This document shows positions 1-64,000 of a stretch of 64,000 nt of DNA, piece after piece (positions within the stretch are counted from its first letter, which is position 1; every line of letters starts with the position of its first letter). Source of the DNA: Candidatus Multivoradales bacterium. GTDB lineage: Bacteria; Acidobacteriota; Thermoanaerobaculia; Multivoradales; J023. The notes below the pieces were generated by a model. It did not search any database. It saw only the letters and a program-made list of their open reading frames with translations, and was not told the origin of the DNA. The position numbers and the translations under genes were made by a program. The stretch lies in assembly GCA_965248925.1 (NCBI GenBank), contig CBDFLE010000006.1:4672001-4736000 (forward strand), given 5' to 3'.

Positions 1-438
1 GATCGGCGCATTGCATTCTTTAACAAAGAGCCCGGTCGTGGTACCTGGGAGGTCTTTGTAAGCTGGTTGTATGGTGATCCGGCGGCGGCGCCCGCGGTCA
101 GCTTTCCCGAGGTCGGAGCCAACGAAGAAGCGCGCACCAAGGTGGCTACCACCCGCGGCGGGCTGACTCAGCTGTCGGCCGCCTGGGCCGATGGCGAGCA
201 AGTCTTCGCCTTGGCGATCAGCGATGGCCAGGGGCGGATGGTGCGGCCGAGCGCGACCGAGGTGGCTAGCGGTCGCTATCCGCTGTCGCGGCCGCTGCTG
301 TTGATCACCGCCGGGCCACCCGGGGTGGAAGAGCGCCAACTGATCAATTTACTGCTCAGCGAACGAGGCCAAGAACTGGTGCTGCGGCATGGATACCTGC
401 CCCTCGGGAGAGGAGGGGCGGCCAGCGGCGCGCCGTAG
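1..438 (+). CDS. pstS: Phosphate ABC transporter substrate-binding protein, 3' part (5'-truncated by window)
   Basis: Frame open from base 1 (DRRIAFFNKEPGRGTWEVF...); C-terminal PBP motif 'SGRYPLSRPLLL...GQELVLRHGYLP'; immediately upstream of pstC/A/B. Confidence 0.8.
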   Translation, partial: DRRIAFFNKEPGRGTWEVFVSWLYGDPAAAPAVSFPEVGANEEARTKVATTRGGLTQLSAAWADGEQVFALAISDGQGRMVRPSATEVASGRYPLSRPLLLITAGPPGVEERQLINLLLSERGQELVLRHGYLPLGRGGAASGAP

Positions 439-447
439 AGTTCCACC

Positions 448-1374
448 ATGTTCGCGCCCCGCTCCGCGAGAGCTGTCGATTGGACCCGCGCCGCATGCTA
501 CGCCGGTTGTGCCCTGGTGGCACTGGCTTTTGCTGCCTTGGTGGGCTTGCTGGTGTTCGAGAGCTTGCCGGTTTGGCGGCACGCGGGCGTCGGTTTCCTC
601 AGCCGTCCCCGCTGGTTCTATCGCCAGGCGGAGTTTGGCGCCTCGGCGATGATCTATGGCACCGTAGCGGTGTCGGCGGTGGCCTTGCTGTTGGCGGCGC
701 CGGTGGGGGTGTCGGCGGCAGTTTTTATTTCCGAGATCCTGCCGCGACGGTTGCGATTTCTGGTCAAAGCAGCGGTGGAGTTGCTCGCCGGTGTACCGTC
801 GGTGGTCTACGGTTTGCTCGGGCTGCTGCTGTTGCGCGACTGGATCTACCGCCTGTTGGAACCTTGGGAACCGTTGTCGGGTGACACTTTGCTCACCGCG
901 GGAGCCTTGCTGGCGGTGATGATCCTGCCCACTGTAATTACTCTGAGCGACGATGCTCTCGGCGGCGTTCCGGCCGCTCAGCGCCAAGCCGCTCGCGCAC
1001 TGGGTCTGAACCGTGCCGAGGTCGTGCTGGGAGTCAGCCTGCGCCAGGCTCTGCCGGGGGTAGCGGCCGCCGTCCTGTTGGCCCTGGGGCGAGCGGTTGG
1101 AGAGACCATCGCCATTTTCCTGGTGGTGGGCCGGCAAGACAATCAGTGGCCCGAGCGGCTGTTGTCATTGCGGCCACTGGGTGAGGCGGGGCAAACAATG
1201 ACCAGCAAGTTGGCGGGTTCAGAAACCTTTCTGGCCATGGGCGACCCGCTGCATTGGGCGGCGATGCTCGGCTTGGCGGCGCTGGTGCTGGTTTTCTCCG
1301 GTCTGCTCACTTGGGTAGGGGTCAGTCTAGCTGGCCTCGGCGAATCTCCCGGGCAGAGGTCGAGCAATGCGTAA
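448..1374 (+). CDS. pstC: Phosphate ABC transporter permease PstC
   Basis: ELLAGVPSVVYG, MILPTVITLSDDAL and LALGRAVGETIA motifs; hydrophobic helices. Confidence 0.92.
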   Translation: MFAPRSARAVDWTRAACYAGCALVALAFAALVGLLVFESLPVWRHAGVGFLSRPRWFYRQAEFGASAMIYGTVAVSAVALLLAAPVGVSAAVFISEILPRRLRFLVKAAVELLAGVPSVVYGLLGLLLLRDWIYRLLEPWEPLSGDTLLTAGALLAVMILPTVITLSDDALGGVPAAQRQAARALGLNRAEVVLGVSLRQALPGVAAAVLLALGRAVGETIAIFLVVGRQDNQWPERLLSLRPLGEAGQTMTSKLAGSETFLAMGDPLHWAAMLGLAALVLVFSGLLTWVGVSLAGLGESPGQRSSNA

Positions 1375-2215
1375 ATTGCTCGACCGAGCTCTGACTTGGA
1401 GCACCGGGCTGTGTGCTGCTTTCGCCATGTTGGTGTTGTTAGGGATAGCCGGCAATCTGATCTGGCGTGGTTTGCCGGCTCTGAGTTGGCAGTTTCTCAG
1501 CCAGTCCACCACTCAGGCCGGAGCGGCTGGCGGGGTGTTCTACCAATTGGTGGGCACTTTGATTCTGTTGCTGACCGCGCTGTTTGTCTGCCTGCCGTTG
1601 GCGATTGCCTTGGGTCTCGGTGGAGGATTCTACCTCCGCGGCCGGCCACGACGTTGGTTGGTATTGGGGCTCTACACCGCCAACGGCGTGCCCTCGGTGG
1701 TCTATGGCATTTTCGGCTTGCTGATCTTTGTCCGTTGGCTAGACTGGGGAAAATCGTGGTGGGTCGGCGGCTTGCTGCTCGGTTGGATGATCTTGCCGAC
1801 GGTGGCCTTGGCGCTTTACGAACGGGTCGTTCGGCTGCCGGCTCAGTATCTGCACGCGGCCGCCGCCCTTGGGCTCGATCGTTCGCGCATCGCCTGGGCG
1901 GTAGTGCTGCCGCAGAGCCGTGCCGGTCTGCTTTCCGGGATCTTGTTGGGGTTGGCCCGAGCGGCGGGTGAGACCGCGCCGATCTTGTTCGCGGCGGCGG
2001 TGTTCTCCGGCGCCACCTGGCCGCGGGGTCTGACCGACAGTCCGGTTCTGGCGCTGCCGTACCATATTTTCGTACTCGCCCAAGACACCTACACGGCCGG
2101 TGCCGAAGCCCGTCTGTGGGCCACCGCGACGGTGCTTCTCGGCCTGGTTACCATGCTCGCATTGTTGGCGTTGCCGGCCCGCCTGGGGCTGCACGAGGAG
2201 GCTCACCATGGTTGA
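1367..2215 (+). CDS. pstA: Phosphate ABC transporter permease PstA
   Basis: NGVPSVVYGIFG and LARAAGETAPILF motifs; overlaps pstC stop. Confidence 0.92.
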   Translation: MRKLLDRALTWSTGLCAAFAMLVLLGIAGNLIWRGLPALSWQFLSQSTTQAGAAGGVFYQLVGTLILLLTALFVCLPLAIALGLGGGFYLRGRPRRWLVLGLYTANGVPSVVYGIFGLLIFVRWLDWGKSWWVGGLLLGWMILPTVALALYERVVRLPAQYLHAAAALGLDRSRIAWAVVLPQSRAGLLSGILLGLARAAGETAPILFAAAVFSGATWPRGLTDSPVLALPYHIFVLAQDTYTAGAEARLWATATVLLGLVTMLALLALPARLGLHEEAHHG

Positions 2216-3065
2216 GTCGCGGTCTTCTGCTGCTCAGCCGGCCGCGTCGCCGCTGCTCGAGGTGCGGGGATTGTCGGTCTGGGCTGGCGAGCGCCAGCTG
2301 TTGCGAGGGATTGATCTCGAGGTGATGCCAGGCCAGGTGCTTGGGGTGATCGGCCCCTCGGGCTGCGGCAAGACCACCTTTCTCCGCTGTCTCAACCGCC
2401 TGGTCGACTTGATCAGCGGTTTGCGGGTGAGTGGTGAGGTGCGCTTCGCGGGTCGCTCGATCTATGGCGCGGATTGCGATGCCGATGCCCTCCGCGCCGA
2501 AGTCGGCATGCTCTTTCAACAGCCGGCGGTATTCCCTGGTTCGATTGCTGAGAACGTCATCTTCGGCGCGCGGCGGATCTACCGCTTGGCGCGGACCGAG
2601 CAGCCGGCGCGGGTGGAGTGGGCGCTGCGCGAAGCGGGGCTGTGGGACGAAGTGGCGGATCGCCTGAGTGCGTCGGCGGTAACTCTTTCGGTGGGTCAGC
2701 AGCAGCGCCTTTGTCTTGCCCGGGCGCTGGCCATGAAACCACGTGTGCTACTGCTGGACGAGCCCACCAGTGCTTTGGATGAGCGGGCCAGCGCCCAGAT
2801 TGAGGAGTTGGTCTTACGGCTAGCCAAGCGGTTGACCTTGATCATGGTGACCCACGACCTGGCGCAGGCGCGCCGGGTGACCGATCAGCTGGCGCGCTTC
2901 GAGCTGCGCCAAGGGGTGGGTGAGATGGTCCAACAAGGCCCCACCCACCAGCTGCTGGCTCTGCCTCGGCGAGTCGACAGCCGGCGAGAAAATCTGCCAC
3001 CCATGGCCCGTTCGGCGGTGGGTTCGGGGCCGACTCTGAGCCCATTCCCTGAGGAGAACGACTGA
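2208..3065 (+). CDS. pstB: Phosphate ABC transporter ATPase PstB
   Basis: Walker A GPSGCGKT, signature LSVGQQQRL, Walker B LLLDEPTSALD; ATG at 2208 follows GAGGAG. Confidence 0.9.
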   Translation: MVESRSSAAQPAASPLLEVRGLSVWAGERQLLRGIDLEVMPGQVLGVIGPSGCGKTTFLRCLNRLVDLISGLRVSGEVRFAGRSIYGADCDADALRAEVGMLFQQPAVFPGSIAENVIFGARRIYRLARTEQPARVEWALREAGLWDEVADRLSASAVTLSVGQQQRLCLARALAMKPRVLLLDEPTSALDERASAQIEELVLRLAKRLTLIMVTHDLAQARRVTDQLARFELRQGVGEMVQQGPTHQLLALPRRVDSRRENLPPMARSAVGSGPTLSPFPEEND

Positions 3066-4291
3066 TGTCTAGCAGCAACCACATAGCTATTTTGGGTACC
3101 GGCCCAACAGGTATCGAAGCTGCTTTGGCCGCTACCGATGCCGGCCTCTCTTTCACCCTATACGAGGCTGGCGAGCGGGTCGCCGAGGCGATCCAACAAT
3201 GGGGCCACGTACGGTTGTTCTCGCCCTGGGATCTCGATGTTTCGCCGCGTATGCGGCGCCATTTGCAAGCAGCCGGGCTGGACTGCCCGCTGGGTGATGC
3301 CTGTCCAAAGGGGGCCGAGCTAGTCGAGCAGGTGCTCAAACCGCTGTGTCGTTTGCCGAGTATCGCGCCGTACTTGAGGTTGTCGAGTCGGGTGGTGGCG
3401 ATTGGCCGTCGTGGTTTGCTCAAGCATGAGGAGATCTGTAGCGAGGAACGTGGCGGTCGACCTTTTCAGTTATTGGTACGGGACGCGCAGGGCAAGGAAA
3501 CCGCCGAGCAAGCCGCGCGGGTGCTCGATTGCAGCGGCACCTGGGGTCAGCCCAATCAGCTTGGGGATGGGGGAATTCCGGCCCTAGGCGAAACTGCACA
3601 TGGTGCCGCCATCGGTCGCCACGTGCCCGACATCGCCGGTGTACCCGAAGAGTGGGCTGGGCGGACAATCTTACTGATCGGCGCCGGCTATTCGGCCCAG
3701 ACCGCTGCTCGCGAGTTGGCGGCGGTGGCCGAGAAACACCCAGCTACCCAGTTGATCTGGGCCCTGCGCTCGGCGCCGTCGTTCCCCGTCGAGGACGACG
3801 ATCCCCTGCCAGAGCGGGCTGCCCTGAGCCGCGCGGCGGCGGCGCTGACGCAAGATCACCACCCGGCGGTTAAAGTTCTTGCCCCGGTCGTGGTCGAGGC
3901 GATCACCCGCCCGGACCAGCGTTTCTCAGTCACTCTGCGCCGGGCTAGCGGCGAGTCGCTCGAAGTCGTTGCCGACCGGGTCTTGGCGCTGACTGGTTAT
4001 GCCCCCGACGCATCGATTTACCGCCAGCTACAAGTCCACGAATGCTATGCCACCAGTGGACCGATCAAGCTAGCCGCGGCACTGCTTGGGTCCGGCGGCG
4101 GCGGCTGCCTGGCCCAGACCAGCCACGGTGTCGAAAGCCTGTTGAACCCCGAGCCCGGCTTCTTCATTCTTGGCAACAAATCTTACGGTCGCAACACCAC
4201 TTTTCTGATGCGAACCGGCTGGCAACAGGTCGAGGAGGTCTTCGCTTATCTGCTGTCGGAGGTAGAAAACACCGTCACCCACACCGCCTAA
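3065..4291 (+). CDS. FAD/NAD(P)-dependent oxidoreductase (flavoprotein monooxygenase-like)
   Basis: GTGPTG FAD motif, GAGYSA NAD(P) motif, ALTGY, C-terminal NPEPGFFILGNKSYGRNTTFL; TGATG coupling to pstB. Confidence 0.8.
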   Translation: MSSSNHIAILGTGPTGIEAALAATDAGLSFTLYEAGERVAEAIQQWGHVRLFSPWDLDVSPRMRRHLQAAGLDCPLGDACPKGAELVEQVLKPLCRLPSIAPYLRLSSRVVAIGRRGLLKHEEICSEERGGRPFQLLVRDAQGKETAEQAARVLDCSGTWGQPNQLGDGGIPALGETAHGAAIGRHVPDIAGVPEEWAGRTILLIGAGYSAQTAARELAAVAEKHPATQLIWALRSAPSFPVEDDDPLPERAALSRAAAALTQDHHPAVKVLAPVVVEAITRPDQRFSVTLRRASGESLEVVADRVLALTGYAPDASIYRQLQVHECYATSGPIKLAAALLGSGGGGCLAQTSHGVESLLNPEPGFFILGNKSYGRNTTFLMRTGWQQVEEVFAYLLSEVENTVTHTA

Positions 4292-4509
4292 CTCGCTGAT
4301 TCTGTTCCCTTCGCGCGGCACCTCGATCCGGCGGCGCTCGCCGCCGTCTGCGAAGAGTTCAATGCGTTCGCTGCTCGGGCTCGTGGAGCCCAAGCCGCGG
4401 TGCGGCATCAATTTGCGGTAAGATGGCCCGCCGCTTTCGAAGCTACAATTCCGGCCGCTTCAGCACCGGCCTTGAGAAATTCAGTGACTCGCCAAGTCAG
4501 GAGAAGGGC

Positions 4510-6942
4510 ATGAGCTATGAGATCAAGAGTGTCGCGGTCATCGGCGCGGGAACCATGGGCGCGGCGATTGCCGCCCACTGCGCGAATGCCGGCTTGCCGG
4601 TGCTACTGCTCGACATCGTGCCGCGGCAGCTGACCGACAAGGAATCGGCCAAGGGCTTGACCCTCGACAGCCCGGCGGTGCGTAATCGCATTGTCAGCGA
4701 GGGTTTCCAGCGCATCGCCAAGCTCAAGCCGGCCTCGCTGATGAGCGCCAAGGGCAAGAAGTTGGTTCGCCTGGGCAACTTGGAAGACGATTTCGACCAG
4801 CTGGCGGGGGTTGATTGGATCGTCGAGGCGATTATCGAAAAACTGTCGATCAAGCGGTCGCTGGTCGAGCGCCTCGACGCGGTGATCGGCGAGCATGCCA
4901 TCGTCACCACCAACACCTCGGGGTTGCCGATTTCGCAGATCGTCGAGGGGCGCTCGGCGAGTTTCAAGAAACGCTTCTTTGGCACCCACTTCTTCAACCC
5001 GCCCCGCTACATGAAGCTGCTTGAGGTGATCCCCGGCGGCGCAGCCGACCCGGCGGCGGTGGATGCCATTGCCGAATTCGCCACCAGCCGCTTGGGCAAA
5101 GGGGTGGTGCGCTGCAAGGACACACCGAATTTCATCGGCAACCGGATTCTTTCGATCCACGGCTCGCAGGTGATCGACGCCGCTTTCGCTGATGGCTACA
5201 GCCTGGAAGAGGTCGACGCGGTCACCGGGCCGCTGATCGGACGGCCGAAGACTGGCACCTTCCGTCTCCAGGACCTGGTGGGCATCGATGTTTCGGCCTT
5301 CGTTGGCAAGAACCTGCATGGGCTGATTCCCGAGGACCCTTACCGTGATGTGCTGATCTCGCCGCGGTTGGAGAAGGTCATCGGCGGTCTGATCGAGCGC
5401 GGTCGGTTGGGCAACAAGACCCGCCAGGGCTTCTACAAGAAGGGCAAGGACGAGAACGGTAAGAGGGTCTTCTTGGTGCTTGATCCTGAGACATTCGACT
5501 ACCGTCTGCCGGCCAAGGTGCGTTTCGAGGCGGTTGGCGCGGTGCGCAAGATCGAAGATCTTGGCGAGCGCTTGCAGGCTCTGTTCGACGAGCGTTTTGC
5601 GGCCGATCGCGGGGCCCGTTTCGCTTGGCAGACGGTTGCCGGGTTGCTCGAGTATGCCGCCGTCACTGCGCAAGAGATTGCCTTCGATCTGGCGAGCATC
5701 GACAACGCCGTGCGCTGGGGCTTTGCCCACCAAGCCGGGCCTTTTGAGCTGTGGGATCAGCTCGGTGTCGAGGCGATCGCGGATCGACTGGAGGCCGAGG
5801 GCCGCCGGGTGGCGCCATGGGTGCGGGAGATGCTGGCTGCTGGCTGCAGCACTTTCTATCGTCGCCAGGATGGCCGGGTGACTGGCTACTACGACTGGGC
5901 TACCCAAGCCTATCGCGATCTCGAGCGGGATCCACGGCAGTTCACCGCCGCCGATTTGCACGCCGCCGGTGCCGAGCTTGCCGCCAACGAAAGTGCCTCG
6001 TTGCTGGATATGGGTGACGGGGTGCTGTTGGTCGAATTCCACGCCAAGATGAACGCCATTGACGATCAGCTGGTGGCGATGATCAATCAGGGCGTCGAGC
6101 TCCTTGAGGACGACCCGTGGCGGGCAATGGTAATCGGCAATGACGCCACCAACTTCTGCGTCGGCGCTAATCTGATGGGCGTTGGCCTGGCTGCCCAGGC
6201 GGGCAATTTCGATGCCGTCGACCAGGGTAGCCGAGCTTTGCAGGATGCCTTGATGGGGGTGCGCTACGCCGCTAAACCGGTAGTGGCGGCGGTACAGGGC
6301 ATGGCCTTGGGCGGCGGCGCCGAAATCGCCTTGGCGCCAGCTCGGATCGTCGCCAGCGCCGAGGCTTACTTCGGTCTGGTGGAGGCCGGTGTCGGCTTGG
6401 TGCCGGCCGGTGGCGGGATGAAGGAATTGGTTCGCCGTTCGATCTCGCAGGTGATGCGAATCGAACATGCCGATGCGCTGCCAACGGCGCAGAAAGTGCT
6501 CCAGGCGGTGGGCACGGCACAGGTCACCAGCAGTGCCGTCGAGGGTAAGGAGTGGGGCTTCCTCGCGCCGAGCGACAAGATCGTCATGCACCGTGGACAG
6601 CTATTGTGGGCGGCCCAGCAAGAGGCGTTGAAGATGGCCGCTGCCGGCTATCGGGCGCCGTCGCCAGCCAAGCTATACGGCGGCGGTCGCGACCTCGAAG
6701 CCGCCTTGCGCATGGTGGTGTGGTCGATGCAGCAGGCCGGTTGGGCGAGCGATCACGATCGGGCGATCGGCGACCACTTGGCCTACATCCTGGCCGGTGG
6801 TGATGCCAGCGGCGAAGGTTGGTTCGACGAGCAGCATTTCCTTGATCTCGAACGCCACGCTTTCGTCGAATTGCTGCAGACCGAGAAGACCCAGGCACGG
6901 ATCGCGCACATGCTCAAGACCGGTAAACCACTGCGCAACTAG
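4510..6942 (+). CDS. fadN: 3-hydroxyacyl-CoA dehydrogenase/enoyl-CoA hydratase (FadN-type)
   Basis: VIGAGTMG, TNTSGLPI, GTHFFNPPRYMKLLE; C-terminal crotonase domain (ALGGGAE, GLVEAGVGLVPAGGG). Confidence 0.92.
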   Translation: MSYEIKSVAVIGAGTMGAAIAAHCANAGLPVLLLDIVPRQLTDKESAKGLTLDSPAVRNRIVSEGFQRIAKLKPASLMSAKGKKLVRLGNLEDDFDQLAGVDWIVEAIIEKLSIKRSLVERLDAVIGEHAIVTTNTSGLPISQIVEGRSASFKKRFFGTHFFNPPRYMKLLEVIPGGAADPAAVDAIAEFATSRLGKGVVRCKDTPNFIGNRILSIHGSQVIDAAFADGYSLEEVDAVTGPLIGRPKTGTFRLQDLVGIDVSAFVGKNLHGLIPEDPYRDVLISPRLEKVIGGLIERGRLGNKTRQGFYKKGKDENGKRVFLVLDPETFDYRLPAKVRFEAVGAVRKIEDLGERLQALFDERFAADRGARFAWQTVAGLLEYAAVTAQEIAFDLASIDNAVRWGFAHQAGPFELWDQLGVEAIADRLEAEGRRVAPWVREMLAAGCSTFYRRQDGRVTGYYDWATQAYRDLERDPRQFTAADLHAAGAELAANESASLLDMGDGVLLVEFHAKMNAIDDQLVAMINQGVELLEDDPWRAMVIGNDATNFCVGANLMGVGLAAQAGNFDAVDQGSRALQDALMGVRYAAKPVVAAVQGMALGGGAEIALAPARIVASAEAYFGLVEAGVGLVPAGGGMKELVRRSISQVMRIEHADALPTAQKVLQAVGTAQVTSSAVEGKEWGFLAPSDKIVMHRGQLLWAAQQEALKMAAAGYRAPSPAKLYGGGRDLEAALRMVVWSMQQAGWASDHDRAIGDHLAYILAGGDASGEGWFDEQHFLDLERHAFVELLQTEKTQARIAHMLKTGKPLRN

Positions 6943-7007
6943 GTCTGCTTGAAGGCTGAAGAATCGATGATTTTTACCGCATACCATTCCTCCCGAGGAG
7001 GTCGAAG

Positions 7008-8186
7008 ATGAACCAAGCAGTGATTGTCAGCGCCACCCGCACCGCGGTGGGTCGGGCGAAGAAAGGAACTTTGGCCAACACCCGGCCGGAGCAGCTCGGT
7101 GCCGCCGCTGTCACCGAAGCCCTGCGCCGAGCCACGGGACTCGATGCGGCGGCGGTCGACGACGTCATCATAGGTTGTGCGATGCCCGAGGGTGAGCAGG
7201 GGCTCAATATGGCACGGGTGATTTCGCTGCGCGCCGGCTTGCCGGATTCGGTGACCGCGCAGACCATCAACCGCTTCTGCTCTTCCGGCCTACAGTCCAT
7301 TGCTTTGGGTGCGCAGCAGATCATGTCCGGCATGGGCGAGGTGATCGTCGCCGGCGGCACTGAGTCGATGAGCATGGTGCCGATGTCGGGCTATCATTTC
7401 CGCCCCGACCCGTGGATGGTCGAGAATCAGCCGGAAATCTACATCTCGATGGGCATCACCGCCGAGAACGTGGCCAAGAAATTCGGCATCAGCCGCGCCG
7501 CTGCCGATGAGTTCAGCGCCGGTTCGCACAGCAAGGCGCTAGCGGCCAATGGCAGTGACCGGTTTCGCGATGAGATCGTGCCGATCAAAGTCGAGCAAGT
7601 GCGAATCGAGCACGGCGAACGCCACTGCCAGACGGTGATTTTTGATACCGACGAGGGACCCCGTGCCGGTTCAACGCCAGAAGTGCTGGCCAAGCTGCGG
7701 CCGGCCTTCCATGCGCGCGGCACGGTGACCGCCGGCAACAGCTCGCAAATGTCCGATGGCGCCGCCGCGGTGGTGGTGATGTCGGCCGCCAAGGCCGAGC
7801 AGTTAGAGATCAAGCCGCTGGCCCGATTCCTGGGCTTTGCCACCGGTGGGGTGCCGCCTGAGCTTATGGGCGTCGGGCCGGTCGAGGCCATTCCCAAGGC
7901 GCTGCGCTATGCTGGTCTGAAGCTCGAAGACATCGATCTGATCGAACTCAACGAGGCTTTCGCCGCTCAGGCCCTGGCGGTGATTCAAGAGGCCGGCCTC
8001 GATGCGGAGAAGGTCAATGTCAACGGTGGCGCGGTCGCTCTAGGGCATCCGCTGGGCTGCACCGGAGCCAAGCTGACCACCCAGTTGATCTATGAGATGA
8101 AGCGCCGCGGTAGCCGCTACGGCATGGTTACCATGTGTATTGGCGGCGGCATGGGCGCGGCGGGGATCTTCGAGAACCTGGACTGA
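7008..8186 (+). CDS. fadA: Acetyl-CoA C-acyltransferase (thiolase)
   Basis: [30 protein letters not shown] thiolase motifs. Confidence 0.95.
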
Positions 8187-8211
8187 GAGCCCCGGGTCGA
8201 ATCGCGGATGC

Positions 8212-8245
8212 TGTATTTGACTCATCCCCATGAGTCAAATACACT
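8212..8245 (+). promoter_or_regulatory. Sigma70 promoter embedded in a 14-4-14 palindromic operator of the vapBC locus
   Basis: TGTATTTGACTCAT-cccc-ATGAGTCAAATACA; TTGACT (8217) and TACACT (8240) 17 bp apart; ATG 6 nt after the -10. Confidence 0.75.
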
Positions 8246-8251
8246 CCCCGC

Positions 8252-8509
8252 ATGACTCAGCGACTTCAAGTGCTATTCGAGAAAGACGAACTGGAAGAGA
8301 TCAAGCAGCTGGCGAGGCGTCTGAGGATGACGACCGCGGAGTGGGTGCGGCAGACACTTCGCGAAGCGCGCCGGCAGCAGCCGCTACGAACTGCCGAGCG
8401 CAAGCTACGGGCGATTGACCGAGCCTCGGAGCATTCTTTCCCCGCCCCTGGAATCGCCCAGATGCTGCAAGAGATCGAAGCCGGTTACGGTACTGAGAGT
8501 GGCTCTTGA
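8252..8509 (+). CDS. Antitoxin, ribbon-helix-helix (VapB-like)
   Basis: 85 aa, N-terminal RLQVLF strand plus helices; overlaps the PIN gene by 4 nt. Confidence 0.75.
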   Translation: MTQRLQVLFEKDELEEIKQLARRLRMTTAEWVRQTLREARRQQPLRTAERKLRAIDRASEHSFPAPGIAQMLQEIEAGYGTESGS

Positions 8510-8901
8510 TCTTCGTTGACTCAAATATCCCGATGTATCTTGTGGGTGCCGATTCGGCTCTCAAGAGAGCTGCTGGCGGCCTCTTGCAAAGCTGTATCGC
8601 TGCCGATGAGCGGCTGGTGACCGACGCCGAGGTGCTGCAAGAGATCCTCCACCGATATGCAGCCATTGCTCGGCGAGAAGCCATCCAACCGTCGTTTGAC
8701 GCGCTTCTAGGTGTTGTCGATGAGGTGTTCGGAATCGAGCCTGAAGATGTCTTGCTGGCCAAGGAGACCGTTCTCGCGACCCTGCTCTCCGCCAGAGACG
8801 CGCTGCACTTGGCGGTCATGAAGCGTCGCGGAATTGATCGCATCCTGACTTTCGATTCCGACTTCGACGGGCTCGAGGGTGTGACCCGGATCAAACCATA
8901 G
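8506..8901 (+). CDS. vapC: VapC PIN-domain toxin
   Basis: IFVDSNIPMY, EVLQE, RDALHLA, TFDSDFD PIN acidic motifs. Confidence 0.9.
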   Translation: MIFVDSNIPMYLVGADSALKRAAGGLLQSCIAADERLVTDAEVLQEILHRYAAIARREAIQPSFDALLGVVDEVFGIEPEDVLLAKETVLATLLSARDALHLAVMKRRGIDRILTFDSDFDGLEGVTRIKP

Positions 8902-9041
8902 TTGCGCCCTTGCGAGGTGCCCGGAAACCAGCTTCGCCTCCAGGTCTCATGCTAACCTCAGCGATCTCGAAGCGCAGATGAAAGGGCAGTTAGAAGACCC
9001 TGCGGCGACTCCCTGCTGGGAGCTGCGAGGAGGTTTGGTAG

Positions 9042-9479
9042 ATGGCAGATAGCAAAGAAGGGCGCCGATTCACCGATCAAGGGGGCGACGTCGAGACGGT
9101 CATCGGTAAGGGATCCCACGTCGAGGGTGAGATCAGCGGCAGCACCTCAATCGAGGTCTGGGGTTCGGTCACCGGCACGGCGCGAATCGATGGCTTGTGC
9201 TGGGTGCGTGAGGGAGGCAAATTCAACGGCGACATCTTCGCCACTGGGGTAGTTGTCGAAGGCGAGGTGCAGGGCAAGATCACCGCCGCCGACAAAGTCG
9301 AGTTGCGCGCCTCCTGCCGCTCGCAGGGCAGTATCTCCGCCGGCTCCTTGGCGATCGCAGACGGCTCATTTTTCGAAGGCGAGATCCAGATGCGCGACTC
9401 GGTGAAGGGCGCGGGTGGCCAAAGCGCCAAGAAGAGCGGCTCGGTTAGCTTTGAGGAGAAGCGCCAGCCGGGGCAATAG
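9042..9479 (+). CDS. Bactofilin (polymer-forming cytoskeletal protein)
   Basis: ETVIGKGSHVEGEI...VEGEVQGKITAADKVEL...LAIADGSFFEGEIQM beta-helix pattern. Confidence 0.88.
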   Translation: MADSKEGRRFTDQGGDVETVIGKGSHVEGEISGSTSIEVWGSVTGTARIDGLCWVREGGKFNGDIFATGVVVEGEVQGKITAADKVELRASCRSQGSISAGSLAIADGSFFEGEIQMRDSVKGAGGQSAKKSGSVSFEEKRQPGQ

Positions 9480-10515
9480 GAGCCTCGGCCATCTGCGGTG
9501 TCTTGGACGCCGCCCCAGGGACCTCGCGCACTAGCTTTGGCACCAGGTAGCCAGAGGTGCTGGCCATCAGCTCGGCGTAGATTCGCTGCCCCTCCTGCGT
9601 TGGGACTTCGAAGTGGGTGGCACCGCGCACGCGGTCGAGCAAATGCAGGTAGTAGGGCTGGATACCGGTGGTGAACAATGCTGCGCCGAGCTCGGATAGG
9701 GTGGCGGCGGAGTCGTTGACGCCACGCAGCAGCACGGCTTGGTTGAGCAGCGTCACTCCCCGCTGGCGCAGACGGTGGCAGGCGGCGCGCACCGCGTCGT
9801 CGAGTTCGCGCGGGTGGTTGACATGCAGGACCACCACGGGGCGCAAGCGACTGCCGGTGAGCCAGTCGAGCAGCGCCGAGGTGACCCGCGAAGGCAAGAC
9901 GACGGGTAGTCGGGTGTGGATCCGTAAGCGCTGCAAGTGAGGGATCTCGGCGAGGCGTTCAGTCAGCTGCGCGAGCTTGGCATCGTTGAGTGACAGGGGG
10001 TCGCCGCCAGAGTAGATCACCTCTTCGATACTCGGCGTATTTCGTAACCAGTCGCAAGCTGGTTGCCACTGCTCCCCCCATGCTTGGTGGTCCTGATAAG
10101 GAAAGTGGCGCCTGAAGCAATAGCGACAATGCACGGCGCAGGCAGAAGTGGTCAGCAGCAGAGCCCGGCCGCGGTATTTGTGCAGCAGACCAGGCGCGGG
10201 CGCGGCGGCAGCCTCACCCACCGGATCCTCGCCAAACCCAGCCGCGGTGTCCAGCTCGGCACCACGGGGCAACACCTGCAAGAGCAGCGGGTCCTGAGGA
10301 TCGCCAGGCCGCATCCGGGCGATGAACGGGCGCGGCACGCGCAGCGGAAAACCAGCCTCTGAACCTGGCGGACAGTCGATCTGGCGGCGGTCGAGATCGA
10401 CCAGGCGCAGCAATTCGTCGAGGTCGCTGACCGCTGCACTGAGCTGGCGCTGCCAGGTGGGAGTCGGTTGCTGAGCCGCGGTGGTTGGCTGCCGGGTGGT
10501 GGTTTGGGCTATCAT
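9445..10515 (-). CDS. epmB: EF-P beta-lysylation lysine 2,3-aminomutase (radical SAM)
   Basis: [39 protein letters not shown]; divergent from efp. Confidence 0.93.
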
Positions 10516-10548
10516 GCGTTTCGAATTGTCCTCGCCTCAAAGCTACCT

Positions 10549-10617
10549 CCGTGCGGCACGGCGATCAAGCACCGTGCGGCACGGCAATCAAGCACCGTGC
10601 GGCACGGCAATCGAGCA
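10549..10617. repeat. Tandem repeat, 3 x 23 bp, each with a 13-bp palindrome
   Basis: CCGTGCGGCACGGCRATCRAGCA at 10549, 10572, 10595; core CCGTGC-G-GCACGG. Confidence 0.95.
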
Positions 10618-10675
10618 TGGCGGCGGGGCTTGCGGCGACCCGCTACCGGTTCCAACCCGAAGATACGGAGATTCC

Positions 10676-11245
10676 ATGGGCACCTACAGCACCAACCAGT
10701 TCAAGAGCGGGCTCAAGGTTATGCTCGATGGCGATCCTTGTTCGATCATCGAGAACGAGTTCGTCAAGCCCGGCAAGGGCCAGGCTTTTGTTCGCACCAA
10801 ATTTCGCAATCTGAAGAATGGCCGGGTGTTGGAGCGGACCTACAAGAACGCCGACTCGATCGAAGCCGCCGATGTGATGGAGACCGACATGCAGTATCTC
10901 TATTCCACCGGCGACACCTGGGTGTTCATGGATCCCAAGTCTTACGAGCAATATGAGGCCAGCGAGAGCGCCATGAGCGAGGCCAGGAATTGGCTCAAGG
11001 AAGAGGATATCTGCGCCGTGACCCTGTGGAACGGGGTGCCGATCTCGGTAACGACGGCGAATTTCGTTAACCTCAAAGTCACCCAGACCGATCCCGGCCT
11101 GAAAGGTGATACCTCCTCGGGCGGCAGCAAGCCCGCGACCTTGGAGACCGGCGCCACGATCCGGGTGCCTTTGTTCATCTCCGAGGGCGAGGTGCTCAGA
11201 GTCGACACCCGCAGCGGCGAGTATGTCTCGCGGGCCAAGAGCTGA
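10676..11245 (+). CDS. efp: Elongation factor P
   Basis: [10 protein letters not shown] loop, [22 protein letters not shown]; GGAG before ATG 10676. Confidence 0.97.
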
Positions 11246-12212
11246 TCGCCAGCTCTCCTGGCGGCCGGCGGCGAGCTTTGACGCCTTGCGTCGCCGGGCT
11301 GCTTTGCTGGCCCGGATTCGCGCCTTCTTCGCCGCTCGCGGCGTGCTCGAGGTCGAAACCCCACAGCTCGCCGCCTGCCCAGTTCCCGATCGCTACCAAC
11401 AAAGCCTGAGCTGTTCGGTAGAGGCACCCGGCGCCCCGCCGCGGATGTACTTGCAGACCTCCCCCGAGTACGCCATGAAGCGGCTGTTGGCCGCTGGCAG
11501 CGGGCCGATCTACCAGCTCGCCAAAGCCTTTCGTGATGGCGAGGCCGGGCGCTTGCACAATCCGGAATTCACCCTGCTCGAGTGGTACCGGCTGGGCTTC
11601 GACCATCATGCGCTGATGGACGAGGTTGGCGAGTTGCTGAGCGAAGTTCTAGGCTGTGACCCCGCCGAGAAACTGAGCTACGCCGCCGCCTGTGAACGTT
11701 GGCTGGAGGTCGATCCGCACCGTGTTGGCGCGGCAGAGTTGGCTCGTCTGGCCGCTGCCCGTGGCTGGGTCGTCGTCGGACTCGAGGATGCTGATAGGGA
11801 CACCTGGCTCGATCTGCTGATCACCCGCTACGTGGAACCCGAACTCGGCCGTGGCCAGCCGACTCTGCTCTACGACTACCCGGCCTCCCAAGCCGCTCTG
11901 GCTCGCATTCGCCCTGGCGCCCCGCCGCTGGCCAGTCGTTTCGAGGTCTATCTAGAAGGGGTCGAGCTGGCCAACGGTTTTCATGAGCTGGCCGACGCCG
12001 CGGAACAGCGCCAGCGTTTCGAGCTTGAACTTGAGCGTCGGCGCCAGCTCGGCTTGCCCGAAGTGCCGCTCGACGAGCGTTTTCTGGCCGCTCTCGAAGC
12101 TGGCTTGCCTGATTGTGCGGGTGTCGCTCTCGGCATCGATCGCTTGGCCATGCTCGACGCCGGTGCCAGCCACTTGGGAGAGGTGATGGCGCTGCCGGTG
12201 GATCGGGCTTGA
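11223..12212 (+). CDS. epmA: EF-P lysine aminoacylase (GenX/PoxA)
   Basis: [47 protein letters not shown]; no anticodon-binding domain; start approximate. Confidence 0.94.
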
Positions 12213-12269
12213 GAGCACTGCACCTCAGCCTTCTAGCCGCTCGCCGCCAACTGCTAGACTGCCGGGAAG

Positions 12270-12731
12270 ATGAAGCACTCGGCCGTATTCCGCCATCGCG
12301 ACCAGTTGCCGCTCGACAATCTTGTTGACCTGCTGAGTACATTCTTCGGTGCGCTTGACGACCCCGGCATGGTTGCTGTTTACCTCTTTGGCAGCCGGGT
12401 GTCGGGCAACCTGCATCGCGATAGCGATGTCGACTTGGCGGTGCTGCTCGATCGCCGCCTGTATCCGGATGAGCGCCATCGATTCGAGGCTAGATTGGGC
12501 TGGATAGCTCAGTTGGAGCCAAGTGTCGGGGGTGCTGGGCTCGATCTGGTCGTGCTCAATGACCTACCGCCACTATTTGCTCGACGAATTGTCTGGGAGG
12601 GGCGCGAAGTCTTTTGTAGTCATCGCCAGCAGGCCCGTGCCTTCGTTCGCGACGTGCAGCTTCGAGCGGCCGACCTGGCGCCTTGGCTTGAGCGAATGCG
12701 CAGGCTCAAGCTACAGGCGCTGGCACGGTGA
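12270..12731 (+). CDS. mntA: Minimal nucleotidyltransferase antitoxin (type VII, MntA)
   Basis: YLFGS-x10-DVD motif and DLVVLN; start uncertain. Confidence 0.85.
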   Translation: MKHSAVFRHRDQLPLDNLVDLLSTFFGALDDPGMVAVYLFGSRVSGNLHRDSDVDLAVLLDRRLYPDERHRFEARLGWIAQLEPSVGGAGLDLVVLNDLPPLFARRIVWEGREVFCSHRQQARAFVRDVQLRAADLAPWLERMRRLKLQALAR

Positions 12732-13141
12732 CCTACCTTGTCGAGCGGCTGGCGGAGCTGCGTACTCATCTAGATCATCTGCGAGAGCTGCGGCCGAAAG
12801 TAACCTCACCAGCCGTGCTGCGGCGGGATCTCTCGCTGCACAACGACGTGCTGTTCTCCTTGCTAACGGTTTGCCAGCTGGTGATCGACATGGCCGGCGA
12901 GCTGTGCTCTCGGCGTGGCTTGCGCTTTGAGGACTACACTGAATCTGTCCGACAGCTGGCGGCCTACGCGGAGTTCGATGACCAAGTGCTCGCCGAACTC
13001 GAGCGGTTGCCCGGTTTCCGCAACGTGTTGATCCACGAGTACGTCGCTCTCGATTTCGAGCGGGTGATCGAGGCTCTTGACCGACTGCAGCCGGTCGAAG
13101 AGTTTTTGCAAGTGGTGCGTCAGTTCGAGAGCCGCGACTGA
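12728..13141 (+). CDS. hepT: HEPN/DUF86 RNase toxin (HepT)
   Basis: GFRNVLIHEY (Rx4HxY); GTGA overlap with mntA. Confidence 0.88.
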   Translation: MTYLVERLAELRTHLDHLRELRPKVTSPAVLRRDLSLHNDVLFSLLTVCQLVIDMAGELCSRRGLRFEDYTESVRQLAAYAEFDDQVLAELERLPGFRNVLIHEYVALDFERVIEALDRLQPVEEFLQVVRQFESRD

Positions 13142-13162
13142 GATTCGCAGGGCGGCGGCGAA

Positions 13163-14686
13163 CTAGGTGGCGGAGGTCGGCCGAGGCAAGTCGAGCGACC
13201 GCGGCAGGCCCCAGCCGGCTTTGTAGCCGAACAGCTCACGTGCCGGGGTCGAGCCGCATTTGCCGTCGAGAATCTCCAGATGGTCGAGGGTTAGCAAGCC
13301 AGGGTGCTCGACACCGCAGGCGCGTGAGAGTCGTAGGAGTTCCTTGCGCAAGCTCATCAGGTAGTTGGCCAAGCGGGCGGCTTTGGAGGTCGGGTCGAGG
13401 CCGTGGGCGAGCCATTTGCCCTGGGTGGCGACCCCGGTGGGGCAGTGACCCGTGTGGCAGCGTTGGGCTTGGATGCAGCCGATCGCCAGCATCGCTTCGC
13501 GACCCACGGCAATGGCGTCGCAGCCCAAGGCGAAAGCCAAGACCGCGTTCTCGGGCAAGCCCAGCTTGCCGGAGCCGATGAACAACACCCGGTCGCAGAG
13601 ACCCGTTTCGGCAAAGATGCGGTAGACCCGGCTGAAACCGGTCTTGAAGGGCAGCGCGACGTGGTCTGAGAAGACCAGCGGCGCCGCGCCGGTGCCCCCC
13701 TCGCCGCCATCGACGGCGATGTAGTCAGGTCCCTGCCGCCGGGCTTCCATCCGTTCAGCAAGGGTGGTCCAGAAACTCAGCTGGCCGACCGCGGACTTGA
13801 TGCCCACTGGCAGTCCGCTGGCCGCGGCCAGCAGCTCGACGAAGTCGATCAAGCCATCTACATCAGAAAAAGCATGATGGAAGGCCGGGCTGATGCAGTC
13901 GCGACCGCGCTCGATACCGCGGATGGCGGCAATCTCGGCGGTGATTTTGGCGGCCGGCAAAACCCCTCCCAAGCCGGGTTTGGCGCCTTGGCTGAGCTTG
14001 ACCTCGATCGCCCGTACCGGGTTGGCCTCGACGGTGGATAGAAAACGCTCCATCGAGAAGCCGCCGCCCCGCGCTCGGGCACCGAAGTAGCCAGTGCCGA
14101 GCTGCCAAATCAACTCGCCACCGTGGCGATGGTGAGGGGCGATGCCGCCTTCGCCGGTGTTCTGCAAGCAGCCGGCGAGCTGGCAGCCCCGATTGATTGC
14201 TTCGACCGCTGGCGCCGACAGCGAACCGAAACTCATCGCCGAAGTGTTGATCACTGAAGCCAGACGGAAAGCGCCGCGCCGGTCGCGGGCTTCGCCGAGG
14301 ATCTTGGCGCTTGAGATGCTGTAGTCGGGGTCGTGGTCCGCATCGCCGGGATGGCGATCGGGCAGCGGAAAGGCGCTGTGCTGGATGATCAGATAGCCGG
14401 GGGTTTTCTCGATCTGATTGTCGGTGCCGAAGCCGAAGTAGCTGTTCTGCTGTTTTGCCGAGGCATAGATCCAGCGCCGTTGATCGCGGCTGAAGGGCCG
14501 TTCTTCATCGTTGTCGGTGACGATGTACTGGCGCAGTTCGGGACCGATGCGTTCCAGCAGATAGCGTAGATGACCGATCAGCGGGAAGTTGCGCAGGATG
14601 GCGTGCTGGGTCTGCAGCAGATCCCAGATGGCCAGCAGGATCAGTAAGGCGGCGAGCAGCGCCGCCGCGATCAACAAATAGCTCAT
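13163..14686 (-). CDS. FMN-binding glutamate synthase family protein
   Basis: SAMSFGSLS, NTGEGG, EVKLSQGAKPGLGG, DGGEGGTGAAP, CIQAQRCHTGHCPTGV; N-terminal TM helix. Confidence 0.92.
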   Translation of the reverse strand: MSYLLIAAALLAALLILLAIWDLLQTQHAILRNFPLIGHLRYLLERIGPELRQYIVTDNDEERPFSRDQRRWIYASAKQQNSYFGFGTDNQIEKTPGYLIIQHSAFPLPDRHPGDADHDPDYSISSAKILGEARDRRGAFRLASVINTSAMSFGSLSAPAVEAINRGCQLAGCLQNTGEGGIAPHHRHGGELIWQLGTGYFGARARGGGFSMERFLSTVEANPVRAIEVKLSQGAKPGLGGVLPAAKITAEIAAIRGIERGRDCISPAFHHAFSDVDGLIDFVELLAAASGLPVGIKSAVGQLSFWTTLAERMEARRQGPDYIAVDGGEGGTGAAPLVFSDHVALPFKTGFSRVYRIFAETGLCDRVLFIGSGKLGLPENAVLAFALGCDAIAVGREAMLAIGCIQAQRCHTGHCPTGVATQGKWLAHGLDPTSKAARLANYLMSLRKELLRLSRACGVEHPGLLTLDHLEILDGKCGSTPARELFGYKAGWGLPRSLDLPRPTSAT

Positions 14687-14785
14687 GCCGCGGACTCTAA
14701 CTCAAGCCGTCGGCAATTTCACAAACGTCTGAAAACAGGCGCCTTGCTCTTCGTCCCTAGCTGTCAAAGAGATGACGGAGCAAGG

Positions 14786-16450
14786 TCAGCTGGAGTTCGC
14801 CGGCAACAGCAGCGAGCAGCCAGTCATCTCCTTCGGCTGCTCCAGCCCCATCAGCTCGAGCAGGGTCGGTGCGATGTCGGCCAGTTTGCCGCCTTCGCGC
14901 AGCCGGCGGCCGCGCCAACGTTCGCCGACCAGGTGTAGCGGCACGTCGAAGGTGGTGTGAGAGGTGTGAGGGCAGCGGTTCGTGGGATCCCAGGTCTGCT
15001 CGGCATTGCCGTGGTCGGCGGTGACGATCAGGGCGCCACCCAACTCGAGCACCCGGTCGATGATGGCGCCGACACAGGTGTCGACCACCTCCACCGCCTC
15101 GACCACCGCTCGGTGGACACCAGTGTGGCCCACCATGTCGGGATTGGCGAAATTGACCACCATCAGCGCTTCGCGATCTTCGGCGGCGAGGCGCTGGAGC
15201 ACCGCGTCGCAGACCGCGTGCGCGGCCATCTCCGGCTTTTGGTCGTAAGTCGAGATCCCTTGCGGGCTCGGCCGCAGCTCGCGACGCTCGCCAGGGAAGG
15301 GCGACTCGCGGTAGTCGTTGAAAAAGAAGGTCACATGGGGGAACTTCTCGGTTTCGGCGCAACGCAGCTGGCTGAGGCCGGCGTCGCTGACCGCCTGGCC
15401 CAGGATTCGCGGCATTCTCTCCGGTCGCTCAAAAATCACCCCACTCACCGGCAGCCCTTGCTGGTAGTCGGTCATGGTGGTGAAGCAGAGGTCCTCAAGC
15501 CGTCGACCACGCTCGAAACCGCCCCCTTGGACCGCTTCCCAGGCGTCGTCGTCGAGCACGAAGGCTTTGCTGATCTGCCGCGGTCGATCACCGCGGAAAT
15601 TCCAGAAGATCACCGCGTCGCCAGCTTCAATCGCCGGCAGCGGCTGACCATCTGGGCCGAGAATCCGGGTCGGAGTGATGAACTCATCGCCGCTGCTGTT
15701 GGGCTCGCTGGGGCTGTCGTAGTAGTGTTGCACAGCTTGACTGGCGCTGGTCGCGACCGCCAGATCGAGTCGCGCGTCGGTCTGCGGATCTCGCGTCGCT
15801 CGGCCGGTCAGCGCGGCCCAGGCCCGTGCCACCCGACCCCAGCGATGATCGCGGTCCATGGCCCAATAGCGTCCGCTGACGCTGGCGATGCTTCCCACCG
15901 CAGCGGCGGCCAGCTCGGCTTCGGTGCGTTCGATGAAACCTCGGCCTAGAGCCGGGCCAGTGTCGCGACCGTCGGTGAAAGCGTGCAACAGCAGGCGCTC
16001 GGCCGGCAGCTTGCGGGCGGCGGCCAAGCGAACAATGGCAAAGAGATGTTCGAGATCGCTGTGTACCTGGCCATCGCTGAGCAGGCCTAACAAATGCACC
16101 CGACCGCCGCTGCGCTCGGCATGCTCGAAGGCGGCAATCAGCCGCGGATTGGTCGTCAGGGAGCCTTCGCGCAGCGCCCGATTGATTCGCATTAGCTGCT
16201 GATCGACCACCCGGCCGGCACCGATATTTTGATGACCGACCTCCGAGTTGCCCATCGTGCCGGGGGGCAGGCCGACATTCTCTCCCGAGGTGTGAATCAG
16301 CGTACTCGGCCAATGGCTGGCCAAGCGGTCGGCGACCGGCGTACGGGCTTCTCTGATCGCGTTCCAGCTGCGGCGTTCGGCAAATGGGCTGTGCCCCCAG
16401 CCGTCACGGACGATTAGCACTACGGGTGGGCGATGGGTTGTCTCAGCCAT
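14786..16450 (-). CDS. gpmI: 2,3-bisphosphoglycerate-independent phosphoglycerate mutase
   Basis: DGWG, MGNSEVGH, FTDGRDT, GRYWAMDRD, AETEKFPHVTFF, NPDMVGHTG, TADHGNAE. Confidence 0.96.
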   Translation of the reverse strand: MAETTHRPPVVLIVRDGWGHSPFAERRSWNAIREARTPVADRLASHWPSTLIHTSGENVGLPPGTMGNSEVGHQNIGAGRVVDQQLMRINRALREGSLTTNPRLIAAFEHAERSGGRVHLLGLLSDGQVHSDLEHLFAIVRLAAARKLPAERLLLHAFTDGRDTGPALGRGFIERTEAELAAAAVGSIASVSGRYWAMDRDHRWGRVARAWAALTGRATRDPQTDARLDLAVATSASQAVQHYYDSPSEPNSSGDEFITPTRILGPDGQPLPAIEAGDAVIFWNFRGDRPRQISKAFVLDDDAWEAVQGGGFERGRRLEDLCFTTMTDYQQGLPVSGVIFERPERMPRILGQAVSDAGLSQLRCAETEKFPHVTFFFNDYRESPFPGERRELRPSPQGISTYDQKPEMAAHAVCDAVLQRLAAEDREALMVVNFANPDMVGHTGVHRAVVEAVEVVDTCVGAIIDRVLELGGALIVTADHGNAEQTWDPTNRCPHTSHTTFDVPLHLVGERWRGRRLREGGKLADIAPTLLELMGLEQPKEMTGCSLLLPANSS

Positions 16451-16596
16451 AATTTCTCTCGAGTTCTGCGGGCCGAAAGCGGAGATTTGGTAGATGCGGA
16501 ACTCAAGGCGGCACAGGGCATTGAGTCTCCTGCTGCGAGATTTTGGCAAACACCGCGAGCGAGCCGGTTGCGCTCGCGGTGTTCCTGGACCGATTC

Positions 16597-17307
16597 TCAG
16601 TCGCGGGACATGAAGATTCGCAACACGTACCACAGCATCAACGCCACTGAGGCGAACAACTGCAAGGCGGCACCCACGTAGCGATCTTGCGGATAGCGAC
16701 GCAGGATGTTCGAGGTATCGCTGAGGATTGCGCCGCCCGCCAAGGCGACCATCCCGACAGAGAACCAAGTGCCGAGTTGGAAGCCAAACAGAACTCCCGC
16801 GACGATCGCCACTAGAGCCATCACGAAACCCCAGCGCAGCAAGCCGCTGAGGAACGAGAAGTCTTTACCAGAATAGAAGGCGATCGCCGACAGGCCGGTA
16901 AAGCCGAGCAAAGTGACCACCGCGGCACTCTTGATCACGCCACCCCCAGAATAGTGCTGGGCGATGTAGAGCAGGGGCACGAAAATAATCGCTTCGGCCA
17001 GCACGAAGCCGGCGAGTGCCAGATATTGCGCCGCGAGCGAGCGTGAGCGGAAGGCCACGCGGCTGGCCAACCAACTCACAACCATGAAGCCGCCAAGTAT
17101 GAATAGCCAATTGGTGCCGAGCATCTTCTCGGCCAAGGTGGCCGCCATGCCGCTCTGGAAGAGGGCGAACTCGACCAAGGTGAATGCCACCATGGCGCCA
17201 AAAAGGTGGCTGTAGGTGCGGCGGATGAAGGTTGCGCGCTGTTCCTCTACTAGAGTGGCTACGGGCGCCGAGTACCGGGTTTCGCTGCTGTAGGTCGTCT
17301 CAGACAT
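16597..17307 (-). CDS. Bax inhibitor-1/YccA family membrane protein
   Basis: About seven hydrophobic helices; RATFIRRTYSHL, KDFSFL, DTSNI, AALQLFASV. Confidence 0.88.
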   Translation of the reverse strand: MSETTYSSETRYSAPVATLVEEQRATFIRRTYSHLFGAMVAFTLVEFALFQSGMAATLAEKMLGTNWLFILGGFMVVSWLASRVAFRSRSLAAQYLALAGFVLAEAIIFVPLLYIAQHYSGGGVIKSAAVVTLLGFTGLSAIAFYSGKDFSFLSGLLRWGFVMALVAIVAGVLFGFQLGTWFSVGMVALAGGAILSDTSNILRRYPQDRYVGAALQLFASVALMLWYVLRIFMSRD

Positions 17308-17393
17308 CTATTTCTCCTGGTGTCAATGCATCTCCCTATGCAGATTGTACAGCAGGTACCCGGGCTCGGTCGGCAGCCGGCTTCTCGAACCGC

Positions 17394-17888
17394 TCAGAAT
17401 TGGCCCGCCGGCGCCGCCGATTGGGCGTGAGTGCTACGGCTACCGCGCTTCGCTGACGTGATGTTTGCCGCTCCCGGACCAGAGCAGAAGAGGACAAACT
17501 CGACCACCACGTCATCGCAGAGATCGCAGCAATCGTCGCAGCCCTCGTTGCCATCGACGCCGACCCCCCAAAACAGATCGCTCGCCGGATCGGTACCGGC
17601 GCCGTAGCAGATCTGGGCGCGGCGTTCACAAGTGATGTCAGCGCGAATCTCACCGCCGGGTTGAGAGACGTAGACCCGGCTGGTCGAGGGGAACACAATG
17701 CCGTTGTCGGTATCGAACAACGCTGCTTCCAGTCCGCGGCCGTCGTCACAGTCGTCCACTAGGATCCAGCTCATATTGGCAGCGTCGCGGGGCACGAAGA
17801 GATCGGAATCGCTGTCACAGCCGGTCATAGCGAGGGCGGCTAGGGCCAGCACAGCGCAGGTGGTCTTGCTTTTGATCTGAAAGAACAT
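17394..17888 (-). CDS. Hypothetical Cys/Asp-rich lipoprotein
   Basis: AGGAGG RBS; signal with lipobox-like AMTG-C; ICYGA...WGVG...GCDDCCDLC. Confidence 0.7.
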   Translation of the reverse strand: MFFQIKSKTTCAVLALAALAMTGCDSDSDLFVPRDAANMSWILVDDCDDGRGLEAALFDTDNGIVFPSTSRVYVSQPGGEIRADITCERRAQICYGAGTDPASDLFWGVGVDGNEGCDDCCDLCDDVVVEFVLFCSGPGAANITSAKRGSRSTHAQSAAPAGQF

Positions 17889-18159
17889 CAGTCCTCCTTG
17901 TTTTATCCTGCCGAGGTTGCTGCACTTGTCATCGATCGATGACGCCGCTGTCCGTGCGGGGTGGCTACCGGCTTCGATTCCGGCGACGATGGCAGGCCAA
18001 GTGGGCTTGCTGCGGCGATGTGCTGAGCTAGGACTCACTTGTGCTTCTCGGCTCGAGGGCCTTGACGGGCTGGGCTGGAGTCGAGCCTGACCGGAGGTTT
18101 CGCGGAGGCCTCTGACGTTGGCCACAGCCTGAGATGGCCGGGTGTTCAAGAGAGAGTTC

Positions 18160-18175
18160 TGCAGGAAACGTTCCA
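18160..18175 (-). promoter_or_regulatory. Possible sigma54 promoter for the lipoprotein gene
   Basis: TGGAAC-GTTTC-CTGCA, GG-N10-GC spacing, two mismatches to consensus. Confidence 0.3.
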
Positions 18176-18283
18176 GCAGGCCGCGAGGCGGTCGGCGATG
18201 TTCGATATGCTGTGCTCTAGATCGCCTGCAGGGGCCTAAGACTGATCACCTGGAATCCATTTCCTCAAACTAAACGCTAAGCC

Positions 18284-18916
18284 GTGAAGAAGCCTGACCC
18301 GCTCCGCCGACCCGTGGTCGCCAAATCGGATGCTGAAGTCGAGTGTTCCGAAGGTGAGTTGTTCCTTTCGGCGATGCGCGAGTTCGGAGCTACTAGGGTG
18401 CCAGAGCGCCGCGGATCTACTGCTGGCGAGGGAGCGACAAGGGCGGCACGGAAGCCGCCGCGGTCGCCGCCGGCTAAGCAGCAGTCTTCCCCAGCGCAGT
18501 TGGCGGCTGGGGAAGCTGAAGATCAGCAGTTCCTGGCCGCCATGCGGCAGCTCGGTGCGATGCCAGATAAGGATAGCCCTACGGCCCGCTCGGCGTCCGC
18601 TGCTCCGCGCCGTCTCCGCGCTGCCAAGCTGCGCCGGCTAACCCTCGACGACAGCCTGGACTTGCACGGCCGCCGGGTCGAAGAAGCCTTGTTGATAGTC
18701 GAGACTTTCGTCGCCGCGGCGGCCCGCCAGGGTTTGCGAACCGTGCTAGTGATCACCGGCAAGGGACTCCATTCGCCGACCGGTGCCGGGGTGTTGCGGC
18801 GGGCGGTCGAGCAGTGGATCGAGCGGCGCGGCAAGCCCAATGTAGTTGCTTGGGCCGAGGCGCCCCGCGAGTTGGGTGGGCGCGGGGCTTTTGTCCTGCA
18901 CCTGCGTCGCGCTTGA
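18284..18916 (+). CDS. Smr/MutS2 domain protein
   Basis: LDLHG, VLVITGKGLHS, GGRGAFVL. Confidence 0.88.
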   Translation: MKKPDPLRRPVVAKSDAEVECSEGELFLSAMREFGATRVPERRGSTAGEGATRAARKPPRSPPAKQQSSPAQLAAGEAEDQQFLAAMRQLGAMPDKDSPTARSASAAPRRLRAAKLRRLTLDDSLDLHGRRVEEALLIVETFVAAAARQGLRTVLVITGKGLHSPTGAGVLRRAVEQWIERRGKPNVVAWAEAPRELGGRGAFVLHLRRA

Positions 18917-19013
18917 TGGTTGCTCTAAAAGACTAGCCGCGGCGTGCCTTGTCGGGCGGGCGTTGGCGGGGTACTTTCTCGGCCATGGATTTTCCAAGCG
19001 AGGATTTGAAGCG

Positions 19014-20885
19014 ATGAGCGTCCCTACTGCCGACGAGAGCACGCAAGAGAAGCAGGTTGCTGAGATGTCGCCGAGTCGTTATGTCGAGAAAGTGAGCTTG
19101 CTCACCGGCGAAGTGCTCGACGATCCGATCGAGCCCAAGCAGTTGCTGATCAGCCATCACCGGGACTATCACTTCGCCGACGTCCAGGCGCGGCGGGTCA
19201 TGGCTCGTCTGGTTGAGACCACCGGCGACGAAGACTTGGTGCGGCGGAAGATGAAAGAAGTGCGGCAGCTGGGCCACAAGGCAGCCGGGGTGTTGGCCAA
19301 GGCACTGCGGCAGAAGGATGTCAGCAGGGTCTCGAAGGCTCTCTTCGGGCTCAAAGATCGCGAGTACTACTTCCGCTACAAGCGCCACCCTTTGCCAAAG
19401 CAAGAGATCGACATTCTGCTCGAGCACCTCAAGCAAGAGGCGGCGGAGAAGCTCGAAGCCACCCGGGGTGCGGATGGCAAGTTGCGGCTGCGGGTGCTGC
19501 TCACCGGCGGTACCGGTTTCGTCGGTAAAGAGGTCATGTGGCAGGCGGCCCAGGACGACGAGATCGTCGAAATGGTGGTGCTGATCCGGCCCAAGGAAAT
19601 CCGCGACCGTAAGACCAAAGAGCTGTTAGAGGTCCTCTCGCCAGCCCAGCGGGGCGCCAAAGTGCTCACCCAGCTGCAGCTCGACGCCGAGCAAGGGGCC
19701 AAGTTCCGCTTCATCGGCGGCGATGTCGAACAACCGCACCTCGGGGTGTCGGCAGAAGATCGGGCCGAGTTGAGCACCACCCTGACCCACATGGTCCACA
19801 GCGCCGCCAGCGTCTCGTTCGACGATCCCTATGAGAAGTCCTTCAGCGCCAACGTCTTGGGCACCCTCAATGCGCTGCGCTTCTCACGCCGCCTGCAGTC
19901 CGCCGAGGGCAGTCCCTTCGTCGCCCACATTGGCATTGAGACCTCCTATATTCACGGCCGGCAGATCCGTGATGTAGCACGGGAAGACGAGATGGTCTTC
20001 CCGCGCAACTTCTACAACAACTTCTACGAGCTGACCAAGGCGATGGGGTCGATCGAGACCGAGCGCTTCATGCTGGAAGAGGATTTGCGGGTCATACAGC
20101 TCAATCCGGCGATCGTCATCGGCGAATCGCGGGCCGGCAACAACCGAGGCGACACCAAGGTGCTCAATGCTCCGGTCAATGTGTTCGGCCGCGCCCACCA
20201 GGCGCTCAGCGAGCCCAAAGGCAAGTTGATCGAGCGTTCCACCGGCGCCATTCTGGCGCGCATGGCCTGCATCTTCCCAGGCGACCCATCGGCGCAGATC
20301 AATCTGATTCCGGTGGATTGGGTCGTGCGTGGCATCTTGGCGGCGCTGCGCAAGCCTAGTGCGGTGGGCGAGCGGGTTCATTTGGCGACCGACAACCGCT
20401 TGACCTCCGAGCAGATCCGCAGCACGGTGCATGACGAACTCGGCGTCAAGGTCAGACTGGCCGAGCCCACCATGCACCGCAATGTCACTCTGCCGGTGCT
20501 ATCCAAGCTACTCACCGGCTTCCGCCAGCCCAAGTTGGCCAATGCGCTGGAGAAGCTCGGCACCATCTTCGGTGGCTACAGCGAGTGGGGTCAGCCGGTA
20601 CACGAGGTCGGCAACGATGTGCGCATCCTCGGCCTACCGGAGCAGCGGCCCAATACCCAACACGCCTTCCGCATGCTTTGCCGCCACAACCGCTACGTGC
20701 AGAACTTCGGCAAGATCTGGAATCTCGACGAAATCTCGCGCCGCGAAAAAGTATGGTGGGACTTCTGCATGGCCCTCGAACAAGAAGCCGGGAAGCCGGT
20801 CGGCGCGGTGTCGTCAGAAGACTTCACCCGCGCTTTAGAGCGGGATCTCGATTTGGAGACCTTTGAACCCAAGGCGACTGCCTAA
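19014..20885 (+). CDS. Extended SDR (fatty acyl-CoA reductase/male-sterility-like) with N-terminal extension
   Basis: VLLTGGTGFVG, HSAASVSF, NVLGT, YELTK catalytic YxxxK. Confidence 0.8.
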   Translation: MSVPTADESTQEKQVAEMSPSRYVEKVSLLTGEVLDDPIEPKQLLISHHRDYHFADVQARRVMARLVETTGDEDLVRRKMKEVRQLGHKAAGVLAKALRQKDVSRVSKALFGLKDREYYFRYKRHPLPKQEIDILLEHLKQEAAEKLEATRGADGKLRLRVLLTGGTGFVGKEVMWQAAQDDEIVEMVVLIRPKEIRDRKTKELLEVLSPAQRGAKVLTQLQLDAEQGAKFRFIGGDVEQPHLGVSAEDRAELSTTLTHMVHSAASVSFDDPYEKSFSANVLGTLNALRFSRRLQSAEGSPFVAHIGIETSYIHGRQIRDVAREDEMVFPRNFYNNFYELTKAMGSIETERFMLEEDLRVIQLNPAIVIGESRAGNNRGDTKVLNAPVNVFGRAHQALSEPKGKLIERSTGAILARMACIFPGDPSAQINLIPVDWVVRGILAALRKPSAVGERVHLATDNRLTSEQIRSTVHDELGVKVRLAEPTMHRNVTLPVLSKLLTGFRQPKLANALEKLGTIFGGYSEWGQPVHEVGNDVRILGLPEQRPNTQHAFRMLCRHNRYVQNFGKIWNLDEISRREKVWWDFCMALEQEAGKPVGAVSSEDFTRALERDLDLETFEPKATA

Positions 20886-21002
20886 CTGAGGCTCGGCAGT
20901 TTGTTTGCTTGACTCCTTCTTGGCCATGCGGAGGCGAGCGGCGGTAGCGGTCACTCGGGGACCCTCCTGAAGTACGCTCAGACGTACCGCAAGGAGGACA
21001 GC

Positions 21003-21284
21003 ATGCAACGCATCAACCTTAGACAAGACATCCGACCGTTGTCAGAGTTTCGAGCGAACGCCGCCGCGATGCTGCGGCAAGTGCGCGAGTCAAAACGACC
21101 GCTCGTTTTGACCCAGCGCGGTCACAGCGCGGCGGTGGTCCTCGATGTTGGGCAGTACGAGCGGCAGCTCGAGGAAGTCGAGCTGCTCCGCGACATTCAC
21201 CTAGCCGAGCAACAACTCGCCGAGAACCGCGGCATCGGGCACCAGCAGTCGTGAGCTGCGGTGTTGCGGAAACTTCGTCAGTGA
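21003..21284 (+). CDS. Phd/YefM antitoxin; stops at 21254, apparent frameshifted tail to 21284
   Basis: IRPLSEFRANAA...RPLVLTQRGHSAAVVL; another frame gives AAVLRKLRQ* ending in a GTGA overlap with the toxin start. Confidence 0.8.
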
Positions 21285-21595
21285 AACGACGTTTGGTCAC
21301 CGCTCGCGGTCGCGCGGGTCACCGAGGCCGCTGAGTTCATTGCCACGGACAAGCTGGACGGAGAGTCTGTTCGAAGCTGTAGCGGGCCTGGCGACGTTTC
21401 CAAACAGCGGCACGGTTGAGCAAGAACTCGGCCGCGACGAGGTGCGGCAACTGCTCTACGGCGAATTCCGAATTGTCTATCGACTTGGAGTCCAAGCGAG
21501 CGCTGATCCTGACCGTCCGACACCGGCGTCGATTGCTCGATGAAACAGAGATCGGCGAATCGTCAGGAAAAATGGAAGTCAAGGCGAGTGCCTGA
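21281..21595 (+). pseudogene. RelE/ParE toxin pseudogene
   Basis: Fragments in different frames: WSPLAVARVTEAAEFIATDK / WTESLFEAVAGLATFPNSG...RQLLYGEFRIVYR / LILTVRHRRRLL. Confidence 0.8.
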
Positions 21596-21610
21596 GAAAG
21601 CTCTGGCGAG

Positions 21611-21639
21611 ATGACCATTAGTGGTTATCTTATGGTCAT
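21611..21639 (+). promoter_or_regulatory. Inverted-repeat operator upstream of the second Phd antitoxin
   Basis: ATGACCAT-N13-ATGGTCAT abutting the start codon. Confidence 0.55.
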
Positions 21640-21898
21640 GATCCAGGTTGGAATCGCAGATCTCAAAGCCAAGATGAGCCAGCACTTGCGGACGGTTCGC
21701 CGGGGACATCCTGTGATCGTGATGGACCGCGCGTGGCCCATCGCGAGGATTGCCCCTTACGAGAGTGAGGAGATTCTGCCAGTGCGAAAGCCGCTGCCCG
21801 ATGCTCCTGCTCTACAGGACGTCGCTCTGCCGCCGTCGCTCGATCTCGACTTCGACATCGTCGACTTGCTCATCGAGGAGCGTCAGGTCGACCGGTGA
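21638..21898 (+). CDS. Prevent-host-death family antitoxin
   Basis: VGIADLKAKMSQHLRTVRRGHPVIVMDRAWPIARIAP. Confidence 0.85.
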   Translation: MIQVGIADLKAKMSQHLRTVRRGHPVIVMDRAWPIARIAPYESEEILPVRKPLPDAPALQDVALPPSLDLDFDIVDLLIEERQVDR

Positions 21899-22323
21899 TT
21901 GTCTATCTCGACTCCTCTGTCCTTCTTCGCTTCGTCATGGATCAGCAGGATAGGCTGTTCGAATGGCCCCAGATTTCGGCCGGCGTGACCAGCGAGCTGA
22001 CCGAAGTCGAGTGCCTGCGCACTCTGGACCGACTACGATCGCAAGGGTCGGTTTCCGATGCAGCGCTGTCCGCCAGTCGCGAAGCAGTTTTCCGCTTTAT
22101 ACGCTCGATCGAGGTTGTCGAGATTTCGCGGCTAGTTCTCCAACCTGCTTGCTGGCCGCTGCCGACCACGCTTGGTACTCTTGATGCCATCCATCTGAAT
22201 ACAGCGATGCCGTGGCAAGAGAGCGCTAAGACAGAACTCGTGATGGCGACCCACGATCGAGCGATGGCACGGGCTGCAAGAGCCAGCGGCCTCGCTGTCG
22301 TCGGAGTTGCTGCCGACCGCTAG
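21895..22323 (+). CDS. vapC: VapC PIN-domain toxin
   Basis: YLDSSVLL, SELTEVE, LGTLDAIHL, ATHD; GTGA overlap. Confidence 0.88.
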   Translation: MIVYLDSSVLLRFVMDQQDRLFEWPQISAGVTSELTEVECLRTLDRLRSQGSVSDAALSASREAVFRFIRSIEVVEISRLVLQPACWPLPTTLGTLDAIHLNTAMPWQESAKTELVMATHDRAMARAARASGLAVVGVAADR

Positions 22324-22353
22324 TCCCACTCTGAGAGTTCCCGCTGGCAGCAG

Positions 22354-23403
22354 TCAGTCGGACCTTCCTGCTTTTTCGAGCACCTCGGTGTCGTTGTGGG
22401 TCAGGCTCCAGATGTACCAGAAGGTGTCGAAACCGAGGTTGGCCGGAGTGAGTTCTCCGAAGTTTCTCTCGGTGGAGTCAAAAGCGATCTCTGCGCCAGC
22501 CTCGTCGATCAGTTTCCAGGACTTTGCCTGCTGCTCGAAGTGACTTCCTGCGGGCGCCCAAAAAGCAACCGTCGCTCGGTGGAGATGGTCCTTCTTGGCG
22601 CGGTAGAGAAACAGCCGCTGACCGCTGAGATCGAAGACTCCACCGCCGATTAGCTGTTTGTGCGGTGCGGCCCAATGCTCGCCTTCGTGTTCGATGGCAT
22701 AAATCGCTGCTTTGTCGGCGAGCCGATCGTCGCCCGAGGACATCTTGCGGAAACCCTCTTTGGAAGCAAAGTAGCGGTCGTAGTGGTTGCGCGGATCGTG
22801 CTCGCGACCCTCTACCGATAACACCAGAGTGTCAGGGTGGCGGCGTTTCCAATCCTCCCAGGTGATCTTATCGGCGCCTTCGGCCTTGCGCAGCTGCTGC
22901 CCTTTAGCGGGGCCGTGGATGGCGTTTTCTTGGATGATTGACCAATGCGAGCCAGTCTCGCGGTCGAGCATCACCAAGCCGGCGTTGAGCAAGCCGCCGC
23001 TGGCTTCGAAGGTGTAGGTTTGGTTACTGTTTTGGCGGCTGTACACGACAGCCGTGTTGGCCAGCGGTCACCAAACAGCGGCAAACAAACTGCCGGCTAC
23101 CTGGTGGTTGACCACTTCGTGCGCGTTGAGCAAATTGAGGTCGTAAGCGTAGGCCTCGCCGCCGTGAGCGAAGCCGAGCACCCAGGCTTGGTCGGGGATC
23201 TTCGCCTCAGAAGCGGTGACAAAGATCGGGTCGACCAAGGCGGCGATAGCGCCAACGGGCAATAGCTGCTCGAAACCCTCGACCGGGATCGGCTCCGGCA
23301 ACTCAGGTTTCTTGGCGTCTTGCGCGTAGACCGGACTGAGAGCAGCCGCTGACAGTAGGGCGAACGACAGGACGGGCGCTCGATAGCGAGGACCTTTGAG
23401 CAT
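22354..23403 (-). CDS. DUF3179-family exported protein, probable selenoprotein (in-frame UGA at 23068-23070)
   Basis: ORFs 23068..23403 and 22354..23046 are in the same frame; read-through gives HEVVNHQVAGSLFAAVW-U-PLANTAVVYSR...SGGLLNAGLVMLDRETGSHWS...TWEDWKRRHPDTLVL...FWYIW; signal peptide. Confidence 0.8.
23036..23054 (-). promoter_or_regulatory. Candidate bacterial SECIS hairpin
   Basis: CGGCUGU-CGUGU-ACAGCCG starting 14 nt after the UGA; G at second loop position. Confidence 0.65.
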
Positions 23404-23457
23404 TGAATCTCCTGGACTCGGGTGGAACTGCGACAGCAGTGTCTACGGCCTGGTGCG

Positions 23458-23797
23458 GGCTTCGGTTCATCAGCCGCGGCCGGCGTGGACGTTTGTCGAT
23501 CTCAGCAGTTGCCGCGGGCGATAAAGCGGTCGAGCTGAGTGCCGGCCTGGCGCTGGACCTTGCCACGCAACCAGCCGCTCCAGCCGAGTAGGGTGCCGAC
23601 TGGCCCCAGCGCTTGACTTGCCCAGCGGTGGAAGTCGAAGTCGTCGCGGTGCTCAAGAATCAGGCCGTCTTTGAAGGTGAAGGTGGCCTGAATGCGATTG
23701 TCGACCCGGCGGCCGGTGGTTCCGAAGATGTATTTGGCTCGCCAGCTGGCGCTGCCTTGGTGGTCGTCGGCCTCGACTTCAGCAAAGGTTAGCTCAA
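23458..23797 (-). pseudogene. 5'-truncated second copy of the NTF2/SnoaL gene (3' part plus 44 bp downstream)
   Basis: Ungapped match to 24793..25132 (offset 1335); ELTFAEVEADDHQGSASWRAKY...FIARGNC*. Confidence 0.92.
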
Positions 23798-23903
23798 GCT
23801 GCCCTATGTCTACAACTTGTAGATCAAGGATTGAACAAGTGGAATCATGGAGCGGGGTCAGAAGTTGACTCGCCAGATGTGGGACGCGCACCGGCGAGTT
23901 GGA

Positions 23904-24557
23904 TCAGCTCGCCCTTTCTTTGTGGAGTTGGCGGCGAAGACTTCTCAGGAAGGCCTGCATCGAAGGAGGCCCCTTGGGCGGCGATAGTGGCGCGGATAGC
24001 AAGATAGCTTCTTCGAAGAGAGGATCGGGATCGACCCCCATGGTGGCGGCTTTGGTGTAGAGCTTGTCCAGAGCTACATGGCACTCACGCCAATCCCGGA
24101 CCAGATCCTCGATCGAGGCTGCCGCAAGGGCGCGGCGAGCTACGGCCTCCGCGTCGGGGTTTCGCTTTAGCTTCTTAGCGGATAAATGAATGTAGTCGAG
24201 TAGTATCGGCGAGAAGTTGTGCTTTGCTGCAACCTTGCGGATGTGCTCGCGACCCTCGTTATTCTCCTTGGGGTACCGGGCGCAGAGGCGGTCGAGAATG
24301 GGTGCCCAAATTGCCCATTTGCCGAATTGGCCGGCAGGAGCCTCGCACAATTGTTCCAGGCTTTCGCTGATAGGCACGTCGTCAATGTCTTGGGAAGTAG
24401 CTGACCTCCATTCTGCCAACCCCTCGGTATTGGGGAAGTTGAGCGCACCAAACCCGGTCAGAAAGCGCATTCTGAGAATCCTCGTTACCCAGGCGAGGGC
24501 CAGGAGCACGGCAACAATCTTAAGGATGCTCTCTATATGCTCGACCATCGCTTCCAT
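23904..24557 (-). CDS. Hypothetical protein with N-terminal TM helix
   Basis: 217-aa ORF, visibly more AT-rich than its neighbours; no family recognised. Confidence 0.6.
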   Translation of the reverse strand: MEAMVEHIESILKIVAVLLALAWVTRILRMRFLTGFGALNFPNTEGLAEWRSATSQDIDDVPISESLEQLCEAPAGQFGKWAIWAPILDRLCARYPKENNEGREHIRKVAAKHNFSPILLDYIHLSAKKLKRNPDAEAVARRALAAASIEDLVRDWRECHVALDKLYTKAATMGVDPDPLFEEAILLSAPLSPPKGPPSMQAFLRSLRRQLHKERAS

Positions 24558-24603
24558 CCTTGGCTTCTTCGAGTTAGGAAACCGACTTGGGTGGTCAGTC
24601 AGT

Positions 24604-24710
24604 CGCTCAGTCCCAGTCCAGCAAAAACGCCGATCTGGAATTCAGTGACCCGAGTTTTGCAGAAAATCTTTTCTTTCGCCAGGTCGGTCGACTGCGACAT
24701 CCAGGGGAAG
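24604..24710 (-). pseudogene. Degenerate copy of the nrdB 3' end
   Basis: FPWMSQSTDLAKEKIFCKTRVTEFQIG then frameshift; matches about 37580..37685 (FPWMSQSTDLAKEKNFFETRVTEYQIGASLDWD*). Confidence 0.9.
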
Positions 24711-24836
24711 CGCGCTCGGTAGGGAGAACCTTCGAGCATTGACTCTCTTAGACTTAGGTGGATTCGTGATAGTCGTGTTTTCGCTCGGTAGCGGCTTCGG
24801 TTCAGCAGCCGCGGCCAGCGTGGACGTTGGTCGATC

Positions 24837-25310
24837 TCAGTTGTTTCCGCGGGCGATAAAGCGGGCGAGCTGAGTGCCGGCCTGGCGCTGGACCTTGCCG
24901 CGCAGCCAGCCGCTCCAGCCGAGTAGGGTGCCGACTGGCCCTAGCGCCTGACGTGCCCAGCGGTGAAAGTCAAAGTCGTCGCGGTGCTCAAGAATCAGGC
25001 CGTCTTTGAAAGAGAAACTGGCCTGGATACGGTTGTCGACCCGGCGCCCGGTGGCACCGAAGATGTACTTGGCTCGCCAGCTGGCACTGCCCTGGTGGTC
25101 GTCGGCGGCGACTTCAGCGAAGGTGAGCTCGAATTCCTTGGCGCGTTCGCAGAGCATCGTCCACATGGCGCCGACTCGCTCCCCTTCGAGTTCGAAAGCA
25201 GGGTCGCGAAAAGTCGCCTGCGGGTGATAGCAGGCGGCCATCGTAGCGCCGTCCTGACGGGCAAAGGCGGTGTAAAAGCGGGTGATCAGCTCGGCATTGG
25301 GATGGCTCAA
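24837..25310 (-). CDS. NTF2/SnoaL-like (ketosteroid isomerase-like) protein
   Basis: LITRFYTAFARQDGATMAACYHPQATFRDPAF, HRDDFDFHRWARQALG. Confidence 0.88.
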   Translation of the reverse strand: MSHPNAELITRFYTAFARQDGATMAACYHPQATFRDPAFELEGERVGAMWTMLCERAKEFELTFAEVAADDHQGSASWRAKYIFGATGRRVDNRIQASFSFKDGLILEHRDDFDFHRWARQALGPVGTLLGWSGWLRGKVQRQAGTQLARFIARGNN

Positions 25311-25409
25311 GTGGGGCTCCTTCTGAGACTGGAATGGACCCCCATCCTACCTCCTGATCGATTGTCCTGAGGTAAGCGCGGTTAGAGTGCCGGGTAGCTC
25401 TCGCTTGGT

Positions 25410-27047
25410 TCAAGGCGACTTCGTTCTCACGTAGGCAATAGACCAATAGCGGTTAAGTGCATTTGTTCGCTCGGTTTGCTGGCTACCATCGGGCCAGCGG
25501 ATTTGTATTTCGACTTCACCGCCATAGTCGCCGAGACCGAAATGCAGCCGTAGGTCCGATTGACTGAGCACGCCACCACCGCTTCTTACCTGGCGCACCT
25601 GCGAATGTTCGCCCGTGTGCAGGCCGACGCGGGCGCCGATCGCTTGGCGGTTGGATGGCGGGCCGACCAGCACCAGGCCGAGCCAATGACCGGGATTGGC
25701 AGTGCGATTCTCAAGTAGCGCTGGCGGGCCGTTGGTGCGGGTCACCAGCAGATCGAGCCGGCCGTCGTTGTTGAAATCGCCGCTAGCCAGGCCTCGGCTG
25801 ACCGCGGCTTGCTGCCAAGGCCCGGTCGCCGCCGCTGGGCGAAAACTGCCGCCGCCCAGGTTCAGAAACAGCTGATCGGGCTGGGCGTAGGTCACCCCGG
25901 GTACGAACCGTTCGATGTTGTCCAGCACATGGCCGTTGGCTACGGCGAGGTCAAGGTCGCCGTCGTTGTCGGCGTCGAAGAGTTCGATTCCCCAGCCCAG
26001 GCGGCGGTAGGTCTGAGCATGCAGACCCGCTGCACGGGTCCGGTCGGTGAACAATCCGCCGCCGAGATTCCTGTAGATGCTGTTGGGTTCGAGGGAGAAA
26101 TTGCTGACCACCAGGTCTTCGCGGCCATCGCCGTCAAGATCACCCAGCGCGACTCCCATCCCGGCCAGGGGCTCGCCGGCCTCTCCTAGCACCGCGCCAG
26201 AGAGCAGGGAAGCATCCTCGAACTGCCCTTGCCCAGAGTTGAGATACAGACGGTTGGGGGTGCCGTCGTTGGCCACGTAGAGATCGAGGTCGCCATCGAG
26301 GTCGAGGTCGGCCAGGACTACTCCTAAGCCCTTCTCGGTCGCCTGGCGACGAATTCCCCGCTCGCTGGCCTGGTCGCTGAAGGTACCGTCGCCATGATTG
26401 ATATAGAGCGCATCGGGGACGCCGGCAAAGCGGCTGGGGTGGCAGTAGTAGTCGAGGGCACGGGCCCGGTCTGAGCACCGTGGGGGATTGCTGAAGGAGA
26501 CGCTGAGATAGCGGCTGACGTAGAGATCGAGGTCGCCATCCCCATCGACATCGCCAAAGGCACAGCCCACGCTCCACAGGTCGCCGCCATCGATGCCAGC
26601 GCGCTTCGCCACCTCTTCGAAGCGGCCTTCGCCGGTCGCTCGGTAGAGACTATCGGGGCCAGCATTAGTGAGAAATAGATCGAGTCGGCCGTCGCCGTCC
26701 GCATCGCCGATACACAGCCCCATGCCATAGCCCTGATCGTCGACCCCCGCCTGCTTTGCCACTTCAACAAAACGGCCCCCGCGATTCTCATACAGGGCGT
26801 TGCGTGGCGCTGGCTGTAGCTGGGAACCTGGAGTCGCGGCACCGTTCAATAGGTAGATGTCGAGGTCGCCGTCACCATCGAAGTCGACAAAGCCGCCGCC
26901 GCTGGCCACGGTCTCGATCAAATATCGTCGGCCTGAGCGGCCATCCTGATGCTTGAAGTCGAGCCCCACGTCGGCCGCCACATCGATGAAGGAGGGATCG
27001 GTGGCCACCGCGGCGGCGGTTATCAACAGCAGGGCGATCAGGCTCAT
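25410..27047 (-). CDS. CRTAC1-family protein (FG-GAP/VCBS repeats plus ASPIC/UnbV)
   Basis: Repeated DxDGDGDLDLY motifs; C-terminal AIGARV...SGGGVLSQSDLRLHFGLG...IRWPDG; signal peptide. Confidence 0.9.
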   Translation of the reverse strand: MSLIALLLITAAAVATDPSFIDVAADVGLDFKHQDGRSGRRYLIETVASGGGFVDFDGDGDLDIYLLNGAATPGSQLQPAPRNALYENRGGRFVEVAKQAGVDDQGYGMGLCIGDADGDGRLDLFLTNAGPDSLYRATGEGRFEEVAKRAGIDGGDLWSVGCAFGDVDGDGDLDLYVSRYLSVSFSNPPRCSDRARALDYYCHPSRFAGVPDALYINHGDGTFSDQASERGIRRQATEKGLGVVLADLDLDGDLDLYVANDGTPNRLYLNSGQGQFEDASLLSGAVLGEAGEPLAGMGVALGDLDGDGREDLVVSNFSLEPNSIYRNLGGGLFTDRTRAAGLHAQTYRRLGWGIELFDADNDGDLDLAVANGHVLDNIERFVPGVTYAQPDQLFLNLGGGSFRPAAATGPWQQAAVSRGLASGDFNNDGRLDLLVTRTNGPPALLENRTANPGHWLGLVLVGPPSNRQAIGARVGLHTGEHSQVRQVRSGGGVLSQSDLRLHFGLGDYGGEVEIQIRWPDGSQQTERTNALNRYWSIAYVRTKSP

Positions 27048-28396
27048 TCTTTTCCCTTTGGCGCCAGTCGTTGGTGCCGGCGGAAGTTGTCGAGTGCCGC
27101 CGTGTTCTGGGGGGCGCGGTCGAGCAGAGAGCTGGCGGCCTGTCGATCACCAGCCGTCAGTAAGACCTTGGCAAGTTCGAGTCGCCAAGGGACGTTCCAA
27201 GGCGCCAGATCCAGTGCCCGAGACAGCGACCGGCGGGCGCCGCCGAGGTTGTTGGTCACCTGCTCGAGTCGGCCGAGCAAGAGGTGGTAGCGGGCGAGGT
27301 GAGGATCTAGCTCGAGTCCGGCCAGCAGCAGCTCCCGAGCTTCGTCGAGCTGGTCGCTGGCCAACAAGGTCGAGGCCAGGCCCGCACGAGCATGTTGGCT
27401 CGCCGGCTGCTCGGCGAGCGCCTGGCGAAAGAGCTGCTCTGCCAGATTTCGCTGGTCCCGTCGCAGGAGGAGGTCGGCGAGTCCGAGACGCTCGTCCACA
27501 CTCAGGGCCGGGTCTTCGATGAGGTCGGGCAGCGCTAGCAAAGCCTGGTCGACGAAGCCTGCTTCGAGCCGCAAGCGTGCTTGCCGCAGGCGAATCGCTA
27601 GCGAGTCCGGCAAGTCGTGGGCTAGTGACCGCAGGACTCGTAGGCTCTCGATGGCCGACAAGGGGCCACCTTGCGGCCCGCCGTGGGACATTTCTGTCAG
27701 ACCTGCATGGATCTCCAAAGCTCGCTTTGCCGCTTCTCGCTGGCCGGCGGAAAGTCGCAGGCGCCCCAACAAATACCAATTTGCAGGTGCCAACGGATCG
27801 AGCCGTGCCGCCCATTCCGCGTGCTGTTGGGCTCGTCGGCGATCGTCGAGTTGGTGGGCGATCGACGCCGCCAGTGCCTGGCACCGGGCATCTTGGCGCC
27901 GGCCATCTTCAGTATCCAGGCAGGGCGCCAGGGCCTCCCACGCCTCGTGCGGGTTCGCCAGTGCCAGCGCCTCGGCCAGCAACAGGGCCTGTTCGACGCC
28001 CGGTTCGAGTTGTGCGGCGTGGCTTGTAGCCCGTAGTCCGTCGCCGAGAAGCAACAGCGCCTTGATATAGCGATGGCTGATCTCGGGATCGTCGGCGACC
28101 TGCTCGAGATAGCGCTCGAGGGCCGGCAGCGCCGGTTCCAGGCTTTGCCCAGGACCACTCAGCCAGGCGAGGGCCAATCCGCGCAATGACTCCAGTCGTG
28201 GTGGGTGGTTCGCCAAATCACTGCTCGCCAAATCACTGGCGTAGTACACCCGAGCCAGGTCGTAGCGCCGTTCGGCGAAGGCGTTGCGGGCACGGTGGTA
28301 CTGGTCATCAGAAGATTCTTCTCGGCCACCGCAGGCGAGGGCCAGGGCGAAGCCGAGGGCCAGAACTAACCCAGAACATCGGTGGACCCAGCTCAC
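27044..28396 (-). CDS. TPR-repeat lipoprotein
   Basis: LALAC lipobox; Ala/Leu-rich TPR units (ARLDP...WYLLGRL, LELDP...HLLLGRL). Confidence 0.8.
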   Translation of the reverse strand: MSWVHRCSGLVLALGFALALACGGREESSDDQYHRARNAFAERRYDLARVYYASDLASSDLANHPPRLESLRGLALAWLSGPGQSLEPALPALERYLEQVADDPEISHRYIKALLLLGDGLRATSHAAQLEPGVEQALLLAEALALANPHEAWEALAPCLDTEDGRRQDARCQALAASIAHQLDDRRRAQQHAEWAARLDPLAPANWYLLGRLRLSAGQREAAKRALEIHAGLTEMSHGGPQGGPLSAIESLRVLRSLAHDLPDSLAIRLRQARLRLEAGFVDQALLALPDLIEDPALSVDERLGLADLLLRRDQRNLAEQLFRQALAEQPASQHARAGLASTLLASDQLDEARELLLAGLELDPHLARYHLLLGRLEQVTNNLGGARRSLSRALDLAPWNVPWRLELAKVLLTAGDRQAASSLLDRAPQNTAALDNFRRHQRLAPKGKE

Positions 28397-30627
28397 CGAC
28401 CTGCTCCAGGTTTCCCAGCCGTGGAGGTGCGGAGCGGGTCGCCTTCGCGCAGGTACCAGATCTGATCCATCGCCACCTGGTGGAAGGTCTGGCGCGAGTC
28501 ACTCGCCGGCCACCAGACCTCGATCTCGGACAGTGCGGTCGCCTCGCCCAGGCCGATCTCCTGCTGCAAGCTGGAAGAACCAAAGCTGCCTCCGGTGCCG
28601 ACTGTGGCGTGGACCTGGCGCGGTCCAGAGGGGGTGGCCAGTTCGAGCCGTAGCCGCACCCCGATCGCCGAACGATTCTCGCGCACTCCTTCGAGCCGCA
28701 GGGTAATCCAGTGTTGGCCGTGGCCGGGGTTCTCGAACAGTGCATTGCTGAAACCGTCGCCGGAGTAGGCCCCGCCGAGCACGGCGTAGAGATCCTGGTC
28801 GCCATCGCCATCGAGATCACCAAAGGCGACGGCGTGGCCCTTCTGCAAGTGACCGAAGCCACCCGCCGTGGTGACCTCGCCGAAGCGGCCGTCGCCGTGG
28901 TTGAGAAACATACGGTTGGGCACGATGGCGCGCAAATCCGGGGCGCCGGTGCCGACGTAGAAATCGAGCCAGCCGTCGTTGTCGAGATCCCCGAAACCGC
29001 TGCCCATGGCGTAGAGCACCTTGTCGAGCCCCGCCTGTTGGGTGCGGTCGCTGAAAGTGCCGTCGCGGTTGTTGTGGTAGAGGCGTGGCGTTTCGCCAGG
29101 GCTAGCGGTGCCGAGGTAGTCGGCGGCGACGTTGGCAGCGCCGGCCGCCAGATATTCGGCGTCGTAGGCAGCGACCAGGAGGTCGAGCCAGCCATCGTTG
29201 TCGTAGTCGAAGAACCAGGTGGGAAAGCTGTAGCGTGGTTCGCCGACGCCGGCTTCGGCGGTCACTTCACGAAATCTACGGCCGCCATCGGCCGCCGCCT
29301 CGTTGTGCAGCAGGAGGTTGGGTTCGAGCATCCGGGTGAGGTAGAGGTCGAGCCAGCCGTCGTTGTCGTAGTCGCCCCAGACCACCCCTTTGACATAGCC
29401 CACTACCGCCGCGCCGACCTGCGCCGCGATCTCGGTGAAGGTGCCGTCGCGGTTGTTGCGATACAGCTCGCAGGGATGGCGATCTGCACCCAGCGATTCG
29501 TTGCCGATCATCAGATCGAGCCAGCCATCGTGATCGAAATCGCCCCAGGCCGCGGTTTGGGTCGGGTGAAAACTAAGCAGGCCGGCGGCTACTGTTACCT
29601 CTTCGAAACGACCCCCCAGGTTGTGCAGCAACGAGTTCGGATGGCGGCCTTCGGGCCCCAGCCAGGCACCGCGAAGCACCAAAATGTCCGCCAGACCATC
29701 GTTGTCGTAGTCGGCGTGGATCAGGTTCAGGCCACCGCCGAGGCCGCTCAGCCCGGCGCTGGCGGTGCGCTCTTCGAAGGCCAGTCGATCTTGGCCAGCG
29801 TCGTCACCACGGTTGCGGAAGAACCGCAGGGGGTCGAGCAGACCCCACGACGAGGTCAGGATGTCGAGGTGGCCGTCGCCATCCAGATCTTCGACCACCA
29901 CGCCGCCGGCCAAGCCGAATGCCGCGACTCCGGCATCGGCCGCTACATCATGAAAGCGGCCGATGTCGTCCGTCGAGGCGAAAACCGCTGGATCAATCCG
30001 CCAAGGCTCGGCCACCCCTTGTGGATACTCACCGACGGTCATTGCCGCCAGGTTGAGCAGCCAGCGGGCGTCGAGATCGTCGGGGTCTTCCCGCAGCAGG
30101 GTAGTCAACTCCGCCAGCGCTCGCCGCGAAGCTCCTTGCCGTCGGTGGAAGCCCTCAGCGGCGATCGGCGCCAGGCACGAGGCGCTGGTGTGATCGGCGA
30201 TGCAGTTTTGCTGCTCGCCAAGGCGCAAGTAGGCCAGCGCTAGCAAGGAGTGCAGCTGGCGGCGCAGCTCTGGGAGATCAGAATCCAGGAACTTCAAGGC
30301 TCCTTCGAGGCGGGAGATGGCTGCCTCTGTCCGCCCGGCGCGCAGCTCTTCCCGCGCCGTGCGCAAGGTTGCCTTGGCTTGGCCGGAGGGATCGGTGGGC
30401 GACTCGAGAGCAGCAAAGTGGTCGGCGCGAGCCTGGTTGAGATAGACATTGCGCAGGGGTCGGGAATTGGCAGCAAGGAGTCGCAGCCGTCCAGCCATCA
30501 GCCTGTTACTGGCCAGTACCGAGTGCTCATCAATGGTCGCGGGTCGGCAGCCAACAAGGGTGAGAGCGATCGCCAGGCCGGCCAGGCAAAGGCCGAATTT
30601 TAGACTGTGGAATTCCTGCTGTACCAT
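28393..30627 (-). CDS. CRTAC1-family lipoprotein with N-terminal helical domain (FG-GAP plus ASPIC/UnbV)
   Basis: LVGC lipobox; YLRLGEQQNC...C; DYDNDGWLD repeats; GFGHLQKGH; SAIGVRL...GGSFG...EIGLG...WP. Confidence 0.9.
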   Translation of the reverse strand: MVQQEFHSLKFGLCLAGLAIALTLVGCRPATIDEHSVLASNRLMAGRLRLLAANSRPLRNVYLNQARADHFAALESPTDPSGQAKATLRTAREELRAGRTEAAISRLEGALKFLDSDLPELRRQLHSLLALAYLRLGEQQNCIADHTSASCLAPIAAEGFHRRQGASRRALAELTTLLREDPDDLDARWLLNLAAMTVGEYPQGVAEPWRIDPAVFASTDDIGRFHDVAADAGVAAFGLAGGVVVEDLDGDGHLDILTSSWGLLDPLRFFRNRGDDAGQDRLAFEERTASAGLSGLGGGLNLIHADYDNDGLADILVLRGAWLGPEGRHPNSLLHNLGGRFEEVTVAAGLLSFHPTQTAAWGDFDHDGWLDLMIGNESLGADRHPCELYRNNRDGTFTEIAAQVGAAVVGYVKGVVWGDYDNDGWLDLYLTRMLEPNLLLHNEAAADGGRRFREVTAEAGVGEPRYSFPTWFFDYDNDGWLDLLVAAYDAEYLAAGAANVAADYLGTASPGETPRLYHNNRDGTFSDRTQQAGLDKVLYAMGSGFGDLDNDGWLDFYVGTGAPDLRAIVPNRMFLNHGDGRFGEVTTAGGFGHLQKGHAVAFGDLDGDGDQDLYAVLGGAYSGDGFSNALFENPGHGQHWITLRLEGVRENRSAIGVRLRLELATPSGPRQVHATVGTGGSFGSSSLQQEIGLGEATALSEIEVWWPASDSRQTFHQVAMDQIWYLREGDPLRTSTAGKPGAGR

Positions 30628-30730
30628 CGAGATCTCGCCGCGTGGACAGTAAAGTAGCCCTTGAGCACCCCTTGAGGTGCCCGCCAAGACCGGCGGTCGT
30701 TGCAGAGGACTTCACTGAGTATAGGACGAG

Positions 30731-32461
30731 ATGAACTTGATCACGAATTACCCATCCAGGCGTGTGAACCCGGCGCTGCAGAGACGATTCTGGAGCTTTG
30801 CAAGAGGGTTGGCGAGTGGCCTGGTCTGCTCGGCCTTGCTTGCGGACTGTGTGGCCACCTCTAAGTGCCCGACGCCACTCCTCCGCTACCTTGGCGGTGA
30901 AGTCACGGCTGCTGAGTATCACAGCTGGCTAGAGCTTACCGAGGGCGAGGACGATGCCGACCGGCGGCAGCAGACACTGACCACTATCGCCGTTCAGGAG
31001 GCTCTGGCCGATGCGGCCCGCAAGCGCGGCGCGGCGGGGCAACCCCCTCTACGTTGGGCGCTACTCAACCTCGAGAGCCATCTCTTGGAGAGGGCTCTGC
31101 GGCTTGAAATGGCGAGTGAAATCAGCATCGACGAGCAGCAGATCGCCACTTGGTTGGAGCAGCATCGAGAGCGCATGGATCGGCCCCGGCGGGTGCGTCT
31201 AGAGAATATTTTCAAACAGGTCGACGACGCAGCAGACCTCAATGCCTCGCGCTTGGCGATGGCAGCGATTCGCCAACGGCTGCTCGCTGGTGAAGATTGG
31301 GCCGCGGTTGCATTGGCTGAGTCCGATTCTCAGACCAGATTTCGCCGTGGCAGCATCGGCTGGGTCAAGCCGGGTATTCTCGATCCGGCGATCGAAAGTG
31401 TGGCCTTCGCTCTCGCTTCAGGCGAGATCAGCGAAGTGATCGAAACCGAGGCCGGCTTGACTCTCCTACGCTGCGAGAGGGTCGAGGAAGAGCAGCGGCC
31501 TGACGTGCTGGAAAAGCGCCAGCGAGCGCAGCGCAATTTGCGTCGTCAACAGAGGCAAGAGCAGTGGCAAGCGCTGAAGTCAGAATTGCTGGCCTCGGTT
31601 AGTTTTGACCGCGAAAAGGCTCGGCTGCTCTCTACCCCCAAAGACTCGGTGATTGTTCGCGCCGAGGGTGGTTGGAGTCTGTCGCTGGCGGCGATCGAGG
31701 GGCTGCTGCGTTTTCGCGGAGTTCACCGTCCACTCGCTGATCTGCCTGAAGAGAGAGTTGGCGAGCTGCTCGAAACTCTCGCCACCCGGCTGCAAGCGGC
31801 CGACCGAGCTCGCTCTATGGGTCTGGACCAGGATCGGGAACTCCAAGCCAAACTACATTGGCAGAGGCTGCTGGCGCTGGCCGCCGACGAATTGGGACAC
31901 CGGGTCGAAGTGCGCTTCGAGTCTCTGAGCGAAGAGCAGATCCGGGCTTACTTCGAAGACCATCGCGAAGACTTCCAATGGCTCGAGAGCTTTCGCCTGG
32001 AGGCGATTTCGATGCGTGCGGAAGCGGCCGAATTGCGCCAGCGCTACGCCTTTGCCCAGCGCCTCGAGGGCGATTTGCGGGCGAGTCGGATCAGCTTTGC
32101 TGAGGCGGCTCGGCGCTATTCACAGCTGCCTTCGGCCAGTCGAGGTGGGGCGCTCGGGTGGCTCGATCGGCAGCAGGTGGCGGCCCTGGGGCCTTTTCTT
32201 TTCAAGAGCGTGACCAGGCTTGCAGCTGGCGAGCTTGGTCGGCTGGTGCAACAGCCCGACTCACTGCCTCGAGACGGTCATACCTTATGGCTGGTGCGGC
32301 TGTTGGAGAAACGCGCGGCCCGACCTATGAGTTTTGCCGAAGCGCGTCGGCACGCCGAGAATGCCCTGGGCAACGAGCAGACCCGAGAGATTCAGCGCCA
32401 GCTAGAAGAGGAGCTGGTCACGGAACTCGAACTCCGGTGGATTGGGGAGCCTTCGCCGTAG
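30731..32461 (+). CDS. Parvulin/PpiC-type peptidylprolyl isomerase (SurA/PrsA-like), two rotamase domains
   Basis: ESDSQTRFRRGSIGWV...AFALASGEISEVIET; FAEAARRYSQLPSASRGGALGWL; start uncertain. Confidence 0.78.
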   Translation: MNLITNYPSRRVNPALQRRFWSFARGLASGLVCSALLADCVATSKCPTPLLRYLGGEVTAAEYHSWLELTEGEDDADRRQQTLTTIAVQEALADAARKRGAAGQPPLRWALLNLESHLLERALRLEMASEISIDEQQIATWLEQHRERMDRPRRVRLENIFKQVDDAADLNASRLAMAAIRQRLLAGEDWAAVALAESDSQTRFRRGSIGWVKPGILDPAIESVAFALASGEISEVIETEAGLTLLRCERVEEEQRPDVLEKRQRAQRNLRRQQRQEQWQALKSELLASVSFDREKARLLSTPKDSVIVRAEGGWSLSLAAIEGLLRFRGVHRPLADLPEERVGELLETLATRLQAADRARSMGLDQDRELQAKLHWQRLLALAADELGHRVEVRFESLSEEQIRAYFEDHREDFQWLESFRLEAISMRAEAAELRQRYAFAQRLEGDLRASRISFAEAARRYSQLPSASRGGALGWLDRQQVAALGPFLFKSVTRLAAGELGRLVQQPDSLPRDGHTLWLVRLLEKRAARPMSFAEARRHAENALGNEQTREIQRQLEEELVTELELRWIGEPSP

Positions 32462-32500
32462 TTCGGTGGCGGCCGGTTGGCTGTTCTTTTCGAGCCAACG

Positions 32501-32528
32501 AAAAAGGCGCCCCCGCAGGGACGCCTTT
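32501..32528 (-). terminator. Rho-independent terminator of the 32552..33355 gene
   Basis: Minus strand AAAGGCGTCCC-TGCG-GGGGCGCCTTTTT. Confidence 0.75.
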
Positions 32529-32551
32529 AGATTCTGTCGTAGCAGATCGAA

Positions 32552-33355
32552 TCAGTCGATCGAGAAGCTCATCAGCTCCACCGGAACCAGGTTGCCGGAA
32601 GCGCGAAGCATCGCGTTGGCGACCGAGTTCGGGGTGTAGTTGCCGCCGCTTAAGTCTTCGACCGCCATGCCGTGGAAGCCTTGGCCAGCCACCGTGCCGG
32701 CGGAGTCGAAGCCGACACAATCGTTACCACATGGGGTGGTCCCAGCGGTCGAACCGGCGGGTGGATTCCACACCCCAGCCATGAAGTTGAGATCGGTGCC
32801 GGTGAGGGTGGTACCCAACGAAACCGTGTTGAACGAACCGGGCAGCAAGCCGGTAATATTCGCCGAGGTCAGGGCGGTGGCAACACCCCCGGTGTCGGGT
32901 GGGCCGAAGATGGTCATGAAGGCGTTGTTGGAAGCGGTGGTGCTGCTGTTGACGATGGCCATGAAAACAGTGAGTTGGGTGATAGTGACGGTGGCTTTGC
33001 CGCCGCCGATGGCGCCACCGCTGACCGAGTTGAAGTTGTTGCCAAAGGCGAAGTTGTCGCCGATGGCCGGGATGGCGCCAACGCTGCTGAAGACCCCTGT
33101 GTCATAGGTGATCGAGATGTTGGTGGTCCGTCGCGGCGCCTCGTGCTGGACACCGGTCTTCAAATCACCTTGGAAGCCGGGGCCAGCTTGGGCCGACTCG
33201 GCGTCTTTCATCGCCTGAACAGCCGCCTGGCGCTCAGCTTTGGACATCGAGGCGAACTTGGCTTGGGTAGTATTCCGGCCAACATTCTCCGCCGTTACCT
33301 GCAAGGCACCGGCGACGAGTAGGGTCAAGCTCAAACCAAAAGCGGTCTTACGCAT
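32552..33355 (-). CDS. Secreted Gly/Thr/Asn-rich protein with C-terminal VPVELMSFSID motif
   Basis: AGGAGA RBS, signal peptide, charged pro-like segment ending RRTT, beta-rich mature domain, own terminator. Confidence 0.8.
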   Translation of the reverse strand: MRKTAFGLSLTLLVAGALQVTAENVGRNTTQAKFASMSKAERQAAVQAMKDAESAQAGPGFQGDLKTGVQHEAPRRTTNISITYDTGVFSSVGAIPAIGDNFAFGNNFNSVSGGAIGGGKATVTITQLTVFMAIVNSSTTASNNAFMTIFGPPDTGGVATALTSANITGLLPGSFNTVSLGTTLTGTDLNFMAGVWNPPAGSTAGTTPCGNDCVGFDSAGTVAGQGFHGMAVEDLSGGNYTPNSVANAMLRASGNLVPVELMSFSID

Positions 33356-33568
33356 TGCTTCTCCTAGATTCTGCAGCGGCCAGTCGGCCCTGATTGGCTC
33401 AAACTAGGTGTTCCCAGCAGGAATCTAGCTCCGCCGATGGTTTCGCTCAAACATCTTGTGGGATTCGAAAACCATCGGAGGATAGCATGGAGTCAGTGTC
33501 CTAGGGACGATGGCACGGAGGTGATTTCAGCCGGGCCAATTCATCTGGGCGGCGTCACGGCGGCGATG

Positions 33569-33712
33569 TCACAAGTGCTGGTGTCACAAGTGGTGGTGTC
33601 ACAGTAGTGGTGGTGTCACAGTAGTGGTGGTGTCACAGTAGTGGTGGTGTCACAGTAGTGGTGGTGTCACAGTAGTGGTGGTGTCACAGTAGTGGTGGTG
33701 TCACAGTAGTGG
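33569..33712. repeat. 17-bp tandem repeat (6 full plus 1 partial copy) preceded by two 15-bp variants
   Basis: TCACAGTAGTGGTGGTG at 33599-33700 plus partial to 33712; TCACAAGTGSTGGTG x2 at 33569-33598. Confidence 0.97.
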
Positions 33713-35384
33713 CCAGGCGTTGTTCGACAATCACCAATCCAGCTCTGTCGAGTACCTCGTCGACCAACTGGCGGAAGACCTCGGGGCCGTGACGCTCGAG
33801 AAAAGCGGTGCGTATGGCCGCTTCGGCTTGCTCGAACGAGAGTGGCTCCGGCTCGCGTCGATCAACGACTTCGAAGATAGCGATTGCCCCCGCGCCGGTA
33901 GTGTAGGGCGGTGACACCTCACCCGTGCCCAGGCGACCGATGAACAGCGCCGCTTTAGGTTCGCGGCTGCTCAAGTGGTCGAGGTCTTGCCAGTCGAGTT
34001 CTTCCAGTTCGCCGCCGAGTCTCTCTTGCAGCGCCTGGAGGTCGAGTCGACCAGCTTCGATCTCAGCTCTTGCCGCCTCCAGCTCGGCCATTCTCTGGCT
34101 GGCCTCGGACCCGACCGACAGGGTCAAGCGGCGGAGGCGCACCTGCAGCGGTGAGTTGAAGCGCCGACGATTGTCGGCGTAGAAGGTCTGCAGGCGTTGT
34201 TGGAGGCCATCGAGCCTGCCGGCGATCAGTTGGTGCCGGTAGCGTGCGAGCAAGAGATCCTGAGCCCGCAGGTCGATCCCGGCCTGGGCTTCGGCGCTGA
34301 GCTCCTCTCCGGCTACGATTGCTGTCAGGTAAACCTGCTCTCGCTGCACCATGGCGTTGAGGACTCGCAAGGAAATGCCTTGGGGAGCTTGCAGCCGCTG
34401 ATTGGCTTGCAGCTGCCGCTGTTCCTGGGCGATCAGTCGGCGGAAGCGGCGTAGGCCGAGGTTGAGCTCGCCGATTCTCAGCACCACGGCCTGTGGGTCG
34501 TTGGCCCGCAGCAACGCTTCGAGTTCGTCGGTATCAGGTACAAAACTGTCCGGCGGCAGTTCCAACCGATCGATGATCGCCGCCACCGCGATTCGTCGCT
34601 GCTCTGCCAGGAGCTGTTGCCGCAAGCTCGATCGCACCTCGGCGAAGGACGCTTGACGGGCTGGGGCTATGGACTCGACAAGGAATAGATGAACGCCATC
34701 GGCGGCGACCAGCGGCTGGCTGGGAACTTTTTCTTCGAGACTGAAGATTGCGTTTTCGAAGGTGAGCGGTAGCTGGCCGCGGACGATACGGCCGATGAGT
34801 CCTTGTTGATGCCGCGATTCAGAATCGGAGACCTCGGCGGCCAGCAGGGCGATGTTCTCACCGCTGGTTATCCGCTGGCGTAATTGTTCGAGTTCGGCTA
34901 CCAAGTCTTCGCTGCTGGCCGCGGCGGTGCGGCGTTTAAAGATGTGGTAGACGGCTCGCGCTTCGGGTTGTGCAAAGCGCCGCGGGTTGTGGTCGAAAAT
35001 GGCTTGCAGGTCGGCCTCTGACGGCTCTGCCAGCGGCGGTAGCAAGCCCTCGATATGTTGCTTGGCCAGAGTCTGACGACTCAGACCGTCCATCTCACTG
35101 CGAAGTTCAGGGGCCTGATCGAGCCCCTGCTGTTTCGCTTCAGCGAGCAGCAGGCGGTTCAGGACCAGTTGGCGAATCAGCTGACGAAAAGGCTCTAGCT
35201 CGCCTGCTTGGTAGCTATTTCGCTGCTCCGTGGGCAGCGCGAGCACTGCCCGGTCGAGATCGGCGGCGGTCACTACTCCGCCCTGATAGGTCGCTACTGC
35301 ATCGCCATCCGGCGCTGGTAGCGGCGCCTCGGGGGTGCAAGCGAGGGCCAGGAAGACCCAGGGGCAGAGGAGTTTGAAGCTCAT
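33684..35384 (-). CDS. Parvulin/PpiC-type peptidylprolyl isomerase lipoprotein
   Basis: LALAC lipobox; VYHIFKR, SDSESRHQQGLIG, FENAIFSL...SQPL...GVHLF; LLLAEAKQQGLD SurA-N-like segment. Confidence 0.8.
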   Translation of the reverse strand: MSFKLLCPWVFLALACTPEAPLPAPDGDAVATYQGGVVTAADLDRAVLALPTEQRNSYQAGELEPFRQLIRQLVLNRLLLAEAKQQGLDQAPELRSEMDGLSRQTLAKQHIEGLLPPLAEPSEADLQAIFDHNPRRFAQPEARAVYHIFKRRTAAASSEDLVAELEQLRQRITSGENIALLAAEVSDSESRHQQGLIGRIVRGQLPLTFENAIFSLEEKVPSQPLVAADGVHLFLVESIAPARQASFAEVRSSLRQQLLAEQRRIAVAAIIDRLELPPDSFVPDTDELEALLRANDPQAVVLRIGELNLGLRRFRRLIAQEQRQLQANQRLQAPQGISLRVLNAMVQREQVYLTAIVAGEELSAEAQAGIDLRAQDLLLARYRHQLIAGRLDGLQQRLQTFYADNRRRFNSPLQVRLRRLTLSVGSEASQRMAELEAARAEIEAGRLDLQALQERLGGELEELDWQDLDHLSSREPKAALFIGRLGTGEVSPPYTTGAGAIAIFEVVDRREPEPLSFEQAEAAIRTAFLERHGPEVFRQLVDEVLDRAGLVIVEQRLATTVTPPLL

Positions 35385-37516
35385 TTCGCGGTCTCGAGGA
35401 GTGCGGCTGCAGCCAGCCCCTCCGGGCTGTCGGGCGCCGTGGTCTGGAACCCGGCCATGGCCGCCTGGGCTTGCTCTCTGTGGCCGAGGGCGAGGGCCGT
35501 GGCAACCGCCGCATATCGAGCCTGCGAGTAGCCTGGTTCGATTTCGACCGCTCGTTCAAAGTGTTCGAGAGCCTCCACCGAACGGCCTTGTTCGAGCAAC
35601 ATGGCGGCGAAGTTGAAATGGCCTCGGGCGTAGTAGGGCATCTCAGTGAGAGCCTGTCGAAAGAGGTCGCTAGCACCCTCGAAATCACCGCCCTGGGCCT
35701 GACGCACGGCGAGATCGACCCGCGCTGGCGCAAACCTTGGGGTGATCTCCAAGGCTTGCTGCAGTGCCTTCTGTTCCTGATCGGGTTGGTCAGTCGCGGC
35801 GTAGATGCTGGCCAGCATCCACTGACCCATGGCGCTCGGCGCAGTCTGTTGCTGGCTCTCGACCAGGGTCAAGGCACGCCCCGGATCTCCTTGTTTGAAG
35901 AGATGTGAAGCGATCAGCATCAGGGTAGCCTCGGTGGGCAGAGCTTGAGGGTTGAGTTCGCGCACTAGGTCGAGGGTGGCCAGGGCCTCTTCCACCTGGT
36001 CGAGACCGAGTTCGGCGCGGGCCCGCAGCTGGAGGTAGAACGCATTTTGCGGATGGCGCTCGAGCAGCACTTCGATCACCCGCTTGGCGGCTAGGGGACG
36101 CTGATCGAAGAGCAGTTGCTTAGCGCTGCTCAGCTCGTTGATATCGTCGACTTGGTCCTGGGGGGGCGTACCATCTTGGCGCAGTTGTTCATTGATCGTC
36201 GGCAGCTCGCCGAGTCGGCTGTGGATATAGCCCAACGCCTCGAGCCGGCGGCGGGTCTCCTCGTCCATCTCCGTCACCGCTGCTGCATCGCCGCGAGCGT
36301 GACGGTCCAAGAAGGATGCTAGCTGGCGTTCTAGCTCAAGCGCCAAGTCGCCCTGCTCGGCGATCAGATCGTGATGCTCGTGCGGATCCGCTTCCAGGTC
36401 GTAGAGTTCCGGCCGCGGGCCATGGATGTACTTGTGTTGGCGGCTGAACAGCACCCGCAGCTCGCCGAGATCGTGGGCGAATCGGGGCGCCAGGGTCTCG
36501 GCGTATTGGGGCCGGGGAAAGCCGGCCACCGAGCCGCCACGATGATCGATTAGCGGTCGCAAGCTCTGGCCTTGGAAGGCCTCTGGGGAGGTGATGCCGA
36601 GCAGATCTAGGACGGTCGGCGCGACATCGACGCTCGCCACTCGTTGCGGCACTACCACGCCGCCCGCTCGTCCCGGAATGCTCAAGATCAGCGGCACATG
36701 CAGGGTGGAGTTGTAGGCTAGGGTCGAGTGGGTGAGTTCGCCGTGTTCTCCCTGGCCTTCGCCGTGATCGGCGGTGAAGACGATCAGGGTGTGGTCGAGC
36801 ACTCCCAACTGGTTCAGATGATCGAGCAGCTCGCCGAAGGCCTCGTCGGCGTAGGCGATTTCGCCGTCATATGGATCGTCGACGAAGAGTTGATCATAGG
36901 GTGGGGGCGGCGAATAGGGCTGATGCGGATCGAAGTAGTGCGCCCAAGCGAAGAAGGGCTCTTGGTGATGCTGATCAAGCCACGGCAGTAGCGCGTCGTT
37001 GACCAACGAAGCTGGGCGTTCGTCGAAGTACAGTCCGGTCTTGAGCACTGCCCTTTGGCCGAGAAGGTTCTGGTAAGCGGCGGCGAAGTTGTCGTCGTAG
37101 AGTTCGAAACCCTGGTCGGCGCCGAAGCGGGCGGACAAAGGGAAGGCGCCCACTGCCGCGGCGGTGCGGTAGCCCACCGCGGCGAGAGTCTCGGCCAGAG
37201 TTTCATGGCTGTCGCTCAGGTGGAAAATGCCGTTGTCCCGCACCCCATGGGCCAGCGGGTAGAGGCCGGTCAAGAGGGTCGAATGGGAGGGAAGGGTTAC
37301 CGGCACGGCAGTGAAAGCTCGCTCGAAGCGAAAGCCCTCGGCCGCCAGGGCATCGAGGTTGGGGGTCGCGGCGCGCTCGCGGCCATAGCAGCCGATGCGG
37401 TCCGCCCGAGTGGTATCGAAGGTCACCAGCAGGAGGTTCCAACGGGGCGTGCGACTGCAAGACGTACACACCAGAGCGAGCACCGCGAGGGCGATGAATC
37501 GAAGTCCGCGAATCAT
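35381..37516 (-). CDS. Sulfatase-fold (alkaline phosphatase superfamily) hydrolase/transferase with C-terminal TPRs
   Basis: NLLLVTFDTTRAD, TPNLD, VTLPSHSTLLTG, HYFDPH, TADHGE, ELYDLEADP, RLEALGY; TPR tail. Confidence 0.88.
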   Translation of the reverse strand: MIRGLRFIALAVLALVCTSCSRTPRWNLLLVTFDTTRADRIGCYGRERAATPNLDALAAEGFRFERAFTAVPVTLPSHSTLLTGLYPLAHGVRDNGIFHLSDSHETLAETLAAVGYRTAAAVGAFPLSARFGADQGFELYDDNFAAAYQNLLGQRAVLKTGLYFDERPASLVNDALLPWLDQHHQEPFFAWAHYFDPHQPYSPPPPYDQLFVDDPYDGEIAYADEAFGELLDHLNQLGVLDHTLIVFTADHGEGQGEHGELTHSTLAYNSTLHVPLILSIPGRAGGVVVPQRVASVDVAPTVLDLLGITSPEAFQGQSLRPLIDHRGGSVAGFPRPQYAETLAPRFAHDLGELRVLFSRQHKYIHGPRPELYDLEADPHEHHDLIAEQGDLALELERQLASFLDRHARGDAAAVTEMDEETRRRLEALGYIHSRLGELPTINEQLRQDGTPPQDQVDDINELSSAKQLLFDQRPLAAKRVIEVLLERHPQNAFYLQLRARAELGLDQVEEALATLDLVRELNPQALPTEATLMLIASHLFKQGDPGRALTLVESQQQTAPSAMGQWMLASIYAATDQPDQEQKALQQALEITPRFAPARVDLAVRQAQGGDFEGASDLFRQALTEMPYYARGHFNFAAMLLEQGRSVEALEHFERAVEIEPGYSQARYAAVATALALGHREQAQAAMAGFQTTAPDSPEGLAAAALLETAK

Positions 37517-37582
37517 TGTTGTTCTAGGTCGGTGGGACCAGGCGAGCCGCGCGATCCGGCGCGCGACTCATCGCTCAGCCGC

Positions 37583-38578
37583 TCAGTCCCAGTCCAGCGA
37601 GGCGCCAATCTGGTATTCGGTGACCCGAGTCTCGAAGAAGTTCTTCTCCTTCGCCAAGTCGGTCGATTGCGACATCCAGGGGAAGGGGTTCTGCTTGTTG
37701 TAGCGCTTGTCGAGGCCCAGGCGGTTGAGGCGGCGGTCGGCGATGTGTTCGACGTATTCAGCGAATTGGTCAGCATTGATTCCCAGCAGGCCCTCGGGGC
37801 AGGCGTCGTAGGCGTAGGCTTGCTCGAGTTCGACGGCGCGGTCGACCAGCAGGATGATCTCATTCTTGAAATCCTCGGTCCAGGCTTCCGGGAACTCGGT
37901 CTTGATAGTGTTGATCAAGTCGCAGCCGAAGGCCAGGTGGATCGACTCGTCGCGCATGATGTACTCGAATTGCTCGCCGATGCCGATCATCTTGTTCTGC
38001 CGCTTGAGCGCTAGCATCATGGCGAATCCGGCGTAGAAGAAAATCCCCTCCATGATGACATAGAAGCCCACCAGGTCGCGCAGGAAGCGCTGCACATTCT
38101 CGGTGCCTTCGGTGGTGAAGGTCGGATCGAGCACCGATTGGGTGAGGCTGACAACGAAATCATCCTTGGCCTTGATCGACGGGATGGTCTCGTACATGTT
38201 GAAGATCTCGTCCGGATCGAGGCCCAAGGTGTCGCAGCAGTAGATGAAGGTGTCGGTGTGCACCGCCTCTTCGTAGCCCTGGCGCAGCAGATATTGGCGC
38301 GCTTCCGGGTTGGTGACGTGGTTGTAGACCGCCAGAACGATGTTGTTGGCGGTCAGCGATTCGGCGGTGGAGAAGAAACCCAGGTTCCACAAGATCAGCC
38401 GCCGTTCGCTGCTCGACAGCACGCGATCGGACTTCCACTGCTCGACATCCTTCTGCATCGAGATCTCTTCCGGTGTCCAGTTGTTGTTGACCCCGTTCTT
38501 GTAATGCTCGCGCGCCCACATGTAGCGCATCGGCAGGATCTTATTGGGGTCGGTCTTACGATTGTTGATGATCGGCAC
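37583..38578 (-). CDS. nrdB: Ribonucleotide reductase beta subunit, class Ic-type
   Basis: WTPEEISM, FFSTAES, EEAVHTDTF, EGIFFY, RDESIH, FFETRVTEY. Confidence 0.95.
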   Translation of the reverse strand: MPIINNRKTDPNKILPMRYMWAREHYKNGVNNNWTPEEISMQKDVEQWKSDRVLSSSERRLILWNLGFFSTAESLTANNIVLAVYNHVTNPEARQYLLRQGYEEAVHTDTFIYCCDTLGLDPDEIFNMYETIPSIKAKDDFVVSLTQSVLDPTFTTEGTENVQRFLRDLVGFYVIMEGIFFYAGFAMMLALKRQNKMIGIGEQFEYIMRDESIHLAFGCDLINTIKTEFPEAWTEDFKNEIILLVDRAVELEQAYAYDACPEGLLGINADQFAEYVEHIADRRLNRLGLDKRYNKQNPFPWMSQSTDLAKEKNFFETRVTEYQIGASLDWD

Positions 38579-38656
38579 GGGAACTCTCCTGGGGGAGCTG
38601 GGGGGCTCGTGGCGCGGGCGCGGTGACGACCGCGCCCCTGGGTTACTAGAAAGTAC

Positions 38657-41503
38657 TTACTGGCAAGCTTCGCACTCCGGATCCTCGATCCGGCACAGCT
38701 TGGGCTCTTCGGCGGGCTTGCCGTTGGCGGCGGTCGCCGGGTGGTCGGCACTGTCGGCGACCTGCGGTTGCGCAGCCTCGCCGGTGGCCATGCCATCGGC
38801 GGCCAGGGGAGGTGCGGTGGCGCCCTGACTACGCATTTGGGTGTAGCCGAACTTAGTGGCGTCGACAGTGGATTTCTCGATCTGTGTCGCCGCCAGCGTG
38901 CGCAGGTAGTAGGTGGTCTTGAGGCCCATCTTCCAAGCCGCGATGTAGGTCTCCGACAGCTTCTTGCCGGAGGTGCCGGTCATGAAGACATTGTGCGCCT
39001 GGCTCTGATCGATCCACTTGGTGCGCGCGGCGGTCATCTTCAAGGCCCAGATCGGGTCGATCTGGAAGGCTTCTCGATATTTGACCTTGAGTTCCTCGGG
39101 GATGGCGGCGATGCGCGACACGTTGCCATCGTAGGCCTTGAGCTGCTCCAGGGTTTCGTCGTTCCACAAGCCGAGTTTCTTGAGATCGGCAATCAGATAC
39201 TGATTGACCACCGTGAACTCGCCCGAGATGTTGGCCTTGACGTAGATGTTCTTGTAGATCGGCTCGATGCAGGGGAAGCAGCCGGAAATATTCGAGATGG
39301 TCGCCGTCGGTGCGATCGCCATGGTGTTGGAGTTGCGCATGCCGTGCTGGCGCAGGTGCTCGCGCACCGGTGCCCAATCAAGGCGCACGGTACGCGAGAC
39401 TTCTACCGGCAGGCCGCGCTCCTCCTCCAATAGGTCGATGGTGTCGATCGGTAGCAGGCCACGCTGCCATTTCGAACCCTCATAGGAGGCGTAAGCACCA
39501 CGCTCCTTGGCCAACTCGCTGGAACCCAGAATGGCGTTGTAGGAGATCAGCTCCATCACCCGATCGGCGAACTCTAACGCCGCCTCGGACTTGAATGGCG
39601 CATCGATCTTGAACAACGCGTCTTGCAGACCCATCAGGCCCAGGCCCACCGGCCGATGCTGCAAATTGGAGTTCTTGGCTTCGGGAGTGGGGTAGAAGTT
39701 GATGTCGACCACGTTGTCGAGCATCCGCATGGCGGTGCGCACGGTGCGCGCCAGACGCTCCGCGTCGAGTTGGCCGCCGCTGACGTGGCGCGCCAGGTTG
39801 ACCGAGCCCAGATTGCACACCGCGGTTTCTTCAGCCGAGGTGTTGAGGGTGATCTCGGTGCATAGGTTCGAGCTGTGGATGACGCCGACGTGGTCCTGCG
39901 GCGAGCGGATGTTGCAGGGGTCCTTGAAGGTGATCCAAGGATGGCCGGTCTCGAACAGCATGGTCAGCATCTTGCGCCACAGCTTCTTCGCCGGTAGGCG
40001 CTTGAAGAGGGCGATCTCGCCGCGGTCCACCCGCTGCTCGTAAGCGATGTAGCGGCGTTCGAAATCGCTGCCGTAGGTACCGTGCAGGTCGGGGGTCTCG
40101 TCGGGGGAAAAGAGAGTCCACTCCTTGTCGGCGATCACCCGTTTCATGAACAGGTCCGGAATCCAGTTGGCGGTGTTCATGTCGTGGGTGCGGCGGCGCT
40201 CGTCACCGGTGTTCTTGCGCAGGTCGAGGAAGTCCTCGATGTCGTAGTGCCAGGTCTCAAGGTAGGCGCAGGTGGCGCCGCGCCGCTTGCCGCTGCGGTT
40301 GATCGCGTTGGTGACATCGTTGGCGATCTTGAGGAAGGGAATGACCCCCTGGCTCTCGACCTTGGTCGACTTGATCGCCGAACCGGTGCCGCGGATATTC
40401 GACCAATCGTTGCCGATCCCCCCCGACCACTTCGACAGCTGTGAGTTGTCGCCCAGGCATTTGAAGATCTGCCGCAGATCGTCGTCGATGGTAGTCAAGT
40501 AGCAGGAGCTGAGCTGCGGATGGGTGGTGCCGGCGTGGAACATGGTCGGGGTCGAGGGCACATAGAGCAGCTGCGACATCAGCTCATAGAACTCGATCGC
40601 CCAATCTTCGGTCTGCTCTTCTTTGATCGCCAAGCCCATTGCCACCCGCATCCAAAACGCCTGCGGCAGCTCGCCGCAGTATTCGCCGGTGCGGATGAAG
40701 TAGCGCTCGTAGAGGGTCTGCAAGCCGAGGAAGTTGAATTCGTAGTCGCGCCCCGGCCGCAAGGCTTTGGCTAGCCGATCGAGATCCATCTTCGCCATCC
40801 GTGGATCTAGATTGCCCTGGGTGGCGTGGCTCTGGATGCCGGACACAAAGGCCCGGCGGTAGATATCGGCCCGCTCATCGGCGGTGGTCGAAACCCCGAT
40901 CACCTCTTTGTAGAGCCGTTGCAGCAGCAGCCGGGCGGCGAGGTAGCCGTAGGCTGGATCGCGCTCGATGAAGCTGGCCGAGGCCAGCACCAACGCGCGG
41001 TCGATATTCTGCGTGGTGACTTCGTCGTAGACGTTCTTGATCACCTCGCGCACCACGTTTTCGACATCGATGGTGCCGTTCAAACCGCGGGAGTTGCGGC
41101 GAATCGACTCATCGAGCTTCTTGACGTTGAACAGCTGGGTACGGCGATCGCGCTTCTTGACCGTCAGCTTGCCCAGCTTGGCGCTTTCCAAGGTACGCTG
41201 CTTGGACTCTTCGCGGGCCATCTGGCGATTGGCGCGATAGAGGATGTAGGCCTTGGAGATCTCGTACAGCTGGCCGCGGACCAGGTGTTTCTCGACAATG
41301 TCCTGAATATTTTCGACGTTGGGGTAAAAGTCGACGAAGCGCTGTTCGATCTCGTTGCAGACCGTATTAGTCAACTCGTCGAGCTGAGCGTCTGGCACCG
41401 GGGTACCCACCGCTTGCACGGCCTTGTCGATGGCGGCTCTGATACGCACTCCATCGAAGGCCACAACCTCCCCCGTTCGCTTGACGACTCGCAGCTCCAG
41501 CAT
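38657..41503 (-). CDS. nrdA: Ribonucleotide reductase alpha subunit with two ATP-cones
   Basis: VVKRTG and VKKRDR cones, PSTPT, LSSCY, SNLCTEI, VCNLGS, APTATIS, KTTYY, C-terminal CEACQ. Confidence 0.96.
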   Translation of the reverse strand: MLELRVVKRTGEVVAFDGVRIRAAIDKAVQAVGTPVPDAQLDELTNTVCNEIEQRFVDFYPNVENIQDIVEKHLVRGQLYEISKAYILYRANRQMAREESKQRTLESAKLGKLTVKKRDRRTQLFNVKKLDESIRRNSRGLNGTIDVENVVREVIKNVYDEVTTQNIDRALVLASASFIERDPAYGYLAARLLLQRLYKEVIGVSTTADERADIYRRAFVSGIQSHATQGNLDPRMAKMDLDRLAKALRPGRDYEFNFLGLQTLYERYFIRTGEYCGELPQAFWMRVAMGLAIKEEQTEDWAIEFYELMSQLLYVPSTPTMFHAGTTHPQLSSCYLTTIDDDLRQIFKCLGDNSQLSKWSGGIGNDWSNIRGTGSAIKSTKVESQGVIPFLKIANDVTNAINRSGKRRGATCAYLETWHYDIEDFLDLRKNTGDERRRTHDMNTANWIPDLFMKRVIADKEWTLFSPDETPDLHGTYGSDFERRYIAYEQRVDRGEIALFKRLPAKKLWRKMLTMLFETGHPWITFKDPCNIRSPQDHVGVIHSSNLCTEITLNTSAEETAVCNLGSVNLARHVSGGQLDAERLARTVRTAMRMLDNVVDINFYPTPEAKNSNLQHRPVGLGLMGLQDALFKIDAPFKSEAALEFADRVMELISYNAILGSSELAKERGAYASYEGSKWQRGLLPIDTIDLLEEERGLPVEVSRTVRLDWAPVREHLRQHGMRNSNTMAIAPTATISNISGCFPCIEPIYKNIYVKANISGEFTVVNQYLIADLKKLGLWNDETLEQLKAYDGNVSRIAAIPEELKVKYREAFQIDPIWALKMTAARTKWIDQSQAHNVFMTGTSGKKLSETYIAAWKMGLKTTYYLRTLAATQIEKSTVDATKFGYTQMRSQGATAPPLAADGMATGEAAQPQVADSADHPATAANGKPAEEPKLCRIEDPECEACQ

Positions 41504-41703
41504 GTCCAATCCTCCGCTCCTTGACGGCTCGCTATCGCGGCCTCGATGGCCCAGTATCACAGTCAGAATCTGGGTTAAATTTTTTTTCACGCCCCTCCGG
41601 GCAGCGCTCTGCCCTGGGCGGACGCTCGATTACCGTCTCCCGCTGGTCTGTTTATTCGGCCGCGCCAAGTCAAACCTTACGTTTCTAAGAGGTTATGCGA
41701 CCG

Positions 41704-41780
41704 TCGCTATATCTTCGCGGAACCTTGAGGCAGACTACAAGATGTAGTTGCTGGCTGTCAAGCATCCCCAAGATACTGCG
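41704..41780. promoter_or_regulatory. Three NrdR-box-like sites at 31-bp spacing
   Basis: tcgCTATATCTTcgc (41704), ctaCAAGATGTAGtt (41735), cccCAAGATACTGcg (41766) versus consensus acaCwAtATaTwGtg; upstream of nrdA. Confidence 0.72.
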
Positions 41781-42104
41781 GTTCTGTCTGCAAGTCGTAT
41801 ATTTCTCAGGGGGTTAGAGCGGCCCTAATTGCGGCCTATGCAGACGAATTCATTAATAAGTGTGGTGCAAAGCCCGGCGCTCCGCAGGTGTCTCCCGTGC
41901 ACATCCCGTTGTGCAGATCTGAGGGCCGATTCGCACAGAAAGTTGTGCACTTCAGCGAGGTCAGGGCCGTCCTCTTGGGCGCCGGTGAGCTACTCAGCGG
42001 GAGCCGCGGGATCGGCGCTCGCCGAGGGGGGAACTAGAGGATAGAATTCACTTCCCGATCTAGTTCTAGAACCGTCCGGTAGATTCAATCTCGAGGAAGC
42101 ACAG

Positions 42105-44861
42105 ATGCGCCTACTTTTCGTCACTCCCGCCATCGGCATACGCGGTCTTGTCATTGCCTTGTTGGCCGCGCTGGCGTCCACTGCCGATGCCGGCACTTTG
42201 CACGACCCACGTGAGATCCACCTGGCCGACGTGCGGCAGCTGACTTTCGGCGGCGAAAACGCTGAGGCCTACTGGTCGCCGGACGGCTCTGAGCTGATCT
42301 ACCAGGCCAAGGTGCCGCCTTACAGCTGTGATCAGATCTTTCGCATGGATCCGCGCCAGCCAGGCGAGCCACAGCTGGTCTCGACCGGCAAGGGTCGTAC
42401 CACCTGCGCTTACTTCAGCTATCCCAAGGGCGCCCGGGTGATCTATTCCTCGACCCATCAGGAAGACCCGTTGTGTCCGCCGACGCCGGATTTCTCTCAG
42501 GGCTACGTCTGGCCGATCTACTCCAGCTACGAGCTTTACGATGCGGCGGTCGACGGCAGCGACCTGCGGCGGCTGACCGACAACCAGGCTTACGATGCCG
42601 AGGCCACGATGTGTCCGCTCGACGGTTCGGTGATTTTCACCTCAACCCGCGATGGCGATCTGGAACTCTACCGGATGAAGGCCGATGGCTCAGAGGTGGT
42701 GCGCTTGACCGACACCCCGGGCTATGACGGTGGCGCCTTCTTTTCCGCCGATTGCACTCAGATTGTCTGGCGAGCGTCACGCCCGCAGGAAGGCAATGAG
42801 CTGGACGAGTATCGCCGCCTGCTTGAGCAGGGGCTGATCCAGCCTGGACGGCTGGAACTCTGGGTTGCCGATGCCGACGGCGCCAACCCGCGGCAGATCA
42901 CCTATCTCGGAGCGGCCTCGTTTGCCCCTTATTTCTTTCCCAGCGGCCGGCGGATTATTTTCTCCTCCAATGCGGGCGATCCTCGCGGTCGGGAATTCGA
43001 CTTGTGGGCGGTCGATGTCGACGGGACACACCTCGAGCGGATCACCTACACCTCCGGTTTTGATGGTTTCCCGGTGTTCTCTCCCGATGGTCGGTGGCTG
43101 GCCTTTGGCTCCAATCGCAACCAGGGCAAGCCTGGCGAGACCGATGTCTATGTCGCTCGCTGGTTGGAGGCCGAAGGGCCCACCGAGCCACAGATCGCCG
43201 ACCGCTTGCAGGTCGCGGTGTCGTGGCTGGCCGACGATCAGCGCCAGGGGCGGGGGATCGGTACCGAGGGGTTGGAGGCCAGCGCAGTGTGGTTGGAGGA
43301 ACAATTTGGCCGGCTGGGCCTACAGCCGGCAGGTGATGAGGGGCAAGCACGGCAGAGGTTTGAGGTGCCACTGTCGGTGGAGCCCGGAGCGGGCACGCGA
43401 CTGGTAATCGACGGCCAGGAGATCGCCGCTGAAGAATTTCGCATCGCCTCCTTCAGTGCGCCGGGGACAGTGGCTGCCGAAGTGGTGCCGGTGGGCTACG
43501 GCATCAGCGCGCCAGAGGAGGGTGTTGACCACTACGCCGATCTCGCCGTGAACGGCAGGATTGTTGCCGTGCGACGCTTCACTCCCAGTGGCCCGCCCTT
43601 CGACAAAGCTGAGATCGAGCGCCGTTATGGCGATCTTCGGCACAAAGCCTGGGCGGCGCGCGAACATGGCGCTATCGGGGTGGTGATTGTCGATCTGCCG
43701 CTCAGCGCTGGTGAAGAAGAGCTGGCGGAGGAATTTCCCCTGCCCAAGTTGCGGGTCGACAATCGAGGAGATGCCGGCATACCGGTGGTGATCGCCACTC
43801 GCCAGGCGGCGGCGAGCCTCTTTACTGGCGGTCAGAAGGCAGAACTCAATGTCGAGGTCCTGCGCCACAGCCAGCCGGCGCACAACATCATCGAGCGAGT
43901 GGTCGCGGGTGGCGAGCCGTTGGCTGGCACGGTGGTGATCGGTGCCCACTACGACCATCTTGGATTGGGCGAGTCGGGTGGATCGCTAAGCCCTGAGGAG
44001 CAGCTGCCGCACAATGGTGCCGACGACAATGCTTCCGGCACGGCGGCTTTGCTCGAGATTGCCCGCGTGCTGCAAGCGCGGCGCGGCGAGCTGCGCCGCG
44101 ATGTGGTTTTGGTGGCCTTTGCCGGTGAGGAGTCGGGGCTGTTGGGTTCGACCCACCTGACTCGCAATCCGCCGCCGGGTCTAGATCTTGGCGAGATCTA
44201 CGCCATGCTCAATCTCGACATGGTGGGGCGCTTGCGGCGCAACAAATTGTCGGTGTTAGGGGGCGATTCGGCCGAGGAGTGGGCTGAGCTAGTCGAGCCC
44301 GCTTGCGAGCGGGTGGCGGTGGACTGCAACCTCAGCGGCGACGGCTATGGTCCCTCGGACCAGACCCCCTTCTACGCTGCCGGCATTCCGGTGCTACATT
44401 TTTTCACCGGCAGTCATGACGAATATCACAAGCCCAGCGACGATACCGAGTTGCTGAACTTTGCCGGCCTGGCCCAGGTGTCGCGTTTGGTCGCCGATCT
44501 GGGAGTGGCCTTGGCCCAACGCGACGCGCCACTGACTCTCAAGGAAGCGCCGCCGCTAGAGCCCCGTGGCGACGCCCGTTCCTACGGCGCTTCGCTGGGC
44601 ACCATCCCTGACTATGCCGGTGACGACCGTCCCGGCGTCTTGCTTGCTGGCACGCGTCCCGGCGGCCCAGCTGATGCCGCCGGTATAAAGCGCGGCGACC
44701 TGCTGGTCGAGCTCGCTGGCCGCGAGGTGCGCGACATCTACGACTTTATGTACGTGCTGCGCCAGGGCAAGCCCGGCGAGACGGTTAGCGTGGTGGTCGA
44801 TCGGGACGGCGAACGGGTTGAACTAGAGGTCACCTTCGGCAAGAGCCGGGGGATGCAATGA
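42105..44861 (+). CDS. Secreted fusion: PD40/TolB-like propeller + PA + M28 peptidase + PDZ
   Basis: ENAEAYWSPDG, GYDGGAFFS, FDGFPVFSPDG; GAHYDHLG, NGADDNASG, GEESGLLGS, NLDMVGR, YHKPSD; SLGTIPDY...AGIKRGD. Confidence 0.9.
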   Translation: MRLLFVTPAIGIRGLVIALLAALASTADAGTLHDPREIHLADVRQLTFGGENAEAYWSPDGSELIYQAKVPPYSCDQIFRMDPRQPGEPQLVSTGKGRTTCAYFSYPKGARVIYSSTHQEDPLCPPTPDFSQGYVWPIYSSYELYDAAVDGSDLRRLTDNQAYDAEATMCPLDGSVIFTSTRDGDLELYRMKADGSEVVRLTDTPGYDGGAFFSADCTQIVWRASRPQEGNELDEYRRLLEQGLIQPGRLELWVADADGANPRQITYLGAASFAPYFFPSGRRIIFSSNAGDPRGREFDLWAVDVDGTHLERITYTSGFDGFPVFSPDGRWLAFGSNRNQGKPGETDVYVARWLEAEGPTEPQIADRLQVAVSWLADDQRQGRGIGTEGLEASAVWLEEQFGRLGLQPAGDEGQARQRFEVPLSVEPGAGTRLVIDGQEIAAEEFRIASFSAPGTVAAEVVPVGYGISAPEEGVDHYADLAVNGRIVAVRRFTPSGPPFDKAEIERRYGDLRHKAWAAREHGAIGVVIVDLPLSAGEEELAEEFPLPKLRVDNRGDAGIPVVIATRQAAASLFTGGQKAELNVEVLRHSQPAHNIIERVVAGGEPLAGTVVIGAHYDHLGLGESGGSLSPEEQLPHNGADDNASGTAALLEIARVLQARRGELRRDVVLVAFAGEESGLLGSTHLTRNPPPGLDLGEIYAMLNLDMVGRLRRNKLSVLGGDSAEEWAELVEPACERVAVDCNLSGDGYGPSDQTPFYAAGIPVLHFFTGSHDEYHKPSDDTELLNFAGLAQVSRLVADLGVALAQRDAPLTLKEAPPLEPRGDARSYGASLGTIPDYAGDDRPGVLLAGTRPGGPADAAGIKRGDLLVELAGREVRDIYDFMYVLRQGKPGETVSVVVDRDGERVELEVTFGKSRGMQ

Positions 44862-44917
44862 GCAGGATGGATTGGGTTTCGGAGATCTGGAACCCGTCGA
44901 TAGACAAAGGAGGTCTC

Positions 44918-45121
44918 GTGGTCGTGACGCTCTCGTCCGAGTACCAGCTGACGATTCCTGAGTCGATTAGGGACTCTCTGGATCTGCGGCCGGGTCAGAA
45001 GATCCAAGCGATGATCAGCGGTGATCGAATCGAGCTGATTCCGCTGCGCCCAATGTCCGAGCTGCGTGGCTTCTTACCTGGTCTCGATACGACCCTTGAG
45101 CCGGAGACCGATCGGCTTTGA
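44918..45121 (+). CDS. AbrB/MazE/SpoVT-family antitoxin (no toxin follows)
   Basis: TLSSEYQLTIPESIRDSLDLRPGQ; AGGAGG before GTG. Confidence 0.82.
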   Translation: MVVTLSSEYQLTIPESIRDSLDLRPGQKIQAMISGDRIELIPLRPMSELRGFLPGLDTTLEPETDRL

Positions 45122-45122
45122 A

Positions 45123-45156
45123 CTCAGTCGCCACGGCCAGCGCCGTGGCGACTGAG
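45123..45156. terminator. Perfect 15-bp stem hairpin between convergent genes
   Basis: CTCAGTCGCCACGGC-CAGC-GCCGTGGCGACTGAG; no U-tract. Confidence 0.6.
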
Positions 45157-45165
45157 CGACCTTGC

Positions 45166-45663
45166 CTAAAAATCCTGGTGGTCGGCGGTCGGGCCGTAGA
45201 TCGGCGGAATGGGTACGTCGTGGAGGCGCAGGTAGACTGATAGCTGGCCGCGGTGGTGGATCAAGTGATTCAGCACCCACACCCGCAATACCTGACCCTT
45301 GGGCATGTTGACCAGCTCAGTCTCGCCGTGGACCATCTTCCAGCCGTTGGCTAGGTCGGCGTCGGTGGTGGTTGCAGTGGTCTCGTTCCAGGTCTTGAGG
45401 CTAGCGTTGAATTTGTCGACGATTTGGTCGGTCGCGGTGGGTTCGGTGGCTGGCGGGAAGGTGGCAACGTCGAGCGTATCCATGCTCAGGATAGGGTCGG
45501 CCCAACCGGGGATCTCGGCAATGTGGTCGCCGAGCCGACCCAGGGTCATCGATTTCTCGTGCGGTTTCCAACTCAGCCGGTCGCTGGGAATCGACTCCAG
45601 CATCTTAAGAGTGCTTTGTGCTTCGTGGGCAAGTTCGGCAACCAGGGCTTGGATCATCGACAT
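45166..45663 (-). CDS. DinB family protein
   Basis: WKPHEKSMTLGRLGDHIA, NHLIHHRGQLSVYLR, PPIYGP. Confidence 0.9.
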   Translation of the reverse strand: MSMIQALVAELAHEAQSTLKMLESIPSDRLSWKPHEKSMTLGRLGDHIAEIPGWADPILSMDTLDVATFPPATEPTATDQIVDKFNASLKTWNETTATTTDADLANGWKMVHGETELVNMPKGQVLRVWVLNHLIHHRGQLSVYLRLHDVPIPPIYGPTADHQDF

Positions 45664-45741
45664 TTTGAGATTTCTCCTGAAGGTTAGGGGCTGATGCTAG
45701 CAGGCTTTGGGCGCGCGCAGCCGGCACCAAGGAGCAGCTGC

Positions 45742-46950
45742 TCAGCCGAGCTGGCGCTCAATTCGCCCGGCCAGCTGCTGACCGATGGCCAGGGCGGCGG
45801 TGGCGGCTGGTGAGGGGGCATTCACTAGATGCACTGAGCCGGGGCCTTCGACGATGTGGAAGTCGTCGACCAGGCCGCCACCTGGGGTGACCGCCTGGGC
45901 GCGCACTCCACAGCCAGCGTCGACCAAGTCCTCGGCGCGAATCCCCGGTACCAGGCGAGCCAGGGCGGCGGCGAAGCGGCGCTTGCTCATGGCCCGCGTT
46001 AACTCGCCGAGACCAGTACGCCAATAGCGCGCGGCCAAGCGCCAAAATCCAAGGTACCCAAAGGTGTCGATGGCATCTCGCCAAGCGAAGCTCCAGCGGG
46101 AGTAGCCGCTACGCATCAATGCCGGAACGGCGTTGGGGCCGGCTTCCAGAGTGCCGTCGATGCGGCGGGTGAAATGTACGCCGAGGAAGGGGAAGCGTGG
46201 GTCGGGAACCGGGTAGATCAGCCCCCGGACTAACTCTGAGCGAGCGCCGGGAATGGCAAAGTAGTCGCCACGGAAAGGCACGATGCGCAACCCCGGATCG
46301 ACGCCGCAGAGCCGCGCCAGGCGATCTGATTCGAGCCCGGCGCAGCCCACCAGGAACGATGCTTCGAGGTCGCCGGCCGTGCTTTCGAGACGCCAACACT
46401 CACCCTGCCGCTGGCTGGTGACCAGTTTCCAGCCGAGTCGAACCTCACCACCCATGGCGTGTAAACGATCCGCCAGTACCCGGCTGACCAGACGGTAGTC
46501 GACCACCCCGGTCTCGGGCACCCACAATCCGGCGCAGCCGCGGGCGTGCGGTTCGTAGTGGGCTATCTGTTCGCGGTCGAGACGCAGCAGGCCGCGCAGG
46601 CCATTAGCGCGCCCGCGGCGTTCGAGTTCGGCCAGCGCCGGCAGCTCATTGGGAGCGGTTGCCAATACCAACTTGCCGCAACGATGATGGGGAATCTCAT
46701 GCTGCTCGCAGAGCTGGTATAGGGCTTGCCGGCCGCTGACCGCCAGCTCTGCCTTGAGCGAGCCTGGAGGGTAGTAAAGCCCCGAGTGAATCACCCCGCT
46801 GTTGTGGCCGCTCTGGTGTCGCGCCACGCCGTCCTCGGCCTCTAGGACAACCACCCTTTGGCCGGCTTCGGCCAGGGCCACGGCGGTGGCCAGGCCGACG
46901 ATGCCGGCACCGACGACGACCAGCGGTGGCTCAACGGGACGACGGGTCAT
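45742..46950 (-). CDS. lhgO: L-2-hydroxyglutarate oxidase family
   Basis: GAGIVG, HQSGHNSGVIHSGLYY, IYPVPDPRFPFLGVHFT, GVRAQA, NAPSPAATA. Confidence 0.9.
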   Translation of the reverse strand: MTRRPVEPPLVVVGAGIVGLATAVALAEAGQRVVVLEAEDGVARHQSGHNSGVIHSGLYYPPGSLKAELAVSGRQALYQLCEQHEIPHHRCGKLVLATAPNELPALAELERRGRANGLRGLLRLDREQIAHYEPHARGCAGLWVPETGVVDYRLVSRVLADRLHAMGGEVRLGWKLVTSQRQGECWRLESTAGDLEASFLVGCAGLESDRLARLCGVDPGLRIVPFRGDYFAIPGARSELVRGLIYPVPDPRFPFLGVHFTRRIDGTLEAGPNAVPALMRSGYSRWSFAWRDAIDTFGYLGFWRLAARYWRTGLGELTRAMSKRRFAAALARLVPGIRAEDLVDAGCGVRAQAVTPGGGLVDDFHIVEGPGSVHLVNAPSPAATAALAIGQQLAGRIERQLG

Positions 46951-49031
46951 TTCAACTTGGGGACTTCGGTGCCGTAGACATAGCGCTCGAACCAGGGCTG
47001 CCAATCGCTGCCGGTCATCTGATTGAGGATTCCCACCAGGTGGCGGGTCTCGCCCCAGCTGTCGCCGAAGTTTTTCAGCATCGAGCGCAGCAGAGCGATG
47101 AAGTAGCGATCGCCGTCCTTGTCCGAGCCCTGCTGTCGACGCAGCTCCAGGCCTAGGGCGTGCAAGACCAGCGGTCCGCGGTTGTAGAGCAGGTAACGCC
47201 GCGTCCAATCGTCGGAATCGGCATCGAAGGAAAGGAAATTGGCCAAGTAGATGCTGGCCTGGGGGCCGATCTGCTTGGAACGAGCCCGCCAACCGTTGAG
47301 CAGCTTGTTGAATTCGGCTTGACCACGCTTGCCGCCGTGCAGGGCCTGCAAGCACATTGCCGCCGAGTACTCAGCAAAGCTCTCGCTCAACCACTGTTCC
47401 TCGGCGGAGGGCCATTTGATGATGTGGCCCCACCAGGCGTGGGCGACTTCGTGGGCGAAACGCTCGTTGATGCCGCCCGAGAACAGCTGGCCGATGTCGC
47501 TCTGCAAGGGTTGGAAGGCTTCGTTGGTGATGAAGATGATTCCCGGCGGGGCGATGCCGAAGCCAAAGCTGTTGCGCTCGATCACTGTCATGTCGGGGAA
47601 GGGATAGGGCATGCCAAACAGGGACTCGTAATACTTGGTGGTGTGAAAGAACAGTTGGGTGAGCTTCCTCGACGCCTTCGGCTTGGCGATGCCATAGGAG
47701 GCGACGCGGCAGGTCTTCCCGTCTTGAGTTTCCTCGAAAAGAGAGTACTTGCCGGCTGCTATTACTGGAAACATGGTTGGCCGATCCAAGGTGGTGAGCA
47801 GTCGTTGGCCGCTCTCTTGCTCGTGGCGTTCGACCACTCGTCCCGAGGCAAATGGCATCAACGGCAACGGTACGTGAACGCTGATTTCGGTAGTGGTCAG
47901 CTCGCTACCCAGATCACCCATCGGGTACCAGGCCCAGGTCCCCAACGACCAGAAGTTGTCGCCGCCGTAGCGGATCGCCAGATCGCCAGCGGCTTGCACT
48001 CTGATCTCGCGACTCTGACCCGGCCCGAGCGGCGGTTCGAGAGCCACCAGTAAGCGGCCGTTCCGATGTAGGTAGTCCGCCGGCTGGCCGTCGACCTCCA
48101 GGGACTGCACCTGGTAAGGGCGCCGGCGTCCCTTTTCTTCGACATCCGCCATCAGGCTCGCGACCCATACGCGGGTAGAGCGTTGAGCGGTGATGCGGAC
48201 CGTGGAGTCCGTGAGCACCCTCTCGGCGGTAGGATTCTCCACCTTGAGATCGAGGTGGACGGTGGTGGTCGGAGCCACCATGCCGCGCTCCCACCACGGC
48301 CGCCCGATCGGCTGATTGATCAAAGAGAGCCGGTAGTAACGGTGATGATCGTCGTCCTTGCGCTGGTCGTAACGGCGCACCCAGGAGAGCCGCTCTTCGC
48401 GCTCAAGCCGCGGATCGTAGCGCAGCAGGAAGATCTGTTGGTCCGACTTCATCAGGCCGTAGACGAAGTCGGGATTGTTGTCGGTCGCCGCCATCAGCGC
48501 GACCACCGGCTCCTCGAAGAAGGGATTGTCGAGGACCTTGCCGGCCCATTCGGGCAAGGCCGCTGGGCCAGACCTGCCGCTATCGGGCCCGCTGTCGTCG
48601 GCATCACTGACTCCACCCAGGTCACCGAAGCCCCAGCTCCACAACAGGGCGTCGTCGAGTTCGCGAATGAAGGTCATCGGGATGGCCTTGCCGCCGTTGA
48701 AAGAAAGCGCCTTGGCCAAGTTGCGCCGAGCGACCGGCAGGCTGAAGGGGTCGTCGACGGTGTAGGTCAGCCGGGTGGGTCCGTCGATCCACAGGCCGCA
48801 GACCACCTGGCCGGCCATCAACTGACGCACCACCGTGCCCTGGGCCGGCACCAGCTTGGCTCGGCCAATTTCAAGCGGGCCCGTCAGGTGGACTACAGCG
48901 CCCAGCCGTGGGGCCGAAAGGTCGGCGATCAGCTCTGGCCATGGAGTGGCGGCGACGGCTGAGCCGAGGCCCTGGAGTAGCCAAAGAAATAGGGACAAGG
49001 TGAAGTAGCAAGAGCGTTTCCACGGGTGCAT
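46947..49031 (-). CDS. Secreted M1-family zinc aminopeptidase-like protein
   Basis: AHEVAHAWWG...WLSESFAEY; LYNRGPLVLHAL; signal peptide. Confidence 0.82.
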   Translation of the reverse strand: MHPWKRSCYFTLSLFLWLLQGLGSAVAATPWPELIADLSAPRLGAVVHLTGPLEIGRAKLVPAQGTVVRQLMAGQVVCGLWIDGPTRLTYTVDDPFSLPVARRNLAKALSFNGGKAIPMTFIRELDDALLWSWGFGDLGGVSDADDSGPDSGRSGPAALPEWAGKVLDNPFFEEPVVALMAATDNNPDFVYGLMKSDQQIFLLRYDPRLEREERLSWVRRYDQRKDDDHHRYYRLSLINQPIGRPWWERGMVAPTTTVHLDLKVENPTAERVLTDSTVRITAQRSTRVWVASLMADVEEKGRRRPYQVQSLEVDGQPADYLHRNGRLLVALEPPLGPGQSREIRVQAAGDLAIRYGGDNFWSLGTWAWYPMGDLGSELTTTEISVHVPLPLMPFASGRVVERHEQESGQRLLTTLDRPTMFPVIAAGKYSLFEETQDGKTCRVASYGIAKPKASRKLTQLFFHTTKYYESLFGMPYPFPDMTVIERNSFGFGIAPPGIIFITNEAFQPLQSDIGQLFSGGINERFAHEVAHAWWGHIIKWPSAEEQWLSESFAEYSAAMCLQALHGGKRGQAEFNKLLNGWRARSKQIGPQASIYLANFLSFDADSDDWTRRYLLYNRGPLVLHALGLELRRQQGSDKDGDRYFIALLRSMLKNFGDSWGETRHLVGILNQMTGSDWQPWFERYVYGTEVPKLK

Positions 49032-49240
49032 GTGATGACCTCCTGGCAAGATATTCTTGTGCGGCACGCGGATGGCGACGCATTGACCTAATTGTAGGGC
49101 CTTCTGGCCAGGGAGCCCAGCTCAGTGCATCCAGCCTCGCTCACGGCCTTCCGAGTGACCCCTTCCGGCCCCTTCATCTCGATGGTCCTGATAGGGTCGG
49201 GGAGATGGCCGGGCCATCGAAAAAGAGGGCAATCCAGGAG

Positions 49241-50494
49241 ATGAAAAGCGAACGGGTGAAATTCCCGGGGAGCCTCGGCGCGAGCCTGGCGGCCCGGTTG
49301 CTGCTGCCGGAGTGTGAGCCTGGGGCCTGGGCGTTGTTCGCCCACTGCTTCACCTGCGGCAAGGACTTGAAGGGGGTCACTCGGATCGGCCGGGCGATGG
49401 TCGAACAGGGCTACGGCGTGCTGTTGTTCGATTTTACCGGCTTGGGTGAGAGCGCTGGCGATTTTGCCCAGACCAATTTTACCTCCAACCAGGCCGACCT
49501 GTTGGCCGCTGCCGACTTTTTGCGCCGCGAGTATCGCGGGCCGAGCCTGTTGGTGGGCCACAGCCTCGGTGGCTCTGCCGTATTGATGGTGGCGGCGCAG
49601 ATTCCGGAGGTGCGAGCGGTGGCCACCCTGGGTGCACCGAGCGACACCGAGCATCTGCGTGGCACTCTGCTGGCCGCGGCGCCGGAGCTGGTGGATACCG
49701 ACGAGGTTCAGGTGCAGCTCGCCGGCCGGCCCTTCAAGATTCGCCGCCAGCTGCTCGAAGACTTGGCAGGTCAAGAAGTGCTCAAGGCGGTCACCGCTCT
49801 GGGCCGGCCTTTGCTGGTGATGCATTCGCCGGTCGATGCGGTGGTGGGTATCGACAACGCGCGGCGCATCTTCCAGGCGGCGGTCCATCCCAAGAGCTTC
49901 GTCTCCCTCGACGATGCCGACCACCTGCTGCTCAGCAAGCCGGCCGACGCCGCTTATGTGGCCGCGTTGTTGGGCGCTTGGGCGGGCCGCTTCGTCGGTC
50001 TTGCCGACGGCGCCGAGTCAACCGAATCGGCTGCTGGCGCCGCCACCGCCGAGGCTACCGATGAGCCGCCGACAGGCGAGGTCTGGGTGCGGGGCGGCGC
50101 GCAGGGGTTCGAGCATCAGGTGCTGGCCGGTCATCACCGGCAGATTGCCGACGAGCCGCTCGATTTTGCTGGTACCGACCGCGGACCTGCACCCTACGAC
50201 TATCTGCTGGCTGCCCTCGGTGCTTGCACCGGGATGACGCTGCGTATGTATGCGGGACGTAAGAAGTGGCCGCTCACCGGCGTAGAGGTTCGCCTGCGAC
50301 ACTCGAAGATTCATGCCCAAGACTGTGCCGAGTGCGAGTCGGTCGGTGGCAAGGTCGACCTGATAGAACGCGAGATCGAACTGCGGGGTCCGCTCGACGA
50401 CGGTCAACGCCAGCGCTTGATGGAGATTGCCGACCGTTGTCCGGTACATCGCACTCTGACTAGCGAAACGATAGTGCGGAGTCGCCTGCTATGA
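49241..50494 (+). CDS. Bifunctional alpha/beta hydrolase-OsmC family protein
   Basis: FAHCFTCGKD, GHSLGG, HPKSFVSLDDADHLL; ALGACTGMTLRMYA, IADRCPVHRTL. Confidence 0.92.
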   Translation: MKSERVKFPGSLGASLAARLLLPECEPGAWALFAHCFTCGKDLKGVTRIGRAMVEQGYGVLLFDFTGLGESAGDFAQTNFTSNQADLLAAADFLRREYRGPSLLVGHSLGGSAVLMVAAQIPEVRAVATLGAPSDTEHLRGTLLAAAPELVDTDEVQVQLAGRPFKIRRQLLEDLAGQEVLKAVTALGRPLLVMHSPVDAVVGIDNARRIFQAAVHPKSFVSLDDADHLLLSKPADAAYVAALLGAWAGRFVGLADGAESTESAAGAATAEATDEPPTGEVWVRGGAQGFEHQVLAGHHRQIADEPLDFAGTDRGPAPYDYLLAALGACTGMTLRMYAGRKKWPLTGVEVRLRHSKIHAQDCAECESVGGKVDLIEREIELRGPLDDGQRQRLMEIADRCPVHRTLTSETIVRSRLL

Positions 50495-51876
50495 GCCCTC
50501 GGGGCCCAGGCAACCGTTCCGCCGGTGGTTCGCGAGGCAGTCGATCGCCGTGGGGAAAACTAGACCCACGGGAAGTGGTCGACTCCGAGCCGCTCGCCGA
50601 CGACGCTCCGCCGCCACGGATCTTGGCCCGGCCCGACCACAGTGTGTCGCGCAAGCTGGTCGACCCGAATGCGCTGAAAGTGCTCCGTCGGTTGCACAGC
50701 CAAGGCTTCAAGGGCTATTTGGTGGGGGGCAGTGTCCGCGATCTAATGCTGGGTCGCAAGCCCAAGGATTTTGATGTCTCGACCGACGCTCAGCCCAACC
50801 AGATCCGCCGCTTGTTTCGCAATGCACGCATCATCGGCCGCCGTTTCCGCTTGGCCCACATCCTCTTCGCCGACAGCATGGTCGAGGTCGCCACTTTTCG
50901 CCGGGTGCCTGACCCGAAGCAGCAGAAGGGTGGCCCGGACGATCTGCTGATCACCAGCGACAACACCTTTGGCACGCCGCGCGAGGATGCCTTTCGCCGC
51001 GATTTCACCGTCAATGGCCTGTTTTATGACATCGCCGATTTCTCGGTGATCGACTACGTCGGTGGGATCGAGGATCTACAGCAGCAGCTGATCCGGGTTA
51101 TTGGTGTTCCTGAGGTGCGCTTTCGCGAGGACCCGGTGCGCATGTTGCGTGCTTGCGAATTCGCCGGCCGGCTTAGTTTCGGCATCGAACGAAGAACCCA
51201 GGAGGGTATCTACGCTTCGCGCCGAGAGTTGCTCAAGGCAGCCAAGCCGCGCCTGACCGAAGAACTCTTACAGCTGCTCAAGAGTGCTCATTCCGGGGCC
51301 ACCATGCAGTGGTTGCTCGAACTTGGTTTGCTCGAAGTGCTGCTGCCCGAGGTGCTGTCGATGTTGCAGGCCTTGGAGCAGGGCGCCGGTGACTTCAACG
51401 GTATCTTGCCACTGCTCGATCGTTACGCCAGCGATGGCCGGGTGCTGCCTGACGAAGTGTTGCTGGGCGCGCTCTTGCTACCGCATCTGATGCTGGGGCG
51501 TTTTGTTGCCGAGAGTCGTAGCGGTTGTTTTATGCCGGCGGCGGACTTCAGCGAGTTAGTAGCCGACACGCTCGAGGATTTTTCCGGCCGCTTCTCACTG
51601 CCCAACCTCAAGCGCACCCATTTGCAGCAAGCGTTGGAGGGCTTGCACCGCTTGTGCAGTCAACGGTGGAGCTCGGGGCAGCGGCTGCGCTTTGCTGGCA
51701 GGAGCTTCTTCGACTTTTCATTGGCTCTGTTCACGATTCTGGTCGAGGCCACTGGTGAGGGCGAAGAGGAGCTGGAGCTGTGGCGCCAAGCGGCCCGCCA
51801 GCGCCCGCGTCGCCCACCGCCGCCGACCCGCCCGCGCCGCCGTAGTCGGGGGCGGCGCCGTCCACCGCGCCGGTAA
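50491..51876 (+). CDS. pcnB: Poly(A) polymerase I
   Basis: VGGSVRD...PKDFD, PAP-specific IIGRRFRLAHI, RRDFTVN, EDPVRMLRA; Arg-rich tail. Confidence 0.9.
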   Translation: MSPRGPGNRSAGGSRGSRSPWGKLDPREVVDSEPLADDAPPPRILARPDHSVSRKLVDPNALKVLRRLHSQGFKGYLVGGSVRDLMLGRKPKDFDVSTDAQPNQIRRLFRNARIIGRRFRLAHILFADSMVEVATFRRVPDPKQQKGGPDDLLITSDNTFGTPREDAFRRDFTVNGLFYDIADFSVIDYVGGIEDLQQQLIRVIGVPEVRFREDPVRMLRACEFAGRLSFGIERRTQEGIYASRRELLKAAKPRLTEELLQLLKSAHSGATMQWLLELGLLEVLLPEVLSMLQALEQGAGDFNGILPLLDRYASDGRVLPDEVLLGALLLPHLMLGRFVAESRSGCFMPAADFSELVADTLEDFSGRFSLPNLKRTHLQQALEGLHRLCSQRWSSGQRLRFAGRSFFDFSLALFTILVEATGEGEEELELWRQAARQRPRRPPPPTRPRRRSRGRRRPPRR

Positions 51877-52081
51877 TGCACGCCAGAGCGATTTCAGGTC
51901 TTGCTCGAACCGGGTCAACATCCTTGGGTGGGCGGCGGGGGTAGCTGTATGATGTGGCCACTGCCAGTCAGCACCGTGAGTTTTCCTTGCCGCCTAGACC
52001 ACGGTGGTAACACCGTCTTGTAGAGGACAGTCGTTTGTTGAAAACACCGTCGCCAACGCTCGCTGCCGAGAGGTCATTTGG

Positions 52082-52774
52082 ATGTCCTACTTTGTAGAGT
52101 TCTTCCGTTCGCCGATGGGCAAGAAGGCCGTCATGGCGGTGACCGGAATCATGCTCTTCGGCTTCGTTTTCACCCACATGCTGGGCAATCTGAAGCTCTA
52201 CATGGGTCCCGAGGCCCTCGATGCCTACGCCGAAGGTCTACGCCACTTGGGCAAACCGATCTTCGCCGAAAATCAAGTGCTATGGCTGATGCGCAGTGGC
52301 TTGATCGCCGCGGTGGTGCTGCATATCTTGTCGGCTTACCAGGTCACTCAGCTGAGTCGCCGAGCACGGCCCGAGGCTTACGCCAAGCTGCGGCTGCAAA
52401 AGGCCACCTACGCCTCGCGGACGATGCGCTGGGGCGGGGTGATCATCTTGCTGTTCATTGTTTACCACCTGCTGCAGCTGACCTTCGGCTTTGCCCACTC
52501 GGACTATCCCGACTTCGATCGCCACCAGGTTTACCACAACGTCGTAGCGGCGTTCTCGAACCCTTGGGTGGTGGCTTTCTACATCCTCGCCCAAGTGGCC
52601 TTGGGATTGCACCTGCGGCACGGCATGTGGAGCTTGTTCCAATCGCTGGGGATCAGCGGTGGCAAATTCGACGTTCTTCGCCAGCGCTTTGCCACCGGCT
52701 TCGCGCTGGTCATTTCGTTGGTCAATATCTCGTTTCCGATCGCCGTCTTAAGCGGCTTTGTCGGAGGAGCCTGA
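52082..52774 (+). CDS. sdhC: Succinate dehydrogenase/fumarate reductase cytochrome b558 subunit
   Basis: [39 protein letters not shown]. Confidence 0.92.
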
Positions 52775-52775
52775 G

Positions 52776-54688
<1,913 letters not shown>

Positions 54689-54689
<1 letters not shown>

Positions 54690-55447
54690 TGAACCTCAAG
54701 CTTCACGTATGGCGCCAACCCGGACCTGGAGCGGCGGGCAAAATGGTGGTTTACGAGGCTAACGATGTTAGCCCGGACATGTCCTTCTTGGAGATGCTTG
54801 ACGTCACCAATGAGCAGATGATTGCCCGTGGTGAAGAGCCCATCGTTTTCGACCACGATTGTCGCGAAGGCATCTGCGGTGCATGCAGCATGATGATCAA
54901 CGGTGTCGCCCACGGTCCTGAATCCGGTACCACCGCTTGCCAGCTGCACATGCGGCATTTCAATGACGGTGATGAGATCTACATCGAGCCCTGGCGCGCC
55001 GCGGCCTTCCCGGTGCTCAAAGACCTGATGGTGGATCGTTCGTCGATGGACCGGATCATCGAAGCCGGCGGTTACGTCTCGATCGGCACCGGCTCGGCCC
55101 CCGATGCCAACGAAATCCCAGTACCCAAGCAAGCTGCCGACCTGGCCTTCGAGGCGGCGGCCTGCATCGGCTGCGGCGCCTGCGTGGCCCAATGCCCCAA
55201 CGGCGCCGCCCAACTGTTCACCGCCGCCAAAGTCTCCCACCTTGGCTTGCTGCCCCAAGGTCAGCCCGAGCGCTGGCAGCGGGCCACCGACATGGTGGCG
55301 CAGATGGAAGCCGAAGCCTTCGGCAGTTGCACCAACCACCAAGAATGCGAAGCGGTCTGCCCCAAGGAGATCTCGGTGAGCTACATCGCAAGGATGAACC
55401 GCGATTTTCTCACCGCCAAATTCAAGGGTGTCAAGACCTCGGGTTGA
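54689..55447 (+). CDS. sdhB: Succinate dehydrogenase/fumarate reductase Fe-S subunit
   Basis: [33 protein letters not shown]. Confidence 0.96.
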
Positions 55448-55710
55448 AGAGGCTGGACTGATGGCCGATTTGGTTCGAAGCGATCGGCATCCGCGGAAGA
55501 GGCTCCGGTCCAGTGAAGGGAGCAGAGAGGCGGAGCCTCCAGCTGGTGGCGCAAATGGAAACAAGGGCGTTAAGACTCTGGCTAGAGCCGGGTGAGCAGG
55601 GACTAGGGTGCCTCGCTCAGAAGGTCACTCTCTTTTGGTTCCTTTCTGCTGCTGGTCAATTATCCGGGTCTGGCATGGGTCTGGATCCCGGCCACAAAGG
55701 TCACTCAGGA

Positions 55711-55739
55711 TTGACACCAGGCGCCTGGTAGCCTAGTCT
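55711..55739 (+). promoter_or_regulatory. Sigma70 promoter with palindromic operator for the relE-type locus
   Basis: TTGACA-17bp-TAGTCT with ACCAGGCGCCTGGT palindrome in the spacer. Confidence 0.7.
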
Positions 55740-55764
55740 ACTGACTGGCAGAAAGGAGCGTGTG

Positions 55765-56004
55765 ATGGCGACGGCAACCGTGAGAATCCCGGCGGAAAAA
55801 AGAGATATCCTGCGGATTATCGCCGGGATCGAGAAGACCGAGATGAAGGAGATCCTCTCCGGGCTTATCGACGAGTACATCGGGCGGCATCAGGAAACGC
55901 TGGACCTTCTTTCCCGACCCGAGTGGGTCGACATCATCGCTCGCGGCAAGCAAGAGGTGGACCACGGCATCAAGGGCAAAAGGCTCGATGAGCTGGCGGA
56001 TTGA
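55765..56004 (+). CDS. Antitoxin (RHH-like)
   Basis: Small ORF after AAAGGAG; acidic C-terminus; overlaps the RelE-like gene. Confidence 0.72.
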   Translation: MATATVRIPAEKRDILRIIAGIEKTEMKEILSGLIDEYIGRHQETLDLLSRPEWVDIIARGKQEVDHGIKGKRLDELAD

Positions 56005-56254
56005 GGTCAAGCCGTCCGCCGAGAAGCAATACCTCAGGCTCGACAGAATCACTCGCCGACGGATCAAGGAAACCTTGCACGAGCTCGAAAACGCCGAGCT
56101 GCCGCTGTTTCACCCGCGGCTGCGGCCCCTGACGGGAAAACTCAAAGGGGACTACAGGGTCAGGATCGGGGGCTGGCGAGTCCTCCTGACACCTGATCGG
56201 GAGTCCGGGGTGCTCCAGGTCTACGCCGTCCTTCCCCGTGGCGGTGCGTACTGA
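55988..56254 (+). CDS. RelE/ParE family toxin
   Basis: WRIEVKPSAEKQY...PLTGKLKGDYRVRIGGWRVL...PRGGAY. Confidence 0.88.
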   Translation: MSWRIEVKPSAEKQYLRLDRITRRRIKETLHELENAELPLFHPRLRPLTGKLKGDYRVRIGGWRVLLTPDRESGVLQVYAVLPRGGAY

Positions 56255-56310
56255 TCGGCCCTGATGACGTCTGAGCCGACGCCCGACCGGCCCGAGTCTG
56301 ATCTTGGCGA

Positions 56311-57759
56311 TCACTCCCAGGGGTCTGGAAGGGCCAGCTCCGCTTGCCGCCAGCGCCAGGCGTCCCAGCCGATCAACCCCCAGATCAGGCCATGTTCCAA
56401 GATCAACCACCAGGCCCTCTCGACACCATCGATGTAGATCAGATATGACAGCAGCGCCAGACCGGTGGCGAGGGGCCAGGCGCGAGCGCCGCTTGCCACG
56501 GCGAAGGGTAGGGCCCAAAGTAGGTACCAGGGCATCACCGTGGGGCCGAGCAGGAGGAAGGCGGCGAGCAGGAGGTAGATCTGCCGCGGCCATCGATCCT
56601 CAGCAACGCGGCGGCGGAGTAGCCACAGCAAGATCAGTAGGGTCGAGACCAGCCACAGGGCGCTGGCCCAGCCGGCACCGCGCCCCGGCAGCCAACGTTC
56701 GAAGATGTTCTGGGCCAGCAACCAGATGCCTGGATTGAAAGTCCAACCAGCACCGAAGTCGCTCAGGGCCTGCAAGATTTGCCGCCAGCTGGCGATGAAA
56801 GGCAGGTAGCCGAGAGCCACGGTGAGCGCCAGCACTGGCCATTGCCGCGGCCGGCAGCGGCGCAGGAAGAGGCCGGCCAGCACGATGGGTGTGAGCTTGG
56901 CCAACACGCTGAGGCCAAAGACCGCCAAGGCCAGCTTGCGGCGTCCGCCGTGCATCGCCAACACCGCCGCCAGCAACAGAGGAATAACCAATGCGTCGAC
57001 GTGGCCGGAGCCGGCGAGTTCTTTGATCAACAACGGATTCCAGGCGTAGAAGATCACCTCTTCCGGCCTTCTCCCGAGACGTAGTAGCAGCAGATAGAGC
57101 AGCCAGCAGGCGATCAGGTCGAGCACTACCAGGGCGCTCTTGAACAGCAAGACGCTGCCCGGGGCCAAGCGGTGGCAGGCGGCGAAGAATGCTTGCGCTA
57201 GCGGTGGGTAGACCGTCAAGTTCTCGCGATAGGCGAGGTTTTCGAAGATCTCTGACCATGGTGGATCGACGAACAGCTCAGCAGCGGCGGTATCGTTAGT
57301 GAAGCTGAGGTCTTCCCATTCCTCCGGCGTGTGGCGGTAAGGATCGACGCCCGAACTCAGCAGGTGGCCGTCCCACAAGTAGCGCCAGATGTCCTGGTCA
57401 TAAAGTAGAAAGCGTTGGTAGCCGATCCCTTGCGAGCTGAGGTCGGTGAGCGTTGCCGCGCGGCGATCATCAGGCAGCAGGCCGGCGGGTAAGAGTAGCA
57501 AGCGAAACAAGGCGGCGGCCGCAAAGATGCCGCCTAGCACCCAGCGATTTCCAGTCGGTAAGCGGCGAGACCAGGTGCCGGCCAGCAGATAGAGCCCGAA
57601 GAGCAGCCCAAATATAGCCAGAAACGAGCCCACATCTCGGCCCCCATTCCAGCCTCGCAGGCCGCGGGATGCCAGCGCAAAACCTGCTGCCATCAAGACT
57701 CCGATGGCCACCACGAGGCGGCTGGCGGCGGTCTTAGAGCACGAGTGGAGTAGGTGCAT
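56311..57759 (-). CDS. GT-C membrane glycosyltransferase (GT87/DUF2029-like)
   Basis: DIWRYLWDG...GVDPY, TVYPPLAQ, YAWNPL...GHVD, PTVMPWY; start uncertain. Confidence 0.82.
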   Translation of the reverse strand: MHLLHSCSKTAASRLVVAIGVLMAAGFALASRGLRGWNGGRDVGSFLAIFGLLFGLYLLAGTWSRRLPTGNRWVLGGIFAAAALFRLLLLPAGLLPDDRRAATLTDLSSQGIGYQRFLLYDQDIWRYLWDGHLLSSGVDPYRHTPEEWEDLSFTNDTAAAELFVDPPWSEIFENLAYRENLTVYPPLAQAFFAACHRLAPGSVLLFKSALVVLDLIACWLLYLLLLRLGRRPEEVIFYAWNPLLIKELAGSGHVDALVIPLLLAAVLAMHGGRRKLALAVFGLSVLAKLTPIVLAGLFLRRCRPRQWPVLALTVALGYLPFIASWRQILQALSDFGAGWTFNPGIWLLAQNIFERWLPGRGAGWASALWLVSTLLILLWLLRRRVAEDRWPRQIYLLLAAFLLLGPTVMPWYLLWALPFAVASGARAWPLATGLALLSYLIYIDGVERAWWLILEHGLIWGLIGWDAWRWRQAELALPDPWE

Positions 57760-57914
57760 GGCAAGTGGGGCTACAGAGGTCGCAAGCAGCAGCGGATTGC
57801 GCCAGATTAAAACTACCGGGCAGCCTACCGCGTAGTTAGCCATGGAGCGACCCGCCAATCTTAGCCCGCGGTGCGAGCCGCATCGAAGACGACCCACTCA
57901 AAGGAACTTTCACC

Positions 57915-58301
57915 ATGCGACGTTTGACTCTGCTGATCGCCTGTCTCGCCCTCATTCTGCCAACCGCCGCTGCCCTTGCCTCAGGTAGCTCTGGGGCTGG
58001 CATTCCCCGAAGTTCGGGCGGCGAGCAGCCCTTCTCAGTTACCAAGCAGCTCAAGTGCACGATCATCGAAGTTCAGGCCAACAACCTGATCAAAGTGCGC
58101 GACGACCGGAGCGGCAAAGAGAGCCTGATTCAGCTCTCCGAGCAGATTCCGCTAAAAGCTCAGAACAAGAAGCAGTTTGGCGGTCGCAAGAACTTGCAAG
58201 CCAGCGATCTAGTAGAGGGTCACCGGATCCTGGTCACCAAGCGCACCGACGCCGAAGTGATCGTGCGCATCAAAGTGCTCAAGGACAAGGCCAAGGCCTG
58301 A
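57915..58301 (+). CDS. Hypothetical secreted basic protein
   Basis: AAAGGA RBS, signal peptide, short beta-rich domain. Confidence 0.7.
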   Translation: MRRLTLLIACLALILPTAAALASGSSGAGIPRSSGGEQPFSVTKQLKCTIIEVQANNLIKVRDDRSGKESLIQLSEQIPLKAQNKKQFGGRKNLQASDLVEGHRILVTKRTDAEVIVRIKVLKDKAKA

Positions 58302-59557
58302 GCCGCTCAGGGGCGGTGAGATCGAGTTTCTCGGTGAACACTCCGCCCCAAGGATCGATCGCTTCGACGGTTACTTCGCTGGCGCCTGGCCGCGGAGCGG
58401 CGTAGAACAAATGATCGGTGTCGAGGGGCTCGACCCAGCTGGCGTTGCCTAGCGGCCGGGTGGGGCCTTCGTAGAGTGAGACGGTGAGTGGGTCGCGGCC
58501 TCGGCGGCGGCTCATTTCGCCGCGGCGTTCGCCGTCTTCGTACCAGTAGACTTGCCAGCTGGGATGCCAGTTCCAGACGTTGGCGATGATCTCGTCGGGA
58601 TTCTGCGGCTCGCTGCCGGGGCGGTAGAGGCGCAGCTGTTTGTCGGCCGCCAGGCCGGAGGCTTTGAAGCGCCACGACAGCTGTTCGCCCCGCACTTCGT
58701 ACACATGGTAGCCCTTGGGGGTGCCGTCCCAACACACTGGTCCTGTCCACCAGGCGCCGCAGGCGGTGGCCAGCACGTGCTCGTGGCAGCCGGCGTGCAG
58801 AATGTGCTCGTTCTCGTGGGTGTGGGCAGTGAGCAGATGGGCGGAGTAGGGCTCGAGCAACTCGTAGAGGCGGTCACGATTGGCGACCCGCGATTGATTG
58901 CGTTTGAATCCTGGTAGCCGGTCGGTGATCGTGCTGGCGAAGGGAATGTGCGCGAACACCACCACCTTGGAGCCGCCCTCTACCGCTTTGAGGTCGGCCG
59001 CCAGCCAATCGAGCTGCGGGTCGTCGAGGTAACCGACGTAGCCGTTGCCAATCCAGAAGACGTTGTCGAGCACCACGTAGTGCACCGCGCCGTGGTTGAA
59101 GGAGTAGTAGGTGGGCCCGAAGGCGGCTTCGAATTTGCGGCTGTCGCGCACCGCGCCGGCCGCTTCGTCGAGGTCGTGGTTGCCGATCAGCTGGAAGAAG
59201 GGCACGCCGGCAAAGGCCATCGAAGTCGAGGGGTCGGTGAATCCCCGAGGTGCTGGTGTTGGAGAGGGGTATGCGGCAGCCCCGCGGCAGGCAGACGAAG
59301 GCGAAACGTGCCTGCCGGTCACTGGCCAGCTCGAAATTACCTTCGCTGTCGGTCGCCACGGTCGACAGGCCGTCGGAGATGATGACTTTAGCTAGCCCTT
59401 GGCCGTAGAGAGTGACCCGGCCGCGAATCCTCGCCGGGCGTAGCGCTCAGCCGGCGGTGCCATGTAAGGCGGACGCGGCGCAGATGCTGAGGAAGTGGCG
59501 TCGGCTTACAGCAGATCCGCCGCTTTGCGGTGGAGTGGTGGATGATCTGCGGCTCAT
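58279..59557 (-). pseudogene. Tat-exported calcineurin-like metallophosphoesterase pseudogene
   Basis: SRRHFL Tat motif, in-frame TGA at 59447-59449, ISDGLSTVATDSEG N-domain, then frame jump to IGNHD...HIP...AHTH...CGAWW...DGTPKGY; the first metal-binding motifs are missing. Confidence 0.8.
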
Positions 59558-59621
59558 CGGGGCACCTTCTTTCAGAATCGACTGTCTTGACAAGGTTTGA
59601 GGTCTAGAGGGAGACTACTGT

Positions 59622-59855
59622 ATGCCGAATGACGACGACAGATCCGTTGAACCGATCGCCTGGGCCAGTGAGCGATTGCCGGCGCGACGGCAGGCTACCG
59701 ACGAGCTGGCCGCCCAATGGCTGTTCGAGGGTCTGCGAGTCGCTGTCTGCCAGCATCTCGAGCCGCAGTCGGCGCTACAGTTCGATGCTGCCTGGCAGGC
59801 TCGGGTCGACCCCTCTCGAGGTCTCGCGATTCCCGCTTTAACCCAAAACCACTGA
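59622..59855 (+). pseudogene. N-terminal fragment resembling adenosylhomocysteinase
   Basis: IAWASERLP...FEGLRVAVCQHLEPQSA resembles the AhcY start (I.WA...MP...L.G.RI..CLHLE.KTA); then breaks off. Confidence 0.55.
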
Positions 59856-59863
59856 TCGTTGCC

Positions 59864-60343
59864 ATGTCAGAGAAGCCAAAGAAAGCAGGTCCGATCGGCC
59901 GGACGCTGCGGCTGATCGTCGCCATTTGGCTGGTGGTCATCGACATCCCCGTGCTGGTCAAAGCCGGCAGCGGCTACAACCTTCGCATGCTCGGCTTGGT
60001 GATCGCTCTGACCCTCTTCTACATGTTTCTGCACTGGATGGTTTCCCGGCATCTGCGAAACCTCGACGGCAGGTTGGGAGCGATTCTCGCTGTCACACCG
60101 GTGTTTCTGCTTTGGTTCTACGGCCAGGGAGGAGGACTCCTGTTTGGCCAAGGGGAGGGGGGTACGGCTGCCATCACCTACCTTGCCCTGTCATTCCTGA
60201 TCGACGTCGTAAGGTCGGACTCCGGCTGTGAAGTGATGGCAATTCCCGGCCTTATCCTCGGCGAGCGCACCCACCTCGACTGCATCGTTTTTTGCCCGGT
60301 CGACATCCTGGAAGAGAGGCCAAGCAGGGGCGAGGATCGGTGA
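59864..60343 (+). CDS. Hypothetical membrane protein with conserved-looking Cys motifs
   Basis: GPIGRTLRL, about four TM helices, SGCEVMAIP...CIVFCPVD. Confidence 0.7.
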   Translation: MSEKPKKAGPIGRTLRLIVAIWLVVIDIPVLVKAGSGYNLRMLGLVIALTLFYMFLHWMVSRHLRNLDGRLGAILAVTPVFLLWFYGQGGGLLFGQGEGGTAAITYLALSFLIDVVRSDSGCEVMAIPGLILGERTHLDCIVFCPVDILEERPSRGEDR

Positions 60344-60400
60344 GATGGGCTAGGGCTAGGTGGGTGCCGGGCGACTCGGGGAAAGTCAACCAAAGACGCG

Positions 60401-60695
60401 GACCTCGCTTTCGAAGCGGCGGCCGACATCAGCTGCAGTGCTTGCTTGGTGCAGGGTCCCAACAACGCCGCCCAGCTGTTCACCGCGGCCGAAGCCGCGT
60501 ACCTCGGCCTGCTGCCCCAAGGTCAGCCCGAGCCCTTGCGGCGGGTTACCGACACGGTGGCGGAGATGGAAGAGCAGGCCTTCGGCAGCTACACCAAGCA
60601 CCAAGATTGCGAGGCGCTGTGCCCCTGGGCATCCCGGTGACCTTCATCGCCCGGCTCAACCGGCCAAGCTCAAAGGGGTCAAGAACTCCGGCTGA
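60401..60695 (+). pseudogene. Degenerate copy of the sdhB 3' end
   Basis: [30 protein letters not shown]...[10 protein letters not shown]...FGSYTKHQDCEALCP / VTFIARLNR / KGVKNSG*; matches 55139..55447. Confidence 0.93.
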
Positions 60696-61103
60696 AGCCC
60701 CGGAGTGACCGTGGTGGTGCGGAGCAGAGCATTCCTACCACGGCCGCTCAACGGCTCTGTTCTGGTTGCGGCGGCTTCTGTACTAGGAGGCGACTTAGCA
60801 GCGCAGGTCGAGGCCATCTGCTCGAGAATCTGCAGCCGCAATGGTCCGGTTGAGCGGTCGTTCTCGCGTTTAAGTTCAGAGAGTGACTCTCTCGGAAGGT
60901 CTGACCAAGGGCTCTGAGACTGAGGTGGCTGCAGGCTTGGAACCTGATGCCACAGCCGTAGCCGTCGATGGCAACGCCTATCGGTTGCCCGGCGTCGGGT
61001 AGGCGGGAAGAGCACCCGCAGGCGGCCGCGGCGTCGCGTTGGCGGAACGCGACAGGGTTCGAGAGGGACGCTGACTTGAGAAATGAGAATCAAGGAGGTA
61101 CCG

Positions 61104-62960
61104 ATGAGCGCTAAGTTGTCTGCACCCACAGTAATGGTGATAGCTGCCTTGATCTTTGTCGCCGGCCCACCTCCCATCAGGGGGCAGGCAAAGGTCAGCG
61201 CGGGCTATGATCTCTTTGCGACTGACCCGGATACGACCGATCTTCTGGGCGTCCCTTTCGCAGGGGATGCTGGCGCCAAGCCGACCTTCGACTTCGTCGC
61301 TCCACCGGCCTCCGCCAACAGGCGCCGCGCGGTCGGCGATACCGACACCATCGTGCATCGGATGGAGACCGCCTCTGTCGACACCATTCCTGGAACCGCC
61401 GAGCCGATAGCCATAGAGCTCGTCATGCTGCGTCTGGTCAGTAAGGTCGAGTTCGATCTCGATGCCGACGGGGTGAGCGATGGCAAGGTTTTCGTGACAT
61501 TGCAGAAGGATCGCGATCCGGCGGGCGAGGTGAGAAGGAACTTCGATCATCTTCCCGGCGATGCCGATACGCCACCGGCGCCCCCCGGCTTCACTGTGGA
61601 GCAAGTGAGACCCGGGCTGCGCAGCTTCGGCGAGATGACGATCACCTTCGGGTCTGCCGCCGGTGGCACCTTCGACTCGCGGCTGCTCATCTTCGCCGAC
61701 TTGCGGCTCGGCTCTGCCGCCGGCCCTATCGTCTGTGGCGAGACGGCAGGCCTCCCCCCTTGTGCCGATCTCGACGCCGGGCTTGGGTTGGCGTCGCAGA
61801 GCTCCTTCTGGAGCCGCGATCCGCTGCCAGGATCGATCACTATTCGGGGGGTCAACTTCTCGCTGGCGGCACCGGACAGAAACGACCCGGTGGACACCAG
61901 CATAGACTTCCGCGCTGGCGTCGACCCGATGGCCTCGAAGACCGTATGTGTCGAGCACGGTGGGCATCCGGATCCAGGAGGCGCCCCAACCAACCACGGC
62001 ACTTGCTTTACTCCATGCACTACCGGAACGATCGCTGCGGATAGTTGCCGAAATTCAACAGACGACGACTGCAACGGCACCATTGACGACTGCGACGAGG
62101 ACCAGTTCGGTCCTTTCGTCGTGGCGCCGGCCTCCCAGACTTTCGAGTGCCCTCAGCAGGAGGCTGACCTCGGCCCACCTGTAGCTGGATTCGCCACCGG
62201 GACGGACAATTGCTTCCCTGCAACTCTGCGCCAAGAAAATATCTTCTTCACGGATTTCCGAGCCGCGGGCTGTGGCGATACCTTTGTCCTGGATCGAGTG
62301 TGGTCAGCCCGAGACGACTGCGGCAATGAAGCGGCGATGCCGGATCTGCAGCAGATCTTCGTTGTCGATGAGACCCACCCGGTGATCACCTTCTGCCCCC
62401 TCGACACGACGATCTTATGGACCGCCGATTCGAGCCCCGCCACGCTGGGCTCCGCGACGGCCACCGACACCTGCGGCGATGTGGGTATTGACTTCGCCGA
62501 CGTTGCTGTCGCCGGTGTCTGCCGCTCGCAGGAGATCACCCGAACCTGGACGGCCACGGACGACTGCGGCAACGACACACCTTGCCTGCAGCTGATCTCC
62601 GTGCGTGGACCGCGGGACTCGATCCTCGATCTGACCAACTTGCTGTCAGGTCTGGATCTCCCCAACGGCTGCAGAAACGGTCTCACCGCAACCCTCGCGG
62701 CTGCTGAGAGAAGCGTCTGCAGGAGCAACCCCGGCAGTGCAAATGCCGCGGCCGGCCAGCTGGGAGCGTTTCTGAATCAGCTGGATGCAAGGGCTTGTGC
62801 GAGAGCGTTAGAGCCGGCAGATGCCGAGGCGCTCAGGGCTGCAGCGGAAGCGATCATCGCTGCCATCGAGATCCAGGACCTGGACGGTGCACCCTTGTGC
62901 CCAGATGTCTGTGGAGGTAGCGGTGGCAATGGCGGCGGCAATGGCGGTGGCTGGCGCTGA
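61104..62960 (+). CDS. Secreted multidomain Cys/Asp-rich protein (HYR-like repeats, helical C-terminal domain)
   Basis: AAGGAGG RBS, signal peptide, DDDCNGTIDDC motif, two ATD.C...R.W.A.DDCGN repeats, Gly-rich tail. Confidence 0.75.
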   Translation: MSAKLSAPTVMVIAALIFVAGPPPIRGQAKVSAGYDLFATDPDTTDLLGVPFAGDAGAKPTFDFVAPPASANRRRAVGDTDTIVHRMETASVDTIPGTAEPIAIELVMLRLVSKVEFDLDADGVSDGKVFVTLQKDRDPAGEVRRNFDHLPGDADTPPAPPGFTVEQVRPGLRSFGEMTITFGSAAGGTFDSRLLIFADLRLGSAAGPIVCGETAGLPPCADLDAGLGLASQSSFWSRDPLPGSITIRGVNFSLAAPDRNDPVDTSIDFRAGVDPMASKTVCVEHGGHPDPGGAPTNHGTCFTPCTTGTIAADSCRNSTDDDCNGTIDDCDEDQFGPFVVAPASQTFECPQQEADLGPPVAGFATGTDNCFPATLRQENIFFTDFRAAGCGDTFVLDRVWSARDDCGNEAAMPDLQQIFVVDETHPVITFCPLDTTILWTADSSPATLGSATATDTCGDVGIDFADVAVAGVCRSQEITRTWTATDDCGNDTPCLQLISVRGPRDSILDLTNLLSGLDLPNGCRNGLTATLAAAERSVCRSNPGSANAAAGQLGAFLNQLDARACARALEPADAEALRAAAEAIIAAIEIQDLDGAPLCPDVCGGSGGNGGGNGGGWR

Positions 62961-63078
62961 CCCTGAACCCGCGTCCTGCCCCGCCTGGTTGCCGAAGGGC
63001 TCCTTAGAGCGGGTTTTCCCTGCTCTGCGCCAACCGTGGCCGGAGCAGTGACCGTCCTGGTGAGATGTCGAGTGAATC

Positions 63079-64000
63079 GTGCTGTTCTTTTGCAGAATCT
63101 CCACCAGGTATCCCGCTGCCTGCTTGGCGATCCTCGCGGTCACTACGCTGGGTTTCGCCGCGGCGCTGCCGCTGCTCGAGCTGCGGACCGATGGAGCGGC
63201 CCTCTACCCGCGGGGTGATCGGGCGGTCGAGCAGACCGCCCAGGATCGGTTGATTTTCGAGGATCCCGAAGAGCTGATCCTGCTGCTCAGCTCGCGGCCG
63301 GGTGGGCCGGCGATGACCTCGGCGGCCGGTCTTCGCGGTCTCACGCGGGTCCACGCGTCGGTCGCCGCGTTGCCGGGCATCGAGGCGGACAGTGTGCGCT
63401 CGGCGGCGAGCCTGATCGATGTCGCCACCAGCGGCGTCGGCGTGCTAGGCACTTTTCTGAGCGAGGTTCCCGACGACTCGACCGAGCTCGCGGTCTTGCT
63501 GCGCCGCCTGCGGGTGCGACCCTCAACAGAAGGGCTTTTCCTGGCCGCGGATGGCCGAGCGGCAGCGATCTACATACCCCTGGTTCCTGGGAAGGAGCGC
63601 CGAGAGGCTGTCGCGGAGCTTGAGAATTGGGCTGCCGGATACGGCGACGCGAGCTTTGATCTGTGCTTCACTGGTCCGGTTATCGCAGAGGCGCTGCTGG
63701 GCGAGCGGATCCTCAGCGACCTTGCCCGGCTAGTGCCGATGATGATTCTTGTCGTGTCGGTACTCTTGCTGGTCTGCGTGCGAACCGCTGGTGGATTCGT
63801 AGTGACGGTGAGCAAGATGTTGGTGGTGCTGGTCTGGACCGGTGGGTTGATGGCCTTGGGGTCGGTTCCGATCACACTCATGACGACGATTCTTCCGGTT
63901 CTCCTGCTGGCTTTGTCGGTCACCGACGAGGTACATGTTCTCGCCCGCTTGCAGGCCAAGCTGCCAAGCGGGCCGGTGACACCGGGGGAGGTCCGCAGCG
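63079..64000 (+). CDS. MMPL/RND-family transporter, 5' part (3'-truncated by window; absent from the ORF track)
   Basis: Open frame: TM1 LAILAVTTLGFAAALP, periplasmic domain, FTGPVIAEALLGERILSDLARLVP, TM run ending LALSVTDEVHVL; start uncertain. Confidence 0.82.
   Translation, partial: MLFFCRISTRYPAACLAILAVTTLGFAAALPLLELRTDGAALYPRGDRAVEQTAQDRLIFEDPEELILLLSSRPGGPAMTSAAGLRGLTRVHASVAALPGIEADSVRSAASLIDVATSGVGVLGTFLSEVPDDSTELAVLLRRLRVRPSTEGLFLAADGRAAAIYIPLVPGKERREAVAELENWAAGYGDASFDLCFTGPVIAEALLGERILSDLARLVPMMILVVSVLLLVCVRTAGGFVVTVSKMLVVLVWTGGLMALGSVPITLMTTILPVLLLALSVTDEVHVLARLQAKLPSGPVTPGEVRS

Follow-up and report, generated by a model that had tools for sequence, protein, structure and literature searches.

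Displaced Gene Tails in the Window

The window, a 64-kb stretch of the J023 genome, carries on its minus strand nrdA (38657..41590), which encodes the ribonucleotide reductase large chain (Pfam Ribonuc_red_lgC, 1.1e-191, with ATP-cone and lgN), directly upstream of an intact nrdB (37583..38578; 331 aa; Ribonuc_red_sm, 1.6e-89). The nrdA-nrdB synteny occurs in 8/8 of the relatives' loci examined, and the nrdB product is 80–87% identical at the amino acid level to those of relatives. Between nrdB and a displaced remnant of its tail lie 12.86 kb of "cargo" (24711..37574, minus strand), annotated with Pfam as a sulfatase-TPR protein (35381-37516), a PPIase (33684-35384), ORF267 (32552-33355), a second PPIase on the plus strand (30731-32461), an FG-GAP/ASPIC protein (28393-30687), a TPR protein (27044-28396), another FG-GAP/ASPIC protein (25410-27047), and an intact SnoaL/NTF2-like gene (24837..25310, minus strand; 157 aa; SnoaL_2, 2.9e-17). 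The GC content of this cargo is 0.632 (63rd percentile of 3-kb windows), its codon-usage score resembles that of the rest of the genome, and a search of it for recombinases found none. Downstream of the whole structure is a DUF3179 gene (22354..23403, minus strand), with DUF3179 matches on both halves and an in-frame TGA at 23068-23070 in its translation.

A repeat finder and sensitive self-blastn of the window recovered three repeat pairs, all same-strand, where the original prediction had placed them; the four non-self matches of at least 60 bp are these pairs (R1, R2, and R3) and an FG-GAP module. R2 (minus strand, 84.8% identity over 112 bp) joins the tail within intact nrdB (R2a, 37575..37685) to the displaced remnant (R2b, 24599..24710), and its homology stops 8 nt past the nrdB stop codon. 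R1 (minus strand, 86.6% over 426 bp) joins R1a (24706..25130), comprising the last 294 nt of the SnoaL gene, a spacer, and a dead copy of the first 33 nt of the DUF3179 gene, to R1b (23370..23795), which comprises a SnoaL tail remnant, contained in an open 129-aa ORF (23502-23891), the spacer, and the head of the intact DUF3179 gene. The two copies are separated by a 910-bp insert of GC content 0.560 (2nd percentile) encoding ORF217 (23904..24557, minus strand), an orphan with no Pfam match, no relative in the metagenome scan, and no Atlas match.

The sequence at 24706..24710 (minus strand) reads as a novel junction in which the DUF3179 head (nt 33) is fused to the nrdB tail (gene nt 893). Because R1a and the nrdB remnant meet at this 24706/24710 boundary, R1 and R2 form one nested structure: a single 12,980-bp unit lies behind nrdB, running from nrdB nt 893 to DUF3179 nt 33, with its far end fused to a second nrdB tail. 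The unit ends within the DUF3179 gene, and therefore the NTF2 repeat extends 131 nt beyond the SnoaL stop codon, crossing the spacer and entering the next gene by 33 nt.

Such a fusion is exactly the junction expected of a tandem segmental duplication within the J023 genome followed by deletion and decay of the redundant second copy, which would involve no foreign DNA and no special route; the 3' fragment would be the left end of that copy. The native-looking composition of the nrdB cargo also fits this reading, but here the second copy would have to lack 11.6 kb and contain 0.8 kb of unrelated GC-poor DNA instead. On this and the genome-wide evidence below, we consider a tandem duplication unlikely, though a serious candidate.

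The third pair lies on the plus strand, where sdhC (52004-52774; Sdh_cyt) and sdhA (52758-54689; FAD_binding_2, Succ_DH_flav_C) precede an intact sdhB (54689..55447; 252 aa; Fer2_3 plus Fer4 families) whose product is 67–80% identical in amino acid sequence to those of 24 relatives. R3 (75.8% over 314 bp) joins the tail in the intact gene (R3a, 55136..55449), which begins at sdhB nt 448, immediately ahead of the Cys-rich Fe-S motif, to a decayed remnant (R3b, 60398..60697), and homology stops 2 nt past the stop codon. The remnant has 1-nt and 13-nt deletions and has lost two Fe-S cysteine codons. The intervening 4.95 kb (55450..60397; GC content 0.622, 45th percentile) encode a GT87 glycosyltransferase (56311-57897, minus strand), ORF128 (57915-58301, plus strand), a metallophosphoesterase (58279-59322, minus strand), and ORF208 (59717-60343, plus strand), and in 24 relatives none of these genes was found less than 1.5 kb from sdhB. 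A second genus (G012) also contains an sdhB tail fragment, in a fragmented metagenome-assembled genome, with its left edge about 7 nt from that of the J023 fragment and with unrelated flanks. The sdhB repeat is best read as a separate event, older than the nrdB/SnoaL structure.

Thus all three pairs expected within 37 kb exist, but they form only two structures, the nrdB and NTF2 pairs being nested. The expectation that each copy holds only a 3' end, finishing at or just after the stop codon, holds for R2 and R3 and fails for R1, with its spacer and neighboring gene head. A Pfam scan of 13 predicted cargo genes in the window, which left out two small ORFs (55762-56004 and 55988-56254), found no recombinase or transposase families.

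Assembly Support

The original prediction had raised the concern of strain-chimeric joins, which are conceivable in a metagenome-derived assembly. We compared short-read contigs with positions 22300-38800 only, using four metagenome-like runs from one sample that is probably the source of the assembly, and every novel junction examined in this interval is spanned. The left edge of R1b, the nrdB remnant, and the 24706/24710 junction are each bridged in 3/4 runs, the junction by a 1250-bp contig (23646-24895) with 0 differences, and the nrdB stop/cargo junction is bridged in 4/4 runs, also with 0 differences (contigs 33683-38800 or 36760-38800). Unitigs break within the exact parts of R1 (23560-23646 and 24895-24981), so the order of blocks across these 86-bp exact repeats rests on long-range assembly. 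The repeat copies in the window differ by 13–24% and are therefore not collapsed strain variants, and the same architecture recurs 31 times across contigs of 2.4 and 5.2 Mb. We accordingly regard an assembly artefact as extremely improbable.

A Genome-Wide Bias Toward 3' Tails

The 3'-tail pattern of the window is a general feature of the genome. A self-comparison of the 8-Mb genome identified 31 genes with a same-strand copy of their 3' part within 60 kb downstream, versus four with the mirror arrangement of a 5' fragment upstream (binomial p=3.5e-6). Other orientations are represented by one 3' fragment upstream and two 5' fragments downstream, and a relaxed census without the uniqueness filter gave 46 versus 9. 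The repeats span 72–1184 bp, with copies 75–99.9% alike, and the displaced tails include those of the housekeeping genes nrdB, sdhB, alaS, hemB, gdh, and a thrC-like gene. The right edge of homology falls within -7 to +18 nt of the stop codon in 23/31 cases, whereas the median downstream spacer is 62 nt, and sharp edges persist even in pairs of 93–99% identity. No 8-mer is present in more than 5/31 junction flanks.

These counts bear on tandem duplication in both directions. At up to 8/31 sites, a piece from the beginning or end of the cargo is found again beyond the remnant, on its downstream side, as expected from segmental duplication; the recurring blocks are long at five sites (gdh, AAA/PIN, hemB, nrdB, and kinase-FGE) and short or weak at three. 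The hemB locus retains five collinear blocks of a second copy, and cases 20 and 21 of the census are likewise collinear. However, the second block is missing at 23/31 sites, tandem duplication should leave 5' heads as often as 3' tails, and homology should continue past the stop codon into the copy of the cargo rather than end beside it, as it does in young pairs included.

Cargo Content and Recombinases

At one extreme the cargos are toxin-antitoxin (TA) pairs, and at the other they comprise 25 kb of ordinary genes; the shortest are 328–910 bp. Among the 13 cargos of at most 3 kb, four encode TA genes (HepT+MNT, PIN, UPF0175+DUF3368, and ParE+Phd) and one encodes a fused BsuBI/PstI-Eco57I restriction-modification (RM) gene directly after alaS. 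The GC content is below the genome median in 25/31 cargos and at or under the 15th percentile in 12/31. Low GC content and the TA and RM genes of the short cargos often give the cargo a foreign look, which also argues against tandem duplication.

The 3' ends of target genes (tRNA genes and some protein genes) are restored by genomic islands and integrative elements, which require a tyrosine or serine recombinase of their own together with a short identical core. The J023 loci share with them the order of intact gene, element, and same-strand partial 3' copy, and they could represent site-specific elements that carry a replacement 3' end and whose integrases have been lost or act in trans. The 3' bias, the restoration of the tail exactly up to the stop codon, and the recurrence of a left edge in repeated events are consistent with such elements, as are 37 Phage_integrase matches in the genome, among them a repeated family whose open frame is ~372 aa long. 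However, the absence of an integrase, as originally predicted, extends from the 13 window genes to most sites of the census: Phage_integrase and Resolvase matches are absent from the cargo and flanking 3 kb at 28/31 sites, 99%-identity pairs included, and present at three, and the 28 sites also lack a short identical core. Moreover, about 30 different genes are targeted with no common sequence at either junction, repeats of 72–1184 bp are involved, and cargos of 328–910 bp are too small for an integrase. Site-specific integration is, in our judgment, quite improbable.

Substitution Patterns and a Three-Copy Locus

Many of the differences between tails and remnants had been read as synonymous or conservative, as for two selected alleles. 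A mostly synonymous pattern is supported for the SnoaL pair (17 silent versus 7 changed codons, dN/dS 0.11), for which a simulation of in-place decay was rejected (p=0.0025). Support is weak for nrdB (6 versus 6 codons, dN/dS 0.12, from only 15 differing sites, 9 synonymous and 6 nonsynonymous; p=0.06), and the pattern does not hold for sdhB (19 versus 30 codons, dN/dS 0.29; p=0.09), neither simulation being rejected. The substitution picture is therefore mixed: NTF2 appears allele-like, nrdB is marginal, and sdhB is compatible with plain decay.

Genome-wide, simple in-place decay is rejected in 8/24 testable pairs, including SnoaL, in which silent differences are too many for copies that were identical at insertion; this counts against tandem duplication. 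The other 16/24, sdhB among them, are compatible with neutral decay from identical copies, and the even spread of changes over codon positions on the sdhB remnant branch (19:14:13) points the same way. Decay of this kind fits tandem duplication, and de novo target duplication as well.

The allele-like pairs would also be expected if a linear foreign fragment, anchored upstream (for example, in nrdA or sdhA), had brought in a whole gene plus cargo by homology-facilitated illegitimate recombination, with illegitimate joining of its far end at a point within the resident gene and survival of the resident 3' tail. Homology would then end at the stop codon if donor and recipient shared the gene but not its neighbors, and the downstream neighbors of nrdB and of sdhB are indeed not kept in the compared genomes of other genera. 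The same process has been proposed for displacement of type VI secretion system (T6SS) effectors (PMC5361080). On the other hand, it is symmetric for 5' and 3' fragments, predicts random left edges where the sdhB fragments of G012 and J023 nearly share one, and does not predict a DUF3179 head beside the nrdB remnant.

A further locus (C6:4470885-4488064), a TPR gene adjoining RHS-repeat genes, contains two remnants of one gene with an identical left edge. Over the first 18 informative sites, remnant 1 groups with remnant 2; beyond nt 132-146 it groups with the gene (99.3/88.0% versus 96.2/85.4%). A crossover therefore lies inside the tail, and homologous exchange is directly visible. Neither the shared edge nor the mosaic remnant is predicted by linear illegitimate recombination, which we regard as improbable, and the exchange point lies mid-repeat rather than at the left edge, in conflict with site-specific integration.

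A Model for Insertion Behind Conserved Genes

We tentatively interpret these loci as footprints of additive, integrase-free, homology-driven insertion directly behind conserved genes, a reading to which we assign slightly less than an even chance. The incoming molecule, most simply a circle or permuted fragment, would carry the gene's tail, copied from somewhere inside the gene to a few nucleotides past the stop codon, and then cargo. Host homologous recombination between resident and incoming tails (a Campbell-type, "ends-in" single crossover) would insert the whole molecule, such that the upstream tail copy completes a working gene with the cargo after its stop codon, while the other copy stays downstream as a dead remnant ahead of the old neighbor. 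The pair of direct repeats could later release the unit or take up more units, giving arrays that share a left edge. For the 12,980-bp nrdB unit, the closing junction would be the DUF3179-head/nrdB-tail fusion at 24706/24710, and the SnoaL repeat would be a second homologous block of the same structure.

From these patterns we infer a circular or permuted intermediate, RecA dependence, other strains as the source of the DNA, and selection behind the 3' bias. In principle, a Campbell-type route would not distinguish 5' from 3' ends, and the bias therefore needs an added assumption about selection, which could favor 3' fragments if expression of a 5' fragment carries a cost that a silent 3' fragment avoids. 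The native composition of the nrdB cargo and the 16/24 pairs that fit initially identical copies count against insertion. No empty site or donor was found in the nearest genomes compared, which belong to other genera, or in metagenome scans, which gave nothing close, and short-read contigs (as distinct from raw reads) showed neither a circular form nor an excision joint.

Campbell-type insertion-duplication by non-replicating circles is laboratory practice, and we know of no description in which its products, or merodiploids, form a lasting, 3'-biased pattern across a genome. Merodiploids arise during natural transformation (Johnston et al. 2013, PMC3784515). As in the insertion proposed here, host homologous recombination alone yields partial duplications around added DNA, but these are laboratory or short-lived products, unlike the standing pattern in J023.

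A closer precedent is insertion with long target duplication (Nobusato et al. 2000 Gene 259:99, as cited; Furuta, Abe and Kobayashi 2010, PMC2853133, which also discusses tRNA-gene cases). The latter concerns RM genes, on DNA of <20 kb inserted without a transposase or integrase between direct target repeats of tens to hundreds of bp (tabulated as 46 to 423 bp) that are 90–100% alike, with empty sites in sister strains; a life cycle of amplification and release via the repeats is proposed, and the mechanism is given as unknown. The J023 inserts likewise lie between direct target repeats without an integrase. They differ in the wide range of cargo described above, in number (31 sites in one genome), in their 3' bias (31:4), in having copies 75–99.9% alike, some of them allele-like, and in having yielded no empty site.

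C-terminal displacement is also known in Rhs genes and in T6SS effector-immunity modules, which are sequentially displaced by homology-facilitated illegitimate recombination (Kirchberger et al. 2017, PMC5361080; Jackson et al. 2009, as cited therein). There, incoming DNA anchored upstream brings a new 3' end plus cargo and shifts the old 3' end downstream, resulting in orphan arrays, and the three-copy TPR locus beside RHS-repeat genes fits this description well. In the cases described there, the tips that move are variable toxin domains paired with immunity genes, and homology is located upstream of these tips, whereas in J023 homologous housekeeping tails are displaced and the incoming DNA begins beyond the stop codon.

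The general gene-capture route originally proposed is thus partly supported: the pattern is integrase-free, 3'-biased, and genome-wide, but the route is not new as a kind, given PMC2853133 and PMC5361080; the kind is known, and the scale, the 3' bias, and the range of cargo are new. If the insertion model is correct, J023 would display across its genome a way of acquiring DNA downstream of genes that was known until now chiefly from restriction-modification and toxin loci.

Displaced gene tails in the window

Three same-strand repeat pairs, which the original prediction had read as an intact gene followed by cargo and then a displaced copy of its 3′ tail, are recovered in place by both find_repeats and sensitive self-blastn of the window. 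R1 pairs 23370-23795 with 24706-25130 on the minus strand (86.6% over 426 bp), R2 pairs 24599-24710 with 37575-37685 on the minus strand (84.8% over 112 bp), and R3 pairs 55136-55449 with 60398-60697 on the plus strand (75.8% over 314 bp). The only other non-self blastn match of at least 60 bp is an FG-GAP module. The longest identical runs within the three repeats are 38, 19, and 24 nt, with differences scattered along the full repeat length, and the inserts measure 910, 12,864, and 4,948 bp. Based on Pfam, the intact partners are a SnoaL/NTF2-like gene (24837-25310, minus strand), nrdB (37583-38578, minus strand, behind nrdA), and sdhB (54689-55447, plus strand, behind sdhC and sdhA). All three are full length with complete Pfam matches, so the 3′ end of each target gene is restored.

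On the minus strand, nrdA is followed by nrdB, which ends in the intact-gene copy of R2 (R2a), then by 11.6 kb of DNA, the SnoaL gene with its copy of R1 (R1a), the displaced nrdB tail (R2b), an ORF of 217 aa (ORF217), the displaced copy of R1 (R1b), and the rest of a DUF3179 gene. The 11.6 kb behind nrdB is ordinary-looking and encodes a sulfatase-TPR protein, two PPIases, two FG-GAP/ASPIC proteins, a TPR protein, and an ORF of 267 aa. R1a comprises the last 294 nt of the SnoaL gene, a spacer, and the first 33 nt of the DUF3179 gene, while R1b comprises the SnoaL tail remnant, the spacer, and the DUF3179 head. The nrdB remnant is fused directly to the end of R1a at 24706/24710, joining DUF3179 nt 33 to nrdB nt 893. 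The nrdB and SnoaL/NTF2-like repeats therefore mark the two ends of a single nested structure: a unit of 12,980 bp that is joined at its distal end to another copy of its own proximal start. Three pairs exist as originally proposed, but two of them belong to a single structure; likewise, the description of the repeats as 3′-only tails holds for nrdB and sdhB but not for R1, which also contains the spacer and the DUF3179 head. The sdhB structure is separate and consists of sdhB, 4.95 kb encoding a GT87 glycosyltransferase, a metallophosphoesterase, and three ORFs without an assigned family, and then the remnant, which carries 1-nt and 13-nt deletions and has lost two Fe-S cysteine codons.

The novel junction at 24706/24710, distal end to proximal start, is present as expected of in-place tandem duplication followed by decay. 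However, only the end blocks R2 and R1 recur; the 11.6 kb between them has no second copy, with 0.8 kb of unrelated DNA instead, and there is no second block at sdhB. For the nrdB unit itself, a tandem duplication with loss of 11.6 kb and gain of 0.8 kb is about as parsimonious as two recombinations with the DNA of a relative. As a general cause of displaced tails, tandem duplication and decay seems unlikely.

ORF217 is an orphan with no Pfam match and no usable ESM Atlas match. The metagenome scan for it returned 64 pattern matches, of which 0 were confirmed, and that for the SnoaL protein returned 35 loci, all at or below 59% amino acid identity, with no close relative among them. The DUF3179 gene (22354-23403, minus strand) contains a single in-frame TGA at 23068-23070 (…AAVW-TGA-PLANTAVVY…), both halves match the family, and a 7-bp hairpin begins 14 nt downstream of the TGA (fold not significant, z -1.4). 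A tRNA-SeC is present in the genome (aragorn), and the TGA is a candidate for either a selenocysteine codon or a recent nonsense mutation. The two FG-GAP/ASPIC genes (25410-30687) have many short diverged modules in common (repeat families D2, D4, D6, and D8). At and just past the 3′ end of one PPIase ORF (33684-35384), a 17-nt unit is repeated head-to-tail over 33572-33729, with 7 overlapping 56-nt copies listed, 5 of them at 100%. Short-read contigs break and depth doubles at this array, and one run has small indels at 33682-33685; the copy number of the unit may vary in the population.

Support for the junctions

Four public runs from one sample contain the stretch; these are probably the source of the assembly, and their support is hence non-independent. 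We compared their short-read contigs with the window over 22300-38800. A 1250-bp contig found in three of the four runs spans 23646-24895 with 0 differences, covering the left edge of R1b, ORF217, the nrdB remnant, and the fusion at 24706/24710, and the border between the nrdB stop codon and the cargo at 37575 is crossed by contigs in all four. The unitigs are interrupted only at two exact sub-repeats, 23560-23646 and 24895-24981, where a de Bruijn graph must break. Strain-chimeric joins in the assembly, which could in principle mimic displaced tails, are thus a highly implausible explanation, given that the junctions compared in this range are bridged. In one run (X4), depth is near zero over 23953-25605 with covered flanks; about 69% of this run was read, it has other holes too, and no contig bridges the gap, so we draw no inference from it. 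Other contig joints, among the FG-GAP repeat modules (25.8-29.7 kb), have short sides of 20-36 nt and were treated as cross-matches between paralogous repeats.

A genome-wide census of displaced fragments

We compared the whole genome (7.98 Mb, 6 contigs) with itself using blastn (word size 11, E ≤1e-8), which yielded 16,246 non-self HSPs. Genes were called with our own simple codon-usage ORF caller (5,664 genes, uncurated), in which the start is that of the longest ORF and could hide some 5′ fragments. We retained HSPs of 70-1500 bp whose two copies were otherwise unique, provided that one of them lay within a gene of at least 150 aa, covering no more than 70% of it, and that the partner was not itself the corresponding part of a longer gene.

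Among same-strand fragments within 60 kb of the intact gene, 3′ fragments lie downstream in 31 cases and upstream in 1; 5′ fragments lie downstream in 2 and upstream in 4, the latter being the mirror case; and internal fragments lie downstream in 7 and upstream in 2. The ratio of downstream 3′ to mirror 5′ fragments, 31 vs 4, gives a two-sided binomial p=3.5e-6, and becomes 46 vs 9 when the uniqueness filter is dropped. At most 2-3 of the 11 intergenic pairs, those touching a gene head, add possible 5′ cases; adding these together with both upstream internal fragments still leaves approximately 31 vs 8. The observation made in the window is thus real, and far more general than first seen; its interpretation, as described below, is partly supported. 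Mobile-element ties are found at 3 of the 31 sites (cases 0, 1, and 3), which are on small contigs or at an integrase gene, and cases 20 and 21 are nested, as are the window's 26 and 27, so there are about 26-28 independent sites.

In 23 of the 31 cases, the homology ends on the right between -7 and +18 nt relative to the final base of the stop codon; the spacer before the next gene has a median length of 62 nt. These edges are sharp even where the pairs are 93-99% identical. Left edges fall anywhere in the genes and have no common motif; in a search for 8-mers enriched in the 150-nt flanks of the 31 sites, none was common to more than 5. A GGTGGCACC-like word, noticed by eye at a few junctions, was set aside, as its genome enrichment is only about twofold by rough expectation (183 and 193 copies). 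Diversity-generating retroelements likewise combine a 3′ end with a downstream copy, but mismatches affect all four bases and are not confined to adenine in 31 of 31 pairs, and we rejected this candidate.

Target genes and cargos

The intact targets are mostly housekeeping or otherwise ordinary genes, including alaS, hemB, a thrC-like gene, an NAD-glutamate dehydrogenase, a fadB-like gene, a GDP-mannose-dehydratase-like epimerase, a psuG-like gene, a GHMP kinase, a sigma factor, and TauE, among others. Of the 13 cargos no longer than 3 kb, four contain toxin-antitoxin (TA) genes (HepT and MNT; PIN; UPF0175 and DUF3368; ParE and Phd) and one, directly behind alaS, contains a fused restriction-modification (RM) gene. 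This gene (within C6:1435501-1441700) encodes 857 aa with Eco57I-type methylase and BsuBI/PstI endonuclease domains; a 130-bp repeat at 99.2% flanks it, and past this repeat the final 29 nt of the two tails are approximately half matching. GC content is below the median of 3-kb windows in 25 of 31 cargos and at or below the 15th percentile in 12. In the window, the 910-bp insert encoding ORF217 is at the 2nd percentile, while the nrdB and sdhB cargos (63rd and 45th percentiles) are both native-looking. The gene content of the genome, with many sulfatases, FG-GAP/ASPIC proteins, and giant genes, may be reminiscent of Planctomycetota.

The original prediction that no integrase is involved agrees with the gene content of these sites. 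A tyrosine or serine recombinase is absent from the cargo and from the 3 kb around it at 28 of 31 sites and present at three, in a genome with 37 Phage_integrase, 4 Resolvase, and 76 rve matches. Transposases of the rve type are found inside four larger cargos, and Pfam also detects a split IS256-type transposase in case 29 and an rve_3 fragment in case 11. Within the window, no recombinase or transposase family was detected among 13 scanned cargo genes, the range has no match to PF00589, PF00239, or PF00665, and Pfam identifies no RM genes in the cargos. Elsewhere in the genome, a tyrosine recombinase with an open frame of approximately 372 aa occurs in at least 14 near-identical copies in large repeated arrays (C5:921000-985000, C6:3501000-3518000, and elsewhere).

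Integrases that have since been lost, or that act in trans, could account for the restored 3′ end of the target, a known outcome of integrase-mediated insertion. We nevertheless consider them a very unlikely cause: none of the three window cargos and few of the other sites contain or adjoin a recombinase, there is neither a short identical core nor a motif common to the sites, and at a locus with three copies of one tail (discussed below) the exchange occurred mid-repeat.

Divergence between paired copies

Both copies of each tail were originally proposed to be alleles that had evolved under selection. Pooled over the 31 pairs, differences are distributed 204:177:424 over codon positions 1:2:3, with a dN/dS of 0.285; the expectation is approximately 0.5 if the copies were identical at the start, with one functional and one drifting. 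When such decay from an identical start is simulated for each pair with at least 8 differences (24 of 31), silent differences are in excess at p<0.05 in 8 of the 24, four of these at p=0.0025. The allelic reading therefore fits these 8 pairs, including SnoaL (17 silent vs 7 changed codons, p=0.0025), but not the other 16, among which nrdB is marginal (6 vs 6 codons, p=0.06) and the decay model is not rejected for sdhB (19 vs 30 codons, p=0.09). The SnoaL remnant is an open ORF of 129 aa, and may instead still be under selection itself.

Changes on the branch of the sdhB remnant, as polarized by relatives, are spread evenly over codon positions (19:14:13), indicating plain decay. This remnant is 73.5% identical to the tail in its own genome and no more than 69.8% identical to that of any relative, and the intact sdhB tail and 5′ part have similar identities to relatives; by these comparisons, no foreign origin was found for the tail or the 5′ part. 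The nrdB tail, at 112 nt and 72-84% alike across genera, would give an uninformative tree.

Clues to the mechanism

Two genes are each followed by two successive remnants. At one of these loci (C6:4470885-4488064), a TPR gene of 209 aa is followed by two remnants, 5.4 and 16.2 kb away, which begin at one common left edge and whose cargos are unrelated; genes for RadC, TPR, CarboxypepD_reg, and RHS-repeat proteins are among the cargos in C6:4470001-4489000. The first 18 informative sites join remnant 1 to remnant 2, whereas past nt 132-146 they join remnant 1 to the gene. Over the first 150 nt, remnant 1 is 99.3% identical to remnant 2 and 88.0% identical to the gene; over the remainder, it is 96.2% identical to the gene and 85.4% identical to remnant 2. 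Homologous exchange thus took place inside the tail, mid-repeat and not at a fixed core. The arrangement could be produced by two successive single crossovers between an element-borne tail and the resident tail, in which case the gene would be composed of old-left and new-right sequence, remnant 1 of new-left and new-right, and remnant 2 of new-left and old-right.

A match to sdhB is found in 23 of 24 genomes of the family, the exception being G007 (88% complete). One of these, G012, from a different genus, contains a second sdhB tail fragment (positions 1707-1844 of locus L056, on contig C625), an observation that needs confirming as the assembly is fragmented. The fragment is 100% like the sdhB of G012 itself apart from an internal deletion of approximately 185 bp; its left edge is about 7 nt from that of the window remnant, its right edge is at the stop codon, and its flanks are unrelated. 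It is located between KpsF-like and shikimate-kinase-domain genes, and the contig with the intact sdhB ends 2 nt past the stop codon.

At up to 8 of the 31 sites, sequence from one end of the cargo (its first or last 400 bp) is found again downstream of the remnant; the recurring blocks are long at five (gdh, AAA/PIN, hemB, nrdB, and kinase-FGE) and short or weak at three. Such sites resemble segmental duplications; alternatively, DNA homologous to the resident region may have been added there. The hemB locus (C6:4059301-4065600) is a segmental duplication in decay: behind hemB, five collinear blocks at 83-98% together form a reduced second copy of a 3.3-kb segment containing an M1-peptidase gene.

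A proposed mechanism: additive insertion by homologous recombination

The reading that best fits these observations, and which we favor tentatively, is additive insertion by host homologous recombination of a molecule carrying a gene tail and cargo. The stop-codon edge, the 3′ bias, the lack of a recombinase or motif, the foreign-looking short cargos, the crossover within a tail, and the recurrent left edges are the features that fit. Insertion would be of the Campbell type (ends-in), and its products may later exchange, pop out, or take up further units. Homology would end at the stop codon if donor and recipient have the conserved gene in common but not the DNA behind it. At all relatives' loci examined for nrdB (8) and sdhB (24), the gene is conserved but the downstream DNA differs: upstream partners are kept and downstream synteny with the window is absent. 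The relatives examined (31, 31, and 24 of the family) all belong to other genera, and no empty site to which both repeats align was found in them.

The 3′ bias is not explained by additive insertion itself and is presumably caused by selection. A silent 3′ fragment would be harmless and long-lived, while a 5′ fragment would keep its promoter and start codon and make a truncated protein.

Relation to known systems and significance

How small islets such as TA pairs, RM systems, and defense genes enter genomes without an integrase or transposase of their own is poorly understood. Insertion with long target duplication is the sole pattern described for it, and a mechanism has been lacking since 2000. 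The founding paper on this pattern is reportedly that of Nobusato et al. 2000.

Furuta et al. (2010; PMC2853133) describe insertion of every type of RM gene with no other mobile element involved; the inserts are flanked by direct target repeats of 46-423 bp, which span a start or stop codon "in many cases". The mechanism is left open there, and a cycle of insertion, amplification, and release is proposed. By the criteria of that study, the window inserts are similar in being flanked by direct repeats longer than 30 bp (426, 112, and 314 bp), in being shorter than 20 kb, and in lacking a mobile element or mobility gene among the scanned cargo genes. Unlike those inserts, the window cargos contain no RM genes, which in this genome occur at one other site, behind alaS. 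In the work of Takahashi et al. (2011; PMC3031569), movement of an RM system in the laboratory was IS-linked and not of the long-duplication kind.

A second precedent is C-terminal displacement, for which homology-facilitated illegitimate recombination (HFIR) has been proposed. In the parts of Kirchberger et al. (2017; PMC5361080) relevant here, an HFIR-like insertion of a new T6SS effector-immunity module is proposed to have shifted the old 3′ end and immunity genes downstream; the same idea is cited for Rhs genes (Jackson et al. 2009), along with HFIR papers by de Vries and Wackernagel, Prudhomme et al., and Meier and Wackernagel. In contrast to these displaced C termini, the pieces in the window (nrdB, SnoaL-like, and sdhB) are homologous tails and not variable toxic tips with an immunity gene. 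Linear, one-sided replacement of this kind is, in our estimation, a distinctly unlikely explanation for the tails described here. In the literature surveyed, which excluded most subscription journals, we found no report of such remnants being biased genome-wide toward the 3′ ends of housekeeping genes, nor any with TA cargo. Events of this kind are already known; what is new is its scale in one genome, the 31:4 bias toward 3′ ends, the stop-codon edge, the range of cargos, and the preserved crossover.

For annotation, the remnants indicate where recently gained DNA begins or ends, and they may be wrongly called as small genes, as with the 129-aa ORF of the SnoaL remnant. One assembly offers approximately 30 sites of all ages with a strong 3′ bias, a stop-codon edge, and one locus with a preserved crossover point, and the question of islet entry thereby becomes a set of testable predictions: dependence on recA, circular forms of tail and cargo, the same left edge across hosts, and a difference in fitness between 3′ and 5′ fragments.

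In a broader reading, which is possible but which we hold with clearly less confidence than additive insertion as such, the 3′ tails of housekeeping genes would serve as portable, integrase-free landing pads, and units of tail and cargo would move among strains and even across genera. Such units would integrate through the homologous recombination of the host, leave the gene that they enter whole, and build up into arrays. If this is correct, it would supply the long-missing mechanism behind insertion with long target duplication, and these tails would be a general route by which TA, RM, and ordinary accessory genes enter large genomes.
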